Source of the DNA: Heptranchias perlo
Lineage: Eukaryota
Assembly (NCBI RefSeq): GCF_035084215.1
Contig: NC_090365.1
Location: 9,176,001-9,240,000, forward strand
Length of the DNA stretch: 64,000 bases
Reading direction: 5' to 3'
Made by a program: the position numbers and the translations under genes. Under the pieces are notes generated by a model. That model was given only the letters and a program-made list of their open reading frames with translations. It did no database searches and had not been told where the DNA came from. Positions within the stretch are counted from its first letter, which is position 1. Every line of letters begins with the position of its first letter. Shown here piece after piece: positions 1 to 64,000 of this stretch.

Positions 1-392
1 GGCACCCCATCCACCACCCTAAACATTCACTCCCTTCACCACCGGCGCACAGTGGCTGCAGTGTGTACCATCCACAGGATGCACTGCAGCAACTTGCCAA
101 GGCTTCTTCAACAGCACCTCCCAAATCCACAACCTCTACCACCTAGAAGGACAAGGGCAGCAGGCACATGGGAACAACACCACCTGCACGTTCCCCCTCC
201 AAGTCACACACCATCCCGACTTGGAAATATATCGCCGTTCCTTCATCGTCGCTGGGTCAAAATCCTGGAACTCCCTACTTAACAGCAGTGTGGAAGAACC
301 TTCACCACACAGACTGCAGCGGTTCAAGAAGGCGGCTCACCACCACCTTCTCAAGGGCAATTAGGGATGGGCAATAAATGCTGGCCTTGCCC
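1..392 (+). mobile_element. LINE (CR1-superfamily-like) ORF2 3' end fragment
   Basis: The same sequence (ctctaccacctagaaggacaagggcagcagg...gggcaataaatgc) recurs at about 26845-27175 and 57050-57195. Degenerate ORF followed by AATAAA. Confidence 0.7.
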
Positions 393-567
393 ACGAACGT
401 ATAAAAAAACCAATCAAGATAAGACTTCAGTGCCTCTAGGGAGATCTCTTGCAAACTTCTTTCCAAATTCTTCCACTGGAGATGAACAACTGTCTACCAC
501 TTCTGCTCCTCAGCCCCACCCCCTTTTGCAATAGCATGTCCTTTGACCCGACATGAGCCAAGCTCAT

Positions 568-860
568 CAACAACAATTTGCATTTATATACGGCCTTTAT
601 CGTAGCGAAAGGTCCCAAGGAACTTCACAGGAGCGTCAACAGACAAGACTCGACACCGAGCAACGTAAGGAGATATTAGGACAGGTGACCAAAAGCTTGG
701 TCAAAGAAGTAGTTTTCAAGGAGCATCTTAAAGGAGGAGAGAGAAGTAGAGAGGCGGAGAGTTTTAGGAAGGGAATTCCAGCGCTTTGGGCCTAGGCAGC
801 TGAAGGCATGGCCGCCAATGGTGGAGCGATGAAAATCAGGGATGCACAAGAGGCAAGAAG
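568..860 (-). mobile_element. L2-like LINE 3' fragment
   Basis: Homologous to dispersed copies at about 11930-12440, 12915-13360, 16450-16740, 42930-43320 and 63350-63490. Ends in a (caa)n / (ttg)n tail. Confidence 0.65.
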
Positions 861-1596
861 GTCATAGGGGACCTTCGAGTTATTATAATGCATCGATTGG
901 CTTTTGTCCATCACATTCCAAGTGTCAAACTTCCTGTACCACACCTGCAAATATATGCAGATTTCTAGTTTGACTCAACTTTCACATTCAACAAACAAGA
1001 AGAAATCACAACTGAATTGAGTCGTCAGAAATTTCCACAGGAGAGGTCTCCTCGCAGGAGATCGGCAGAACCCCTGGAAAAATGGGGTACAATCCTAAAA
1101 GCAGCCAGTTACACTGTTTCTCTTGGGGTTTCGACCAATCTCCCACTGAAGTTACATCAAGAGATCCTCCGTGGAAACTGAGGGCCATTAGTGTCCGTAC
1201 CAGTCAAAATCAAGCAAAGCAACTAGAAAGACTACGAATAAGGAGCAACTAACCCACCAATAAAAGGAGAGAAGGAAGCAATAAGATTGTTCCAAATCTT
1301 TTTTGGAGCTCCCAGCAGGCTGCTCTCACTTAGTATTAGAGAAACAACATAATAAAGGCACAAATCAATGCAACACTTGCGAGAAAATAATGAAGCGATT
1401 TTGTGTTTGAAAAGTGTTTGACATTTACCATTAGAGGCCTACCCCTCCCCGAGAAGCCTAGGCATGAGTCTGTGGGGCTTCCAGGAACCATCCCTGTCAT
1501 CTGAAGAGACTGAGCAAGGTAGCAGAACGCAATTCCCATCATTGCGTTGGTGCCTGCAGCTCCTGGAATTTTGCTTTGATTGACAAGACGACCTGT

Positions 1597-1706
1597 GGAG
1601 CGAGTTTCCTCAGGGCTTCTCCCGCTCCCACGCTGTAACTTTGGCGGAAGATCCCCATTTACCTTACAGCGGCGTAGCGGATGGAGCCCTGAGGAAATTC
1701 AACTCC
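1597..1706. repeat. Imperfect palindrome, MITE-like
   Basis: gagtttcctcagggcttc (1602-1619) pairs with ggagccctgaggaaattc (1683-1700), and inner cgctgtaa pairs with ttacagcg. Confidence 0.55.
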
Positions 1707-3583
1707 CCCTCCTATTGACAGAATGTGCCAGCAATTAGTACCTGCAAGCCTTACTCCCTCGGTCTATTAATTGAGAACCACTTTAGAAGTAGTAAACGTA
1801 ACAAGATTATTTTTTTTGCAGGAAACATCAAAATGAGATAAAGCATGGATTCTTCATTTTTTTAGGCAAATGCAGGGTGGAAAAAACAATGTAGGTTATT
1901 ATATGCAAGGGTTTGTCTATTTAGCAATCACAACTAGTTCCATGTGACAAATTAAACTTTGCATGTTGAAAATTGGCATTTTTATTTACTAGTAAAGTGC
2001 ATGTGGTGTTGTCCACAATCAGTTGATGAATGTTGTTTTTTTATATATATACAAGACTACTACAGAGCTGGGAGAAAGACTTCATTAACTTATGCTGCAG
2101 CATCGCCTACAGGCCACAGATGAAATTACAGGCAACTGTTTACATACAGGATTTCTATTCTAAATGTTTACATAGACGGTTTCAATGTTAAATGTCGACA
2201 TATAAGTGTGACCAAAAATCAGGAAGTTGGACAGAAATCACACATACACAATATCCATATATAAAAAAAATATTGTGTAATATAAATGGTCATGGAGGTG
2301 CAATTCATTTATTAATTAACTTGAAGCAATCAGCCAAAAAAAACTAATGCAGGCAGCAAGTCCTGGAGGAACTGTACTAAGCGTTCAGGTTTGCAGGGAG
2401 GTTCTGAATAAAAGTTTAGAATTAAAACAGGTTGGTTTAAGCTGCAAATTAATCTTTCCTTGGTCCTCACTATAAGAACCCACATTCTAAACTGATGGGT
2501 AGTACAGTGCAAGAGATCCTGTCACCGCACCTGATAAGACACGCAGAAATGTATCTATCTATGTACCAGTGGTACGCAACGGGAACAAATTTATTTATTT
2601 ATTTATCTCCGGTGGCTAAAGAAAATACTAAATATTTACTTTCTGGGAATGAATCAAAAAACACTACTCACTGGAGATGTGCAGGCATCTCCCAGTTCCA
2701 CATTCACCCTTGTAACAGTGGTTTTCTTGTGAGCAAAACTGGAGTGCATTAGCTGGCCAAATGCACAAACTTGCTTTGCTCCCTTGGTTCTTAGGTTAGC
2801 TGTCAAAGACCTGGCCCCATTGTGGTCGAACGCACAACACACAGAAATTATTTCCTGATCCTGATCGGGATATCGTAATGTCTCTAGGGGGACCAATGGT
2901 TAATCATGGACAATTTGCCTCAAACTGACCTCACATTGTTACAGTCCAGATCCAAATGGTCTTGGAAATCAAGAGACTTGGGGCTTGTTCTCACTGAAGG
3001 GTGCAAAGGTGATTTGGAGAGAAGCAAAAGTATAAAAGAGAAATATGACTTTAACACTTTATTGGATTTCCCAATAAGTTGATGCCAACTACCCACATTC
3101 TCAATAGCAGGAAATTGTTATTGAGTGCTACCTCAAAAGTAGTGAATCCCTTCTATTAAACCCACAGCACGTATACTTTTAATAGGGGACTTTCACTGTG
3201 GCTTTGAATGCTGGGATGGCTCTGCCTCCATTGGTGTTGCTGGCCTTCTAGCACTTTTCAAGGGTAAGAGCAAAAGAGGGGCAAAGATGATCAGAGAAGG
3301 GAATATGTGAGTTCAATTTGGCCAATCTCTCCAGCCCGGGGGGGGGGTGGACCCTGTTTGTCGACTCTGCATTTGAAATGTCCGACCTGCATCTGAAATG
3401 TGTCCAATATCGGTGGCCTCGGGGTGAGGGTCAAAACTGGTGCGTGTTGTCTCTCCAAATAAGGAGACTTAGCTAGTAAAAGTTTCGAAATTCAGGCATT
3501 TTGTTCTGAAGACGGGGAGGGGGAAGGAGGGAGGGGAAGGGGGGGGGGGAGGTTTTCAACCCTTCTGTTTATTTAAAGGGCGT

Positions 3584-4225
3584 CTACTTCAATTCCTTGA
3601 TTTTATCCTCGACCGATTCCCTGCTGTCGTCCAGGATCTCGGCCACCTTCTTCCCCATCTTGTAGAACTGGAAGGTGGGGATGTGGATGATGTCGCAGGC
3701 CTCCGCCGTGTCTTCCGAATCGTCCACGTTCACTTCGTAGAAAATCACCAGGTTGTGGAGCTGGGCGATCTCGCTCATAATTGGCTTCAAGTCCTGGCAC
3801 GTCTCGCACCAGTTGCCCGAGAAGAAGATGACCACCAGCCGTTCGCCCGCCTCTTTGATGAACTTGTCGAACTCGCTCATGCTGCTGATGCTTCTCAGCG
3901 GCACGCCGTCCCCGGGCAGCTCCTGCGGCGTCCCGCTCCCTCCCTGCGCCTTGTCCGGGGTCTTCGACTCCTTCGGCGGCTTGCCCTTTTCCTGCGGCGG
4001 CTCGGCGGCCCTGGCCCGGCTCGGCTCGGAGGCCCTGGCCCGGCTCGGCTCCGAGGCCTTGGCCCGGCCCGGCTCCGAGGCCTTGGCTTGCGACCGTCCG
4101 GCTTTCCCGTGGGAAGGCCCCACCTCGCCCGGCGCCTGGGACGGCGCGGCCTTGTCGGCCGTCGGCTGAGCGCTCTTTCCCTGCGCCTTCTTGGGCTTTC
4201 CCAGCGTACTTCCCGCCCCCGCCAT
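3584..4225 (-). CDS. Thioredoxin-like protein 1 of the cluster: low-complexity/repeat N-terminal extension plus a Trx domain with WCETC motif; single exon
   Basis: 213-aa ATG ORF. The C-terminal ~105 aa align to vertebrate TXN (LVVIFFSGNWCETC...EVNVDD...IPTFQFYK). GC-rich codons. AATAAA at 3568-3573 just after the stop. Confidence 0.9.
   Translation of the reverse strand: MAGAGSTLGKPKKAQGKSAQPTADKAAPSQAPGEVGPSHGKAGRSQAKASEPGRAKASEPSRARASEPSRARAAEPPQEKGKPPKESKTPDKAQGGSGTPQELPGDGVPLRSISSMSEFDKFIKEAGERLVVIFFSGNWCETCQDLKPIMSEIAQLHNLVIFYEVNVDDSEDTAEACDIIHIPTFQFYKMGKKVAEILDDSRESVEDKIKELK
3992..4087 (-). repeat. Four 24-bp coding repeats (AKASEPGR, AKASEPSR, ARASEPSR, ARAAEPPQ)
   Basis: Visible in both the DNA and the translation. 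Confidence 0.85.
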
Positions 4226-5060
4226 GTGCTCGGCCCCTCTCTGACACGTGGCTCCGAGGCCCTTCCGCCCCCTGCACCGTAGACACGCCCACTCATTGTG
4301 ACATCACCCCCCCTCAAGCCCCGCCCAGCCTGAAAAAAGGGGGCAGTTGAGCGCGCCGCCTCATTTATCCGCCAATCGGAATGAGCTGACAATTCAAACA
4401 GGCGCGCAATTAAAGACTATTTCCCATTAACAAGGTTTAATTTTCGCGCTGCCGCCGCTGAGAGCCAATCACGTTTTTTATTATAAAAAAGAAACAGGCG
4501 CGGCCACCTAATGGCCTTAGTGATTGGTTAATAATACTGTCCAATCAATGCCGAACCAGCTCTGACTGACAGGGGAATAGACCTATCATGACCCACCAAC
4601 GTAATCGGCCGCTTTTGATTGGACCATATTGGATGATGTTCAGCCAATAGGGGACGGAGGGCCGGTCCTCTCGGTGTGGGGGGTGTCGAGGTTGAACGGA
4701 TTGAGGCGAAGGGTCCCGGGCCGGTGTGACCCTGGCCTGGACGGAGCTGCCAAAGCTCGGGGAGGGTGTGTGACCGTTTTTATGTTGGACCGTGAGCGGG
4801 TGACGGGCGGGCAGCCAGCACCCGGCCATAGGGTCCGAGGCCCGCGGTCGCGCGCGCGCTCAACACCCTAACGGCAGCAGCGCGAGAGCGGGAATCAGCC
4901 CCGGCCGCCGGGAGCATGCGCAGTCCAGCCCGTTTCTCAAAGTGGGGGCGGGGCGAGATGGTGACGTGTGATTGGAACTCTCGGTTAGAGAACACGCCCT
5001 CTCTCTCCGTGACGTAATTTGATCTCCATGGTTACGGTATTAATACGGAAGAAGGTAAGA
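4226..5060. promoter_or_regulatory. CpG-island promoter upstream of Trx-like gene 1
   Basis: CRE-like TGACATCA at 4299-4306, GC boxes, at least six CCAAT/ATTGG boxes between 4372 and 4650, NRF1-like GCATGCGCA near 4914, and X-box-like ATCTCCATGGTTAC at 5022-5035. Confidence 0.7.
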
Positions 5061-5189
5061 GGGGAGAATGCAGTGGTGGAGCAGGCACCAGGGGAATCAG
5101 CATCACCCAGGTTGAAAAGAACTGGAGGGAGGATGAGGTAACTCAGGAAATGGGAATCCAGGAATTTCACCATGTTAATCCAAACAAAA

Positions 5190-6005
5190 TGGATTGGCAG
5201 ATGAAATTTAATGAAGTGTGAAGTGATGCATTTTGGAAGAAGATGCAATATAAACAAAATGGTACAATTTTAAAGGGGGTGCAGGAACAGAGAGACCTGG
5301 GGGTTCATATACACTAATCTTTCATGGTGGCAGAACAAGTTGATAAAGCTGTTAAAAAAGCATACAGGATCCTTGGCTTTATAAATAGAGGCATAGAGTA
5401 CAAAAACAAGGAAGTTATGGTAAACTACTATAGTGCCTTTAATTATAGTAATCTTTATAAATCATTGGTTAGACCTTAGCTAGAGTATTAGACACCACGC
5501 TTTAGGAAGGATGTGAAGACCTTAGAGAGGGTGCAGAGTAGATTTACCAGTATGATCCAGGGATGAGAGACTTCAGTTATGTGGAGAAGCTGGGATTGCT
5601 CTTCTTAAAGCAGAGAAGGCTAAGGGGAGATTTAATAGAGATATTCAAAATTAAGAGGGGTTTTGATAAGAGTGGATAGGGAGAAATTATTTCCACTGGC
5701 AGTCGGGTCGGTAACCAGAGAATACAGATTTAAAATAGTTGCCAAAAAAGCCAGGGGGGGAGCACAAGGAGATTTTTTTTTTACGCAGCAAGTTGTTATC
5801 TGAAATGCACTACCTGAAAGGAAGCAGATTCAATAGTAAATTTCAAAAGGGAAAAATTTGCAGGGCTATGGGGAAAGAGCAGGGGAGTGGGACTAATTGG
5901 ATAGCTCTTTCAAAGAGCAGGGGAGTGGGACTAATTGGATAGCTCTTTCAAAGAGCTGGCACAGGCACGATGGGCTGAATGGCCGCCATCTGTGCTGTAT
6001 GGTTC
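5190..6005 (+). mobile_element. CR1 LINE 3' fragment (RT C-terminus and 3' UTR), degenerate
   Basis: Homologous to the 3' part of the CR1 at 51830-52630. Contains a short internal duplication of gggagtgggactaattggatagctctttcaaagagc. Confidence 0.8.
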
Positions 6006-8699
6006 TGTGAAAATATGGGCTGTGCTAACTTGTAGAAAATACGGGTATTGAGTGGGGTTGCCAACTCTGGACGTATTCCAGAAGGTTTCATCACCTGTCT
6101 AACCGCCCCCACCTCCAAGCTTCCACCATTGGTCGCCTGACACGACAATCCTCGTAGCACATCACTTTCCCAAGCCAATTGGAAAGCCAAAAGACTTTGT
6201 CACCTGATTGGATGATTCTTGACTATCAGTCAAAGAGCCTGTTTTCCCCCTCTGATTTTTTTTTAATGCCTCTATTATTTTTCTACCTTGCTGAAGTGTC
6301 CAGGACGTGAATCTTTAATTGATGGAATCTCCAGGCCAATCCGGAAGGGTTGGCAACCCTAGCTGTGAGTATTCAGTCCTGTGATAGTGCCCTTGTTTGG
6401 TGTGTATTTGTAAATAGAGCACTCTGCAAGAGTTTAGCAGGTGGGTATGTATTGGCGGTATCTTTGGTGTAATGCCACTGACAGATCATTGTGTCATAAT
6501 ATGTAAAATAATAATGAATTACTGGCTTAATAGGAACAAGATTTGGCTCAGTGGTAGAATTCCCACCTCTAAGTCAGAAGGTGCAGGGTTCGAACCTCAC
6601 TCCAGACAATCCTGATGAGTGGAGACCGGAGCTCCGGTCCTGAATTCTGGGTTGACATCCAGCGGGATACTCGTGTCCGTTGGGTGTGGCAGAGGCTTTT
6701 AGGGAGGGAATTCTTGAGAGTGGGACTAGGTGGCTAAAGGCATGGCTGCCAATGGTGAGGCTAAAGGGGTCAATGTAAAGAGGCCAGTCAGGAATGAAGA
6801 GTGGGGGAAGAGGAGTTGTAGGGCTATAGGAGGTTACAGAGATAAAGAGGGGAGAAACCACGGAGGGATTTAAATACAAGGATGGAAATTTTAAATTTGA
6901 GGGTTTGGAGGGGTCAACGTGGGTTAGGGAGGATGGGTGAGCGGGATGGTGCCAGATATATGGGCAGCAGAGCTCTCCTTGCTACAAATAATCTCCTCCT
7001 AGTTCTTCATTAAGGGTTCTGTTGTAGTAGTCTTGCCTGCTCCTAATTGCAAGGGCCACTCTGCTTACTTCAAATGTATGGGTGAGAAGTTTCCACGAGC
7101 ATGCTCAGTGTTCAAAGCAAGTCAGTCTTGTCTTGTTAAGTGTGATTTCTTGTGGTTTCCAGCCCATTCTTTGGGTGTTTATGGTCCAGCTGCCTGATCT
7201 CTTTCTTCAGCTGAGATCACCCAACCTCTGCACAATCAAGGGACCAAACCTGCGACCAGGATAGCTCACCAGACTTCATCACAAGCATTGGGGAACCACG
7301 GCTGAGTGCAGCCCTGATTTTATCAGTCTTGCAGAATTGAGGCTGAGACCAGCCAAGCAAATTTATCCTGATTAGATTCTGATTACAGGCAGTAACGTCA
7401 ATAGTGGCTGGACACCTGGACTCAAAACTAATAGCTATCTCTAGACAGTTTTGTACATTGTTTGTTTTTATCTCCTTTTGCACAAATGACAAAGGAACTC
7501 TTTACAGTTAATCAAAGGCGATCCTTAAAACACATTACCCACTGTAACAAGCTGATACATGCCCAGGACCCGGTGATCAATTAGACACGCAGACTAGATC
7601 TTCAAACAAGTGAGATTTATTCACCCATGTTGTGTCTTTACTTGCAGTGATAAACGATGGTGATCAGTATTACTTTCCCACCTACCTCTTATCCCTCTCA
7701 GTTCCTTCCTCTCCGAACACCAACAGAACCATTAAGGTCAATGATTTCTTAAAGCTATACCGCCGTTTATTTACCTTCTTAAAGTTGTATCTCTATCTTG
7801 GATTCAGAGCTCTCAACATCCTATGGATTACATATCGTCCTTCTCTCACTCTGTTACTCTACCTAAAGTTATATAAATAAGATACAATACAAGAATTTTG
7901 TCTTCTTCCATTGTACACATGTCCCATCAGCCCACTCTGTTGTGCACCATCCATTCTAGGCTTTCACAACCTAATTGGAAACTCCCGCTCCCAGGATTAC
8001 TTGGGTTTGAATCTCTTTCCTGTTTTTAGGCTGTCGTTCCTAAAGAAAACAAAATTCTTTTTAAAATTAGAAAATGGTTATTTATATTATAAATGGAGAC
8101 CAGAATTGGGGATTTCCTCAAAGGCTCAGTCAGTGCACTGCTCGAGTGTGATACCGAGCAACATGGACCAGAAAGACCCCAGGTTCAGTCCCTGGTTCGT
8201 CTTGAGTTCACCTCATCCATTTGCTCGGAAGAAAATATCATAGAACATTTACAGCACTGAAGGAGGCCATTTGGCCCCTTGTGCCTTGCTAGCTCTTTAC
8301 TAGAGCAATCAAAAGCAAATCACGCTGCCCTGCTTGCTCCCTATAGCCATATTTTAATTATATGATGCAATGGTCTCCACCACAAGTACTATTTATAAAA
8401 CCCAAATGCTATTGCACTATTTATGGTTTTATCTACCTGCACTCTCACTCCCAAGGGAATATGTATCTGCACCCAAGGTGTTACAAGGCTGCAATTTAGT
8501 TCCATCACCTGCACAGTGCTAGATCTTACATTGGTGATCCGATCGTTGTCAGGCTAAGAGAATGGGCACACACAGGAGGCTGTGATCAACTGTCCCAAAG
8601 GTAAGGCTAGACTGGGGTAGCAATGTGAATGTAAGCAAACCATCAGAATTCAGTAGAGCTCCCTTCCTTCTTGCACCTGGACACAACAAATGTGTCTGC

Positions 8700-8967
8700 A
8701 CTGTGGCAGATTTTATGCCCAATAATTTAAGATGATTAGCAAAAGAACGTGGGGTGAGATGAGATTTTTTTTTCCTCAGTGTGTTGTTATGATCTGAAAG
8801 GGCAGTGGAAGTAGATTCACTACTAACTTTCAAAAGGGAACTGGATAAATACTTGATGAGGAAAAATTTGCAGGGCCATGAGGGGGTACGAATTGGATTG
8901 CTCTTTCAAAGAGCTGGCACAGGCTCGATGGGCCGAATGGCGGCCTCCTGTGCTGTAAGATGCTATG
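8700..8967 (+). mobile_element. CR1 LINE 3' end fragment
   Basis: Shares the terminal motif gctctttcaaagagctggcacaggc...ggccgaatgg...tgtgctgta. Confidence 0.7.
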
Positions 8968-9032
8968 CAATGCAACCATTAGCAGGACAGGTACTTTTTT
9001 TTTTATTATTCTTTGTCTGAAACACGTGAGAA

Positions 9033-9353
9033 TTACTTCAGCTGCATAATCAGACGGTCCAGCTTTTCCCTCTTGGTCCCGGAGAACTCCCCGATCTTCT
9101 CCTGGCACCTGTAGAAGTGAAATGTGGGCATGCAGGTGATGGCTGCAGCCCGGGCCAGCTCCTCCGATTCATCCACGTCCACCTCCACGAAGATGATGTC
9201 GCGGTGCTGGTCGGACCGCATCCGGAGGAAGGGCTTGATGTTGGAGCAATTACTGCACCATCGGGCCGCGAAGAAGACGACGATCAGGGTCTCCTCCTCT
9301 TCTCGCAGTAAGGTATCGAACTGCCTCCGGGTCCTGATGGGTCTCAGTACCAT
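9033..9353 (-). CDS. Thioredoxin-like protein 2 of the cluster, WCSNC motif; single exon
   Basis: Intact Trx fold (LIVVFFAARWCSNC...EVDVDE...CMPTFHFY...GEFSG). The strong-Kozak ATG at 9353 gives 106 aa; an upstream in-frame ATG at 9401 would give 122 aa. AATAAA at 9002-9007. Confidence 0.9.
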   Translation of the reverse strand: MVLRPIRTRRQFDTLLREEEETLIVVFFAARWCSNCSNIKPFLRMRSDQHRDIIFVEVDVDESEELARAAAITCMPTFHFYRCQEKIGEFSGTKREKLDRLIMQLK

Positions 9354-9401
9354 CGTGTCGCGTCTTCTCCCACCTTGCGGTCTGTTCAGGCCAGCCCGCA
9401 T

Positions 9402-9776
9402 GTCTCACTTGTAGCCCCTCCCCGATAGTGACGTTACCCCGGCGTCATGGTAGCCCCGCCCACGACTCGCAATCAGCAACATCTGGTCAACTGAAAGAAC
9501 CCAGATGTTGAGCTTCTCCGGCAATGGGCAGCGACTTACCCCCTGGTTTAAGGTGTGAATGAGCCCCGGGTCAGAACCTGGCGTAACACGACTTGAGATA
9601 CAACTCCCAGAGATTCATCAATGAGTGAAACTTGCTGGCGGGAAGGCGGGTGATTGACAGCAGTCGGGACAAATCAGGAGCCGCCCTGTTCTGATTGGCT
9701 CAATGTTACCAGTTGACAGCCCAATGGCAAAGCGCAGATGCGCTTCTTGGTTGTCAGGCTGCGTTTGATTGGCAGG
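9402..9776 (-). promoter_or_regulatory. Promoter of Trx-like gene 2
   Basis: CRE-like TGACGTTA at 9429-9436, GC box near 9453-9461, ZNF143-like tacaactcccag near 9599-9610, and ATTGG boxes at 9694 and 9768. Confidence 0.6.
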
Positions 9777-9989
9777 ATGTGGAGATGCCGGTGATGGACA
9801 GGGGTTGACAATTGTAAACAATTTTACAACACCAAGTTATAGTCCAGCAATTTTATTTTAAATTCACAAGCTTTCGGAGGCTTCCCCCTTCACATCGTTC
9901 ACCTGACGAAGGGGGAAGCCTCCGAAAGCTTGTGAATTTAAAATAAAATTGCTGGACTATAACTTGGTGTTGTAAAATTGTTTACAATT
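9777..9989. mobile_element. Short palindromic Penelope-like element with hammerhead motif
   Basis: Perfect 82-bp inverted repeat (9810-9891 / 9908-9989). Flanking direct repeat TTTGATTGGCAGG (9764-9776 / 9988-10000). Terminus gatgtggagatgccggtgatggac is shared with the GIY-YIG-bearing copies. Confidence 0.85.
9898..9936 (+). ncRNA. Minimal type I hammerhead ribozyme motif (Penelope pLTR type)
   Basis: ttcac-CTGACGA-stem II-GAAA-gctt-gtgaa. Both core boxes are present, stem I is ttcac/gtgaa, and stem III is the palindrome AGCT. Confidence 0.6.
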
Positions 9990-11929
9990 TGATTGGCAGG
10001 GAATTGGGGATTCCTGCATTTTAGGGCGTCATGTGGCAGTGCCCATTGGCGAGTCAAAGTTTGGCCCTGCAGCCACTTGCAACCTTAGTACAGGGCAAAC
10101 AGGAAATTGGCATCTCAGGACGTCAGGGTGTTCAAGAAGAATCTAAAGTTAAAATCAGGAGCACTCGTTAAATTCTATTAATGAATATTTTAAGCTGTGC
10201 AACAGCTTTACAGCAGTGATCTGCAGAAGTTTCAGATATGCCCACATTTACATGTTTAATGGTGTCCACAATGCAGACCTGGATGGGGTCACACGGTAGA
10301 TAAATTCTCCGCCAATACAAAGAATATTTGGAAATGCGCAGAAGACGTTAGCAGGTGTAAAGAGAAAAGACGGGATAATGTTTTCGGTGCGGGGTCCTCG
10401 GGTCGGGACTGGGGAAAAAAATGCTCCTTTTTATAGAGCTGAACGGAACAAGGGTGGGGGTGGGAGAGCAGAAAAAGGTATCAGGAAGGCTGACCCGAGT
10501 CGCAAATAGACTGTGTTTACTGGTCTGCAAACGGGTGTTTTGAAGAGCAAAAGAGAGGTGAAAACTGGTGGATGATATCGGATCATCTCAATTAATCAAA
10601 GAAAATTCAATAAAACAAGAGGGTGTGAGTTAGGGGTGAAATGCATGAGAGAGATGCACAGAGGGGGAAAAAAAATCCCTCCCAAAATGGAGACATATAA
10701 AGTAGAAGGAGATTGGAAGAACAAGAAAGAAAATGGGGGAATTAAAAAAAAAACGGATATGTAACAGACCCGTCAGTACCCGAATGAGAGAAGTCACGCC
10801 AACTGTGTTCTGTTAAAAGGGTCCAACTAAAAAGTCAACTTTCCTCCCCTCCCCAGAGGCCAGTGGGCCCACCGTGTTTACCCAGCACACTGTGCTTCTG
10901 AGAAAATGGGTTAGCTCAGGTCACTGTTCAAACCAGTGGGCTCCAGAGTGCCCAAGAGAGAAGGGAATTGGAAAAATATTTGAAGGGGATTAAAATTGCA
11001 GGGCTATGGGGAAAGAGCAGGTGAGTGGGTCTAATTGGATAGCTCGTTCAAAGAGCTGGCACAGGCACTTGGGCTGAATGGCCTCCTTCTGTGCTGTAGG
11101 AGTCTATGATTCTATTCTTGAAGCTTGCATTGAGTTTTTTTTAAAAATAATTTTTGGGATGTGGGCAAGGCTGGCATTTATTGCAGTTGCCCTTTGAAGG
11201 TGGTGGTGATGCAACTGAGTCGCTTGCTAGGCCACTTAAGAGGGCAGTTAAAGAGTTAACCACATCAGTGTGAGACTGGAGTCACATATAGGCCAGACCA
11301 GGTAAGGACAGCAGGTTTCCTTCCCTAAAGGACATTACAACAATCCGACAGCTTCACGGTCACTTTTACAGACACCGTTTTTTGTTATTTCCAGAATTAT
11401 TCTCAAACTGAATTAAAATTATCAAACTGCCACGGTGGGATTTAAGATCACATTCTCTGGATTATTAGTCCAGGTTTCTGGTTACTACTTCAGTAACATA
11501 ACCACTACACTGCCATACTCATTACTAGTTACAATAGTGTAAGAGGCCAAAGGTAGCAAGAGGTCAGAGGGTGAAGTTGAAGTAACACAGGAAGTCCTAA
11601 TCTCACTTGCGGACAGAACTGAGGTATTAAGCAAAGGTCATCCAACCTGCATTTGGTCTCTTCACGAGGAGTCATTTCAGTATCCTAGATTTGAGGAAGT
11701 ACATGTAAATTGCAGTCTTGCTCACAAGGAGTGTTTTGAGACCCGAGACAACGGGGTGGGGAAGGGTGAATGAACAGATGTTGCATCTGCTGTGCTTGCA
11801 TGGGAAAGTGCCACTCGAAGTCATGGTGGTGGAAGAATAAACCAGGGAAGAAGGAACTGTCCCTCCAAAGAAGGGAGGGGATGATACGCTTGGTGGTGGG
11901 ATTATGTTGTAGATAACAGATAAAGAACA

Positions 11930-12445
11930 ACAACTTGAATTTATAAAGCGCCTTTAACATAGGAATATGTCCCACGGCTTTTTAGGAGCATAATGAGACA
12001 AAGATTAACACCGAGCCGAAGGAGATATTGGGAGGGGTAACAAAACTTGTTCAAAAGGGAGGGTTTTAAGGAGTGTCTTAGGGGAGAGAGGTGGAGATGC
12101 AAGGAATTCGAGAGCATGTGGCCTAGATGGCTGAAGGCACGGCCACCAATGGTGGGGCGAAGGAACTGGGGGTGTGTAAGAGGCCAGAATTGGAGGAGCA
12201 CGGAGATCTTGGACGGTTATAGGAGGGGGAGGTTACAGAGCTAGAGAGGGGTGAGGCCATGGAGGGATTGAACACAAGAAGTATTGGTGTATCGGGAGCC
12301 AATGTAGATGAATGAACACGGGGTGCTAGGTAAGCGGGACTTGTGGGATAGGATACGGGCAGCAGAGTTTTAGATGAGCTCATGTTATGGAGGGTGGAAG
12401 ATGGCAGGCCGGCCAGGAAATCAATGGAATAGTCAAGTTTGGAGG
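11930..12445 (-). mobile_element. L2-like LINE 3' fragment
   Basis: Degenerate ORF (RPTIGGRAFS...) and 3' tail shared with the other copies. Confidence 0.65.
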
Positions 12446-12914
12446 TAACAAAACTCTTCTAATCTATCGGGTTTTCTGCCATTTCCTCTCCCAATTTTCA
12501 AAACAATTATTAGTCCTTATGATTTTCATGGAAGGGAGAGTGGAGTTACAGAATTCAGATCAAAATTTAGCTACAAGCTTTAATTTTAGTCAGTATGGAT
12601 TTAATCAGTAATACATTGGAAAGGAACAAATAAGAGTAAGACAATAATAAAAACCCGTAAAATGTTTCATGAAGTATAATGTGAAAAAGTCCTCAGTACC
12701 TCTTCCCCCCCCCCAAACCCCCCACCCCCACCCCAGAAATCTGGCACACCAGTCTGTACATGATGCAGGCGATTGATGCTCCCCATCGATATGGTCTACT
12801 CCCTGTGCCAAATTGGGTTAAGTGCTGTATGTGATGTCTCTGGGTCTATGGGGTTTAAGCGTATTTTTGAATCCATGGGCGGGGGATTCAGATTTAACCT
12901 GAAGGAGGCTAATG

Positions 12915-13360
12915 TACCCATCACCCCTGTACTTCCTGATCTACATTGCCTCCTGGTTCAGCAAAGCCTCGAATTTAAAATTCTCATCCCTGTGTCCAAA
13001 TCTTTCCATGCCCCCACCCCTCCCCATCTCTGTAACCTCCTCCAGCCCTAACAACCCTCCGAGATCTCTGTGCTCCTCCCAATTCTGGCCTCTTGTACAC
13101 CCTGATTTCCTTCGCCCTACCACTGATGGCCGTGCTTTCTGCTGCCTAGGCCCTAAGCTCTGGAAATCCTTCCTTAAACCTCTCCGCCTCTCTTCCTTTA
13201 AGACCCTATTTAAAATCTATCTCTTTGACCAACATTTTGGTCACCTGCCCTAATATCTTCTTATGTGGCTTGGTTTCAAGTTTTGCGTGATAACGCTCCT
13301 GTGAAGCGCCTTGGGATTTTTTACTACGTTAAAGGTGCTATGTCAAGGCATGTTGTTGTA
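12915..13360 (+). mobile_element. L2-like LINE 3' fragment
   Basis: ITPVL.DLH.L.V...FKIL and GRAF..LGPKLW.S motifs typical of the L2 ORF2 C-terminus; ttg tail. Confidence 0.7.
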
Positions 13361-14574
13361 AATGCACTGGAGTCAAATTTCCTCATTGTCATATGGGTTT
13401 GCAATTCGCCCGTGGGATAAGGGAGCCACTTTTAGCAGTGCCACCACTGTGCTCATAGATATCGCTTTCCCAAGAAACAAACTACAGAAGCACCAAAAGT
13501 AAATGAAAGCAGCTTTCCTCATTTACCAGGTTATCCCATTGCTTTCTCTTTAATGATATGATTCACACTATGCTTGCCCTCTCGTCTCCATCCTGCCTGT
13601 TATCCTACATTGTCCCTCCTGCTGTCCCTCAGACCCAGTACAGTAGCTCCATTGGATCAGTTATCCGCTGAAGATGCTACCTTATGATGGGCCATAGTTC
13701 CACCCGAACCCTCCAGTGATTTGCCCAAGTAGTCATTCATTTCTGAGCCTAAGTAGCGAGCGTCAGCGGGTTGATTGACCGAAGGGGACAACACGACAAA
13801 GTCTCATTCCTGTTCACACTGGGCTGGGCATTTACTAACTGAGCAAGCAGATTGTCTGAATTGATATTGTCATTAAAAGCAAGCTGACGTTTACTGTCGT
13901 GCTCCACATATTGATTTGCAGATTTGGGCAAATCCAACATCTGTGACTAAACTAACCTTCAGCTGGCAAGGAAGTCAACTAAGATTGATGAAAATATTTT
14001 AGACAATGTCCAACAAATACAAATAAAACGATTGGATGTTTCTGATGCTAATGATCACACAGGTTAGATCTCACACACACTATCACACAGAGACTTCGAA
14101 ACAGGTCATTGGAGGAGAAGGGAAGTACAGGGCTGGTTTGTGATGGGGTTAATCTCCATCTTGAGAGGCGATCCTTTGCCACTGGGTTTTCAAACTGGAG
14201 TCTGTCGATCCTAAGCGGGGTCTGTCAGGAAATATTACAATTAATGTCAGTCATAATTGCATAACACTCAGCACCACTGACCATATTGGGGAGGGAACCC
14301 ATTTATCCTGAGTGATATTCTACTTACCCAGTCACAGTTTGTGTGCAAGGCGTTTGTCTTTTAAGTGACGTCACACCCAGAACCAGAGGATCGGGACAGT
14401 TGCTGCTGGGTGTGCTTCATTTGCGTTTCTGGTTTGTGATGTACATGCCCCCCTCTCCCGTGCAGTTCTGTATTGTTGGAGGTGCGTTGCTTTGGACGAT
14501 TCGTTAAACTGAGTGTCTTTCTACCTGTTCCACTGCAGCGTGTCCTCCATCAAACAATAACAGTTTTAACCTTT

Positions 14575-15003
14575 GCTCAGTGGGTAGCACTCTCGCCTCT
14601 GGGTCAGAAGGTTCAAGTCCCACTCCAGAGACCTGAGCACAAAATCTAGGCTGAGACTCCCAGTGCAATAGAGGGAGCTCTGCACTGTTGGAGGTGCCGT
14701 CTTTTGGACAAGACGTTAAACCGAGGCCACGTCTTCCCCCTCGGGTGGATGTAAAAGATCCTATTTGAAGAAGAGCAGGGGAGTTCTCCCCGGTGTCCTG
14801 GCCGACAATTATCCCTCAACCAACAAAACTGAAAAAAACAGATTATCTGGTCATCATCTTTGCTGTCTGTGGGACCTTGCTGAGCGCAAATTGGTTGCTG
14901 TATTTCCTACATTACAACAGTGACTACGCTTCAAAAGTACTTCCTTAGCTGTAAAGCGCTTTGGGACGCTTCATGAAAGGCACTATATAAATGCAAGTTC
15001 TTT
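14575..15003 (+). mobile_element. tRNA-derived Deu-domain SINE (SacSINE1-like)
   Basis: tRNA-like A and B boxes (gctcagtgggtag...ggttcaagtccc), conserved core and LINE-like tail (tatataaatgcaag). About ten homologous copies in the window. Confidence 0.75.
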
Positions 15004-15409
15004 TACCACCAGAAACAGATTAGCTGGTCATTGTGCAGATCACTTACACTATGATCGTCCCCACTGCGAGACAGGCTACAGGCACAGCTAGTCTGACCTG
15101 GAGGGGGAGATGAGCAATGGGGAATATTCAGTGTCTCACATAAGGCGCTAGTTGCTTGTTAGCCTGGCCACAACCATAATTTTAATAAAATGGTGACTTT
15201 TGTCAATTGTTGCTTAAAACAGCTTATGGGGGTAACTGGGTGGTGCAGGGGGCTAGGCAGGTGTTTCACCTCAAGGGACTTGGGTTCAGATTGATGGGAT
15301 GAGTGACTCCACTCTCTCTGTAAGGGTCCTCTGTGAAATGAGTTGGGGCAGTCTCAATGCAGTTCCTTGTGGGCATGGCCACACAGAACAGATCTTTCTT
15401 CTTCTTGTT

Positions 15410-15800
15410 TAATAACTTTGAACAAAACAAAGGGAAACTTATAAACTAAATTATATTATTCCCAGTGTCCACAAATTGCTGCAGTCCCTGCGGTGCCCAC
15501 CGTTCGCGGAAGGCCTCAAATGTACCAGCGGACACCACCTGCTCCTTCTCCAGGGCCACCCTGGCGCAGTCAAGACTGCGGAAGTGATGTAGGCAGCCAG
15601 AGCGACCACAACTTCCCCCCCGTCCCCTTGGGCCGCGGCCATCCTGGACCTATAGCTGGCCACCTTGGCCAGGCCCAGGAGCAGACCCACAAGGTCCACA
15701 GACTTGCCGTCTCCAATTCATCAATTTCACTCTAAAAACTCACTGGGTGAATGGTGTGGACCTGTTCACCAGTGTCTCAGCACACTGAGGTGGGGGGGGG
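15410..15800 (-). mobile_element. L1/Tx1-like LINE 3' ORF2 remnant
   Basis: Degenerate ORF (DLVGLLLGLAKVA.Y.SR) resembling a Tx1-type ORF2 C-terminus. Confidence 0.45.
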
Positions 15801-16109
15801 AGAATCAGAGGGGGAAAGGGTTAACCAGAAAGCAGGCTCTGGATTAGATTTTTTTTGTCTGATTACGCCTCAGTGAAGTGCCTTGCGACATTTTTCTACA
15901 TTAAAAGGCACTGTATAAATGCAGTGTTGTTGGAGATAAGGGTTCAGTAGAGTGAAACAAAAGGAGCTGGAGAAACACAGTACAACTCTGAAAGCAGATT
16001 AACTTGCAACATTTGGCAGTGTTCAAATCAATGTAGATTCCTGTTTACGATGGGACGGTATTATCCCGGGATCACACTGCCTCCCTTATACACTATTCAT
16101 TGAATCATG

Positions 16110-16742
16110 GACTCTTACAGCACAGAAGGAGGCCATTCAGCCCATCGTGCCTGTGCTGGCTCTTTGAAAGAGCTATCCAATTAGTCCCACTATTTCCCCA
16201 CAGCCCTGCATAACTTTCCTTTTCAAGTATAAAGCCAATTCCATTTTGAAAGTTACTATTGAATCATCATAACTCGCAGCGTAAAAAAAAAAATTCTCAT
16301 CTCCTCTTTGGTTCTTTTGCCAATTATCTTCCTCTGTGTCCTTCCTCTGTGTCCTCTGGATACTGACCTTCTCACCAGTGGAAACAGTTTCTCTTTATTT
16401 ACTTCATCAAACCCCCTCCTCTATTAAATTTCCCCGTAACTTTCTAAGATCTCTGCGCTCCTCCAATTCTGGCCTCTTACGCATCCCCGATTTTCTTCGC
16501 TCCTCCATTGGCAGCCATGCCTTCAGCTGCCTGCGCCCTAAGCTCTGGAATTCCCTCCCTAAACCTCTCCGCCTCTCCTCCTTTAAGACGCTCCTTAAAA
16601 CCTACTTCTTTGACCAAGCTTTTGGTCACCTGTCCTAATATCTCATGCGGCTCGGTGTCAAATTTTGCCTGATAACGCTCCTGTGAAGTGCCTTGGCACA
16701 TATTACTACTTTAAAGGCGTTATATAAATGCAAGTTGTTATT
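16110..16742. mobile_element. Adjacent CR1 3' fragment (minus) and L2-like 3' fragment (plus)
   Basis: Homology to the other CR1 and L2 copies in the window. Confidence 0.65.
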
Positions 16743-17159
16743 GTAAGGAGAACAATCCCAGTGTCTCTAGTCTCTCCACGTTGCCAATACTCAATACTTA
16801 TTGCCAAATACAGCATGTACCTTGATGGGCTCGCACCTTTTCGGAGAACACCCCCCGAAAGAGTTAGAATGTAAACCATGAACAGACTTGAAATAATATC
16901 TCTATGCAGTCTCTCATTTTCACACTTCTTTAATTGCAAAAATCTGACAAAGGCACGACTAGTCTGATGGACCAGTGATTGGGGTGCTAGTCTTACACTA
17001 CACCTAGTTTACAGTAACACCAACCTGACACTTAGGACAAATCCTTTAATCAATACCTAACTCACTGGAAATCAAACACCCCGACACCTTCTGAAGGCTT
17101 TTACAAACCACCTCCAATAAACAGCTGTGTCTGTGAAGGAACAGTCAGTCCAACAGTCA

Positions 17160-17243
17160 AATAAAGCTGTTGGACTATAACCTGGTGTTGTAAGATTCCT
17201 TACATTTGTCCACCCCAGTCCATCACCGGCATCTCCACATCAT
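17160..17243 (+). mobile_element. Penelope-like terminal fragment
   Basis: Nearly identical to 26110-26193 (ttggactataacctggtgttgtaagattccttacatttgtccaccccagtccatcaccggcatctccacatca). Confidence 0.75.
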
Positions 17244-17765
17244 TTCTCGATTAGCAGACGACTGTGGGTAGATGTGTCGGTTATCGGTCCTCCTTTTCAA
17301 GCCTTGCGAGAAATAAAGTGGCATATGTTGGGTATTTTTTTTTTTGAAAAGGATAAATTTGAAGTACACAAATTTAATTTTGAGAAGATAGAAACTATTT
17401 GGAGGAGAGACCGCAGGCTGTCATACTGGAGCTGTAGGGTGCTCTGATTAGGCTACACCTTGAATACTGCCTTCAGTTCCGGTCGCCAAGGCATGGGAAC
17501 CTCCAGACCCTGACGGTGAGAAGGACCACAAAGCTGATCTCTAGTGTCAGAGAACAAGGAAATATTAGAAAAACCTCTTAAGCCCTAAAAGGTGAAGGAG
17601 AGCGGTCCTTAGAGAGTTATACAAGATGCTACAAATATAAAAAAGGATAATCTGTACCAATTTTACAAGTTAAAACATGGCATAGCTACAAGCTGGCAAA
17701 AGGCAAGTTCAGGACTGATTTCAGGAAGTACTTTGTCACACCTGTCACACTAAATCACACAAGTC

Positions 17766-18335
17766 TTGTTACAATTGTACAGGGCTTTGGTGAGACCTCA
17801 CCTGGAGTACTGTGCACAGTTTTGGTCTCTTTATCTAAGGAAGGATATACTTGCCTTAGAAGCGGTCCAACAAAGGTGCACTAGATTGATTCCTGGGATG
17901 AGAGGGTTGACCTATGGGGAGAGATTGAGTAGAATTGGCTTATACTGCCTGGAGTTTAGAAGAATGAGAGTGATCTCATTGAAACACATAAGATTCTGAG
18001 GGGGCTTGACAGGGTAGATGCTGAGAAGCTGCTTCCCCTGGCTGGAGAGTCTAGAACTAGGGGGCATAGTCTCCGGATAAGGGGTCGGCCATTTAAGACT
18101 GAGATGAGGAGGAATTTCTTCACTCAGAGGGTTGTGAATCTTTGAAATTCTCTACCCCAAAGGGCTGTGGATGCTCAGTCATAAGTATATTCAGGGCTGA
18201 GGTAGATAGATTTTTGGACTCCAGGGGAATCAAGGGATATGGGGATCAGGCAGGAAAGTGGAGTTGAGGTCAAAGATCAGCCGTGATCTTATTGAATGGC
18301 GGAGCAGACCTACTCCTGCTCCTATTTTTTATGTT
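17766..18335 (+). mobile_element. CR1 LINE 3' fragment
   Basis: LYRALVRPHLEYCAQFWS...LEAVQ.R.TRLIPG, the CR1 RT C-terminus. Confidence 0.85.
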
Positions 18336-19462
18336 CATACAGAGTGAACGATATCCGGAAAGGGCTTCAGGAAGGGGAGTGGGGCAGAAACACGGGAATT
18401 GTTCCAGGTGGAATTTGGATGCAGTGATAGGAAAGTGGGATCGTGGGTTTTTATACTAGAATAAGGTAGATGGGTACAATGGCCTCCCTCATTGTTGAGG
18501 GTAGTCCCAAAATACATGCTGCATGGGGTTCCCTCCTACCTGAGGTCTTTGAAGCGTTTCTCCTTTCTCAATAAGTCGGCTAGCTGGCATTTACGATAGG
18601 TGAAGTTAAGATACAGATCGGCCATGATCTAACTGAATGGCGGAACAGGCTCGAGGGGCTGAATGGCCTAATCCTGTTCCTATTTTCAGAGGAAACATGT
18701 TGATAAAGAAACTAGATCAAAAATCAGTCACATACTTGGGTAAGCACTTTACAATGAACAAATAAAAGTGAAGCTTCCCTGGTAGGTCAGTAAAGGCACG
18801 GCCATAGATAACACTAAATCCTACAGTTCAGATTGTCCCTGACTCAATTCCTACTGAGTTTGCAGATCCAACCCAGGGTGGTTGTAGAAAAGCTACAAAT
18901 GGCCTCAGAACCCCTGGGCTAAGGAAGAGGGGGGAAAATAAAATCAGCTAGGGTTCTTACTCCTGATTGCTATCCAATAATCCCTGCTGGAAAAATGTGT
19001 GAATGTCAGGTGGGGTCAGAAGTATGGCATTCTGCGGTCAAAAGCCCTGCCGACACTCACTGTCTGGGCTCGCGCATAAAGGATGGTGATTTGGGCAGGG
19101 TTCTGGATGTCTGACAGTCCCTGTGGAACCGAACCCCTTCAAGAGGCAACATTTTCAGGAGAAAATTGGAACAGAAAAAGGGAGGGATTGGGAGAAGGGT
19201 ACCAAATACACCCAGCTTGCAACAAATATTGACTTCCGAATTTCTTCATCCAGCACCTTGCTGAAGACTGTTCTGAGCCATGAATGCATTCAGATTTGTC
19301 GCCCAAGTCTCTCACTATTGAGATACTTATTCGAAGAGGGTGGGGGGAGAAACCATTTTTTCCTGAAGCCTCAAGATTACAAATCACCACTGACATTAGG
19401 CAGAAGCAAACCTACAAGGGATGGTGACTCCAATTTAAAAAGCCGTTGATTGGCTGTGAAAA

Positions 19463-19793
19463 GAAAGACTTGCATTTATATAGCGCCTTTCACAACCACA
19501 GGACGTCCCAAAGCACATTACAGCCAATGAAGTACTTATGAAGTTTAGTTACTGTTGTAATGTAGGAAATGCAGCACTCCCTGCTCTTCTTCCAATAGTG
19601 CCATGGGATCTTTTACGTCCAGCTGACAGGGCAAACGGGGTCTCGGTTTAACATCCAATCCGAAAGACGGTGCCTCCTACAGTGCAGCACTCCAGCAGTA
19701 CTGCACTGGAGAGTCAGCCTAGATTTTGTGCTCAAGTCTTTGGAGTGGGACTTGAACCCACAACCAGAGGCGAGGGGTGCTACTACTGAGCCA
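19463..19793 (-). mobile_element. Deu-domain tRNA SINE, internally deleted
   Basis: Reverse-complement homology to 14575-15003. Confidence 0.7.
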
Positions 19794-20032
19794 CAAAGCA
19801 ATGGGAAATCCTAAGGTCGTGAAAGGTACTATATAAATGCTAGCTTTTTCTTAATGTGTGAGAAATACAAGCCCCAATCCAAAATACTCGTGGATAAGCT
19901 TCCTTTTATAACCCACTAAGATCCCATATGCCACCCATAAACCACTGTGATTGACTCTTAACTGTCCTTTGAAGTGGCCGAGCAAGCCACTCAAATATAT
20001 CAAAACAGCCACAACTGTAGTGGTTCAAGAAG

Positions 20033-21153
20033 CCATGATGTGGAGATACCGGTGATGGACTGGGGTGGACAAATGTAAGGAATTTTACAACACCAGGTTA
20101 TAGTCCAACAGTTTTATTTGAAAATCACAAGCTTTCGGAGCTTTCGTCTTTCATCAGGTGTGTGAAGGTTTCCATCAAAGCACCGCATATATAGTCACAG
20201 CACAATGCCTGGTGATTACAGATAATCTTTCCAACTGCCTGTTATCACACCTCTGCATGGATGGTGTTCAGACAGGGGAACATTACACCTAAGACCATTG
20301 AATACGCAAGCGGTCAGATTACAAAGACAGAGAGAGAGAGAGAGAGACAAAGAATGGCCAGTTGTATTAAAAACAGATAACTTATTTCCCCCCCCCCCAG
20401 TGGGATTACATGTAGCGTGACATGAACCCAAGATCCCGGTTGAGACCGTCCTCATGGGTGCGGAACTTGGCTATCAATTTCTGCTCGATGATTTTGCGTT
20501 GTCGTGTGTCTCGAAGGCCGCCTTGGAGAACGCTTACCCGAAGATCGGAGGCTGAGTGTCCTTGACTGCTGAAGTGCTCCCCGACTGGGAGACAACGGAT
20601 GAACGGGCACCGCACAACAATCGCCAGACAGGAGGGTTCCCTACCAGTCGGGCAACACTTCAGCAGTCAAGGACACTCAGCCTCCGATCTTTGGGTAAGC
20701 GTTCTCCAAGGCGGCCTTCGAGACACACGACAACGCAAAATCATCGAGCAGAAATTGATAGCCAAGTTCCGCACCCATGAGGACGGCCTCAACCGGGATC
20801 TTGGGTTCATGTCACGCTACATGTAACCCCACCGGGGGAGGGGGGAAATAAGTTATCTGTTTTTAATACAACTGGCCATTCTTTGTCTCTCTCTCTCTGT
20901 CTTTGTAATCTGACCGCTTGCGTATTCAGTGGTCTTAGGTGTAATGTTCCCCTGTCTGAACACCATCCATGCAGAGGTGTGATAACAGGCAGTTGGAAAG
21001 ATTATCTGTAATCACCAGGCATTGTTCTGTGACTATATATGCGGTGCTTTTGATGGAAACCTTCACACACCTGACGAAGGACGAAAGCTCCGAAAGCTTG
21101 TGATTTTCAAATAAAACTGTTGGACTATAACCTGGTGTTGTAAGATTCCTTAC
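20033..21153. mobile_element. Penelope-like element in inverted (palindromic) arrangement
   Basis: Inverted arms of about 515 bp (about 20074-20591 / 20641-21154). Both encode a GIY-YIG endonuclease C-terminus (LPVG.HFS...EQKLI..F.T...GLN.D) and a hammerhead motif. 14-bp direct repeat AGTGGTTCAAGAAG at 20019-20032 and 21154-21167. Confidence 0.88.
21068..21102 (+). ncRNA. Minimal hammerhead ribozyme motif
   Basis: cac-CTGACGA-agga...ctcc-GAAA-gctt-gtg. A mirror copy lies on the minus strand at about 20126-20160. Confidence 0.55.
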
Positions 21154-21411
21154 AGTGGTTCAAGAAGGCGGTGGACCACCACCTTCTCAGGGCAGTAAAT
21201 GCCGACCGTGCTAGTGATGCTCACATCCTGAGAATGAATTTTAAAAACTGCCTCCCTTACTTTCTCTGGTTGGATTTTTTTTTTAGTTGCAGATTTATTT
21301 ATCCAGAGCAATCCTGCACAGGGCAGAAAATTCAGTCTCAATTAATTTTTTTTCCTTTTCGCTTTCCTCTCTATTTATCTTTTTTTTTTGCTTTAACTTC
21401 TAACAGGCCGC

Positions 21412-21729
21412 TCACTGCAGCTCGTCCAGTAGGTGCTCCAGCTTCTCCCTCTTGGTCCCCGAAAACTCTCCCATCTTGGTCTCCCGCTTGTAGAAGTGAA
21501 AGGTTGGCATGCAGGTGATGCCGGAGGACCGGGCCAGCGGCTCCGCGTCGTCCACGTCCACCTCCACGAAGACGATGTTGTTGAGCTGCTCGGAGAGGTT
21601 GTAGAAGTGCGGTCGGATCATCCGGCAGTTGCCGCACCATTCGGCCGAGAACATGATGACCACCAGCTTCTCCGTCTGGCTCAACAAGGTCTCGAACTGC
21701 TTGGCATCCCCCACGTGTTTCACCACCAT
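21412..21729 (-). CDS. Thioredoxin-like protein 3 of the cluster, WCGNC motif; single exon
   Basis: The strong-Kozak ATG at 21729 gives 105 aa, the length of canonical TXN. Sequence KLVVIMFSAEWCGNCRMIRP...EVDVDD...CMPTFHFYK...GEFSG. Upstream in-frame ATGs fall in promoter-like sequence. Confidence 0.92.
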   Translation of the reverse strand: MVVKHVGDAKQFETLLSQTEKLVVIMFSAEWCGNCRMIRPHFYNLSEQLNNIVFVEVDVDDAEPLARSSGITCMPTFHFYKRETKMGEFSGTKREKLEHLLDELQ

Positions 21730-21975
21730 GCTGCTTCCGGCTCCGTGCCCCGCCCACTGGGCCTCAGCCCCGCCCCCAATCCCCATAGTGACGAGTGTCG
21801 ACGTCAACCTCCTCCGCTCCCATTGGCTAATTCTCATTGGCCATTCCTGATCACACGATTGCTACTTTTTTTATGAATGAATGGGTGGCAAGCCCTCAGC
21901 TCCATTGGCCGGAATGTGGATGATTGACGGTGCAAGGAGCCTATCAGAAAGGCGTCCCTGTGCCCACCAATTGGT
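21730..21975 (-). promoter_or_regulatory. Promoter of Trx-like gene 3
   Basis: GC boxes near 21748-21777, TGACG at 21789, CGACGTCA at 21799-21806, and ATTGG at 21822 and 21836. Confidence 0.6.
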
Positions 21976-22189
21976 ATTTTTAAATTTCAAAATATATTTT
22001 ATTTCAAAAAAATTAAAAATACCACAATTCCAAAGCAATACAATGTGGATCGTAAACAATAAGATTCCAACATTACAATTTAAAACATAGTGTATATCAT
22101 ATATCTGTGCTGTATCTTTTCTATAGTTCTATATATCCATTTTTTCAGACAGCAAGTGCTGGTAATGGTTCTGCTGTTGCCATTTACAG

Positions 22190-22485
22190 CTACTCTAAAC
22201 GGATCTTTTGTTTCTTAACCTGTCCCATTACCACCCTTGTTTGCTTTGCACCATTATCCCTTTTGTCATTTAATCACCCTTTTGTCCTTTCCCCCCACCC
22301 TTCCCTGGCTCTGAACTTGCTTAAAAACTTTAACTCTTTAATATCTTCCAGTTCTGACAAAAGGTCTTCGACCTGAAACGTTAACTCTGTTTCTTTCTCC
22401 ACAGACGCACCCTCACTTGCTGAGCTTTTCCAGCATTTTCTGTTTTTATTTCAGATTTCCAGCATCCGCAGTATTTTGCTTTTGA
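22190..22485 (+). mobile_element. Second Penelope-like family fragment with degenerate hammerhead
   Basis: ctgacaaaaggtcttcgacctgaaacgttaac...tccagcattttctg. Related copies at about 26615-26720 and 40475-40645. Confidence 0.55.
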
Positions 22486-22499
22486 CATATCTTATAATG

Positions 22500-22722
22500 C
22501 ACGCAGTAAAATACAAGGTGGGATGGCCTTACACGGTGGCCTTTCCCCATACAGCCTTTGCGTAGGTCACACCCTGCCTCAGTGCATCCTGCAGCACGTA
22601 CTCCTGGACCTCGGAGTGTGCCAGTCGGCAACACTCGGTCGTGGACAGCTCCTTCAGCTGGAAGACCAGCAGGTTTCGGGCGGACCAAAGGGCCTCCTTC
22701 ACTGAGTTGATGGTCTTCCAGT
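22500..22722 (-). mobile_element. L1/Tx1-like LINE ORF2 C-terminal fragment
   Basis: WKTINSVKEALWSARNLLVFQ...ECCRLAHS; homologous to 24900-25105. Confidence 0.65.
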
Positions 22723-22809
22723 TGATCATACTGTTTGCCACCTCCGCATCCTATTCAATACTGAGCTGAGTTTCGGACTGATAGATAGAGGAATCCACGC
22801 CCTCCATAA

Positions 22810-23376
22810 GGGAAACGTGGCAGCCAATTTGCGCACAGCAAGGTCGCATAAGGCACAGCAGGGACTGGAGTGTATAGTTGACATCGGCAACAACATTATG
22901 ATTTAATTTGATAAGTTTCCTTTCTCTTTGGTATGATTTGGGTATTTATTGTTTGTGCCCCTCTAAAAAGGGGGCACTTTTGTTAGATTTCTATTATTTT
23001 GAGTTGATGACACTGAGACAACCCAGTGTCTCCCAACGGGTTTATTAAATAGAGGCAGGGTCCCAAAAACAGCAGTGAGATAATGACCAGACAATCTGGG
23101 GTTTTGTTCAGTTGTTGGTTGAGGGATAAATATTGGCCAGGACACCAGGGACAACTCCCCTGCTCTTCTTCGAATAGCACCGTGGGATCTTTTACGTTCA
23201 CCTGAGAGGGCAGACGGGGCATCGGTTTAACGTCTCATCCGAAAGACGGCACCTCCGACAATGCAGCACTCCCTCAGTACTGCACTGGAGTGTCCGCCTG
23301 GATTTTGTGCTCAAGTCTCTGGAGTGGAACTTGAACCCATGACCTTCTGACTCGGGCAAGAATGCTACCCACTGAG
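22810..23376 (-). mobile_element. Deu-domain tRNA SINE, interrupted
   Basis: Reverse-complement homology to the SINE at 14575. Confidence 0.65.
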
Positions 23377-23869
23377 GCATGGCCGGCAAAGTGGAAGGTG
23401 GAAGTATTGCTGCAGTCCTTATCAAATACAATATGCTACGTTTACATAACCGTGTTTGGAGTTTTGTCTGGGAAGAAGTTGAAGACCCCATTACCGAGCA
23501 CTTATGTGGTCTTCACATGGTGTATAAGTAGTAGAAGAGGCAGCTGGGATGGCTAGTCCTCTCTTGATGTGGGATGTGCCTGGCCTCTGTTCAGCCCCTC
23601 CCCACTCGGAAGGGCTGAGATCTGGAACTCAGCATGTCAGTGTGATCCAGGCCACACCAATCCATGATACCCTGATATATAGGCTCATTTTAATGTACTG
23701 TATTGTAGTGGGAATTTATAAAAAAACATTTTCATTGCAACATGGTTTATTTAACAATCATTTTTTTTTGTCAATGGTTTTGAAGAAAAAAAGACAGATT
23801 GGGTCAGACTATATTTTTGTTTCCTGAAAATGCACATTAACCACCCTCCAGTGCCTCACCCTAGCTCTC

Positions 23870-24255
23870 TTGCCTCTGAGTTTGCAGGTCGTGGGTTCAA
23901 GCTGCATTCCACAGACTTGAGCAAATAATCTAGGGCTGACCGTTCCGTGCAGTACTGAGGGGGTGCTGTCTTTTGGATAAGACATTAAACCGAGGCCCCG
24001 TCTGCCCTCTCAGGTGGACGTAAAAGATCCCATGGTAATATTTGAAGAAAAGCGGCATTCTCTCCGGTGTCCTGGCCAATATTTATCCCTGAACCAACAT
24101 CATAAGACAGATTACCTGGTCATTGCTCTTTGTGGGAACTTGCTGTGCGCAAATTGGCTGCTCTGTTTCCTTACATTACAACAGTGACCACACTTCAAAA
24201 ATACCTCAGTGGACTGTGAAGTGCTTTGAGACATCCTGAGGATGTGAAAGGCATT
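23870..24255 (+). mobile_element. Deu-domain tRNA SINE
   Basis: Homology to the SINE at 14575. Confidence 0.7.
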
Positions 24256-24601
24256 TTCTAGCATGAGCCATTGGAAGACAGTAAGAGTGGAGAATACTGG
24301 TTGATATTTCCTCCCCCTGTAGCCCAGGGATACTGAGACAAGTTGCAGAAACCCAGCTGTTGCCTTGGCTGAAATCAGCTAGCTAAAGGCCCTTTCACAT
24401 TATGGCCCAGTGCAGTCAAGCTGATGGGAAAGTGACACCAACATGACTTCCCTACACTGATCTCTCATTTTTACATTTGTTGCCAGTCTGCCTCAGGCTA
24501 ATTGTGGAGGAAGATTCAACAGCAAACTGGGTGAGGAATGAATAAATTGGGTTTGCACTGTCACCTGTATAAGGTAGGTCAATGGATTTGCACATTGATT
24601 G

Positions 24602-25110
24602 GTTTTTTTTCAAAAAATATACTTTATTCATAAAATTTGCAGCAAAACATCCAATACAGTTGTCATATCACATTCCAAACGTACACAATACAGATTATAC
24701 AATTTGCAGGTTACATCAAGTACAGTTCAATGAACACATTGTACATAATTACAGTTCATGACACTCTGGGATGTCTCATTGCATTATACTCAATACAGAT
24801 TATTGATTACAGATTCATTACAGTTACATTACAGCAATTTGAATTTTACATTCTGCCCGGGGGGGTTTTTCCTTGATAGCAGCCCCTCGGTTTACAATGG
24901 CGGGAAGGCTCTAAACGGTTGCCTTTCCCCACAGAGCCTTTGCGGCGGCTGCACCCAGCCTCAGTGCGTCCCTGAGCACATATTCCTGGACCTTGGAATG
25001 TGCCAGTCTGCAACACTCGGTCGAGGACAGCTCCGTGCACTGGAAGACCAGCAGGTTTCGGGCAGCAAAGGGCGTCTTTCACCGAGTTAATGGTCTTCCA
25101 GCAGCAGTTA
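24602..25110 (-). mobile_element. L1/Tx1-like LINE 3' end with poly(A) remnant
   Basis: ORF2 C-terminus, 3' UTR, AATAAA and A tail on the minus strand. The same 3' UTR occurs on the plus strand at about 49295-49590. Confidence 0.7.
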
Positions 25111-25644
25111 CATCGATTGTTTGAGACCCATGTCTTAGTGAGCACTGCCTTAACCGAGTACTGACCAGGGTCAAACCTGGGATCTTCCTCATTCCCTTCA
25201 TGACCCTCCTTCTTCTGCCACATTCCTGGAAGCCTTCTCCACTTTGCCGGATTGTCTATGCTTCCCTCCCCTCTGCTGTGCTCTAACCATTCACACATAC
25301 TCTGGACCCATCTTTTGTTTCTCCAATTTCTCTCATTTTGTCTGGCACTATAATCACTTCTGTCATTTAATCATCTCCTGCCCTCCACCCAATCATAGAC
25401 CTCTCCTTTTTTTTGCTTTTTCTGCCCCCCTTTTCTCCTTGGCTCGACACCTTGTGGAAATGCATGAAGGGATACTTGACCATATTAACTCTTTATTAAC
25501 TCACATAATAGGTTAGCTACAGCACACAGAGAAGCACAATTGTGTAATTACGTTTAAGCCTTGGTATGTTGATAATTAAGTTAGCTGAGCAGGTGTTCAG
25601 AACCTCTGGCCCCTCTAGCAGATAAGGGTATTGCTGACTACAAT

Positions 25645-26193
25645 GAGGGTTCCCTCCCAGTCAGGGAACACTTTAGCAGTCAAGGACATTCAGCCACCGA
25701 TCTTCGGGTAAGCGTTCTCCAAGGCGGCCTTCAAGACACACGACAACGCAAAATCGTCGAGCAGAAATTGATAGCCAAGTTCCGCACCCATGAGGACGGC
25801 CTCAACCGGGATCTTGGGTTCATGTCACGCTACACGTAACCCCACCAGCAAGGGGAAAAAAAAGTTATCTGTTTTTAATATTCTCTCTCTCTCTCTGCCA
25901 TTTGTGTCTCTTTCTCTCTGTCTGTCTAATTTGACACAATGTATATTCAGTGTACTGGGACGTACTGTTCTCCGTGGCTAATCTGTTTGAACACCAATGA
26001 CACCTTTTGATTGGTGTGATGGTGTCCCAGCCTAATATGATATGCGATTTGAGAACCTTTCACTCATTCACCTGACGAAGGGGATAATCTCCGAAAGCTT
26101 GTGATTTTAAAATAAATTTGTTGGACTATAACCTGGTGTTGTAAGATTCCTTACATTTGTCCACCCCAGTCCATCACCGGCATCTCCACATCA
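25645..26193 (+). mobile_element. 5'-truncated Penelope-like element with GIY-YIG C-terminus and hammerhead motif (about 26066-26104)
   Basis: Homologous to 20635-21153. Contains attcac-CTGACGA-...-GAAA-gctt-gtga and the complete terminus. Confidence 0.82.
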
Positions 26194-26844
26194 TTACAAA
26201 AATATAATGAGAATACAGTTTCTTGAAAGGCCATGTGGCCTTGAGACTGACTTCAGTCCAACTGATAACCAGGACAGAAATGTGGGGAGGATGGGAATGC
26301 TCAGGCCAGGTGCCAAAGTAATAAAGGGCTATGGACATTCGGCGGGTCAGGCTCACTACTTGATTGACCAACTACCTGAGCCAATAAAGAATGTATGTGT
26401 ACGCCCATATTCTGTGACAGGTGGGCGTTGTTACTGAGCTGTATAAACGTGAGCTGTTTCTTGAACTCAGCGAAGATGTCTTGAGGTGCTCTTCCACTTG
26501 TACAAGTAAAATAATAAATTCTCACTTGTTCTACTTGGTTTTGAGTGTTAATGCATTGTATAGAATAAGTAATATTAAGTTTCGACAACCTGCTTATAAG
26601 CTGTTCATCCTCCACTTCTGATGAAAGGCCATCGACCTGAAACGTTAACCCTACCTCCCTTTCTCCACGGAGCCTGCCTGTCATGTTAAATGTTTCCAGC
26701 ATTTTCTGTTTTTTATTTTACCTTCTTCGTGTCTCTGGTTCTAATCCACTGAGCAGGGCATTTACCCAACTGGGCATCACGTTTACTCACTGAGTTACTG
26801 GGGTCTCAGACTAAAATATATTTAAGAGGTCTTTTTACACATCA

Positions 26845-27178
26845 GGAACTCGCCAAGGCTTCTTCGAAACACCCCACAAACCTGCGACCTCTACCACCTA
26901 GAAGGACAAGGGCAGCAGGTTCATGGGAACACCATCACCTCCAAGTTCCCCTCCGAATCACACACTATCCTGACTTGGACATGTATCACCATTCCTTCAT
27001 TGTCACTGGATCAAAATCCTGGGACTCCCTATCTGACAGCATTGTGGAAGCACCTTCACCACACGGACTGCAGTGGTTCAAGAAGGAGGCCCATCACCGC
27101 CTCTCAAGGGACAACTAGAGATGGGCAATAAATGCCGCCCTTGCCAGCGATGCCCGTATCCCAAGAATTGATTTTTTA
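26845..27178 (+). mobile_element. LINE 3' fragment, same family as 1-392
   Basis: Direct homology. Confidence 0.65.
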
Positions 27179-27719
27179 AAAAGCACAGTGGTGTAATCAG
27201 CCCAGTGAGTTTTGTTACTGGGTCTGTGGTGAGAATGAAACTGTTTAACACAAATAACCACAGGTTTGATGTTTGTTACGCTGAATGTGCAATAGCGATT
27301 CCCAACTTAGGACAATAAAGATAAGGGCACCTATTGCAGGGAAACAGGGCACTTGTGCACAAACAAGCAGTTTGCAGTCACAAGTGTAAAGGGAGTAAAG
27401 GTTAGGCCATGCAGTTTGCTGAGACTCAGGTACAGAAAGGGTATTAATTATCAGAGCTGCTGATTTCTAATTTTCAATTGTGCAATTCGTCCCTAAAGCA
27501 CTGGTAAATAATGTAATAAAAATAAAATTTATCCTATGCAGTCATTACAAATCAATGATTCTGATCAGAGGGCTTGGAACCCTCAATGCTTGGCGAAACA
27601 TTATATAATTGACACAAAAATGCTACTGGTAAAAGCATTAATAAGCATCTATTTACATAATAGAGAGATCACCAGAAAACGAATGAATACAATGTGAGCT
27701 CCCCACATTCTACACCCTT

Positions 27720-28607
27720 CTATACAGCACCTTTTCAAGTTTCAGAGAAATTCACAGCAGCCAATTAGTGTACAATCAACATATAACTGAATGAGCAGTT
27801 AATCAGTTTTTGGGGGAATGTTGGCCAGGGCTCTTGGAGAATTCCCTATCTCTTCAAATAGTGTCACGGCATCTTTAAAATCCACCTGTACAGGCAGACG
27901 GAGCCCCAGTTTAACGTGTTATCTGAAGGACGGCTCCTCTAACAATGCAGCACCTCTTCAGTATTTCACTGAATTGTCCCCTTATGGTACGTGCTGAAGT
28001 CCCGGAGTGGATTTGAACCCGCTGACTCAGGGGGAAGAATGCTACCAACTGAGCCAAACTGACAGTTATACACCACAGATATAAACATTGCTGTACTGTG
28101 GCAGTCTGCAGGATCTGAATCTATTTATCCTGGGCCACCTCCACGATTTACTCAATGTGTGGTATTGGTTCAATTGTAGCATTTTCGCTTCTGAGTTAAA
28201 TTGTGGGTTCATGTCCCACTCCAGGAGTTTGAGCATATAATCTAAGTGGACACTCCCAGTGCAGTACTGAGGGAGTGCTGCACGGTCGGAGGTGCCGTCT
28301 TTCAGATGAGACGTTAAACCGAGCTCCCGTCTGGACGTGAAAGAGCCCATGGCACTATCTCGAAGAGGAGCAGGGGAGTTCTCCCTGGTGTCCTGGCCAA
28401 CATTTATCCCTCAACCAACATCACTAAAACAGATTTTATAGTTATTTATCTCATTGCTGTTTGTGGGAGCTTGCTGTGTGCAAATTGGCTGCCCCGTTTC
28501 CTACATTACAACAGTGACTGCACTTCAAAAAGAACTTCATTGGCTTTAAAGCACTTTGGGACATCCTGAGGTCATGAAAGGCACTATATAAATGCAAGTC
28601 TTTCTTT
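27720..28607. mobile_element. Two head-to-head Deu-domain SINEs (minus about 27720-28057, plus about 28170-28607)
   Basis: Homology to the SINE at 14575 in both orientations. Confidence 0.7.
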
Positions 28608-30021
28608 TATAGCAGTGGAACTGACACAACACCTTGTGCTTTGGAGTCACCTTGTGTAATGTCACCCCTTACAGGTACAAGATGCACAGTGAGTGCTCTG
28701 TTGCTGCCTGAAAGAACCCTAACCGTGCTGCTTTGAGAAACTCCAAATGGAGCACACACCCCTCCCAACATGGGAGGGAAAATCACTGCCATGCACCCTT
28801 GGTAGCTGACTGAAGAGTCAAATTGTGAGATGCCTGGGGTGTAGGTCCACCTTCTTGTCTGCAGGAGACATTGCCCTGTTGGCAAGGAGTAATGGAGAAT
28901 TGATAGCCTTACAGTAAACAGCTTTACAACAGGGTGTGGTGCAAATCCTTCAGCCCAGCATACCAATCAACTTTCTCCTTACCTCTGGCTATGGCACCCT
29001 CCCATCTCCTGAGATCAGTGACACTTGCTGGGGTATGGCTTCATAACACCCCTCAGTCTTCATACGTGAACCTAGACAGTGAGGGTCGGCAAATCTCACC
29101 TCCATTTTATAAACAATCCCTTTTAAATTCTTAAACACTCAGTTGGTCCAGCTCCATTTCAACTGTTGATCTGAGATGTAGACTAACATGGAGTCTCAAG
29201 CAGAAGAGGTGCATGAAAGCTGCCGGCTTTGTTGTAAAAACCCAAATAGCTAATGCCCTTCATTGAAGGGATCCTGCCACCCTGGCTCGTGACCATTCCC
29301 ACTTTACGTGATCAACTCAATGCCCTCTGACGTGGCCTTGGAAGGGATGGGCAATATATGCAATATTGCCAGTCTGACCCACATCCTGTGAGCAAATTAA
29401 TGGGAAAAAATAATCAACTCCTGGATCATACATCCATAAAGCCAATGGATGCTGCTACTCCAGTTTCCTGAGCCAATCAGCACCGTTTAGTGCCCTATCT
29501 CCACCTGGTGATCATCCTCGTGTATGAGATCAGTCAGTAAGTATAGACAGGCTGTTCCGCCACAAGCGGGCACCACATCCTAGTCTGACCCTGTCCTCAC
29601 CCCATCGTCCATACATTCAGTGGGAGGGGGGCGTCACTGGAGAGGGATCGGGAGCCGGAACGTTGGGTTTGTTTGCCCATTCCCTAGTGTGCCACCCTGA
29701 CCGTGATCAGCGCGGGCGATACAGAATGTGGATGGAGCCTGGTACCCCCCTCTGTCCCTTTCCGCATCGGCTGGCGCATTGAGAGGATTGGATTCCGCAC
29801 TTATTCGCCATTGGAGACGATGTCTTTCCAGGAGTTTGCCAGCCGGAGCTGCAGGTAGTGCACTGGGAGTGCCAGCCTAGATTTTATGCTCAAGGAGTGG
29901 GACTTGGACCCACAACCTTCTGACTCAGAGGCCAGACTGCTACCCCACTGAGCCAAGACTGACACCTTGACACAATAATAAGCAGCCACAAACGCCGGGC
30001 ATCAGTAGAAATCGGCTGGGT

Positions 30022-30375
30022 TTAATTTATAGGGGGCTGGCACGCCCCGCCCCCCTGTAGCTTCTGGATCATTCGCTCCAGGAGGCACCGGTTGGGCCCC
30101 TTGAACTGGAAGACCTTGGAGCCGGTCTTGTAGAACTGGAAGGTGGGGAACCACTGGATGCAGCAGCGCTGCACCACGTCCTGGGCCACGTTCACGTCCA
30201 CCTCGTAGAAGGCCACGGCCGGGTAGCGCTCGGCGAACTGGTCGAAGTACAGCTGGATCATCTGGCAGAACTCGCACCAGTTGGCGGAGAAGAGCAGGAC
30301 GACCAGTTGCTCGTCGCTGTCCCGCAGCGCCGCCTCGTACTCCGCCACGCAGCTGATGGTGGTCACCGCCCCCAT
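30022..30375 (-). CDS. Thioredoxin-like protein 4 of the cluster, WCEFC motif, cysteine-rich; single exon
   Basis: The first ATG (aggATGg) at 30375 gives 117 aa; the ORF-track start at 30429 is a GTG. Sequence QLVVLLFSANWCEFC...EVDVN...FPTFQFYK.G.KV..F.G.N. ATTAAA overlaps the stop codon. Confidence 0.9.
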   Translation of the reverse strand: MGAVTTISCVAEYEAALRDSDEQLVVLLFSANWCEFCQMIQLYFDQFAERYPAVAFYEVDVNVAQDVVQRCCIQWFPTFQFYKTGSKVFQFKGPNRCLLERMIQKLQGGGACQPPIN

Positions 30376-31745
30376 CCTTCGCCCCGCCTGCTCGGCACAA
30401 GCCGGCCAGCAGGCCGCGGCCCCGCCCACCCCGTGACGTCAAGCGACGTGACACAGGGAGCCCTTGCCCGCGACGCCATTGGTTGGCCGACACACGTGGG
30501 AGGAGGGGGGGTCCCCTATCCGCCAATCAGAATGGACCTTTTCAGTATCTTAGCAACCGAGTTAAAAATAAAAAAATGGCGTTCTGAACGTCGATTTGTT
30601 AAATTGGACGATGCAAAGCGCCGCTGGTGATTAATTCGAACATTAATTATGGAAGATTAATTAGGAGACTCCTCATAACATGTTTGATTTGTGAGCGGTT
30701 GCCTCAATTCGGATTTCAAAAGAAATGTTCGGTTGCCACCAAAGCACGCTTGTGATTGGTCGCCGCGGCTGTCAATCACGGGGTCACGCCTCGATTTTAA
30801 TGATCGGCAGCCCAGCCAACCAATCGGAGCCGAGGCCGGGAGTCCCGCGTTCCAATTGGGCCACAAACGCCGATGAGGAGCCAGTGACAGCGGCGAGGGG
30901 GCGGGTGCTTCCGCTCGGCGAGTCTTGATTGCCGGAGCGCGGCGGCTGGGGGGGGGGGGGGAAGGAAGAAAAAAAAACAACATGAAGAATTCGGCGGGGA
31001 GTGGATGGGTCATGGCGGCCGGGGGTCGGTGAGGAGGGAAAGCGGCGGAGCCGGTGATGTTCGGGGCCCTGTAATTCCTCCGGGGGGGAAAAAAATCGCT
31101 TTCCAAGTGACTCAGCAGGTAGCGGCCCCGGGGAGCCGGGCTTCTATATATTTTTTTCCCTCCCCCGGCTTCAGTTCGTGGGGCGCCTCGGCCGCCCGTT
31201 TAAACGGCCGCTTCCGAGATCCCGATTTTCACCCGGGAGGAGGAGGAGGGGGGGGGGGTTGAGAGGCAGGCGGCCTGCAGCCCGGCGGCGGGCGGGTAGG
31301 TGTTCTCCCCCCCCCGGGCGGAGTATATGCTCCCCCCCCGGGCGGAGTATATGCCGAGGTGTGAGGGCGAGAGCCCCTCCGGTAGTTGGGGGCGGGAGGA
31401 GGAGGGAGAGAGTGAGTGGGGTGGGGGGAGGAGAGCGCCGGCCGCTCCGCCGCTCAAACTGCGCATGCGCCTCCTGCAGTGCAGTCTGGGAGTTGTAGTT
31501 CTGTCGGGGCTTCTTAATTTGAAAAGTTTGGGGGGGTGGGAAATACTCTGGAAATTTTCGAAGCGGCCGGCCTCTCCCGCAGAATCTAGGGTGCCGGACG
31601 GCCACCCGCCCACAGCTCTTGGGTACGAAAAGGATGAGGAGGCGGAGAAGAAAGTCTTGAGGACTTCAACTCCCAGAATTCATTGCGCGGCGGCTAGGTT
31701 TCGAACGGGAGGGTCGCGGCGCCGGACTGCGCACGCGCTGTGGGG
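30376..31745. promoter_or_regulatory. Bidirectional CpG island serving Trx-like gene 4 (minus) and the SERTA gene (plus)
   Basis: Perfect CRE TGACGTCA at 30434-30441, many CCAAT boxes, NRF1 site TGCGCATGCGC at 31460-31470, ZNF143 ACTACAnnTCCCA motifs at 31481-31500 (minus) and about 31663-31687, and a candidate splice donor CAG|GTAGCG at 31118/31119. Confidence 0.75.
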
Positions 31746-32010
31746 GGAGGGGGAGAGGAGGAGTATTGCAGGCGTGGGGGGGGGAGAGGAGGAGTATTGC
31801 AGGCGGGGGGGGGGGGGGAGAGGAGTAGTATTGCAGGCGGGGGGGGGGGGGAGAGGAGGAGTATTGCAGGCGGGGGGGGGGGGAGAGGAGGAGTATTGCA
31901 GGCGGGGGGGGGGGGGGGGGGAGAGGAGGAGTATTGCAGGCGGTGGGGGGGGGGGGGGGGAGAGGAGGAGTATTGCAGGCGGGGGGGGAGAGGAGGAGTA
32001 TTGCAGGCAG
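31745..32010 (+). repeat. G-rich tandem repeat: 8 copies of gagaggaggagtattgcaggc followed by a G-run
   Basis: The core tattgcagg recurs eight times, separated by G tracts of variable length. Confidence 0.9.
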
Positions 32011-35000
32011 GGACGTGCATCGTAGGTTGTGGGGGGCGGCGGACGTGCATTGGAGGCTGGACGGGGAAGAGTGTATGACCTGCTGGGGGATGGGAGGTAA
32101 AGGGGACTAGATGAGGTGGGGTTTACGTCTCCCGTTCAAACCCCTCCAGGGACCCTGGCCGCCCTCTGTATCTCTGTAACCCCCCCCCCCCCCCCCCCAG
32201 CCCTGAGCTAGAGCTGGGTCGATTTAATGCAAATTCTCCAAAAATGTTGAGTGGGAAAAATGCCTGAATTTCTCTCTCTCAGCCCCCCCCAACCGACTGA
32301 GGGATGGCCCTGGGGGGTTGGTCCAGTGAGTATTTGAGCCATACAGAAAGTCCTGACAACACCTTGCATTTATAGAGCGTTTCTAACATGAATACAATTC
32401 AAAGTGCTTCAGAGGAGCGGATCCTGAGCCCATTTATGGGCAGGGGTGTTAATGTACGTGACTGTACGCATGGTGGAACAGATGGGTTTTCAGAAACCTT
32501 TTGGGAGGAGGAGGGTTTTAAGGCCAGTTCCCAGGAGTAAAGCAAGGCAGCTGAACCTCTGCCATCGAAGCTAGCAGTTGGAAGGGGGATGCACAGTAGG
32601 CCATTGTCAGAAAACCGATGGGCTACAAAGCTATGGGTGTTTAAGTGCAGCAAAGTGAAGAAACAATTTGAGAGGTGGGGGTAGGATATTAAATTTCATG
32701 CATGGGGAGCCAGTGTAGAGTAGTGTAGACAGGGGATGTTGAGTGAGTGGGGCAGGATATGGGCAGTAGAGTTTTGAACATATTGGAGTTTGTGACGTGA
32801 CGCCAGCATTCGAGAATTCAAGTCTCGAGATAAAGAATGCATAGGTAAGGGTTTTAATGGGTGGTTAGGTAGGGGTGGAAGTAGGTGATCTGTAGAGATG
32901 GTGGTAAACTTTCTTGGCGATGGGTAGGGACGAGATTTGAAACTCATCAAAAAGGCAGGTATGATTGCACACACAGTCGGGTTTAGCCTGACCAAGCCGT
33001 TAGAAGGGGGCTGGAGTCGGTAGCGACGGAGCGGAGTTTATGGTGAGGGGTTGAAAATGACAGTTCTGGTCTTCAGTGCTGCAGTTTTAGAGGTGCTGTT
33101 GTTTGTGGGATCTTGCTGTGTGCAGTTTGGTTGCCACGTTTTCAACATCACAGCAGTGACTACACTTCGAAAGTACTTAATTGGCTGCAAAATGCTATGG
33201 GACACCCTGAGGTTGTGAAAGGCACTGTATCAGTGCATGTCCTTGCTTTCCCAATATTCATGTGGGACAAATTGTAGCTGTTGTCAGCACGTGTGTGGCA
33301 GCGTGTAGATGAGCAAGAGGAGGGGGACAAGAATTGTCTTTGGAAAGCCATAGAGTTGAATATGTTGGGGCGGGAGGAGGAAAAACCTTTGCTCGGGAGG
33401 CGTTGGCTGTGTTGGGATAGGCGGAAGTGATTTTAAGTGAGGCTGAAGTAACTTCAGGGTGACCTGTTTGAGTTTTTTATTCATTCTTGGGGTGTGGGCA
33501 CTCCTGGCGAGGCTGCCACTTATTGCCCATCTCTCGTAGTCCTGAGAAGGTAGCGGTGAGTCGTCTTTTTGAACCAGTGCAGCCCTTCTGAATTATTTGT
33601 AACATGTTTGATAAACTGAGTGGCTTGCTCGGCCACTTTAGAGGGGAGTTGAGAGCCAACCACTGCCTGAAGTCATATATGGGCCAGACCGCATAAGGAC
33701 ACCAAGTTTCCTTCCCTAAAGGACATCAGTGATCCACTTGGGTTTTTACAACAATCCGATAGCTTCGTCGTCACTTTTACTGAAGCCGGCTTTTTATTTC
33801 CAGATTTTTTTTTAAAGCTGAATTCAAATTCTTAAACTGCATGTGGGATTTGAACTCATGTTCTCCGGATTACTGGAACAAAGTCACCCTGGCAATGGCA
33901 GATTTGGGGACTGATAATTGAGCCAGGTCTGGAGTGCTTGGGGGCACTAATGGTGACCCATCAGTCGGACTCACTGATGGATCCTGGTGAGTAGACTTGT
34001 CACTGGGAGTTGGGTATTCCCACCGGACTTGAATACCCTTCAAGCCAATATCCTGATGGGTCGGGTGGTCTGTGTCGGGCAAGCAGCTGATGTTCCCAGT
34101 ACAGTGTAATTGTAAGCTGTGCAGTTTTAGCAGGTTAAACTCCAGTACAGTTCGGGGGAGAGGCAGTCACTGGACTTTACTCTCCTGCCAGCTTCTCCCT
34201 AAATAAATGGGATGTATACTCCACGTCGGGCAAATAAACTCTGGGTTTCTCCAACATGGTGATATGTTTCTGCATGTCAGACTCCCAACTAGCCTGGTTC
34301 CATTCCTACCTCTTGTGCTGAGTTAACGGATCTCATCAGCAGGGCATTGTCAGAATTTGTTTTCCACTTTGGAAAGGGGTACATCAGCCAAGCTCTCGGC
34401 TCCTGATTGCTTTCCAGTACTCCTAGAAGTGTGCATGTTTGGAGAGGGCATGTTGGAGCTCAGCTGTGGAGCTACTGCAGTTAGCAGTGGCTGTTGAGAA
34501 TACAACTGAATGAGAGAGTGCCAGTAATGAGCCAAAACTAAATACTATCAGAAAATATACCTGGAAATGGGGGTATACTCTGAATTAAACAAGTACACTG
34601 CCTACCCTCTTTTTTTCCCCCTCCACATAGGTTTAGTTTTTAATCGGCAGTCCCTCTGCATGCTATGCTGGCTCCTCGTTTAGAGCTTTGTGTTGCTGCA
34701 GAATCAATAGTACATTTGCTATCTGTTGTATCTAACGTGACCTTTACTCCTTTGGTAATAGTTGCTGATGGGGGAGGGGGAAACGGAGGAGTGCTCAGAC
34801 TCCAGGGCTTGTCTTCCTAGCCACTGTTGTTTCAATTTCTTGCTGCTTAACCCGGGCAAGGAAAGAAAAGCCTTGCCTCATCACATCTTTAGGATGTTTA
34901 GAAGCGCTTTACATTCTATTTTTGGACCACAGTTATTGTTGTTAAAAGCAGCAGTAAATGAACAGCCATTCATTTGTGGTGGTGGTTGAGGAAGGAATGT

Positions 35001-35274
35001 TGGCCAGGACATCAGGAGAACTCCTTCCTCCTCTTCAAGTCGTGCCCTAGTGTCTATTACGTGCACCTGAACGGAGCCTGTTTTTTTTTCTCTTTCTCGT
35101 GCATCCCCAGTCTCTTGAAGACCCCGGTCCATGCCCATGCTCTAGTACCTCACCCAGCTCCCCACTTGAGCCTAGAAATGAGGGTTGTCAGGCTATTTGA
35201 CTCTGGAGAGATTCACAGCCAAGCCTGATCATGTCCTCACCCGAACCCATCTGGATTTTTCAACTTGAGCAATT

Positions 35275-35527
35275 TGTCAAAGGAATCAGAGGGGAGATGT
35301 GGAGAAATGTTACGCAGCGAGTTATGATCTGGAATGCGCTGCCTGGAGGGGCGGTGGAAGCTGATTCAATAGTAACTTTCAAAAGGAAATTGGATATTTA
35401 CTTAAAGGAAAAATCTGCAGGGCTATGGGGAAAGAATAGGGGACTGGGACTAATTGAATAGCTCCTTCAAAGAGCCGGCACAGGCACGATGGGCTGAATG
35501 GCCGCCTTCTGTGCTGTATGATTCTAG
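35275..35527 (+). mobile_element. CR1 LINE 3' end fragment (intronic)
   Basis: Shared CR1 terminal motif. Confidence 0.7.
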
Positions 35528-35864
35528 GTGATTGGAGATCAATCAGGACCAGGAACCCTGGCTGACTAAATTTCCTCCTCCATCCCTAGCCTAAGAACTA
35601 GAAGGATATGCTAATCGTGTTAGATGCAAAGGAGTGGGAGGAAGCTCGTGTGGAGCATAAACGCCAGCATAGTCCAGTCGGGCCGAATATCCTGTTTCGG
35701 TGCTGTAACTTAACTAGAAACTCTTCTACTGCCCAACCAAGGTAGGCTAGTATTGGCACAGATTGGGGATTGTGCCTATTGCCTTCTGTTCTGTGCGGCT
35801 CAGTACCACAGCGCGCTCTGCGTCTACGCCGTATTAAAAGTTCTCCTTTATCTTGCAGGTCTCA

Positions 35865-36698
35865 ATGGTTGGGAAGGGCGTGAAACGTAAACGCCATGGC
35901 GATGGGGGCGTGGACTCCTGCCAGAACCTTGCTGACTGTCCGCAGTCCTACAGCCTTAAGCGGCAGCTGGTGCTCAACACCTCACTGAATAAGATGCAGA
36001 GTGGACGGATGCTGCCGGAGCTCAGTCTCCGCCGCACGGTGCTGATCGCCAACACTCTGCGGCAGATCCAGGAGGAGATCCGGCTGGAGAGCAGTCAGCT
36101 GGCGTCGGCCATGGCCTTGGATGCCGGGGGCGGGGAATTGGGTGGCCAGAAAGAGCCCCTGCCCTCACGGCTGACCACAGAGAGCCACCCATCTGGGTTT
36201 GGGGACGGCCTCGAAGACTACATGTCCGTTGCCTCCGATGAGGACTTCTCCCTATCCTCCGCCATCAACTCCATCCTCCGGGACCTTGACCTTGTTATTG
36301 ATGGGAGCCCGTCACAATCACCCCTGCGGGACACCCTGGACTTGACGGAGGCAATGGACACGGCGGCAGAAGACGGGGACGAAGAGGAGGTCCAGTCTTC
36401 TGAGCCTTCTAGACCTTTGGAGTCTGTATTCGGCAGCTTTGAGATCATGAGCTCCAGTTACCTGGTGGGTGTGACCTTGGACGACCTCTTCCTCGACATT
36501 GACACCTCCGTGTGTGACTGTGACGCTTCTGCAGCCGGGCCGGCTCCGAGTGGCAGGGTGGCGCCCCCTAGCGTGGCTGACGACCTGGCCAAGTGTTTCT
36601 CCTCGTGCAATTCCTCCTCTTCACTCGGAGCGAATCCGAGCTTAAGGACCGACCTGAACGACCTCGATCACATCATGGAGATCCTGGTCAGCTCCTGA
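35865..36698 (+). CDS. SERTA-domain transcriptional cofactor (SERTAD2/CDCA4-like), 277 aa, single coding exon
   Basis: N-terminus MVGKGVKRK, SERTA domain (YSLKRQLVLNTSL...LRRTVLIANTLRQIQEE), acidic region (TLDDLFLDIDTS) and C-terminus DLDHIMEILVSS. A splice acceptor ttctcctttatcttgcag ends at 35858, 6 nt before the ATG. Confidence 0.93.
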   Translation: MVGKGVKRKRHGDGGVDSCQNLADCPQSYSLKRQLVLNTSLNKMQSGRMLPELSLRRTVLIANTLRQIQEEIRLESSQLASAMALDAGGGELGGQKEPLPSRLTTESHPSGFGDGLEDYMSVASDEDFSLSSAINSILRDLDLVIDGSPSQSPLRDTLDLTEAMDTAAEDGDEEEVQSSEPSRPLESVFGSFEIMSSSYLVGVTLDDLFLDIDTSVCDCDASAAGPAPSGRVAPPSVADDLAKCFSSCNSSSSLGANPSLRTDLNDLDHIMEILVSS

Positions 36699-39600
36699 GG
36701 AGCTGCCTCACTGTGACAGGCTACTGACTGACCTCCATAAGCCAAAGACCCCCCCCCCCCCCTTCACTTACTGGGGATCGGGGGGGAGCGATGCTGACAG
36801 TCCCGTTGCTTATTTTCTACTCAGGGCTCCAAATCAACATGGGGCAACGTTTCAGATCAGTGTATATGAAGGGGAGGGAAGGGCTGTAAATAGATGTAAT
36901 TTTTATCAATTGGTTTGGGCCCTACCAACAACATTGAGCAAATGTGCCTCTGGGCAGCTGCACAAGGCCCTCTGAGAGACAGATCAAAGTTACTCCATAT
37001 TGTAACCTAGAAATAAGATTGAACTTTTTTTTAATTAATGATCGCGCTGAAAGTGTGCGTGTGTTTTCTCTGAATTTTGCTTTTATTTGTCCGCCAGCTG
37101 GATTTGAAGTTTTATTGAGATTATATAAGGGAAGAGTGTTGTCCTTTGGAGCCTCCGTCTGACCGTGAAGCGACGGATTGTGATGTTAGCCGAGTGTGTT
37201 AGTCCGCGCTCTGGGGAAACGAGACGAAGCTGCTCTCGGAGGAAGGCACTGCCCTGCACTCCCACTCGCCGGTGCTGTTACAGGGTATGTCTCAGTGATG
37301 AAGTCAGGCAGGGGCTTAACCTTGTCAGCATTGGAAATGGATTGGGATTGGTCTTTATATGGGTGTCTGCCAGGTGAATTTAGAACTGAAAGTGTTTAAT
37401 CTCTGCAGCTTTAGAACTGAGTAACGGGGGCCAGACTCCGAATGTCTTGCTATACTGTAGTTTCAAGACTTGGCACATTTGTTGTCCAGCTTTGAGACCA
37501 GTTTCCTCCTTCCTCACACCCCAAACTTGCACTGTGGACATTTGACCTGCTAAGGGGCATAGAAAGTGATTGTATTGCACCCTAGCCCCACAGTCGCCTT
37601 GCTGCTGTGGTCTGAAGCAGTCCTGTGCCTTAATGTTCTACGTACCTTGCAGAGAGTGGGAGTCTCGTCTGGCTGCCGACCCTTCACCTGGGCCTCCCAA
37701 GTATTCTGTTCCGAACAGAATCATTTACATTTTCAGCTGTGTGCACTGCCTTTTCTGATCTAGGACTTGCAGTTTTGTTCCTGGTGCGGAGGAGGATAAC
37801 AGCTGACGGTGGACTGTTTGAACCCCTGGTACGTGACAGAAACTGTAAACCCCCCCCAACCCCCACCCCCGGTTTGCTAAAAGCCTTTTGTGCAGTTAGC
37901 TAGCTCGGCAGTCCTGACTGGTACAGTGTAGTGGTGCTGAAGTGACCATACGCTGATGACCCTCAGTCCCCATTTGTGTTTCCTCCACCTCCGAATGTTT
38001 ATATATTTCTTCCTGCAGCATAAAGGGTGGAAGCTCTGAATTTCAGGGGAAATTATTTCAATTCTCCAGCTTTTGACGCTCTCTTTTCGCTGCAGGGGGT
38101 GCTGTACCATTCAGTATTTGTTTAGTGATTTTTAAGGCGTTGTGATTGTTTTCTTCTGATATAAGTAGATATTGAGAACATGGGCACTGCTGTAGAAAGT
38201 TGACGTCCCCTGTTTTTATGAGAAGCTAGGTTAAATAGCCATATTAACCGACCGGTGTTTTATGACCGCACTATAGGCACAGTTAAGTATTTTAAAACTT
38301 TGTTTCATGGCGGCACATTGCATGGAGCAGAGTTTTAAGTAATCTGCGTTGAATTTTTTGTACTGTATATATGCCACTTAATTTGTCTTCCTGTGTAATT
38401 TTTTGAGGGGGGAGGGTTCAGATGAAGTATAAATTTAAGGGGAAGGCTTGCCTTTCTGAGCCAGTCCTAGAATTATCCTTTTCATGTGGGGAAATTGAGC
38501 AGGATTTTTTTTTAAAAAGACTGTGATTTAGCGAAGTATTCCCAGTCACCGCAGTTAATAATAGTTTTCTTCCCTAAGGGGTTTGGATTGAGATTAAACG
38601 TGAGGCGCCCAGCAAGGGAGATTTTACATCGGCTTTAAATGGGTTTTCTATCAGTGATTTGTAAATCATGAAGCAGCAAGAGTGCTTTAACACTAGGAGT
38701 GGAGAAAGGTGCCTCGGGGATTACTGATGGCCAACAGTGGCCTGTGACCACACGTGTTGCTAAACTGATTGAGTGCACTAGAGAGAGTCCAGCAGTGGCT
38801 ATCCTGTACACAGGGTTTTTTTTTTGGTGGGGGGGGGGGGGAGGTTTTATTAAATAATTCTTCCATCAGCTGTGCTGCCTCGTTGCCCCAATCACTGACT
38901 TTTTAAGCTTCCCTGGGTTTATATTCCACACATTTGAGCAGTGCAGTGTTGACTGACATTTTGGGGAGGATGGAAAATGGAGAAACTAGGTGCATGCTTT
39001 TTTTTTGTTCTGTCACTTTATATTGTATTGATTTTGCACCTGGAATACTGAGCTGATAGTGTGACTTTTACCAAAACTCTTCCCTGCCAGTCTTTTCACT
39101 CGCTCACCGTTCCTGCATGGTGAAGCCTCGTATATTATGTCCCGTGGCCTGAATCTTGCACCCTAATTTAAACCACGTTTCGATCGTAAAACACATTTTC
39201 TATTCCACTTGCTAGTGAATGTTTCTATATTTTCTGCACAAGGCTCATTTGTACATACCATTACTCCCTCCCACTGTTAGCAGGCCTGAATTGTTTTATG
39301 CAGCAAACTAATTTTGTAATGTTGGCAATTCTGAACTTGCAACTTGGAGTGTCGGGCCTCCTACTGAACCGTACTGCTGCTCTCCCTCTAGGACCTGATG
39401 TTCCGTTTCTTTCAATTGGCCACTCGTGACACTACCTGCATTTCAGTGTTGACATTTTTGAGATTTTAACACTTTAAAAAACCTTGTGCTCTGTTTACTC
39501 TCCCTGTCAAACCAGAAGCTGCTTCCCTTATGTAGGACTGCACACTTAATGCCTGTCTCTAAAGCTCACTTTGTTCTATGCAAGTTTTAGCCTTATTCTC

Positions 39601-41995
39601 TCATTACTGAGGAATTAATTTTTAAAATAAAAAAAATCTTAATTTCACTTGTTAAAAAGATGTTTAAATATTGACTGACTGACTAGGGAGGGAGGAAGCG
39701 TTCTATGCTTTCACCCTCCCCAGACCAGGCTTTTGACTATTTAAGAAATAAAAGCCTCTCAAATGTTTCAGCGTTTCCCCACAAAATGAGAAAGAAGTTT
39801 TTAATGATGTTTTTAATGGTGCATTGCAGAATTACTGCAGTTCTTTCCAAGAAAAGCTACTGTAAAAGTGGGGCTACCTTGCATACCTGTGTTTAAAAAT
39901 CTGATCTTGATGTGGACAGTCAGCCTCTACTAACAGTACAGCGTTGGGGAAGGGTGGGGCGGGGGGAGGGGGGAGGGGAGGGAGTGTGCTGTTGGGAAAA
40001 TCCTGAAAGCTTGTGATATCATTAATCACTGGTTTATGATTGTGGATTGTGCAAGATAGCAAGGGTGAAGCTCCGATGTGCAGCTCCTCCATTGTCCCAG
40101 CTGCAGTCTGCTGTTTTGTGGATTGGGCTTTGCTGCTGCATAATTTTAATCGAGCTCTCTGGGGGCTGGAGAGGGAGGATGTGCTGTCCCAACCTCGGCA
40201 TTAAGATAAATCTGCATCGCTTACGAGGTTCTCTCACTGTTTTGTTGCTTTTAATGTAGCTTCCCATGCGATTTGTAAGCTTGCCTTTCTCTCCCAACCC
40301 CCTGCTTCCTTAGCCGTATTCTGAACAGGCAGCCGATCGGAATTTCAAGGAAGGATTTGCCCCAGCCCTGGCTTAGTACTACACGCGGTAAATTCACCAA
40401 CCCTCGTGCTCCCATCGAATGCAGCTCACTCAGCCTGGGAGCGAAGGATCGGTGACTGGGAAGCTCCAAGTCGGGCAGCGTCTGTGGAGAAAGAAAGAGT
40501 TAATGTTTCAGGTCGAAGGTTAAGAGTTCAGACCTGAGACGTTAACTCTTGTTTCTTTCTCCACAGATGCTGCCTCACTTGCTGAGCTTCTCCAGCATTT
40601 TCTGTGTTTTTCAGATTTCCAGCATCCGCAGTATTTTTCTTTTGATCCACAAGGATGTTGAGACAAGTCAGGCTTCAAACTTTTCCTGCCCCTTTTTTTT
40701 GGCTGCCCTGCCTATTTGGGGCAGGACATATTTTTGGCCCCTGGACACCAGGAGCCCGAGATTGCGGTTTTAAATTTGGCTACAGACACTTTGGTGAATG
40801 CTGTAAAGAAACTGAATGCGGGAAGCACTCGGCAGGTCAATCTGGAAGAGGAGGGCCTGGTTACTGTTTCGGGTGGGACCGTTCATTAACCAATCTCTCT
40901 CTTTCACAAGCTGACTCACCTGTTGTCCTTTTCCACATTCCCTGATTTCTCTGGTTGGTAAAAGCTAATTCCACAACCACAGACTTTCTGGAATTCAAAT
41001 GGACAATTGGGCTGTTAACTTAGCAATTGCTATTGGGTGTCTGTTATCCTTCCCTTGCAATATTAAGGGTCGTGAGCCATAGAATACTTTTAAAGTTGAC
41101 TATTGCTGTTGAACGGTGACAGTTGAAGGCCTGTTTTGATTAAGCATACCCCCTGTTGGAGAGAGCTGGGTGTTCAGAAAAGTTTTGTGTGTGTATATAA
41201 AAAAGACAATATCTGAGTTACGGGAGAATTATGTGAATTTTATTTAATGTTAATAGTTATATATTTATGAAAATGTTTAACGGGAAGTTTTGCTTCAATG
41301 CAGTAAGTCTTTTAGAGAAATTACACATCCTACCTGTAAACAGTTCCACACGAACCCAGCACAGCTGTTAAACACGGACCTCTTTAGGGAAAAGCAGTGG
41401 ACTCGAAAGGTTTTTATTTGGTCGGAGTTTCTCCTCTTCAGTGCTGAAGTAGGGCTGCACAGAGGCCAGCGGCCCTCCATTCCCTTCATGCACCAACCCA
41501 GCCTGCTTTGAGAGGGGGGGTTGGTGCTTTCGTTGATCTGTGCACACCTCGCGTCCACACACATGCACTTTCCGGTAAGGATTGCTGAATAGTGATCGAG
41601 AATGGGAACTCTTACCTTCCCCACCCACCCACTCCCCCAAAACCTCGAATACCACGGTTCATTGTAGCAGTACTGCCACTGTAGGAGTAGAGATGCTAAC
41701 TCCACTCTTGATTACAGTTTGAACTGGCGTCTCCAGCTCCAAAGTTTGCTCTTCGGTGCTTGTATCTGCAAGTAAGCCTCGTCTCCCATTAGGGCGAGGA
41801 CTGTAAGAGGAGCGGGGACTTTGGGCGCGTTAGGTGCGTGTTAGTTGAGCTGCTAATGCCGTACCTGGTTGGTGCCAACGGGTGTGCTGTGGTTTTGTGT
41901 ATCGAGCAGTGTGTGGTGCTGCTCAAATGTCTATGCAATTACTGTCCAATGAAAATGCAGGTATTTACATTTTCTTAAATAAAATAAAAACAACC
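36699..41995 (+). other. Probable long 3' UTR of the SERTA gene
   Basis: About 5 kb that is almost free of transposons and U-rich. AATAAA candidates near 39626, 39747 and 41978. Confidence 0.5.
40475..40645. mobile_element. Short inverted Penelope-derived fragment
   Basis: gcagcgtctgtggagaaagaaagagttaa...caggtc pairs with gacctg...ttaactct...tttctttctccacagatgctgc. Confidence 0.6.
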
Positions 41996-42099
41996 TGAAT
42001 TATGTGCATCTGTGAAGCTTTATTTCCCTGTTTATCACCACCTCTTTTTTTGGGATTGTGTGTATGCAACAACATGACCTGAATTCCTGATGGAGCAAA

Positions 42100-42482
42100 A
42101 GAAACACTTGCATTTATATAGCGCCTTTCACGACTTTGGAATGTTCCAAAGCGCTTTACAGCCAATGAAATACTTTTTGAAGTGTAGTCACTCTTGTAAT
42201 GCTGGAAACGTGGCAGCCAATTTGCGCACAGCAAGCTCCCACAAACAGCAATGAGATACTCAGAAAATGTTTTTTTTTAGAGGGATAAATATTGGACAGG
42301 ACACCCCCTGCTCTTGGAATAGTGCCATGGAATTTTTTTACATCCAACTGAGAGGGCACACAGGGCCTCTGTTTCATGTGTTATTCCTCAGTCCTGCACT
42401 GGAAGTGTTGGCCTAGATTTTGTGCTGGAGTTGGACTTGAACCCACAACCTTCTGACTTGCGAGTGCTACCAACTGAGTCAC
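42100..42482 (-). mobile_element. Deu-domain tRNA SINE
   Basis: Reverse-complement homology to the SINE at 14575. Confidence 0.7.
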
Positions 42483-42929
42483 TACTGAGGAATATATTGG
42501 GGCCTCTTGGAGGGGTGGTTGTAGGTTAGCTAAGTTCACCTAGTGGTGTATCAGGGTTTCATCATGATTACCTGGATCTTGCTCACGACAGCTGGAGAGA
42601 AATTTCCTTTGTTTCCTGAAATTGGCTGTAGTGTGGTTTTTTCCCCCCCCCCCCTTCTCTTGTCTTTACTAATGGTTGAGGGGGCACTGCCTGCGTGAGA
42701 TTGCACTGTCTTGAGGGTTAGGGTGAGCATTGATTGGCCTGGTGGTCTCTTATTCCGTGTAGAATGTGTTTTTGTAGTGGGCTGAGTCTTGCTGGAGGCC
42801 TTGCACTCAAAGTACACAGGAGTATCTCGGTGCTTCCCTCTTGCGAAACCTGGATTGGGAACCCATGTTATCTGTCAGTTTGGCTATGCTCAGTTCCCTG
42901 TCATACATATTCTTGTTATTGACTATTTG

Positions 42930-43320
42930 ACCTACATTGGCTCCCGGTCTGGCGATGCTTTCTTTTAAAATTCTCGTCCTTGTTTTCAGACCCCTCCATG
43001 GCCTCGTCGCTCCCTATCTCTAACATCCTCCAGCCCCACAAACCTCAGATCTCCGCGCTGCTCCAATTCTGGCCTTTGCACATCCCTGATTTTCATTGCT
43101 CCACCATTAGTGGCCGTGCCTTCAGCTGCTAGGCTGTAAACTCTGGAAATCCCCCCCTAAACCCCTCCACTTCGCTACCATTCCTCCTTTTAAGACCTAC
43201 CTCTTTGACCGCCTGTCCTAATATCTCATGTGGCTTGGTGTCATTTTATCTGATAACACTCCTGTGAAACGCCTTGGGATGTTTTACTATGTTAAAGGTA
43301 CTATATAAATGCAAGTTGAT
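42930..43320 (+). mobile_element. L2-like LINE 3' fragment
   Basis: Homology to 12915-13360. Confidence 0.65.
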
Positions 43321-45133
43321 GTACAGTGTTTTAAGGAGCCTTTTGTCCTGCGTCTCATTTCCCCTTAACATTGCTGCTTTATAATTGCCATAATGTGAGA
43401 CCACAAAGCTACCACTGATATAAAAATTAAACCAGGCTTTTAAATTGAAAGGCCTCACAGAGGGGGAATCCTTGAATATAAATCATGTGCAAGGTGATTA
43501 CTAGGCTGTTTTGATAATTCACCACACCCTCAGTCCTGAATTGGTTTAGATTTTAGTGAAGTCCTGCTGTGAGACTGCACTGCAGTGAATGGAGTAGGTT
43601 CAACCAGCTGCGCTAACCAGAATGCACACAAGGCTCTCAGTGGCTATATTTATCCAAGGCCTAGCTGGCATGTATTTGGCATGGAGTGACATTTACCTTT
43701 TATGAAGGGTAGGATAGAGTAACGTGAAGTGGGCATTGCTGGTTTAAAGCAATGAGAAATATTCTCCATGGCACCAGGTGGAAATGTAACAATACGAAAC
43801 TCGACAGCCATGTGGAAAAACAAGCTGTATTTTCCATTATCTCAATGAAGGCTCAGAGGTCAATTCTCAAATGTTGCAATACAATTGGCTTTCCAAGCAG
43901 TGTACATCTGAATAATAAATGTTGAACTCTGCATGTACTGGCTTATCTTCAATTTAATGCATTGAAACTGCCTGGAGTAGCTTTGGACAGCAATATGTGT
44001 ATGTACCAAATGTTGTGAATGGGAATGTATGGTCCTTCCCATTCAAGGCCTTACTGGAGAAGGATGTGCAGGCCTTTTCTCCTAACATCTTTGGATGGCA
44101 GATTCCACAAGCAGAGTGTCTATGAACTGAAATCTGCATCTCAGATGTGTACAGGTTAGTGCCGGCCAGGTTTAACAATTATCCCAAATTACTGTGGAAT
44201 ACATAGAATGCCCAACACATCTGTCACCTTTTTGAAGGTTGAAAATAATATGTGCAGGCTAAACTAACACATGAGATTTAGTTACAGGTGAAATAATATA
44301 CAGAAGCGAAAAAGAGCAAAGTGCTAATACGATACAGTGAATCTCACTCTATGCACTCATCTGTTTTAAAATGAGGAAACAGACCAAATTCTTAAACATT
44401 CATCAGCAAATTCTCAGAACAGAATGTTTTAATCGTAAGCTGGGTGTGGATAATGCCTCAGAATCCCTACTGGCATAAATTAGTGGAAAGGGAAATTGAA
44501 GACTGACAGTTTTATTTTTGAAGATCAAATGAGCTCCCCTTGTCAGGCATCACAAATATTAGTAATATCTAACATGGATAGACAAGATGGGAATGGAATG
44601 AGCTATGATCTGGAAGGCCCACTAGTCACTTGTTTTGACACCTGGCATCAATTGGGGGGAAAAAAAAGTCTCAAATAGAATCAGCATCTGAAATATCTCC
44701 TTCCTCATTCAAAGAAGGCTTACTAGGACCCCTGTCTGTCCAGTGCTAGCATTTATAGTTCTGCAAGAAGTGGTTAAGTGTAACCTTAAGATAACACAAC
44801 ACTAACATGGTGCAGGAGGGAGAGCTTCAGATTCCTGGGGCATGAGGGACCTGTACAAGCTGGGCGGGTTGCACCTGAACAGGGTTGGGACCAATGTCCT
44901 TGCAGGGAGGTTAACTAATGCTGTGGGGGAGGGTTTAAACTTGATTTTAATTTAAATTAATTTTAATTGAATTTAATTTTACGTTTAATTTGGCAGGTGG
45001 AGGGAAACCAGGACATAGCAGTAGAGGGGAAAGACAAGGTGCATGGAAAACTAGGAGGGACAAACCAGCAACAGAATAAAGAATAGTGTAGAGAGAGCAG
45101 GAATTGGAGGAAAAAAGCAAAGCCGACTAGCAT

Positions 45134-45765
45134 TGTTGAGACATGAATGAGGGAAAGAGAAACAGTGAAGACTGATAGGGTTGAACAGCCACCCAACTAA
45201 AGACAAGTCGACACATGTCCTTGCCCAGTAATTGACTTCCTATTGTACGGGTGCAAATTGAGTATTACTCAAAGCCCGGGAAACATATACATAAGATAAT
45301 TAGTTTTGAATTTGTTACTTGGTGAAGGACAAACAGAGACAGCCACTCTAGGAAACACAGATCAGTCAAATACAGGGAAGTCACACATAACTCTAAACAG
45401 GACACAGTAATCTGTGTAAGATAGAGTTTGATGGGAGAAAACTCACACCTAATTGAGGTGAACAAAGACAGAGCAATCTTTGTGGGGGAAATGGCTGTTC
45501 CAAAGCCAATTGGTTTTAAGTGGTGTTTGGGTGGCAAAGATACCCAGTCTATGTGTATTAGGTGGGTATTGGTGGGCGTGTCCAAGGTATGAGCAAAGAT
45601 AGCATAAAGGGACCACACTTTGGCTGTTAGCAGGGGGTACTGTCTGAAGAGCTCGTGCCTAGGCTTGACTGTATCCTGCTTATTGCACTGTAACATTGAA
45701 ATAAAGGCAAGACTAGAAACAAGGACCGAATCTGCCTATCACTTTACCCGACGGATTTAACTTCA
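45134..45765 (+). repeat. 5' LTR
   Basis: TG...CA termini; direct repeat of 49676-50307; contains AATAAA near 45700. Confidence 0.9.
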
Positions 45766-45766
45766 T

Positions 45767-45778
45767 TGGCGAGCCAGC
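45767..45778 (+). other. Primer-binding site complementary to the tRNA-Arg(ACG) 3' end
   Basis: TGGCGAGCCAGC lies 1 nt after the LTR and is complementary to ...GCUGGCUCGCCA, the vertebrate tRNA-Arg(ACG) 3' end as I recall it. Confidence 0.75.
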
Positions 45779-46482
45779 GTGGACTGCACTTTAAAGAGTC
45801 GTGCCAAAAACACAAAACAGGGGGACGGTCGAGACCGAACTGAAGTAAAGCCTGAATCAGCGGACCAGACTGCAGACGGGGACCGATTCGGGACGTGGAT
45901 TTCATCCAACCTATCAATCAACCCAAAGACAGACGACCAACAAGGTGCAGCAGTGAACCACGTATATTTGTGAGTATAATCCGGGTGTGATGGATAAGTA
46001 GTTATTATTTAGAAAGTTTTATAGCGCTATAAAGGAACCACTGTACCAGTTATACGGACCTCAACCTCTACAGGTACCATGGAAACGGCAGGTTGTTGCA
46101 AGGAGTAATTAAAAAGGAGACTGATCACCTCCAAGTAAGCCAAACCCAAGAAGGGGCAGGCTAAAGCCAAATCCAAGAGAGAACAGGCTATTGTTGTTGT
46201 AAGATTAAGCCGTAATTGTACAGAAAAACTTTAAAAAGGTTAAGCCGAATCCAAGAGGGAGCAGGCTATTCTGCTAGGATGGCAGAAAAAGAAATGGGAA
46301 ATAATGATTGCTGGATGCCATGGGCAATGGAATGGGCTCAGAAGCATTGAGACAAGGTTGGCCTGTCCGGCCTTGTCTTTCTTTTCTGTTTTATTTATTT
46401 CCTGGCACTTTTCTGTAAATCTGTAAGGAGGGTCGTTTGTGTTGGTAATATTAAAGCAGCCGATAAAGAGGACAGGGGAGTA

Positions 46483-47960
46483 ATGTGCAAATTAAGGAAG
46501 GAAAGGAGAGCCAGGGAAAGCGATCAAGAAACCAATAGAAAACTGCAAGTACGTTTAGCGGCATTGTCACTTGGGAAAGAGGAGGTTGAATCAGAGGAGG
46601 ATGATAGTGATGTCCCTAGGTGGGTCCCAGGAGCACAGGAAAAGGCAAGGAGGCACAGTGGGGAGAGCGAGGAGGATGAAGGTGCCTTACCCCCGTCAAG
46701 AGCAACAGGCAACATGGCCAGCAGGGCTCGGTCTTGGAGTAGACACGATGGGGAGGGGAGCCCGAATCTAGCACTGGTCATGACCAAATTGGTCTGGGCG
46801 GGAGGAAACACGGACGTGGCGGGGCAAACCCTTTACCAGTACGAGGCCAGACAGGTCAATAGAGACCTGACCCCCACAGAGCTATGTGCTCTTAGAGACC
46901 CTACCCAACTGCTAAATAAGGTCCGGTCGCTGCAGATGACCCATGCCCTGATTGATCCAAGCCGCATTATCCCCAAGTGTGGTATTGGCAGATGTCTTCT
47001 CCAGCGGACCAGACTTCCCGGCATATGACGCCCGGACAGCGCTGGTGCGATTGGGTGTCGGGTAATGGCAGATATGGGAAAGATGCTAGACCACAAACCA
47101 CGGGACGAGCACCCGACTCAGTACCTGAGGACTATTATGGAGGTGTACAATCAGAATCGGGGACAGAACCAACCTGTGGAGCTCTATGGGAACAATCCCA
47201 CGTTTTGGGACTTGGTGATCAACAAATACAAAAACGTTGTTAACCCAGCATGCGAGCACATGCTCCGCCAGTACGCCATGGAATTGACCGCAACACAGCC
47301 CCGACCAAGGATAGGAGAGGATATTAAGGCCTCCGTCCAGGCATGGTACGAGCCCAAGCAGGATCTGAAACCTCATACGGCCCAGAAAAGAACGGCAGCC
47401 GTTGTGACCAAGGAGGACGCATGGGGAAAAGTCTGTTATAATTGTGACAAACAAGGGCATTTTTCGAAGGAATGCAGACAGCAGAAGGTCTGTGGCAACT
47501 GCATTAAATCAGGATGTGCAAGAGGACAGTGCTGGGCGAAAGGGGGACGAGTATATGGCCAGGGACCCATGCAGAAAGGGATATCTGAACCCTCGGCCCC
47601 ATCTCCTCCAGACGAGCAAGACCTATATCGTGATGCTATTAGGACGCTCCAGAGTATGGTGGAGAAAGGGAGGGGGGGGTACTGCTGTGTGGATGGTAAC
47701 CATAACCCCTTTAAAAAGGAATTAAGGGGAATGGCCTCCATTGCAGCAGTGAGTCGGCTCAACTTTGACAGGGTAGATAGACCATATGTCCCAATCATGG
47801 TAAGAGGCGGTCAACACGACTTTTTAGTGGACACAGGAGCCGCCTGTTCGATCATTCACCATAAACACCTTCTGCCTAGTGGGAGGCGCCTCTTATGGGG
47901 GTAGGAGGAGGCAGTGTCTCGGCTGAGGTGACTGTTCCCCTCCAGCTGAAAATTGGAGAT
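46483..47960 (+). pseudogene. Frameshifted gag-protease
   Basis: CCHC knuckle CYNCDKQGHFSKEC, a degenerate second knuckle, and the aspartic protease motif FLVDTGA in ORF 47065-47904. Confidence 0.85.
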
Positions 47961-49675
47961 GCAGAATTTGAGTTGCCATTATGCATGGCTTCCATACGTG
48001 AGGCGTCTAGGATCGGACAGGAATGGAAAGGGGAGATTAATTAGAAACCAATCTGAAATTGGCAATTTAAAAACGGGGAAAGAAGACGCAATACACATGG
48101 AATCACGGAGACCGGTGCAAGCCCTACAAAAAGGGCGGGGTTGCTGCCTAAGGACAGATATAACATTTGGTCTTTCTTTGTTACATGTACACCAGGGAGG
48201 CGGTAGTCATCCTCATCTTGGCAACGCAACGTGGACCGTGATGAGGAAGGAATAGGCTGTCTGACAACAGCAAAAGTGAGGCATCGGTGCAACATCTCAG
48301 AATTCCGATTGAGGAGAAAGATGAGACTGAACGGAATGTGACTGACCAGGATATGGAGACAACCTGCCCGGGAATAGAGAGTAACCCCAATAAAAATGGA
48401 CTGAAAGTCATTGAGTCAGACATCATATTGTACAATGATGTGTTGTATTCTTGATCTTTACATTTACCCAGTGGTTTTGTTTTGCCCAAGGATGCTGTCC
48501 GTAATGAGTAAACCGTTTTTAGAAAGGAACAACTGCTCTCAAAGGCAATTGTGTATGAAGGTTTTTTGTTTACTTAAATCCAATTCAAAAAGGGGTTAAA
48601 TGGTAAATCAGTAAACAAATATTTACTGATTTACTGATCCCAAATTTTATTAAAATAATTCAGGAGATTAGATGGGAATATGGTTTGGTGTAAGTGCGAA
48701 GACTCCAATTGGTGTGTTATGCCGGGAAGACACAAGCGAAATGATATTATTTTTGGATGATTCCTGAAACAGTGGCAATGCTATCGCTATCTGTTGATGA
48801 AAGACTGATGAAAATCTTCAAAGTGAACTTGATAGACTTTTTGGAAGAGGATATACAATGTTACAAGTTTGTGAGCTAAACACGAACATTGGTTAATGGG
48901 AATGAAGGAGACTGGAAAGTCCCAGATACCTTTTGCTGTTCCGGGAATGGCTATTCGGCTGTGACGTGCAGCAGAGCTCAGCGCTAGCAGGTGGCTTCAT
49001 CCTGGATGAAGAATCCCCTAACTGCTCGCTATAAGTCAGACAACGGACATGTTACATTGGAAGAGAGGAAGATATTGCATTACACTTGGTTTGTCAATCA
49101 ACATGACATTTTGCCTCACACCAACTGGGGAAAACCAAAATTGGGGATATATTATTGGTGGCTGTTGGGCCCCACAATGTTACAAAAAAACCTTCAGACA
49201 GAAGCCTTATAAACTGGTGTGGACTTTGCCCATCCAATTCCACACTTTGTCTTGAGTTTTAAATAATGGCATTAATTGCCGAGGGGCTGAAATCAGGGAA
49301 AAACCCCCTCAGGCAGAATGTAAAATTCTAATTGATGTAATGTAACTGTAATGAATCTGTAAAGAATCTGTAATGTACCTGTTATCAATAATCTGTATTG
49401 AGTGTAATGCAATGAGGCACTCTAGAGTGTCATGAACTGTAATTATGTACAATGTGCTCATTGAACTGTACTTGACGTAACCTGCAAATTGTATGATCTG
49501 CATTGTGTACATTTGGAATGTGATATGACAACTGTATTGTATGTATTGCTGCAAATTTTATGAATAAAGTATATTTTTTCAAAAAAAAATTGTTTTAATG
49601 ATTTTGTTTGTTGCCTTTTGTTGTTTTAAGTATTTGAGAGAAGAGAGGGCACGATAAAATTTAAAAAGTGAGGTA

Positions 49676-50307
49676 TATTGAGACGTGAATGAGGGAAAGA
49701 GAAACAATGAAGACTAATAGGGTTGAACAGCCACCCAACTAAAGACAAGTCGACACATGTCCTTGCTTAGTAATTGACTTTCTATTATACAGACGCAAAG
49801 TGGGTATTACTCAAAGCCCAGGAAAAATATACATAAGATAATTAGTTTTGAATTTGCTACTTGGTGAATGATAAACAGAGACAGCCAGTCTAGGAAACAA
49901 AGATCAGTAAAATACAGGGAAGTCACACATAACTCTAAACAGGACACAGTAATCTGTGCAAGACAGAGTTTGATGGGAGAAAACTCACACCTAATTGAGG
50001 TGAACAAAGACAGAGCAATCTTTGTGGGGGAAATGGCTGTTCCAAAGCCAGTTGGTTTTAAGTGGTGTTTGAGTGGCAAAGATACCCAGTCTATGTGTAT
50101 TAGATGGGTATTGGTGGGCGTGTCCAAGGTATGAGCGAAGATAGCATAAAGGGACCACACTTTGGCTGTTAGCAGGGGGTACTGTCTGAAGAGCTCGTGC
50201 CTAGGCTTGTCTGTATCCTGCTTATTGCACTGTAACATTGAAATAAAAGCAAGACAAGAAACAAGGACCGAGTCTGCCTATCATTTTACCCGACGGATTT
50301 AACTTCA
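49676..50307 (+). repeat. 3' LTR
   Basis: Direct repeat of the 5' LTR with the initial TG mutated to TA, followed by a 10-nt tandem duplication tttaacttca. Confidence 0.9.
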
Positions 50308-52630
50308 TTTAACTTCAAGCTTGGTGTTGGAATGCATGTGTTCTAATGCAAGGAGTGTTACAAACAAGGTTGATGAGCTGCAGGCACAAGTTGCTTCATG
50401 GTGTTATGATATAATGGCTATAACGGAGACCTGGCTTAAACGTGGGCAGAATGGGAATGAAACATTCCTGGCTACAATGTAATCAGGAGGGATAGGGAAG
50501 GAAAAAAGAAAGGAAGGGTAGGGGGGTGGTTGGCAGGATTGATTAAGGCTAACATTGCAGGTCTATAGACTAGAGGGGTCAAAGACTCAATCTAGTTGGT
50601 TAGGGTTAAGGAACAGAAAAGGAGCTGTTACATTGCTGGGTTTTTACTATAGACCCCCAAATAGTGAGAAGAAGGTAGAGGAGCAAATCTGTAGGAAAAT
50701 TTCAGAGAAATGAAAAAATAATAGAGCAGTAATAGTAGGGAACTTCCATCACCCTAATATAGACTGGGGAAAGAACAGTGTGAAGGTCAAGGAGGGTAAA
50801 GAACTCTTCAAATGTGAACAGGAGAACTTTCTTAATCAGTGTGTTTCTAGCCCCACGATGAAGGAAGCAGTGCTGGATCTAGTTCTGGGGAATGAAGTAG
50901 GGCAAGTGGAGTGTGTTTCAGTGGGAGAACATCTGGGCAATAGTGATCATAATATAATTAGATTTAAAGTAGTTACAGAAAGGGACAAAGAAAAATCAAA
51001 GGTGAAAATACCCAACTGGAAAAGAGCCAATTTCAGTGATTTGAGAAGGGTTCGAGCACAGGTGGACTGGAAACAAAGATTGGCCAAGAAGACAGTAAAT
51101 GAGCAATGGCAGGCCTTCAAGGCGGAGATGGCTCGGGTACAAACCAAGCATATTCCCATAAGGAAGAGCATCCAAGGCTAGAGCTCCCCAGATAACAAAG
51201 GAAATAGAGATTAAAATAGACCATAAAAAGGAGGTTTATGACAAATGTCAGGTGCAGAATAGAGTAAATCTGGTACTACAGGCCAGTCAGTCTAATGTCA
51301 GTGGTGGGAAAACTACTAGAGACCATTGTCAAGGACAAAACTAATTCTCACTTAGAAAAGCAAGGGTCAGCCAGCACAGATTTGTTAAAGGCAAATTGTG
51401 TCTGACTAACCTGATTGAGTTCTTTGATGAAGTAGCAGAGTGAGTTGATGAGGGTAGTGCAGTAGATGTTGTATATATGGACTTTCAAAAGGCATTTGAT
51501 AAATAACAGATTTATTCAGGAAATAGAAGCACATGGGATTAAAGGGGTGGCGGTAACTTGGATACGTAATTGGCTAAGGGATAGGAGGCAGAGAGTAGTG
51601 GTGAATAGATGTTTTTCTGACTGGAGAGAAGTATCCAGTGGGATCCCCCAGGGATCGGTATTGGGACCATTGCTTTTTTTGTTATATATAAATGACCTGG
51701 ACTTGGGTGTAGGGAGTATAATTTCAAAGTTTGCAGATGATACAAAACTTGGCAATGTAGTGATTAGTGAGGAGGGTAGTAGCAGACTTCAGGAGGACGT
51801 GGACAGACTGGTGAAATGGGCAGACACAGGGCAGATGCAATTTAATGCGGATAAGTGTGAAGTGATGCACTTTGGGAGGAACAACATGGAGAGGCAGTAT
51901 AATCTAAATGGTGCTATTTTGAGGGGGGTGGGAGAGCAGAGGGACCTGGGGGTGAATATACACAAATCTTTGAAGGTGGCAGGGCAAGTTGATAAGGCGG
52001 TTAAGAAAGCGAATGGGGTACTTGGCTTTGTAAATAGGGGCATTGAGTAGAAAAACGAGGAAGTCATGCTAAACCTTTACAAATCACTGGTTAGGCCTCA
52101 GCGGGAGTATTGTGTGCATTTCTAGGAACCGCCCTTTAGGAAGAATGTCAGGGCCTTGGAGAAGGTACAGAGGAGATTTACCAGGATGATACCAGGGATG
52201 AGGGACTTCAGTTTAGTGGAGAGATTGGAGAAGGTGGGATTGTTCTCCTTAGAGCAGAGAAGGTTAAGGAGAGACCTAATAGAGGTATTCAAAATTATGA
52301 GGGGTTTTGATAGAGCAAGTAGGGAGAGACTGTTTCCTCTGGCAAGTGGGTCGGCAACCAGAGGTCATAGATTTAAAGTAATTGGCAAAAGATCTAGAGG
52401 GGAAATGAGGAGAAATTTTTTCATACAGAGGGTTGTTATGACCTGGAACACACTGCCTGAAAGGGTGGTGGAATCAGATTCCACGGGAACTTTCAAAAGG
52501 CAATTGGACACGTACTTGAAGAGGACTCATTTGCAGGGTTATGGGGAAAAAGCTGGGGTGTGGGACTAAATGGACGGCTCTTTCAAAGAGCTGGCACAGG
52601 CACAATGGGCCGAATGGCCCCCTTCTGTTC

Positions 52631-55600
52631 TGTAAGATTCTATGATTCTAGGAAACATAGGAACAGGAATAGGCCATTCAGCCCCTCGTGCCTGCTCTGC
52701 CATTTGATAAGATCATGGCTGATCTGTGATCTAACTCCATATACCTGCCTTTGGCCCATATCCCTTAATACCTTTGGTTGCCAAAAAGATATCTATCTCA
52801 CATTTAAATTTAGCCATTGAGCTAGTATCAATTGCCGTTTGCGGAAGAGAGTTCCAAACTTCTACCAACCTTTGTGTAGAAATGTTTTCTAATCTCGCTC
52901 CTGAAAGGTCTGGCTCTGATTTTTAGAATGTGCCCCCTACTCCTAGAATCCCCAACCAGCGGAAATAGTTTCTCTCTATCCACCCTATCCGTTCCCTTTA
53001 ATATCTCATAAACTTCGATCAGATCACCCCTTAACCTTCGAAACTCAAGAGAATACAACCCCAATTTGTGTAATCTCTCCTCGTAACTTAACCCTTGAAG
53101 TCCGGGAATCATTCTAGTAAACCTACGCTGCACTCCCTCCAAGGCCAGTATGTCCTTCCGAAGGTGCGGTGCCCAGAACTGCTCACAGTATTCCAGGTGC
53201 GGTCTAACCAGGGTTTTGTACAGCTGCAGCATAACTTCTGCCCCCTTGTACTCCAGTCCTCTAGATAGAAAGGCCAGCATTCCATTAGCCTTATTGATTA
53301 TTTTCTGCACCTGTTCATGACACTTCAATGATCTATGTACCTGAACCCCCAAGTCCCTTTGGACATCCACTGTTTTTAACTTTTTACCATTTAGAAAGTA
53401 CCCTGTTCTATCCTTTTTTGATCCAAAGTGGATGACCTCACATTTGTCTACATTGAACCCATTTGCCACAATTTTGCCCATTCACCGAATCTATCAATAT
53501 CGCTTTCTAATTTTATGTTTTCATCTACACTGCTTACAATGCCACCAATCTTTGTGTCATCGGCAAACTTAGATATGAGACTTTCTATGCCTTCATCTAA
53601 GTCGTTAATAAATATTGTGAATAATTGAGGCCTCAAGACAGATCCCTGCGGGACTCCACTAGTCACATCCTGCCAATGTGAGTACCTACCCATTATCCCT
53701 ACTCTCTGTCGCCTTTCGCTCAGCCAACTTCCTAACCAAGTCCGTACTTTTCCCTCGATTCCATGAGCTTCTATCTTAGCTAACAGTCTCTTATGTGGGA
53801 TTTTATCAAATGCCTTCTGGAAGTCCATATAAATAACATCCATTGACATTCCCCTGACCACTACTTTAGTCATCTCTTCAAAAAAAATTCAATCCGGACT
53901 CTCCTTTAACACTGCGTTCACCTCTCGCTCTCGGGGCTAAAGGCCGGCCTTTCACCTTTCGGTGACATTGATTGTATATTTTCCATTTCACCATGAACAG
54001 TGGAAACTTTGCCCTATTGTGTGCACCTTTGCATTGTGGGCCCACGAGCTCTGGGACCTAGGTTGAGTCTGCCCAATTCATTTTTTGCACACATCAATGA
54101 TCTATGTACCTGAACCCCTAATTCCCTTGGACATCCACTGTTTTTAACTTTTTACCATTTAGAAAGTATGCTGTTCTATCCTTTTTTGATCCAAAGTGGA
54201 TGACCTCACATTTGTCTACATTGAATTCCATTTGCCACAGTTTTGCCCATTCACCTAATCTATCAATATCGCTTTCTAATTTTATGTTTTCATCTACATG
54301 CTTACAATGCCACCAATCTTTGAGTCATCGGCAAACTTAGATATGAGACTTTCTATGCCTTCATCTAAGTCGTTAATAAATATTGTGAATAATTGAGGCC
54401 CCAAAACAGATCCCTGCGGGACTCCACTAGTCACATCCCGCCAATGTGAGTACCTACCCATTATCCCTACTCTCTGTCGCCTTTCGCTCAGCCAACTTCC
54501 TAACCAAGTCCGTACTTTTCCCTCAATTCCATGAGCTTCTATCTTAGCTAACAGTCTCTTATGTGGGACCTTATCAAATGCCTTCTGGAAGTCCATATAA
54601 ATAACATCCATTGACATTCCCCTGTCCATTAATTTAGTCACCTCTTCCAAAAATTCAATCAGGTTTGTCAGGCACGACCTACCTTTCACAAATCCATGCT
54701 GGCTCTCTCTGATTAACTGAAAATTCTCGAGGTGTTCAGTCACCCTATCCTTAATTATAGACTCCAGCATTTTCCCCACAACAGATGTTAGGCTAACTGG
54801 TCTATAATTCCCTGGTTTCTCTCTCTCTCCTTTCTTAAAAAGCAGAGTGACATGTGCAATTTTCCAATCCAGAGGGACAGTTCCTGAATCTAGAGAACTT
54901 TGAAAGATTATAGTTAGGGCATCTGCAATGTGCTCACCTACTTCCTTTAAAACCCTGGGATGGAAACCATCTGGTCCTGGGGATTTGTCACTCTTTAGTG
55001 CTATTATTTTCTTCATTACTGTTGCTTTACTTATATTAATTTTATCGAGTCCCTGTCCCCGATTCAATATTAGTTTTCTTGGGATTTCCGGCATGCTATC
55101 CTCTTTTTCTCCTGTAAATACTGACGCAAAGTAATCGTTCAACATGTCCGCCATTTCCCCATTGTCAATGACAATATCCCCACTTTCAGTTTTTAAGGGG
55201 CCAACACTGCTCCTGACCACCCTCTTTTTCCTAATGTAACTATAAAAGTTCTTCGTATTGGTTTTGATATCCCTTGCAAGTTTCTTTTCATACTCTCTTT
55301 TTGTAGCTCTTACTATCTGATTTGTGACCCTTTGTTGATCTTTGTATCTTTCCCATTCGCCAGGATCTGTGCCATTTTTTGCCTTTTTGTATGCCCTTTC
55401 CTTATGTCTTATACTGTCCCTTACCTCTTTAGTTGTCCATGGCTGTTTTTTTTTGGCAAGTAGAGTTCTTGCCCCTCAGGGGTATAAACCGATTCTGTAT
55501 CACGTTAAATGTTTCTTTAAACATTTCCCACTGATCATCAGTCATTTTACCCATGAACAGATTTGCCCAGTTTACTGTGGACAGTCTCTGTCTCATCCCA

Positions 55601-56950
55601 TTGAAGTCGGCCGTACCCAAGTCTAGAATCTTAGCAGCTGACTCACTTTTTTCCCTTTCAAACACTACATTGAACTCAATCATGTTATGATCGCTATTGG
55701 ATGGATGTTCGCATACAGTTAAGCCGTTAACTAAATCTGGTTCATTACTCATTACTAAATCTAGTATGGCTTGCCCCCTTGTTGCCTCTAGGACATACTG
55801 CTGTAGAAAACTATCCCGGACACACTCAAGAAATTCACTACCTTTCTGACAGTTGCTAGTCTGCTTTTCCCAATCTATGTGAAGGTTAAAGTCCCCCATT
55901 AAGACCACTATGCCTTTCTTACACGCTTGTCTAATCTCTGCATTTATACAATCTAGCACTTCAGAGCTGCTGCCAGGGGTCCTATACACAACTCCCACTA
56001 TAGTCTTAGATCCTTTCCTATTTCTCAATTCAACCCATAAGGTCTCTGTTGTCTGCTTACCTCTCGTTATATCCTCCTTTATCATTGAAGTGATTTCATC
56101 TCTAATCATTAAGGCTACTCCTCCCCCTCTTCCATTTTCCCTATCTCTCCTGTAGACCTTATAACCTGGTATAATTAGTTCCCAATCCTGACCATCCTGC
56201 AGCCAAGTCTCAGTAATAGCTATCATGTCATACCCTCCAATTTGAATTTGAACCTGTAGTTCATTTAATTTATTCCTTATACTCCATGCATTTGTATATA
56301 GAACTCTTAGTTGGGCCACACACCCTAGCCTGACCTTCAGCTTTGATGCTGGGTTAATCGCCTTACGCCTTCTAGATTTCACTTTATCTGTAGTGTCTAA
56401 AGTACACTTTCTTTCTGCTGCTCTACGCTTTTCCCTTTCACTTGTTCTTGAACAACTGTTTGTACTATTTGTATTGTAAATTTCCCCTGGGTCTTCCCCT
56501 CTCTTGCTGCTCTCAACTTTATTCCCTTCTGACTCCCCGCTCAGGTTCCCATCCCCCTGCCACTCTAGTTTAAACCTTCCCCAACAGCACTAGCAAACAC
56601 CCCCGCGAGGACATTGGTCCCGGTCCTGCTCGGCTGTAACCCGTCTCGCTTGTACAGGTCTCACCTTCCCCAGAACCGGTCCCAATGTCCCAGGAATCTA
56701 AATCTCTCCCTCCTACACCATCCCTGCAGCCACGCATTCATCCTGTCTATTCTCCTGTTCCTATACTCACTAGCACGTGGCACTGGTAGTAATCCTGAGA
56801 TCACTACCTTTGAAGTCCTGCTGTTTGATTTATCTCCTAACTCCTTAAATTCACCTTGCAGGACCTCATCCCTTTTTTTACCTATGCCGATATGATACCG
56901 ATATGGACTACGACTACTGGCTGTTCACTCTCCCCCTCCAGAATGTCTTG
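52631..56950 (-). mobile_element. Younger CR1 LINE (ORF1 end plus near-complete ORF2) with an internal duplication
   Basis: Long ORFs 55429-56382 (APE endonuclease), 54294-55220 and 52828-53873 (RT: [27 protein letters not shown]). Segment of about 53326-53894 duplicates about 54095-54660. Confidence 0.92.
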
Positions 56951-58374
56951 CTTATAGTGAGTCCAGCAGGTGAATGCAAAAGACGAGGCTGATGCGTTCG
57001 CAACCATCATCAGCCAGAAATTCAGAGTGGATGATCCTTCTCAGGACGCACTGCAGGCTTCTTCGGCAGCACCTCTCAAACCCGTGACCACCATCTAGAA
57101 GGACAAGGGCAGCAGGTGCATGGGAACACCACCACCTCCAAGCTCCCCTCCAAGCCACACTATCCCAACTTGGACATATATCACTGTCTTCCTTCCCTGT
57201 GCCACCTTCCCCCCATATTATTAGACTCCACCCAATACTATCACATCCTAGGTCCCCCAATAGTTTCCCACCCAAATCCTCCAGGACTCAGAGATTCTCC
57301 CCCCCATCCCTAGTACTTCAATGATGCACAACTGCTCTTCATTTTCCAATATCCCATGACCTCTCTCTACCAATGATAAAAGCTGTTCCACTGCGCCCCC
57401 TCTAGTCCCACACCCATTTATTCTGTCCGCTACTCCCACACTCCACTATTCATCCGCCTTTGCACCCGGACCCCACTCCCATCATTTGGGCCCCCGTGAT
57501 TCCCTTCCCCCTGATGCTTCCATACTCTGGCAGTTCAGCAACTTCTAGGATGACCTTCCCACCATTGCCATGCTGAGCACTCCCCTCCCCCTTCCACTTC
57601 CATACTCACACTACGTCATTCCCAGAACCTCCTTCCCACTTGCCTGGACACCAGAACCCCCACTTCCCCATACGCCAACACTATTCTGCTCCTCCCACTC
57701 CCTACTACCACCTCCCCACATTGGCCCTAGACCCCCTATACTATCCTCTCAACACTATCAAACCAGGCGACCCATCCCTCCAAATTTTTCTACCTACTTG
57801 GAACTTGGGCCATTTCCTACCATTTTCCTATGGATCCTGACCTTTAACAAAAGGCAATATATAAAGTTGAGTACAGCCCTAAAGCAATCACTTGATCATA
57901 ATCAAGGCTAGTGTTTTACAATCTCAGAATTTGAACCCGAAAACAACTTTAAAACTCCCATATAAATGTAATAAAAATGCAATATTAAAAATGGTGAGTA
58001 ATTTCACCATACGAACAGTATTGTGCCTATTTTCATCACAACAGGGTTTAATTTCCTTGTGCCCTAACTTTAGCACATTACAAAGTGTGTTTTTGTTAAA
58101 TTACTGCGTGTGCTATTTTTACACAGATGTTAAGCCATTTTGCAGGTTACAGATTGTGTTAAAATACAGCAAACAGGATTTTGGTGCTAATGCATTAACC
58201 AGTGCATTAAAAATAGCGCAAAGGAAATTAAACCCTCGAATTTCTTCTTCCACATTAGGAAACAGCTGTGTACCTCTTAGCAGTTTTACACAGTGCTCCC
58301 CTTTAACTGCAGCGGCATGCACTGATGGGCCTCTCTTGTTTGTCTGCATTAAATCGTTAAGACTGTTTTTTTCT

Positions 58375-58856
58375 TATGGTTCAGAGGTACCAGTCTCCCG
58401 AGGGCACTGACTTGCTGGGGTATGGTTCAGGGGTACCAATCTCCTGAGGGCACTGACTTGCTGGGGTATGGTTCAGGGGTACCAATCTCCTGAGGGCACT
58501 GACTTGCTGGGGTATGGTTCAGGGGTACCAGTCTCCTGAGGGCACTTTCTTGCTGGGGTATGGTTCAGGGGTACCAGTCTCCTGAGGGCACTGACTTGCT
58601 GGGGTATGGTTCAGGGGTACCAGTCTCCTGAGGGCACTGACTTGCTGGGGTATGGTTCAGGGGTACCAGTCTCCTGAGGGCACTTTCTTGCTCGGGTATG
58701 GTTCAGGGGTACCAGTCTCCTGAGGGCACTGACTTGCTGGGGTATGGTTCAGGGGTACCAGTCTCCTGAGGGCACTGACTTGCTGGGGTATGGTTCAGGG
58801 GTACCAGTCTCCTGAGGGCACTGACTTGCTGGGGTATGGTTCAGGGGTACCAGTCT
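58375..58856 (+). repeat. 46-bp minisatellite, about 10.5 copies
   Basis: Unit gtaccagtctcctgagggcactgacttgctggggtatggttcaggg. Period confirmed at 58387, 58433, 58571, 58617 and 58801. Confidence 0.95.
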
Positions 58857-59074
58857 GTTTCCAGTACCTGTCTTTCGGATAATGTTAAACTGAAGCCCCA
58901 TCTGACCTCTCAGATGGACGTAAATGATCCCATGGCACTATTCAAAGAAGAGCAGGAAGTTTTCCTGGTGTCCAGGCCAACATTCCTAAAACAGATTATC
59001 TGGTCATTAATCTCATTGCTGTGTGTGGGATCTTGCTTAGCACAAATTGGCTACTATGTTTTAACAGACCATAG

Positions 59075-59750
59075 AAATGTGTAGAAGTTACAACACAGAG
59101 ACAGGCCATTCGGCCCAACAAATCTGTGATGGTGTTTAACCTCCATGAGAGTAAGTAGTTCTTATCAGATTTACCCACCCTGTTGAAATATTGTTTCAGC
59201 CTCTTTTACTTCATCCTCCTCTCCAATCTAATCTTGAATGTTGACATAGTTTCTGCCTCAGCCACTAACCCTGGAAATTAATTCCACAGTGAAGTTGTTT
59301 CTCTTGCCCTCTGTCCTAAATCTCTTAAATTTAATTTTGTATCGATGGCCCTTCAATTAATAGAAGCACTCTTTTTCCATCTATTCTGTCCCATCCTTTT
59401 CATAATTTTAAACCCTTCTATCATGTCCCCTCCCTAAGGCCTCAGCATCCTTCCTATAGTGTGGAGCCCAATACTGCACACAGAACTGTAACTTAGGCCT
59501 TATTACAGTTTTACACAGGCTTCCCATTACCTCTTTGCTTTTATATTCTACACGTCTTGTGATAAAACCAAGAATTATATTAGCGTGGAGTGCTGCCTTT
59601 AAAGTCCTGTGAACCTGTTCCTTCAAATCCCTTTACTTTTTCACAGAACTGAGCCAACTTCCATTCAGAGTATAATTACTGCCGTTATTTTTTTTTGCCA
59701 AAATGCATCGCCTCACACTTATGAACATTGCATTCCATCTGCCACCCCAT
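59075..59750 (-). mobile_element. Old CR1 LINE 3' fragment
   Basis: ANIILGFI.R.VEYKSKEVM...RPKL..CVQ.WAPHY.KD. Confidence 0.75.
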
Positions 59751-61104
59751 CTTATCACACCCTTTGCAGATTCTTTTAGTCTTCTAAAGAATTAACTATA
59801 CCTCCTATTAACTATACCACCCCAGTCCATCACCGGCATCTCCACATCATGGCTCAAATTTCGGCACTGCCTCTAATGAGGTTTCCCTACATTACAACAG
59901 TGAATATGCTTCAAAATTATTTAATTCGGCTGTGAAGCGCTTTGGGGACGTCCTGAGATTGCGAAATGCACTGTATAAATGCAAGTTCTTTCTTTCCGGA
60001 GTTAGGTCACAGCTCAGCCATGATCTCATTGAATGGCGGAACGGGCTCGAGGGGCCAAATGGCCTCCTCCTGTTCCTAAGTTCTTCTAACTTTTCTCGTT
60101 CTGAGTCCAGGGATTCCAGTTAAAAGATATATTGAAAACAATAAATCTCGCTCTGACTGACTGGGGTTTTATTCGAATCTCCTTATCACTCGCTGTCATC
60201 TGAAGTATAATGAGAGGAATTTGACCTTGCTAGTGCCTCATTTAGCTATTATTCTGCTTGCACTACTTTAATTAGAGTACTGGAGTAGGAGCTTCCCTTT
60301 ATGTCTCTCTAACGCACGCAGATAAGGGTTTTCTAATCGGCTAGGCAACAACAGGCTGAACCTGTGAAGCTCTTTCTGTTTTAGCCGAAATAAATTAAGA
60401 TTTCTACAGCTGAGCCACACATACCAGACGGTGTCAAATTCGACCCCAGTCTGTAAGGAGTTAGCTGATCCCACCTGGCACAGTGGTCAGGGTACAGTTG
60501 GCCTCAATGCCCTGGAGTTAGGGAGGGGAGCGATCAGACAGGGTTTCTGCTCCAACTTGCTACCCGGTGAGCCCTGCTTGTGTGTGGTGTCGGAGGGGTA
60601 CAGAATCAGACTTGGTTGTGATACCCCCCCCCTCTTCCCCCGTGATCAAATCTTCTGCGGACACATGGGGGTCGATTTTGACCACCTTCGCCCGGCATTG
60701 ACGGGGCCGTAACGGCCTCAAAATGGGGTCACACCGTTACCACCGGCGATGCGACCGTCTCCATTTTGAAAAGGGTCCACCGCTGGGTATCCAAAGCCTG
60801 TTTCGGCCGATAGGCCCCTTTTAATATGGAAATCGAGGCCCTATGACGTGAATAGGACGCCGATCGTCATTTTAGGCCGGTTCTGGTCAGAGCCTGCGCT
60901 GTGCACACTCCGAGTGGTTCCACGGACAATGGGGCTGCCAAAGGTAAGTGTCAATGATGTTTTGTGGGCCCCAAAAATATAATCTGGGACCCCAGCATCG
61001 CCTATATATCGAGTATAATTTTGGCTGATCTCAGTGCCTTGGTCTCAGCCTCATTGGGCTACGGGAGAAAATCAGCCAAGGTCCCCACTCCTGATTATTA
61101 GCCA

Positions 61105-61565
61105 TAAGAACATAAGAAATAGGAGCAGGAGTAGGAGATACGGCCCATCGAGCTTGCTCTACCATTCAATAAGATCATGGCTGATCTTCGACCTCAACTC
61201 CACTTTCCCGCCCGATCCCTATATCCCTTGATTCCAAAAATCAATCTATCTCAGCCTTGAATATACTCAACGACTGAGCATCCACAGCCCTCTGGGGTAG
61301 AGAATTCCAAAGATTCACAACCCTCTGAGTGAAGAAATTCCTCCTCATCTCAGTCTTAAATGGCCGATCCCTTCTCCTGAGACTATGCCCTTAGTTCTAG
61401 ACTCTCCAGCCAGGGGGAAACAACCTCTCAGCATCTACCCTGTCAATCCCCCTCAGAATCTTATGTGTTTCAATGAGATCACCTCTCATTCTTCTAAACT
61501 CCAGACAGTATAGGCCCATTCTACTCAATCTCTCCTCATAGGACAACCCTCTCATCCCAGGAACC
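61105..61565 (-). mobile_element. CR1 LINE 3' fragment
   Basis: PGMRGLSYEERL...LEFRRMRGDLIE; homologous to 17890-18335. Confidence 0.85.
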
Positions 61566-61924
61566 AAATCAGTGACTCTTGCTGGAAGGCAGATGTGTGC
61601 AGATGTGGGGTGTGCAGAGGTGGGCACACACTGTCTTGGTTCATATTTGGAGAATGGCTTTTTGGGGACACATTGCACCCCAGAATGTGCCAACACTCCC
61701 AGGAGAGGGAAAATTGGAAAGGGCAAAACAAGGTCACTGGTGCCAGGCAATACCCCTTCCCCCCCCCCCCTAAATTTGGGCATTCCCACCGGACTGTTCA
61801 GCACACTCATTTCCAGAGAGAGACAGATCAGCCATGATCTAACTGAATGGCGGAACAGTCTGGAGGGGCTGAATGGCCTCCTCCTGTTCCTGTGTTCCAA
61901 AGCCTGGATGGCTGCTGCTGGCTC

Positions 61925-62172
61925 CCTCAGAACTACAACTCCCGAAAGGCAACGCGACGGCCACCTTGGTGCGCAGGCGCTCACGCCCGGCAATGCGAGA
62001 CCAACCCACCCCACCAACCCCAAACCCCTCCCCCTCCTCAAGTTGCCCGGCAACTAGATCCGGGTCCGCGATCGGAAGCAGCTGACACGCGCCAAAGGGA
62101 GCGAAACTGACACAGCGAAAGGTTACAATGTAGCGCGTTGGCGGCGGCGGCCACTGGACTCAGCGGGTGAGT
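61925..62172 (+). promoter_or_regulatory. Probable promoter and non-coding first exon of a downstream gene
   Basis: ZNF143 motif actacaactcccgaaaggc near 61932, NRF1-like gcgcaggcgc at 61971-61980, CpG-rich sequence, and a strong donor CGG|GTGAGT at 62166/62167. Confidence 0.6.
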
Positions 62173-63499
62173 TACAAAGTGTCAGTTTCATGTATCTTTC
62201 CAAAGTGGATACTTTTATAAATCCTGATGTTTTCCAGCCCCGCTTCTAGCGTAAGAAAGGGTCCTCTTTTTTTTTAGAAAAAGAGTTGTTAATTTCACTG
62301 AAAGATTGAATTTGACTTGAAATTAAATTGCCCGAAAGCTCTAGTTTGTGTTGGGTCCTGATATTTTAGATTTTTTTTTCAAAAAAAAAAGAGAGGTAAA
62401 GAAAGAAAAGGAGGGAAAAGGCGTGTGGGGGAGATTGAGAGGAAGAAGGTGGTGAGAATTGCGTGTGTACTACTTCGTAAATAGCGAATGATTCATCGCT
62501 CAGCCTGGCAGGAGAGAGCGCCTTCGGGATCGTGACGAAAGGAGCAGACTCCGCTCTGACCGTGTTCCCTCCTCTCCACTTTAACTCTATTAGTGCCGTT
62601 TAAAGAGAGAGAGAAAACTTTCTGGGAGTGGGTTTGTACTGAAGGGTGCTTTAGTACTGAAAGTTAGGGTAATTGGCAAAAGAACCAGAGGCGAGATGAG
62701 ATTTTTTTAGCCGGAATTATGATCTGGAACGCACTGCCTGTAAATGGGCGGTAGAAGCAGATTCAATAGTAACTGTCAAAAGGGAATTGGATAAAGGGGA
62801 AACATTTGCAGGGCTATGGCGAAAGGGCCAGGGGAGTGGGACTAATTGGATAGCTCTTTCAAAGAGCAGGCACGATGGGCAGTGTCCTGATTGCAGTCTG
62901 TGCAGAGGAGGAGACCAGGCATTTGGGTTGCTGGTGCTGGAAGTGGGTTCGGTTACTGTGGCCGAGTTGGCAGGTAACCATCTGTAAGAGCCAGTCCCCG
63001 TGGCTGTGATTGCCCCTGTTTCTATTGTGACTGTCACTGGCAATGGTCTCTGGGCGCTCGATGCCCTTCGACACACGAGAGCGGCCGCTGTTCGTGCGCG
63101 AGGCCTAGATAGTGAGTTTCGGCAGACTATTCGACTGTGGAGGGCAGCATGGCTGACCCTGGTCATGTTTTCGGTTCGTATGCACACTTTCCGGCTGCAA
63201 TCACTGGATAGTGATCAGGAACAGGTCTCCTAGCTGAGTCTTCTTCCCTCAACCCTCCCCTTTCATAATTTTAAACATCTCTGTCATATCCCCTTATCAA
63301 GAGAGAACAGATCCAGAATAGTTGATCTTTCCTCATCCACCATCCCCTTAACAACAACTTGCATTTATATAGCACCTTTTAATGTAGTGAAACGTCCCAG
63401 GACGTTTTTACAGGAGCGATTATCAAACAAAATTTGACACCGAGCCGCATGAGATATTAGGACAGGTGACCAAAAGCTCTGTCAAAGAGGTTAACGTAG

Positions 63500-64000
63500 A
63501 AACATAGAAAATTTATGGCTCAGAAGGAAGCCATTCGGCCCATCCGTACTGGTTGAAAAAGAGCTACCCAGCCTAATCCCACTTTCCAGCTCTTGGTCCG
63601 TAGCCCTGTAGGTTACGGCACTTCAAGTGCACATCCAAGTACTTTTTAAATGAGTTGAGGGTTTCTGCCTCTCCCACCCTTTCAGGCAGTGAGTTCCAGA
63701 CCCCCACCACCCTCTGGGTGAAAAAAGATTTTCCTCAGTTCCCCTCTAATCCTTCTACCAATTACTTGAAATCTATGCCCCCTGGTTATTGATCCCTCCG
63801 CTAAGGGAAATAGGCCCCTCATAATTTTATTCACCTCAATTAAATCTCCCCTCAGCCTCTTGTTCCAAAGAAAACAGCCCCAGCCTATCCAATCTTTCCT
63901 CATAGCTAAAATTCTCCAGCCCCGGCAACATCCTCGTAAATCTCCTCTGTACCCTCTCTAGTGCAATCACATCTTTCCTGTAATGTGACCAGAACTGTAC
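63500..64000 (-). mobile_element. CR1 LINE 3' fragment
   Basis: RLRGDLIEV.KIM.G...TRGH; catagaaa tail. Confidence 0.8.

Follow-up and report, generated by a model that had tools for sequence, protein, structure and literature searches.

Four thioredoxin genes at one locus

We analysed a 64,000-nucleotide stretch of the Heptranchias perlo genome (GCF_035084215.1, NC_090365.1:9176001-9240000; hereafter the window) and, using six-frame and single translations, found four intact, stop-free thioredoxin (Trx) ORFs on its minus strand, termed T1-T4. The features are listed by their position in the window.

3584..4225, minus strand: T1, 213 aa, active site WCETC, cis-Pro motif HIPTF (translation, Pfam and sequence comparison)
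Within T1: N-terminal arm of ~108 aa, basic, Ala/Gly/Pro/Lys-rich and of low complexity, with a 24-nt repeat at 3998-4087
9033..9353, minus strand: T2, 106 aa, WCSNC (WCxNC class), CMPTF, F26
14149..14221, minus strand: alternative 3' coding exon of T3 in NCBI model P0019 ("isoform X2"), with a GT-AG join at the last T3 codon
21412..21729, minus strand: T3, 105 aa, WCGNC (WCxNC class), CMPTF, M26, sister of T2
30022..30375, minus strand: T4, 117 aa, WCEFC, WFPTF, L26, Pro40 replaced by Leu, extra conserved Cys95
35865..36698, plus strand: SERTAD-family coding exon (PF06031, E 1e-15), right-hand neighbour, head to head with T4

Each ORF encodes a single Trx domain that exceeds the PF00085 cut-off (63-87 bits; Pfam), which bears out an earlier note on this DNA that described four intact, co-oriented, intronless Trx genes; single-exon refers here to the coding sequence only. 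T4 has its stop at 30022, within the span given by that note, and in T2 an AATAAA lies 26 nt past the stop codon. The splice of 14221-14149 to T3 was absent among the joints listed from sequencing-run contigs. We found no fifth copy or Trx remnant in the window or in the surrounding 264 kb, the WCxxC strings at 10260 and 49215 lying in short non-Trx frames of the six-frame translation, and a genome scan with T2 as query gave 4 matches among 11 candidates scored, with no extra copy. The exact T2 and T4 protein sequences were missing from the protein collection searched, and no signal peptide or ER-retention motif was seen when T1-T4 were inspected by eye.

The paralogues are only 31-56% identical pairwise, and the GC3 of their ORFs is 0.82-0.94. 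Pairwise comparison of T1-T4 gave a dN of 0.35-0.73 and a dS of 0.54-0.80, and their ratio is uninformative because synonymous sites are saturated, with GC3 near 0.9. The cluster is flanked by a BLVRB gene on one side and two SERTAD genes on the other, with a MAP4K1-like gene also nearby, a block which we take to be human 19q13.2; on that assumption the neighbourhood differs from the locus of the sperm thioredoxin TXNDC2. The latter maps to human 18p (PMC4453045).

Active site and diagnostic residues

Across 55 cluster sequences we observe three conserved active-site types, namely WCETC in T1 (13/13), WCEFC in T4 (15/15) and WCxNC in T2 and T3, in which the first X is free across species (N, S, G, T or A). 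The earlier note had reported a different CXXC in each gene, which holds in this genome, but T2 and T3 do not keep that difference across species, and its four distinct CXXC chemistries reduce to three motif types, with sawfish and skate carrying WCNNC in both T2 and T3. For these counts, the Callorhinchus record P0012, which resembles a chimeric T3/T2 gene model, was counted once, under T3, and was excluded from the trees, while P0019, being the same gene as T3, was excluded from the counts. WCGPC occurs in 0/55 sequences, and Trp31, both Cys and the cis-Pro (xPTF) are invariant in 55/55.

Asp26 is also absent from all 55 sequences, the residue here being F in T1 and T2, M in T3 and L in T4, and it is present in 13/13 TXN-type alignment rows, in TXNb and in 5/6 TXNDC2-like rows. 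In PMC3720550, about 92% of CGPC thioredoxins are stated to have an acidic residue at this position, an acid/base role is proposed for Asp26 with the debate continuing, and Trx subclasses without this Asp are described as still active. The T1 Trx domain is acidic (F26, E33, N58, D91 and D92 in human TXN numbering), with Asp-Asp in place of Gly91-Ala92 and a net charge of -7 to -10, modestly lower than the -5 and -6 of shark TXN. In T4, Pro40, Asp60 and Asp61 are gone, and Trp73-Phe74 and Cys95 are gained. The earlier note had overlooked that all four genes have lost Asp26, and also the promoter motif they have in common and the connection to sperm, both described below.

Conservation across cartilaginous fishes

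Orthologues of each of T1-T4 are found in sharks and rays, and those of T1 (60% identity) and T2 (77%) also in Callorhinchus. In the orthologue searches they are intact and 63-89% identical across other sharks, rays and Callorhinchus, so that the check for disrupted orthologues suggested in the earlier note points to genes that have long been conserved. In the catshark, the consecutive locus tags scyTo_0016843-46 correspond to T1-T4 on one 102-kb scaffold, with the gene order kept, the neighbour order of orthologues being taken from locus tags and the shared scaffold. A T4 orthologue in Callorhinchus was not found in a word-limited search whose 7 matches among 9 candidates were all elasmobranchs, which is no proof of absence. 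The N-terminal arm is present in 11/13 T1 sequences, P0026 and P0030 being without it.

Three word-based searches brought up no close relative outside chondrichthyans, and neither did the best 150 of a profile search. The latter was crowded by multi-domain proteins, and its best 150 held no non-chondrichthyan member carrying the cluster motifs. In databases the genes go by no more than "thioredoxin-like" or "TXNDC2-like", so that the family stays hidden, and several T1 orthologues are named "thioredoxin domain-containing protein 2-like" by NCBI. As far as our searches found, the cluster is undescribed in the literature, in agreement with the earlier note.

Origin and phylogeny

The best PDB matches, both by sequence (E 1e-40) and by fold, are human TXN (1ERT/1ERV), and the T1 model (pLDDT 92.9) superposes on 1ERV with a TM of 0.94 and an rmsd of 0.8 A. 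Identity of T1-T4 to TXNc of the same genome is 40-51%. Intron-containing TXN genes lie on a separate contig (C4:118.91-118.99 Mb), as a multi-exon trio that includes one WCMPC member; they keep Asp26 and have phase-0 introns within the Trx domain, and such introns are missing from T1-T4. Multi-exon TXN on another contig supports retroposition followed by tandem duplication, and the origin from a TXN retrocopy, as already suggested, is supported by the PDB matches together with the missing domain introns.

In a small tree, the orthologues of T1, T2, T3 and T4 make four starred clades, and T1-T4 stand together against TXN with a support of 93/83. Broader trees, the second of which was built without four long rows (P0033, P0205, P0197 and TXNb), split T1-T4, although the AU test does not reject their monophyly (p 0.31). 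In these broader trees T2 and T3 fall together with TXNDC2-like rows (support 85/84 and 97/88); this places a shark clade 400 million years old inside a set of mammalian rows, which suggests attraction. AU tests reject no grouping tried (p 0.16-0.31), including T1 with TXNDC2 (0.16), T1-T4 with TXNDC2 (0.18) and TXNDC2 with mammalian TXN (0.29). Where a single retrocopy amplified in tandem had been proposed, the tandem arrangement stands, whereas a single founder is plausible from the small tree and the broader trees disagree.

Promoters, sperm and expression data

Upstream of each gene we observe a CRE-like element.

4299..4306, minus strand: CRE-like octamer of T1, 1 mismatch, 81 nt upstream of the ATG, GC boxes on either side, small CpG island
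9429..9436, minus strand: CRE-like octamer of T2, 1 mismatch, 83 nt upstream of the ATG, with a GC box on each side
21799..21806, minus strand: CRE-like octamer of T3, 1 mismatch, 77 nt upstream of the ATG, with CCAAT and GC boxes
30434..30441, minus strand: perfect CRE palindrome of T4, 66 nt upstream of the ATG, with a GC box after it, bordering the CpG island at 30-32 kb

The octamer thus lies at -66 to -83 in 4/4 genes; for each gene 64-132 of 2000 shuffles contained one anywhere in 200 nt, and the motif was picked post hoc. The composite CRE plus GC-box pattern occurs in 3/4 promoters and at 4 other sites in 264 kb. All four genes have CpG-island promoters, and CCAAT, CRE and GC boxes are common in housekeeping promoters of this kind.

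The S. torazame T1 orthologue A0A401PZS9 is listed in the spermatozoa sheet of PMC11083954 Table S2 (535 catshark proteins) and not in its seminal-plasma sheet; presence in sperm does not equal restriction to sperm. The S. torazame T2, T3 and T4 accessions were not found in the catshark sperm list, and neither were the prefixes of the bamboo-shark and chimaera orthologues. None of five cluster accessions checked was in a skin-mucus protein list, which is shallow and the sole somatic control. Contigs of four runs from one sample, with tissue unrecorded and RNA only guessed, span the greater part of T1 and the sequence downstream of it at a depth of 3-11; the T2 stretch 9162-9367 is covered in one of the four runs, and in the region compared, which does not include T4, T3 is not among the listed contig pieces. 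Non-coding stretches in the same runs show a depth similar to that of T1, and we do not take this coverage as proof of expression. Low-depth T1 contigs in runs of unrecorded tissue indicate that expression may not necessarily be testis-only.

Proposed function and alternative explanations

The T1 orthologue in the catshark sperm proteome suggests that T1-T4 are likely male germ-cell redox enzymes. Our preferred reading, to which we give an even chance, is that they act in the male germ line as thiol-disulfide oxidoreductases with narrowed substrates, probably derived from one TXN retrocopy by tandem duplication and convergent with the sperm thioredoxins of mammals. A TXN mRNA copy would have inserted next to the SERTAD CpG island before chimaeras and elasmobranchs diverged, acquired a CCAAT/CRE/GC-box promoter and then been duplicated along with it. 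The exposed N-terminal Cys would still attack protein disulfides or thiols. With both Gly-Pro and Asp26 missing, the latter being the proposed acid/base for the buried Cys, resolution and recycling should slow down; we propose that this would make them substrate-specific oxidases, isomerases or slow reductases, not a general reductase fed by TrxR. Different targets could be picked by three surfaces: CETC together with an acidic face, CxNC, and CEFC with aromatic residues. The basic arm may tether T1 to some structure of the sperm, and the acidic face of T1 would be well matched to targets that are basic and Cys-rich, for example proteins of the sperm chromatin or tail. According to PMC2110730, dogfish sperm nuclei need reduction for dispersal, like those of human and bull and unlike those of trout. 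A bolder version, which we regard as possible but tentative, is that cartilaginous fishes evolved a sperm thioredoxin system of their own >400 million years ago, separately from mammals, with three Asp26-less, non-CGPC enzyme kinds writing as well as editing the disulfides of sperm chromatin and tail; T1 would then converge on the arm-plus-Trx design of TXNDC2.

Alternatively, T1-T4 could be a broadly or somatically expressed redox panel tuned for general use, with T1 present in sperm like other housekeeping proteins. The CpG-island promoters, the low-depth contigs on T1 in 4/4 runs and on part of T2 in one, and the distinct, invariant motifs of T1 and T4 fit such a panel, but T2 and T3 fall into a single motif class whose first X varies, the contigs are shallow and similar in depth to those over non-coding stretches, and 0/5 accessions were in the shallow skin-mucus list; we consider it unlikely. 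Some or all copies could also be non-catalytic, with the CXXC binding a metal or cluster, or the fold having become a redox-sensitive adaptor or a structural protein of sperm. We judge this quite unlikely, for although Asp26 is lost in every copy and T4 and T1 carry the further substitutions given above, Trp31 and the two Cys never vary, nor does the cis-Pro, which is considered unfavourable to metal binding at a CXXC, and the Asp-lacking Trx subclasses already mentioned (PMC3720550) are active.

If a single retrocopy in an ancient jawed vertebrate had given rise to both the cluster and mammalian TXNDC2, the two would be diverged co-orthologues without convergence; this reading draws on the NCBI names, on the Atlas first feature match of T1 (TXNDC2, 0.92) and on the grouping of T2 and T3 with TXNDC2-like rows, which the AU tests leave standing. 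We nevertheless judge TXNDC2 orthology unlikely, and shared descent of this kind improbable: TXNDC2 has WCGPC and Asp26 and lies on 18p, against a presumed 19q13.2 for the cluster neighbours, the three word-based searches and the best 150 of the profile search gave no close relative outside chondrichthyans, and the nesting of the shark clade suggests attraction, TXNDC2 with mammalian TXN not being rejected. Moreover, TXNDC2 is described as mammal-only in PMC11276731. To processed pseudogenes or recent neutral duplicates we give practically no credence. The genes are intronless and exact T2 and T4 proteins were not in the protein collection, but the motifs are invariant, GC3 is high, the paralogues have diverged far and T1 is listed as a protein. 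As read from these comparisons T1-T4 are not pseudogenes, because intact orthologues of each occur in sharks and rays and, for T1 and T2, in Callorhinchus too, with the order kept in catshark; this orthologue series refutes the pseudogene explanation.

Vertebrate cytosolic thioredoxins are nearly invariant in WCGPC and Asp26, and here other active sites have stayed unchanged for hundreds of millions of years, which makes T1-T4 small, soluble natural variants for probing the XX dipeptide and the buried Asp in the TXN scaffold. If the preferred germline role is true, it would be a second, independent recruitment of TXN retrocopies to sperm, within a lineage that fertilises internally and whose sperm nuclei are reduction-resistant. 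If a separate sperm system also existed, disulfide-stabilised sperm would have recruited TXN retrogenes twice in vertebrates, and the cluster would provide natural single-domain cytosolic thioredoxins with oxidase-like chemistry.

Comparison with known systems

T1-T4 share with TXN the residues Trp31, Cys32, Cys35 and cis-Pro75-Thr-Phe in a ~105-aa domain, and differ from it in lacking domain introns, Gly-Pro and Asp26 and in their locus; furthermore, T4 lacks Pro40, and T1 carries an arm of 100 aa as well as an Asp-Asp loop. With the PDI/DsbA oxidases (CGHC, CPHC) they have in common a non-GP dipeptide and the missing buried Asp, which many of those domains also lack, and, by analogy, perhaps an oxidase or isomerase role. 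Those proteins are multi-domain and secretory, whereas T1-T4 are single-domain with no His in the CXXC, and on direct reading of the sequences they have none of the PDI-family features (CGHC, signal peptide, ER retention, several domains).

TXNDC2 (Sptrx-1) is a TXN retrocopy carrying N-terminal repeats (PMC2584115) and is reported to be sperm-specific (PMC11276731). T1 alone resembles it, in a low-complexity N-terminal arm before an intronless, TXN-derived C-terminal Trx domain, and in the finding of a T1 orthologue in sperm. TXNDC2, however, retains WCGPC and Asp26, is a single gene in contrast to four by BLVRB/SERTAD, and has an arm of 15-residue Pro/Lys/Glu repeats, whereas that of T1 is basic and Ala/Gly/Pro-rich. 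TXNDC8 (Sptrx-3) and NME8 (Sptrx-2) are likewise mammalian testis thioredoxins derived from the TXN fold, but they are multi-exon and CGPC-type, unlike T1-T4, and the closer parallel to the TXN-TXNDC8 pair is the multi-exon TXN trio of this genome with its WCMPC member. In Drosophila, Deadhead and TrxT are germline-specific thioredoxin paralogues, as proposed here for T1-T4; Deadhead is intronless and reduces protamine disulfides, and both retain WCGPC and arose independently in insects.

Four intronless thioredoxin genes

By six-frame translation we found four stop-free thioredoxin open reading frames in the window, intact and with the active sites that the earlier note had claimed:

T1: 4225-3584, minus strand, thioredoxin ORF with WCETC
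T2: 9353-9033, minus strand, thioredoxin ORF with WCSNC
T3: 21729-21412, minus strand, thioredoxin ORF with WCGNC
T4: 30375-30022, minus strand, thioredoxin ORF with WCEFC

All four score above the Pfam Thioredoxin (PF00085) cut-off. A genome-wide PF00085 search gave 41 matches among 76 candidates scored, the sole other uninterrupted full-length domain being a WCGHC PDI-type exon on contig C2, and no fifth copy was found in the window, in the surrounding 264 kb or elsewhere in the genome. The paralogues are 31-56% identical pairwise within the domain and only the T2 and T3 coding sequences still align as DNA, indicating that the duplications are old. It is very likely that T1-T4 are functional retrogenes derived from TXN, the canonical cytosolic thioredoxin.

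Close matches in three protein searches came only from cartilaginous fishes, with orthologues making up 15 of the 18 T2/T3 candidates and 7 of the 9 T4 candidates; for T1, 14 of 20 candidates comprised 11 T1-type sequences (T1 itself included) and 3 ordinary CGPC thioredoxins. Further members were gained by protein-cluster look-ups. In the tree each gene has one starred clade, with T2 and T3 as sisters. In Scyliorhinus torazame T1-T4 follow in that order as consecutive locus tags (scyTo_0016843-46) on a single 102-kb scaffold, and in both Amblyraja and Pristis all four apparently lie on one contig. Callorhinchus has orthologues of T1 (60% identical) and T2 (77%) and a T3-like gene model of chimeric appearance, so at least T1 and T2/T3 are older than the separation of chimaeras and elasmobranchs some 400 million years ago; the T4 search (9 candidates) gave no Callorhinchus match. 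Disrupted orthologues, which the earlier note held to speak against its reading, were not what we found across cartilaginous fishes, and it is extremely improbable that T1-T4 are pseudogenes.

Active sites and residue 26

Across 55 cluster sequences (T1-T4 and orthologues), the active site is WCETC in 13/13 T1 and WCEFC in 15/15 T4 proteins, while T2 has WCNNC (10), WCSNC (2) or WCGNC (1) and T3 has WCSNC (6), WCNNC (5) or, once each, WCGNC, WCTNC and WCANC. Because the T2 and T3 spectra overlap, we recognise three conserved classes; the four different CXXC motifs of the earlier note do occur in this genome, but the T2 versus T3 difference is incidental. The buried Asp26 (human TXN numbering) is replaced by Phe, Met or Leu in all 55 sequences, and is kept in all 13 TXN-type rows of the alignment, in TXNb (one of the genome's multi-exon TXN genes) and in five of six TXNDC2-like rows. 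According to PMC3720550, about 92% of CGPC thioredoxins have an acidic residue here, which that paper describes as indispensable for efficient catalysis by E. coli Trx, with its mechanism under debate and other Trx subclasses functioning without it.

The T1 domain carries Glu33, Asn58 and Asp91-Asp92 and has a net charge of -7 to -10; superposition of its AlphaFold model (pLDDT 92.9) on human TXN gives a TM of 0.94. The domain follows a basic, Ala/Gly/Pro-rich N-terminal arm of 83-143 residues across orthologues, the initial residues of which are conserved. T4 has lost Pro40, Asp60 and Asp61; it carries Trp73-Phe74 and, as an extra cysteine, Cys95.

Origin and locus

Human TXN gives the best PDB matches of the cluster profile. 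The genome's three TXN genes, multi-exon and in tandem at 118.91-118.99 Mb of contig C4 (WCGPC, WCMPC, WCGPC), have phase-0 introns within the domain (exon 1 and one exon 5 not located); since T1-T4 lack these, the retroposition from TXN put forward earlier is upheld. The WCMPC gene is the middle one of the trio (C4:118912765-118984141, L037-L044), where database model P0094 fuses two genes.

About 5.7 kb separate the cluster from the last exon of a BLVRB gene; on its other side come two SERTAD genes, the nearer one head to head with it, and then a MAP4K1-like gene. In human 19q13.2, BLVRB and SERTAD3 are adjacent, with no known thioredoxin gene in between. Each gene has a small CpG island of its own and a CRE-like octamer 66-83 nt upstream of the ATG with GC boxes close by, and three of the four have CCAAT boxes within 200 nt. 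Each octamer recurs in 64-132 of 2000 shuffles at any position in 200 nt, the motif having been picked after inspection. As locus, orientation, promoter motif, intron loss and Asp26 loss are all shared, we favour one founder retrocopy, which would have been duplicated together with its promoter. The single retrocopy of the earlier note agrees with these features and with one protein tree (support 93/83), but T1-T4 split in two broader trees; an AU test does not reject their grouping (p 0.31), the sequences being too short for trees to prove one founder.

The SERTAD genes (window 35865-36698; L058:7494-8441) are 45 kb apart and probably correspond to SERTAD3 and SERTAD1; the CpG island at 30-32 kb may serve T4 and the first SERTAD gene as a bidirectional promoter. 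An open frame of 686 codons with a C2H2 zinc finger at its end (L055:783-2840, minus; C44:9156783-9158840) stands head to head with BLVRB. To the left of BLVRB (L050-L051, C44:9109-9122 kb, and L047-L049) are a PRSS16-like gene of peptidase family S28 and one that is probably DMAC2-like; bamboo shark has BCKDHA seven locus tags away from T1. The window also holds an LTR retroelement (45136-50309; two 632-bp repeats, 95% identical) with a gag-like ORF (47065-47904), in which a CCHC knuckle and a DTG motif of protease type occur, and no long pol ORF in the ORF list, multiple LINE-type reverse-transcriptase and endonuclease fragments on both strands (50858-56226), and a minisatellite (58375-58856; 46-bp unit, 10.5 copies, 96% matches).

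Expression and possible function

Table S2 of PMC11083954, from a search against UniProt Chordata, lists the S. torazame T1 orthologue A0A401PZS9 among the 535 proteins of its spermatozoa sheet; mean intensities are 3.4-4.8 x 10^5, and the table has no peptide counts. The protein is not among the 305 of the seminal-plasma sheet, and T2-T4 accessions were not found in the sperm table. A shallow inventory of shark skin mucus (PMC10707392 supplement) contains none of five accessions checked. An NCBI model joins T3 to a downstream exon by a GT-AG splice, which hints at T3 transcripts.

The analysis establishes the thioredoxin fold, a Trp-Cys-X-X-Cys and a cis-Pro that are invariant, three conserved types of surface, and the presence of one member in sperm. 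We give about even chances to germline oxidoreductases. The N-terminal Cys would carry out thiol-disulfide exchange, resolution and recycling would be slower without Asp26 and Gly-Pro, and the proteins may be specialised on few germ-cell substrates, with T1 perhaps tethered through its basic arm. Dogfish sperm nuclei, as in man and bull and not trout, require a reducing agent to disperse (PMC2110730), so disulfide-bonded sperm substrates exist; that they are the targets is conjecture. A general somatic panel of redox enzymes is unlikely, and non-catalytic or metal-binding roles, to be set against the same invariant residues, slightly more so.

Comparison with known thioredoxins

Databases label these proteins as 'thioredoxin-like' or 'TXNDC2-like' models, and, as the earlier note had supposed, we found no description of the cluster in the open-access literature (subscription papers outside scope). 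We regard it as a real, old variant family of vertebrate thioredoxins, apparently undescribed, whose link to sperm can be tested. The human cytosolic Trx proteins listed in PMC8189816 include no obvious counterpart. When 1.84 billion representatives were searched with a profile, the single-domain proteins among the best 150 matches were all either cluster members or of CGPC type, the latter being unnamed records that resemble TXN, TXNDC2, TXNDC8 or TXNL1. Two WCGPC thioredoxins of sauropsid type (P0123, P0151) have an acidic N-terminal arm rich in Glu, Pro and Ala and are possibly a further independent arm-plus-Trx design.

A further comparison is with mammalian TXNDC2, described as a TXN retrocopy bearing N-terminal repeats (PMC2584115), sperm-specific and restricted to mammals (PMC11276731). 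T1 shares its architecture of N-terminal arm and Trx domain, its first Atlas feature match is TXNDC2, and AU tests never rejected shared ancestry. T2+T3 also grouped with TXNDC2-like rows in one tree (97/88), probably through attraction. Orthology is nonetheless improbable: TXNDC2 is located on human 18p (PMC4453045) and, unlike T1-T4, retains WCGPC and Asp26.

Follow-up and report, generated by a model that had tools for sequence, protein, structure and literature searches.

Four thioredoxin genes on one strand

The window analysed here, a stretch of 64,000 nucleotides from the sevengill shark Heptranchias perlo, carries four single-exon thioredoxin genes, hereafter A, B, C and D, all on the minus strand and all with open reading frames that run uninterrupted across their four active-site motifs. 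When all six frames were searched with a profile, the window yielded four thioredoxin domains and no more, and the PF00085 scores of A, B, C and D (62.9, 70.1, 88.1 and 65.4 bits, against a Pfam gathering cut-off of 23.5) place each of them in the family.

Gene A (3584..4225, minus strand; 213 aa) contains the motif VVIFFSGNWCETC, in which codon 26 is TTC (Phe; 3824-3826, minus strand) and the CXXC lies at 3797-3808; its thioredoxin domain follows a disordered, Lys/Ala/Pro-rich N-terminal extension of ~108 aa, within which a 24-bp tandem repeat of 3.8 copies (3998..4087, minus strand) encodes eight-residue repeats that were seen in none of the orthologues listed. The protein combines F26, WCETC, K39, P40 and cis-P75 with D58N, C73H, G91D and A92D. 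Gene B (9033..9353, minus strand; 106 aa) has the motif IVVFFAARWCSNC, with TTC (Phe) as codon 26 at 9273-9275 and the CXXC at 9246-9257, both on the minus strand, and carries F26, WCSNC, K39, P40, E56, D58, D60, C73, M74, cis-P75, G91 and R94. Gene C (21412..21729, minus strand; 105 aa) has the motif VVIMFSAEWCGNC, with ATG (Met) as codon 26 at 21652-21654 and the CXXC at 21625-21636, again on the minus strand; its residues are M26, WCGNC, R36, R39, P40, E56, D58, D60, C73, M74, cis-P75, G91 and R94. An alternative last coding exon of C (isoform X2, P0011) is annotated at 14149..14221 on the minus strand, its splice using a GT donor at the stop codon of C and an AG acceptor at 14222-14223. 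Gene D (30022..30375, minus strand; 117 aa) has the motif VVLLFSANWCEFC, with CTC (Leu) as codon 26 at 30292-30294 and the CXXC at 30265-30276, both on the minus strand; it shows L26, WCEFC, P40L, D60N (N or G among D proteins), C69, C73W, M74F, cis-P75 and A92P, and C95 is a new, invariant residue of this paralogue.

The promoters are CpG-rich, and AATAAA is found downstream of A, B and C. A CRE-like octamer with one mismatch lies 74-81 bases upstream of the A start codon near GC boxes (4299..4306), 76-83 bases upstream of that of B (9429..9436) and 70-77 bases upstream of that of C together with GC and CCAAT boxes (21799..21806), while a perfect CRE palindrome stands 59-66 bases upstream of the D start codon at the edge of a CpG-rich stretch (30434..30441). 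All four thus lie within 150 bases of an ATG, with shuffle probabilities of 0.027, 0.077, 0.034 and 0.035 for a motif that was picked only after being noticed; CRE sites are frequent in CpG-island promoters.

The cluster is also present elsewhere, as scyTo_0016843-45 are consecutive and 4/4 Pristis entries list a 19.56-Mb contig. Canonical shark TXN is still present, on contigs of 101-229 Mb, and A-D share 38-52% identity with it; C is the nearest of the four to canonical thioredoxin (50-52% to shark TXN, 46-48% to human Trx).

Position 26, the CXXC dipeptide and the conserved core

We compared 32 family members, namely the four window proteins and 28 cluster representatives from sharks, rays and chimaera (P0003 and P0011, duplicate or isoform entries of C, were excluded), with 12 named canonical vertebrate thioredoxins. 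The initial annotation held that all four paralogues replace Asp26 with a hydrophobic residue, and this is confirmed as F, F, M and L in A, B, C and D: position 26 is hydrophobic in 32/32 family members (nine F in A, eight F in B, six M and one F in C, eight L in D; the chimaera C-like protein has F) and Asp in 12/12 canonical ones, a contrast that argues against both chance and assembly artefact. The loss of the CXXC proline that it described likewise extends to the whole family, Pro34 being missing from all 32 members and WCGPC occurring in none of the 32, with CETC (A), CxNC (B, C) or CEFC (D) in its place. The XX dipeptide of CXXC tunes redox potential. Trp31, Cys32, Cys35 and cis-Pro75 are retained throughout (32/32).

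An alignment of C to human TXN (PDB 1auc/1ert and 4puf), a check proposed at the outset, is broken by a single gap close to the N-terminus and runs through the strand and active site without one, so that the Met of C stands opposite D26. The structure models made for C and A predict that the human Trx fold is unchanged, helix 2 starting with the CXXC and Pro75 lying in a loop (cis from its sequence position): the model of C from AlphaFold, with a pLDDT of 92.5, matches human Trx 4oo4 over 104 aligned residues (Z 22.0, rmsd 0.7 Å), and that of A, with pLDDT of ~45-56 at residues 1-110 and 93-97 in the thioredoxin domain, lies at an rmsd of 0.7-1.0 Å from human Trx.

Beyond these sites the paralogues diverge. 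P40, D60 and G91 are all kept in B and C (15/15), whereas G91 is kept in 0/9 A proteins and P40 and D60 in 0/8 D proteins. Lys or Arg39 is found in 27/32 family members, which are related rather than independent, versus 6/12 canonical ones; the D of the window carries Q39. Loss of Asp26 by itself has precedents across the thioredoxin fold, and among 145 other Trx-fold hits only 171 of 342 motif matches have Asp or Glu at this site.

Origin and age of the cluster

Whether Asp26 was lost once or repeatedly is a matter on which the lines of evidence diverge. The shared ancestral loss proposed initially agrees with tandem position, single exons, codons and promoter layout but is not recovered by the phylogenies, in which A, B, C and D never form one clade (three ML trees; 0/1000 bootstrap trees when mammalian TXN was left out). 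Separate losses in A, D and B+C, a scenario independent of mechanism, are required by the two free ML trees, which imply three changes, and the free tree has a log-likelihood 6.7 better than the one-clade tree; B+C, moreover, joined TXNDC2 at 98/91 in the tree without mammalian TXN. Against this, the join disappears in both trees that include mammalian TXN, the AU test does not reject the one-clade tree (p=0.072), the alignment has 102 columns, the stem branches are long (~0.5-1.15 substitutions per site), and the two-base change from Asp to Phe would be needed twice at one locus. We therefore regard separate losses as rather doubtful and a single ancestral loss as likely, the latter being favoured by the tandem arrangement on one strand, the single exons, the CRE-like octamers, the residues Q10, E20 and E63 common to A, B and C (each in at most 1 of the 12 canonical sequences), the codons TTC, TTC, ATG and CTC, and the F of the chimaera C-like protein.

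Judged by sequence, the Asp26 change is ancient and conserved. A-D would have arisen by retroposition of cytosolic TXN followed by tandem expansion, the TXN gene being multi-exon and A-D having a single coding exon; the lineages of A and of B/C, if no others, would be older than the chimaera-elasmobranch split. The most likely course is a single replacement of Asp26 by Phe, which later changed to Met in elasmobranch C and to Leu in D. TXN/Trx1, the probable parent, has in common with A-D the fold, length, W31, C32, C35, E56 and cis-P75; A-D lack D26 and the GP dipeptide, and A and D further residues of the groove. That intronless copies on long stems are decaying retro-pseudogenes, the substitution being neutral drift, is extremely improbable, for their frames are open in sharks, rays and chimaera, GC3 is 0.83-0.95, and CpG-rich promoters, AATAAA (A, B, C) and an annotated spliced isoform accompany a conservation equal to or above that of canonical TXN. 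Between sharks and rays, the orthogroups of A, B, C and D show 83, 89, 85 and 64-77% identity versus 71-80% for canonical TXN, which indicates that the four genes are under constraint.

Redox activity and a possible germ-line setting

The initial annotation read the loss of Asp26 and of the CXXC proline as pointing away from ordinary reductase activity, a view that holds insofar as A-D are unlikely to be housekeeping equivalents of Trx1 but that overstates the evidence from Asp26. In a reconstructed bacterial thioredoxin D26I lost 72% of activity (28% kept) and gained 10 C in Tm, and Lys39 (A39K) rescued it almost fully, in vitro and in yeast (PMC9601870). This rescue was seen in a CGPC thioredoxin with insulin as substrate and may not transfer to CxNC, CETC or CEFC. 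A, B and C resemble natural hydrophobic-26, basic-39 versions of the engineered D26I/A39K protein (Romero et al. 2022), unlike which they lack both a bacterial ancestral scaffold and CGPC, a difference that D26I also presents to all four; K39 is, moreover, common in canonical vertebrate Trx and hence not necessarily compensatory. Human TXNL1/TRP32, a cytosolic Trx domain that like A-D has no acid at position 26 but unlike them retains CGPC, includes a PITH domain and carries a charged Lys there, is a TrxR1-coupled reductase of comparable turnover and at least 10-fold higher Km (PMC10570131). Further acid-less reductases are CcmG, ResA and StoA (PMC3961690) and NrdH, Cp9 and BC3987 (PMC3720550); the first three have a buried Glu six residues after Cys32, at position 38 (PMC3961690), whereas all 32 family members have I, L, V or F there. 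In human Trx1, D26 (pKa 8.1/9.9) adjoins E56, D58 and D60 (PMC3961690), and its mechanism is called debated (PMC3720550). By analogy with such proteins, Asp26 loss alone does not imply that reductase activity was lost; as far as sequence comparison goes, the stronger signs of lost ordinary function are at other sites and differ by paralogue, namely G91D and A92D in A, and P40L, D60N/G, C73W, M74F and A92P in D.

Our best overall explanation, to which we give about an even chance, is that A-D are TXN retrocopies with one Asp26 loss that perform slow, partner-restricted dithiol exchange in germ cells; they are probably neither dead genes nor oxidases but redox proteins that work more slowly and with specific partners. 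The hydrophobic residue 26 would fill the polar cavity behind Cys35, Cys32 would attack the disulfide of a partner and Cys35 would resolve it, more slowly and with few partners. B and C probably act as reductases of low turnover that TrxR can reduce, since they keep the reductase-facing surface (D58, D60 and a basic residue 94) and a basic residue 39; the efficiency of human Trx1 with TrxR1 falls to 57% in D60N, 25% in D58,60,61N and 19% in K94E (PMC8189816). A and D, whose substrate groove is rebuilt, probably have a single dedicated partner, on which they act or to which they dock, and would couple poorly to TrxR. A preprint (bioRxiv 2024.03.19.585677) reports that E. coli G92D, the equivalent of G91D in A, breaks partner binding at that surface, and that G92 mutants still perform redox chemistry.

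The same remodelling suits a fairly unlikely alternative, best fitted to A and D, of substrate traps whose mixed disulfide persists for want of the general base, or redox-idle adaptors that act by binding, their CXXC being a stable structural disulfide. Asp26 has been proposed to deprotonate Cys35 (PMC3720550); A carries G91D and A92D with a net charge of -3 to -9; in D the groove is aromatic (F34, W73, F74 and P92, each invariant in 8/8) and P40 and D60 are lost; and of 43 canonical-conserved sites 19 are changed in A and 17 in D versus 13 in B and 12 in C. The simplest trap would, however, have lost Cys35, which with Trp31 persists in all 32 members, and the residual turnover of D26I and the debate over Asp26 weaken the premise.

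Oxidase activity is the weakest of the candidates first put forward. PDI/DsbA-type oxidases carry CxHC, and His34 and an acid at 26 each occur in 0/32 family members. Such enzymes have a buried Glu six residues before Cys32, as in DsbA, BdbD and PDI (PMC3961690), and in E. coli Trx the pKa of Cys32 rises when Asp26 is removed, the opposite of what an oxidase needs (PMC9601870, PMC3961690); Glu33, present in 17/17 A and D proteins, should disfavour the thiolate further, and the N-termini are by inspection unlike signal peptides. The loss of Pro34 speaks for oxidases, isomerases or a relay passing disulfides from a peroxidase to, for example, cysteine-rich sperm proteins, as does TXNDC5/ERp46, whose M or K at this site marks the acid as dispensable in a PDI-family domain, and dogfish sperm chromatin, which disperses only after reduction (PMC2110730); we consider such activity quite improbable.

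Metal or Fe-S binding, also suggested initially, gains from Pro34 loss and Cys73 in B and C but not from Asp26, which is nowhere tied to cluster binding in the Fe-S thioredoxin passages. On sequence grounds, B and C could plausibly bind a cluster by way of Cys32 and Cys73; C73 is present in 15/15 of their proteins and C69 is lost. The literature describes human Trx1 binding Fe-S via C32 and C73 (preprint 10.1101/2020.08.04.235721), a CSYC variant of human TRX1 that binds a cluster with its cis-Pro intact (PMC6210436; the B of the window has CSNC), and natural precedents in IsTRP (NCFAC) and plant TRXo; the group shares with A-D an atypical CXXC without Pro34, and Cys73 with B and C, A and D lacking it. 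Nevertheless, cis-Pro75, said to disfavour metal binding, is in 32/32 members, C73 is ancestral in vertebrate Trx and no gain, and binding in vitro would not equal main function, so that B and C existing mainly as [2Fe-2S]-bridged dimers, the cluster silencing redox activity or sensing iron or oxidants, has a fairly low probability. Also unlikely, though slightly less so, is a composite in which a cluster older than the shark-chimaera split abandoned the Asp26/GP reductase chemistry and supplies spermatids with Cys32/Cys73 [2Fe-2S]-bridged sensors of redox state or iron (B, C) and long-lived mixed-disulfide traps or adaptors (A, D); if true, it would mean spermatid control of sperm disulfide cross-linking, a convergent counterpart of Sptrx with different chemistry.

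As long-conserved derivatives of vertebrate Trx1 with four CXXC dipeptides and no Asp26, whose general-base role is debated, A-D offer a natural, native eukaryotic scaffold for asking if the part of the acid is taken over by Lys39 or by the dipeptide, and if an Fe-S protein results where Pro34 is lost and Cys73 is present.

For the slow-exchange reading, male germ cells would be the likely setting by analogy with the mammalian spermatid proteins TXNDC2/Sptrx-1 and TXNDC8/Sptrx-3 (PMC4492044), also extra copies derived from TXN, and germ-line expression of A-D is presumed on that analogy. In the supplement text of a catshark sperm proteome the three scyTo identifiers are absent, but so is a control identifier, and their absence therefore carries no weight. 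TXNDC2, which is listed as a chimeric retrocopy (PMC2584115), shares with A a repetitive N-terminal extension preceding the Trx domain; unlike A-D, TXNDC2-like proteins keep the CXXC proline and, in nearly all cases, D26. The likeness to TXNDC2/TXNDC8 is probably convergent, not orthologous: A grouped with TXNDC2 in 0/1000 replicates (tree without mammalian TXN), TXNDC2 groups with mammalian TXN in both trees that include it, and TXNDC8 was represented by one TXNDC8-like half-protein without settled placement. The look-alikes of A and D in the ESM Atlas include a TXNDC8 cluster. If A-D proved to be confined to the testis, thioredoxins of spermatids would have originated independently in another lineage whose sperm are stabilised by disulfides.

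A conserved cluster of thioredoxin genes

A six-frame scan of the window recovers four WCxxC thioredoxin open reading frames, each confined to one exon and all on the minus strand, here called A (3587-4225, 213 aa), B (9036-9353, 106 aa), C (21415-21729, 105 aa) and D (30025-30375, 117 aa); all exceed the Pfam Thioredoxin cut-off, and a profile search of the window finds no fifth or decayed copy. In sharks and rays, homologue searches yield orthologues of every gene; in Callorhinchus they find A, B and a C-like form, with no D orthologue. The cluster is conserved across species: catshark A, B and C (scyTo_0016843-45) share one contig, and all four Pristis entries list the same 19.56-Mb contig, canonical TXN entries being on contigs of 101-229 Mb. 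The Callorhinchus C-like (P0012) and B (P0014) proteins have identical C-terminal halves, explained either by gene conversion or by a chimeric gene model.

All four are genes under constraint, shark-ray identity being 83% for A, 89% for B, 85% for C and 64-77% for D (71-80% for canonical TXN), and it is highly improbable that they are pseudogenes. Their GC3 is 0.83-0.95, the CpG observed/expected ratio upstream of them is 0.64-1.08 (0.45 in the window), and AATAAA lies within 120 bases of the stop codon in A, B and C, with none within 400 bases after D. The annotated isoform X2 of C ("thioredoxin-like isoform X2"), whose aligned part is identical to C, uses a GT-AG junction to an exon at 14149-14221 (minus strand), and this spliced annotation suggests transcript support. 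The same isoform begins at Met26 itself (21652-21654, minus strand) and finishes in that distant exon, its protein being devoid of the first strand and helix.

A CRE-like octamer stands 59-83 bases 5' of the ATG in each gene; this motif was chosen after inspection, the probability that one falls within 150 bases by chance is 0.03-0.08 for each gene, and its 21 matches in the whole window against 16.9 expected represent no enrichment. CREM-tau is reported to drive mouse spermatid genes (PMC3091680), but CREs are not testis-specific. A germ-line setting for the cluster would be an analogy with mammals, in which spermatid thioredoxins are described (PMC4492044) and TXNDC2 is presented as a retrocopy (PMC2584115) with a repetitive extension, like that of A. 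Dogfish sperm chromatin is likewise described as dispersing only after reduction (PMC2110730). The text of a catshark sperm proteome study (PMC11083954) names a single thioredoxin-domain protein, scyTo_0001399, from outside the cluster; a search of its supplement matched no identifier, the control scyTo_0001399 included, and is thus uninformative on cluster expression.

Position 26 and its chemistry

The initial annotation held that all four proteins carry a hydrophobic residue in place of the catalytic Asp26 (human Trx numbering) and have lost the CXXC proline, and alignment, modelling and family comparison bear this out. Codon 26 reads TTC in A and B, ATG in C and CTC in D. Among 32 chondrichthyan family sequences (9 A, 8 B, 7 C and 8 D), residue 26 is invariably F, M or L, no sequence has Pro34, and W31, C32, C35 and P75 are invariant; D26 and CGPC occur together in all 12 named canonical vertebrate thioredoxins compared, six of them chondrichthyan. 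Within each group the CXXC dipeptide does not vary: A has ET, B and C have xN, and D has EF. The alignment of C with human Trx is free of gaps through strand 2 and the active site and places the Met of C opposite Asp26, and the model of C superposes on human Trx at 0.7 A across 104 residues; a one-residue misalignment is ruled out by this alignment, the family sequences and the superposition. The domain model of A superposes at 0.7-1.0 A, with the first 110 residues predicted to be disordered.

Of the sites where an acid might structurally stand in for Asp26, position 38 is acidic in none of the family sequences. E56 occurs in 31 of the 32 but is ancestral (8/12 canonical sequences), and the new acids, E33 in A and D and E30 in C (6/7), should have surface-exposed side chains.

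The proposal that loss of Asp26 points away from ordinary reductase activity holds only in part. For human Trx, an Asp26 pKa of 8.1/9.9 is given (Mavridou et al., PMC3961690). The Asp26 mechanism is called debated in a paper that reports the acid in ~92% of typical thioredoxins and lists NrdH and Cp9 as functional without it (PMC3720550). The D26I substitution is reported to lower insulin reduction by 72% and to raise Tm by 10 C, and A39K almost fully rescues it in vitro and in yeast (Romero et al., PMC9601870); K or R occupies position 39 in 9/9 A, 8/8 B, 6/7 C, 4/8 D and 6/12 canonical sequences. CcmG, ResA and StoA are described as reductases without an acid at this site (PMC3961690), and human TXNL1, with Lys there, is reported to couple to TrxR1 with comparable turnover and a higher Km (PMC10570131). 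TXNDC5 carries Met at the site in its first domain, and among the 145 non-family proteins in the best 150 of a representative search, 171 of 342 regular-expression motif matches have D or E and 56 have M. Our literature search found no paper on D26A, D26N or D26L kinetics. Loss of Asp26 is tolerated in known reductases. Taken together, these findings predict that the substitution gives a slower and more stable protein, not a dead one. Nor does the substitution point to an oxidase: DsbA, BdbD and PDI are all described as retaining a buried acid at site 26 (PMC3961690), and an oxidase or relay role is improbable.

Divergence of the paralogues and a possible mechanism

Judged by group majorities, A, B, C and D have changed at 19, 13, 12 and 17 of 43 canonical-conserved sites. 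B and C retain P40, E56, D58, D60, C73, M74, G91 and a basic residue 94, and human Trx1 mutations at D58/D60/D61 and K94 are reported to impair use by TrxR1 (PMC8189816); both have E63, and residue 36 is R in C and not basic in B. A carries G91D and A92D in 9/9 sequences, and the matching G92/93D change in a bacterial Trx is reported to abolish protein-partner binding, redox activity being said to be spared (bioRxiv 2024.03.19.585677). D has L40, N/G60, W73, F74, P92 and C95 in 8/8 sequences, which by sequence amounts to a putatively rebuilt, aromatic groove.

With roughly even confidence, we read this pattern as slow dithiol-disulfide exchange on restricted partners, in which TrxR would supply electrons to B and C, and A and D would each be specialised for one partner. 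Two other readings are unlikely, and about equally so: that the proteins, mainly A and D, serve as a trap or redox-idle adaptor, and that B and C form an Fe-S-bridged dimer, for which speak a human Trx1 cluster reported to be bound via C32 and C73 (preprint 10.1101/2020.08.04.235721) and a CSYC swap described as allowing a cluster with the cis-Pro intact (PMC6210436).

Besides its invariant new Cys95, D retains Cys69 (8/8 sequences) and has 4-6 cysteines per domain, which may provide an additional disulfide or a modification site. The first ten residues of A (4196-4225, minus strand) are nearly invariant in seven elasmobranch sequences, although the remainder of the extension differs in length and sequence; they may serve in targeting or binding.

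Origin, distribution and surroundings

A single ancestral loss, as first proposed, is recovered as one clade in none of three trees, yet at an AU p=0.072 (29-row tree) a one-clade origin is not rejected. Strong support and long stems mark each of A, D and B+C; their union is missing from the 70-row tree and, with positions 26/33/34 masked, from the 29-row tree and from all 1000 bootstrap trees of the 35-row tree (0/1000). B+C group with TXNDC2 only in the latter, which had no mammalian TXN rows. A and B have Phe26, as does the chimaera C-like sequence, and Q10/E20/E63 are common to A, B and C. Tandem position, single exons, promoter layout and these shared residues make one retro-insertion followed by one Asp-to-Phe loss probably the simpler history. 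TXN is multi-exon elsewhere, and a retroposed origin of the cluster from TXN would rest on that structure. A second, divergent canonical-type thioredoxin of Heterodontus (P0048; D26, CGPC) falls apart from the other shark TXN rows.

No orthologue was seen outside cartilaginous fish in searches limited by word, length or rank, which do not prove absence. None of the 68 non-family proteins among 102 from the homologue searches has both an intact CXXC and one of F, M, L, I or V as residue 26; a further search added six proteins, two named TXNDC2 and four unnamed. Family sequences make up five of the best 150 in the representative search, among which two other single-domain proteins have V or I at 26 and retain the CXXC proline. 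The ESM Atlas returned generic thioredoxin clusters only, annotation goes no further than "thioredoxin-like" or similar, and no paper on the cluster was found in a literature search that takes in few subscription journals. The cluster belongs to the thioredoxin family and lacks two features that define canonical Trx1; each departure singly has precedent, and a vertebrate cluster derived from Trx1 that conserves them together appears to be undescribed.

Beyond D lies a plus-strand SERTA-domain gene (35865-36698) with one coding exon after a splice acceptor, and the intervening CpG-rich stretch (~30400-31700) may be a head-to-head promoter common to both. Two plus-strand open reading frames at 46351-47904, with a zinc knuckle and an aspartic-protease-like motif, are by sequence a probable LTR retroelement remnant, and LINE-type reverse transcriptase and endonuclease frame fragments, which we take to be of a CR1/L2-like family, occupy both strands at 50700-56600. 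Short frames of one repeat element occur as near-duplicates on opposite strands at 20216-20826 and 25585-25839, and the frames at 45265-45735 and 49807-50277 form another near-duplicate pair.

Follow-up and report, generated by a model that had tools for sequence, protein, structure and literature searches.

A putative CRE-containing promoter core recurs ahead of four tandem intronless thioredoxin genes in Heptranchias perlo

Four thioredoxin (Trx) open reading frames, none interrupted by introns, lie head-to-tail on the minus strand of a 64,000-nt stretch of Heptranchias perlo contig NC_090365.1 (positions 9,176,001-9,240,000, given on the forward strand; hereafter the window), and each is preceded by a CRE-like octamer close to its ATG. 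The arrangement is likely to reflect an intronless gene derived from thioredoxin-1 (TXN) that was later copied in tandem as DNA, with the copies keeping the core of a common promoter.

Four intronless thioredoxin genes in an old array

All four reading frames (copies 1 to 4, c1-c4; Table 1) score above the cut-off for Pfam PF00085 (62.9-88.1 bits against 23.5), a thioredoxin is the top PDB hit for c3 (E 8.5e-31), and the ESM Atlas returned generic thioredoxin clusters only. No fifth Trx copy was found anywhere in the window. Protein identity among the copies ranges from 29 to 53%, with c2 and c3 forming the closest pair, and identity at four-fold sites (7/11 to 16/23) is uninformative given a GC3 of 0.83-0.97. 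The N-terminus of c1 is of low complexity, rich in K, P, A, E and S, and contains a 24-nt tandem repeat in its DNA. c2 has a further in-frame ATG at 9401, most of its orthologues beginning at the position equivalent to 9353, and a database isoform of c3 (P0007) is spliced from 21416 to an exon beginning at 14221. N-myristoylation of c4 was considered and rejected because only three of seven c4 orthologues retain Met-Gly.

The Trp-Cys-x-x-Cys motif and the cis-Pro position are invariant (29/29 rows). The canonical features of a TXN reductase are absent: WCGPC occurs in 0/31 of the chondrichthyan proteins compared, and the buried Asp five residues before Trp, likewise found in 0/31, is replaced by F, L or M.

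Orthologue sets exist in sharks and rays for every copy (eight sharks and rays for c1, seven for c4), indicating that the array is old, and in S. torazame the locus tags 0016843-45 correspond to c1, c2 and c3 in that order. Phylogenetic inference placed 15 chondrichthyan rows on one side of a branch with support 87/81, unstarred values for which the bootstrap is not yet settled. The cluster proteins are already present in databases as 'thioredoxin-like', and no paper on this cluster was found in the open-licence literature. The vertebrate TXN gene is multi-exon, whereas the shark reading frames are uninterrupted, which suggests that the shark genes are probably retro-derived.

Table 1. Thioredoxin reading frames and upstream elements in the window.
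Feature	Positions	Strand	Description
c1 ORF	3584-4225	-	213 aa; Trx domain with WCETC after low-complexity N-terminus
c2 ORF	9033-9353	-	106 aa; WCSNC
c3 ORF	21412-21729	-	105 aa; WCGNC
c4 ORF	30022-30375	-	117 aa; WCEFC
c1 proximal motifs	4265-4326	-	CCGCCC 4265; KLF-type CACGCCC 4284; GTGAC 4298; CRE-T variant TGACATCA 4299; Sp1 box 4319
c2 motifs	9415-9463	-	KLF-type CCCCTCCC 9415; GTGAC 9428; CRE-like TGACGTTA 9429; half-CRE 9443; Sp1 box 9454
c3 motifs	21748-21845	-	Sp1 21748 and 21768; half-CRE GTGACG 21788; CRE-like CGACGTCA 21799; NF-Y-type 21820 and 21834
c4 motifs	30420-30485	-	Sp1 30420; GTGAC 30433; perfect CRE TGACGTCA 30434; second GTGAC 30448; NF-Y-type 30476
18-nt CCAAT-containing element, c1	4366-4383	-	141 nt ahead of ATG; 17/18 identical to 30517-30534
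18-nt CCAAT-containing element, c4	30517-30534	-	142 nt ahead of ATG; counterpart of 4366-4383

CRE-like sites close to each start codon

A preliminary description of this DNA had placed CRE-like octamers 59-76 nt upstream of the four ATGs. The sequences are present at those sites, and with the ATGs at 4225, 9353, 21729 and 30375 the distances of 74, 76, 70 and 59 nt (c1 to c4) are correct, as measured to the ATG and not to a mapped start. Allowing at most one mismatch, the whole window contains 21 CRE sites, with one present in 186 of 6390 100-nt windows and in 35 of 571 CpG-island-like windows. Dinucleotide shuffling of the 100 nt immediately before each ATG yielded p values of 0.041, 0.031, 0.021 and 0.018 for the CRE, with a product of 4.7e-7 that does not represent four independent draws, because the copies are paralogues. 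CRE-like sites are found in 4/4 upstream regions, well beyond chance.

A motif-blind search identified three in-register 8-mer centers common to the four copies (TGACGTCA, GACGTCAC and CCGCCCGC). Some common 8-mer arose in 24% of the shuffles; a common center with at most five G+C arose in 1.6% of 500 and a palindromic center in none (0/500). Exact GTGAC also occurs in register ahead of all four copies (-73, -75, -59 and -58), and an in-register common 5-mer with at most three G+C was seen in 0.3% of 1000 shuffles. The sharing of ATAGTGACG by c2 and c3, noted in the preliminary description, is borne out by its presence at 9425 and 21785 only, with the amendment that the likely c3 homologue is the half-site at 21789 (-60), not the octamer at 21799; the match is weak alone (p 0.02 for the pair, 0.068 across six pairs). 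A four-way DNA alignment, which set the CREs out of register, was set aside. Apart from the c4 site, the sole perfect CRE in the window lies at 14366; neither it nor a further KLF+CRE composite at 4946-5017 has a Trx ATG behind it. Given this composite and the generic nature of the motifs, independent recruitment could still account for some copies.

GC boxes, CCAAT boxes and CpG islands

The other promoter elements follow the initial account in part. A CCGCCC box is present near the CRE ahead of every copy, its position not being fixed (-40 and -96 in c1, -103 in c2, -21 and -41 in c3, -47 in c4), and GC boxes alone are weakly enriched (product p ~0.015). CCAAT boxes, reported upstream of every copy, occur within 250 nt in three of the four; c2 has no exact CCAAT within that distance, the first lying at -341 (9694) and the next at -368, and the motif is frequent by chance here (product p 0.066 at 250 nt). 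The absence of an obvious TATA box was confirmed, with zero TATA-type matches within 400 nt of any of the four ATGs. A CpG island covers the gene start at all four copies (GC > 0.5, CpG o/e > 0.6). The wider flanks had been described as unrelated repeats, which does not hold throughout: the c1 flank continues into a CpG island up to ~5200, and c4 has its island in common with a SERTA gene, ahead of that gene.

Promoter homology between copies

The best sign of promoter inheritance, absent from the preliminary description, is an 18-nt CCAAT-containing element ahead of c1 and c4 (Table 1), the like of which was obtained in 0/150 shuffles over all six pairs and to which nothing elsewhere in the window matches at more than 13/18. 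The match includes the NF-Y consensus itself. Compared with block shuffles, the proximal 170 nt align for c1-c4 (0/300), c2-c4 (P 0.003) and c1-c2 (P 0.027); alignments of the proximal 170 nt of c2-c3 (P 0.43), c1-c3 and c3-c4 were not above shuffles. In the segments 170-510 nt upstream, two of 12 pairs reached P < 0.05, which we read as no homology. Homology of flanking DNA is clear for c1-c4 and not for pairs involving c3. A metagenome scan for orthologous DNA returned 26 loci, none of them a shark orthologue (34-49% identity in long matches, at most 69% in short ones).

The proposal that the genes were duplicated as DNA along with their promoter is strengthened by the head-to-tail order on one strand, the single tree group, the three of six promoter pairs that align and the 18-nt element. 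Because promoter elements are shared, the array is old and protein changes are common to the copies, the interpretation of the four copies as tandem DNA duplicates carrying their promoter along is well supported. Under tandem duplication, a single TXN-derived gene without introns, in all likelihood a retrocopy, would have arisen in early cartilaginous fish and gained a compact TATA-less CpG-island promoter, and tandem DNA copying would have produced the four genes, with selection keeping the factor-binding core while spacer DNA diverged. The putative core comprises a CRE or half-site ending GTCAC, followed 3-10 nt downstream by an Sp1/KLF box and preceded at a greater distance by NF-Y boxes. 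Transcription would begin some tens of bases before the ATG, driven by CREB/ATF/CREM, Sp/KLF and NF-Y factors occupying these sites.

Possible expression of the cluster

Several readings of what this promoter core does were weighed. The first, that CREM-tau drives the four genes as spermatid promoters co-expressed in the male germ line only, is possible, although we put it at somewhat less than an even chance. c1 carries the CRE-T variant, named in PMC2267717 and associated there with regulated, not housekeeping, promoters, it has a TXNDC2 layout, and three of its eight orthologues bear the name 'thioredoxin domain-containing protein 2-like'. At most CREM-bound sites the CRE is a half-site or has one mismatch (PMC3091680), and, in the parts of the sources available, testis restriction of mouse Pdha-2 is controlled by an ATF/CREB site (PMC10491193, citing earlier work) and retrogenes are biased to testis, rat Rtdpoz being a retrogene cluster (PMC2724483). 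Mammalian TXNDC2 and TXNDC8 have been described as testis-specific (PMC8219672); we rejected this as evidence for the shark genes, since it is an analogy and orthology was not found. Against a spermatid-only role, CRE, SP1, KLF and CCAAT belong to a group of ten motifs that show clustering across mouse and human promoters at large, of which those bearing CpG predict housekeeping promoters (PMC2267717); the testis-specific positional motif is RFX (PMC2249607), and an X-box pattern search matched c4 alone of the four upstream regions; of the more than 6700 spermatid loci bound by CREM, a small subset is CREM-dependent (PMC3091680); and the tree keeps the shark cluster separate from TXNDC2-like proteins. 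A CRE 59-76 nt ahead of the ATG does not discriminate CREM-tau spermatid promoters. In the open-licence literature no paper was found linking TGAYRTCA to testis, and no such link for TGATGTCA was evident in the available parts of the open-licence papers listed.

Ordinary CpG-island promoters, broadly active or stress-inducible, with low expression in many tissues or copy-specific patterns, seem rather unlikely. The motifs present are those of housekeeping promoters (PMC2267717, PMC2249607), housekeeping genes show the sharper CREB/ATF peaks (PMC2249607), and all four copies lie in CpG islands. Contigs from four of seven runs (X1, X6, X2 and X3; RNA by guess, organism and sample coded) were placed on positions 3300-22300, with c4 outside this range. 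Among the matches listed, contigs cover parts of c3 in three of the four runs placed (X1, X2 and X3; three samples, two organisms), parts of c2 in X2 and X6, and c1 in X6. These contigs are short (196-461 nt), are possibly DNA, and show no level, strand, start or tissue; moreover, the loss of the canonical active-site context in 31/31 rows would fit a specialized role more readily than that of a general reductase. Summed depth was 0-10.4 in gene bins and 0-10.8 in some repeat-poor non-gene bins, with a depth of 0 in all four runs for bin 13444-14077, and absent contig pieces carry no meaning because repeats swamp the matches.

Chance motifs in GC-rich DNA, or motifs recruited independently by each copy with no inherited promoter, are improbable: GC and CCAAT boxes and some common 8-mer do arise readily by chance, and three pairs do not align above shuffles, but enrichment of the CRE persists under composition-matched and motif-blind controls, and the two occurrences of the 18-nt element, ahead of c1 and c4, agree in position to 1 nt and have no equal elsewhere in the window.

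Short of a strictly spermatid programme, a testis or germ-line bias of the cluster is plausible, and we lean slightly towards it, because the genes look retro-derived and the layout of c1 is TXNDC2-like. The motifs would permit such a bias, for instance through CpG methylation in the soma as for Pdha-2, and do not indicate it. The available part of a catshark sperm proteome names one Trx-domain protein, scyTo_0001399, which is not among 0016843-45, its full table giving UniProt accessions only (PMC11083954). From the portion seen, PMC13052469 may also bear on testis expression.

More tentatively than any of the germ-line readings above, the array might constitute a cartilaginous-fish sperm thioredoxin toolkit independent of mammalian TXNDC2 and TXNDC8, with four non-canonical thioredoxins, a CRE promoter older than the shark-ray split, and a c1 that converged on the TXNDC2 layout. 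Shark protamines are cysteine-rich; if the toolkit were real, its proteins could establish disulfide bonds in the chromatin or tail of sperm, and CRE-driven spermatid transcription would date to the jawed-vertebrate ancestor. Germ-line specificity of the cluster would mean that sperm thioredoxins arose independently for a second time among vertebrates, and would provide four reporters for a CREM-type spermatid programme in sharks. The motif set itself is textbook, and the value of the locus lies in a natural footprint, one core kept ahead of four paralogues of such low protein identity.

Comparison with known systems

The shark proteins resemble TXN in their PF00085 match, Trp-Cys-x-x-Cys motif and cis-Pro, and differ from it in lacking WCGPC and the buried Asp. 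c1 is further similar to mammalian TXNDC2 (Sptrx-1) in placing an intronless TXN-derived domain behind a low-complexity K/P/E/S/A-rich N-terminus, and both contain the stretch KEAGERLV; the available part of the PMC2584115 supplement presents TXNDC2 as a TXN retrocopy with a low-complexity N-terminus, and TXNDC2 labels on tree rows were assigned by likeness to the sequence given there. The c1 extension is ~105 aa long and repeats an 8-aa unit 3.8 times, whereas the TXNDC2 repeat is 15 aa, and c2-c4 have no N-terminal extension, unlike TXNDC2. Six of seven TXNDC2-like proteins retain the Asp along with a WCGPC-type site, whereas the shark copies have neither. In the tree the TXNDC2-like proteins are joined to mammal-type TXN (92/96) and stand outside the shark group; a forced clade of c1 with the TXNDC2-like rows is disfavored, though not rejected (AU p 0.068). 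The row P0176, a long branch that we take to be TXNDC8-like, was also placed away from the shark group; orthology of the cluster to TXNDC2 or TXNDC8 was not found in these analyses.

Vertebrate TATA-less CpG-island promoters (PMC2267717, PMC2249607, PMC1796609) have the same CRE, SP1, KLF, CCAAT and CRE-T elements within ~150 nt; here, in contrast, the core repeats ahead of four divergent paralogues, and starts are read as distance to the ATG. CRE and its TG variant swap between mammalian orthologues (PMC1796609), an interchange paralleled by TGACGTCA in c4 and TGACATCA in c1. Finally, as far as the excerpts describe them, Pdha-2 is like the shark genes an intronless gene with a compact CRE promoter and Rtdpoz is likewise a retrogene cluster; testis expression was measured for these, whereas the shark cluster is known here from sequence and is far older.

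Thioredoxin gene array

The four thioredoxin (Trx) copies of the window, c1-c4, are uninterrupted minus-strand ORFs (see table). All pass the Pfam PF00085 profile (4/4), the closest solved structure to c3 is a thioredoxin, and a tblastn search of the window detected no fifth Trx copy. A database isoform, P0007, is 100% identical over 76% of c3. A SERTA-domain gene stands head-to-head with c4 (regions 30000-32000 and 35865-36698), with one CpG island common to both, and an ARE/AP-1-like TGACTCAGCA lies at 31108. The preliminary description took the wider flanks to be unrelated repeats, which holds in part; c1 and c4 run on into CpG islands. The window also contains a near-perfect inverted repeat of 180 nt (9810-9989), which has relatives at other places in the window and is probably a small mobile element, zinc-knuckle-bearing ORFs that resemble the gag-protease region of a retrovirus or LTR element (46351-48255), and a 46-nt unit in tandem (58375-58856; 10.5 copies, 96% matches).

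Trx genes and promoter-like features in window coordinates
Feature	Position	Strand	Description
c1	4225-3584	minus	uninterrupted thioredoxin ORF, 213 aa
c2	9353-9033	minus	uninterrupted thioredoxin ORF, 106 aa
c3	21729-21412	minus	uninterrupted thioredoxin ORF, 105 aa
c4	30375-30022	minus	uninterrupted thioredoxin ORF, 117 aa
SERTA ORF	35865-36698	plus	SERTA-domain ORF
Second cluster	4946-5040		promoter-like, 700-800 nt upstream of c1
NRF1-like site	4915		second cluster
Sp1 box	4946		second cluster
Half-CRE	4962		second cluster
KLF box	4993		second cluster
TGACGTAA	5010		second cluster

Upstream motifs and chance controls

The four CRE-like octamers reported earlier, and their distances to the four ATGs, all proved correct on checking. 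Sites with at most one mismatch to CRE number 21 in the 64 kb, and a near-CRE site is present in 186 of 6390 100-nt windows and in 35 of 571 CpG-island-like windows. Against shuffles, a near-CRE site in the first 100 nt upstream gave p 0.018-0.041 per copy (product 4.7e-7). Because the CRE motif had been chosen after inspection, a motif-blind control was run, revealing three 8-mer centres in register in 4/4 upstream regions: TGACGTCA, GACGTCAC and CCGCCCGC. Shuffled sequences (n=500) yielded some shared centre in 24% of cases, one with at most 5 G+C in 1.6%, and a palindromic one in 0/500. The CRE signal is real. CREs without a Trx ATG behind them occur at 14366 and in a composite at 4946-5017, so these genes are not alone in having the motif set.

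Read in gene direction, each copy has a core in which an Sp1/KLF box comes 3-10 nt after a CRE or half-CRE that ends in GTCAC. GTGAC lies at -73, -75, -59 and -58 nt from the ATGs of c1-c4, with a second in c4 at -73. GC boxes are indeed present at each copy, but they are weaker than the CRE and switch side, and the first exact CCAAT ahead of c2 comes only at -341. The reported lack of a TATA box is borne out, with no match within 400 nt of the ATGs. An 18-nt CCAAT element, previously overlooked, lies upstream of both c1 (at 141 nt) and c4 (at 142 nt) (17/18 identical, a likeness for which the NF-Y consensus accounts in part); elsewhere in the window no site exceeds 13/18, and 0/150 shuffles match it in any of six pairs. 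Over the proximal 170 nt, c1-c4, c2-c4 and c1-c2 align above shuffles, and all three pairs involving c3 fail to do so.

The second cluster, which includes a possible plus-strand splice donor near 5037, mirrors the c1 core and may represent a divergent transcript or an alternative start.

Age and descent of the array

Orthologues exist for all four copies. With c3 as query, 14 of 20 candidates were hits, of the c3 and c2 types; for c1 the hits numbered 9 among 800, and for c4 7 among 9. A 31-row tree of the four window proteins and 27 of these 30 hits, left after removal of the isoform and of two records that are the window's own, resolves four orthogroups with sharks and rays in each, strongly supported for c1 and c4 and weakly for c2 and c3 once two Callorhinchus rows are included. 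The array is therefore older than the shark-ray split, and a chimaera has a c2-type protein; these splits date back some 250-400 million years. S. torazame tags 0016843-45 correspond to c1, c2 and c3, pointing to the same gene order in that species. The Callorhinchus proteins P0008 and P0010 have identical C-terminal halves, through either c2-c3 gene conversion or a mis-joined gene model.

WCGPC is absent in 31/31 shark rows, which carry F, L or M at the Asp position (31/31, versus Asp in 24/26 comparison rows) and retain CXXC and the cis-Pro position. This shared derived protein change fits descent from one gene. A second tree, of 41 rows, combined 15 shark rows from the set of 31 with 26 hand-picked and hand-labelled proteins out of 147 unnamed ones. 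Here the shark rows fall on a single side of one branch (87/81, unstarred, with a bootstrap that had not settled), and TXNDC2-like rows join mammal-type TXN (92/96). Constraining c1 with the TXNDC2-like rows was not rejected (p-AU 0.068). P0090 and P0120, two unnamed WCGPC thioredoxins of vertebrate type that carry an A/E/K/P-rich extension at the N-terminus, fall outside the group of TXNDC2-like rows; there may have been more than two origins of extended thioredoxins.

We consider it likely that a single TXN-derived intronless gene acquired a compact CpG-island promoter and was then copied in tandem together with it, and that CREB/ATF/CREM-family bZIP factors, Sp/KLF and NF-Y would direct a TATA-less start shortly ahead of each ATG. 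The motifs, the homology and the age of the array are established, and its origin by retrocopying, the activity of the promoters and the start positions are inferred.

Tissue of expression

The motifs alone do not settle the tissue. CRE, SP1, KLF, CCAAT and CRE-T are listed among ten motifs clustering in mammalian promoters, whose CpG-bearing members predict housekeeping promoters (PMC2267717), and CREB/ATF peaks are described as sharper in housekeeping genes, the testis-specific positional motif given there being RFX (PMC2249607). A testis bias of expression seems marginally probable: c1 has a CRE-T, a motif associated with regulated promoters (PMC2267717) and one that is presented as a functional deamination variant (PMC1796609); its layout resembles that of TXNDC2, a TXN retrocopy (PMC2584115); TXNDC2 and TXNDC8 are labelled testis-specific (PMC8219672); and methylation of an ATF/CREB site silences Pdha-2 in soma (as cited in PMC10491193). 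The stronger proposal, that CREM-tau drives all four genes in the germ line only, is somewhat doubtful; in spermatids, CREM is reported to occupy >6700 loci, of which a small subset depends on it (PMC3091680).

Direct testing of expression yielded little. Contigs from runs guessed to be RNA, but possibly DNA and with tissues not given, match parts of c1 and c2 (X6) and part of c3 (X1) without differences, and, from a second organism, parts of c2 and c3 (X2) and of c3 (X3). P0007, which begins at an internal Met, joins c3 through GT-AG sites to a downstream exon starting at 14221, a splice that hints at transcription. The site at 14366, the only other perfect CRE in the window, lies inside this intron, 145 nt from the 14221 acceptor.

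Genes of the c1-c4 types already carry automatic annotation as thioredoxin-like, and a search mostly outside the subscription literature found no published account of the cluster. A germ-line role for the array, which we regard as less likely than not, would heighten its interest if true. The array is itself of more interest than its promoter: cartilaginous fishes have in it an ancient and possibly independent set of non-canonical thioredoxins, and the promoter belongs to a well-known kind.
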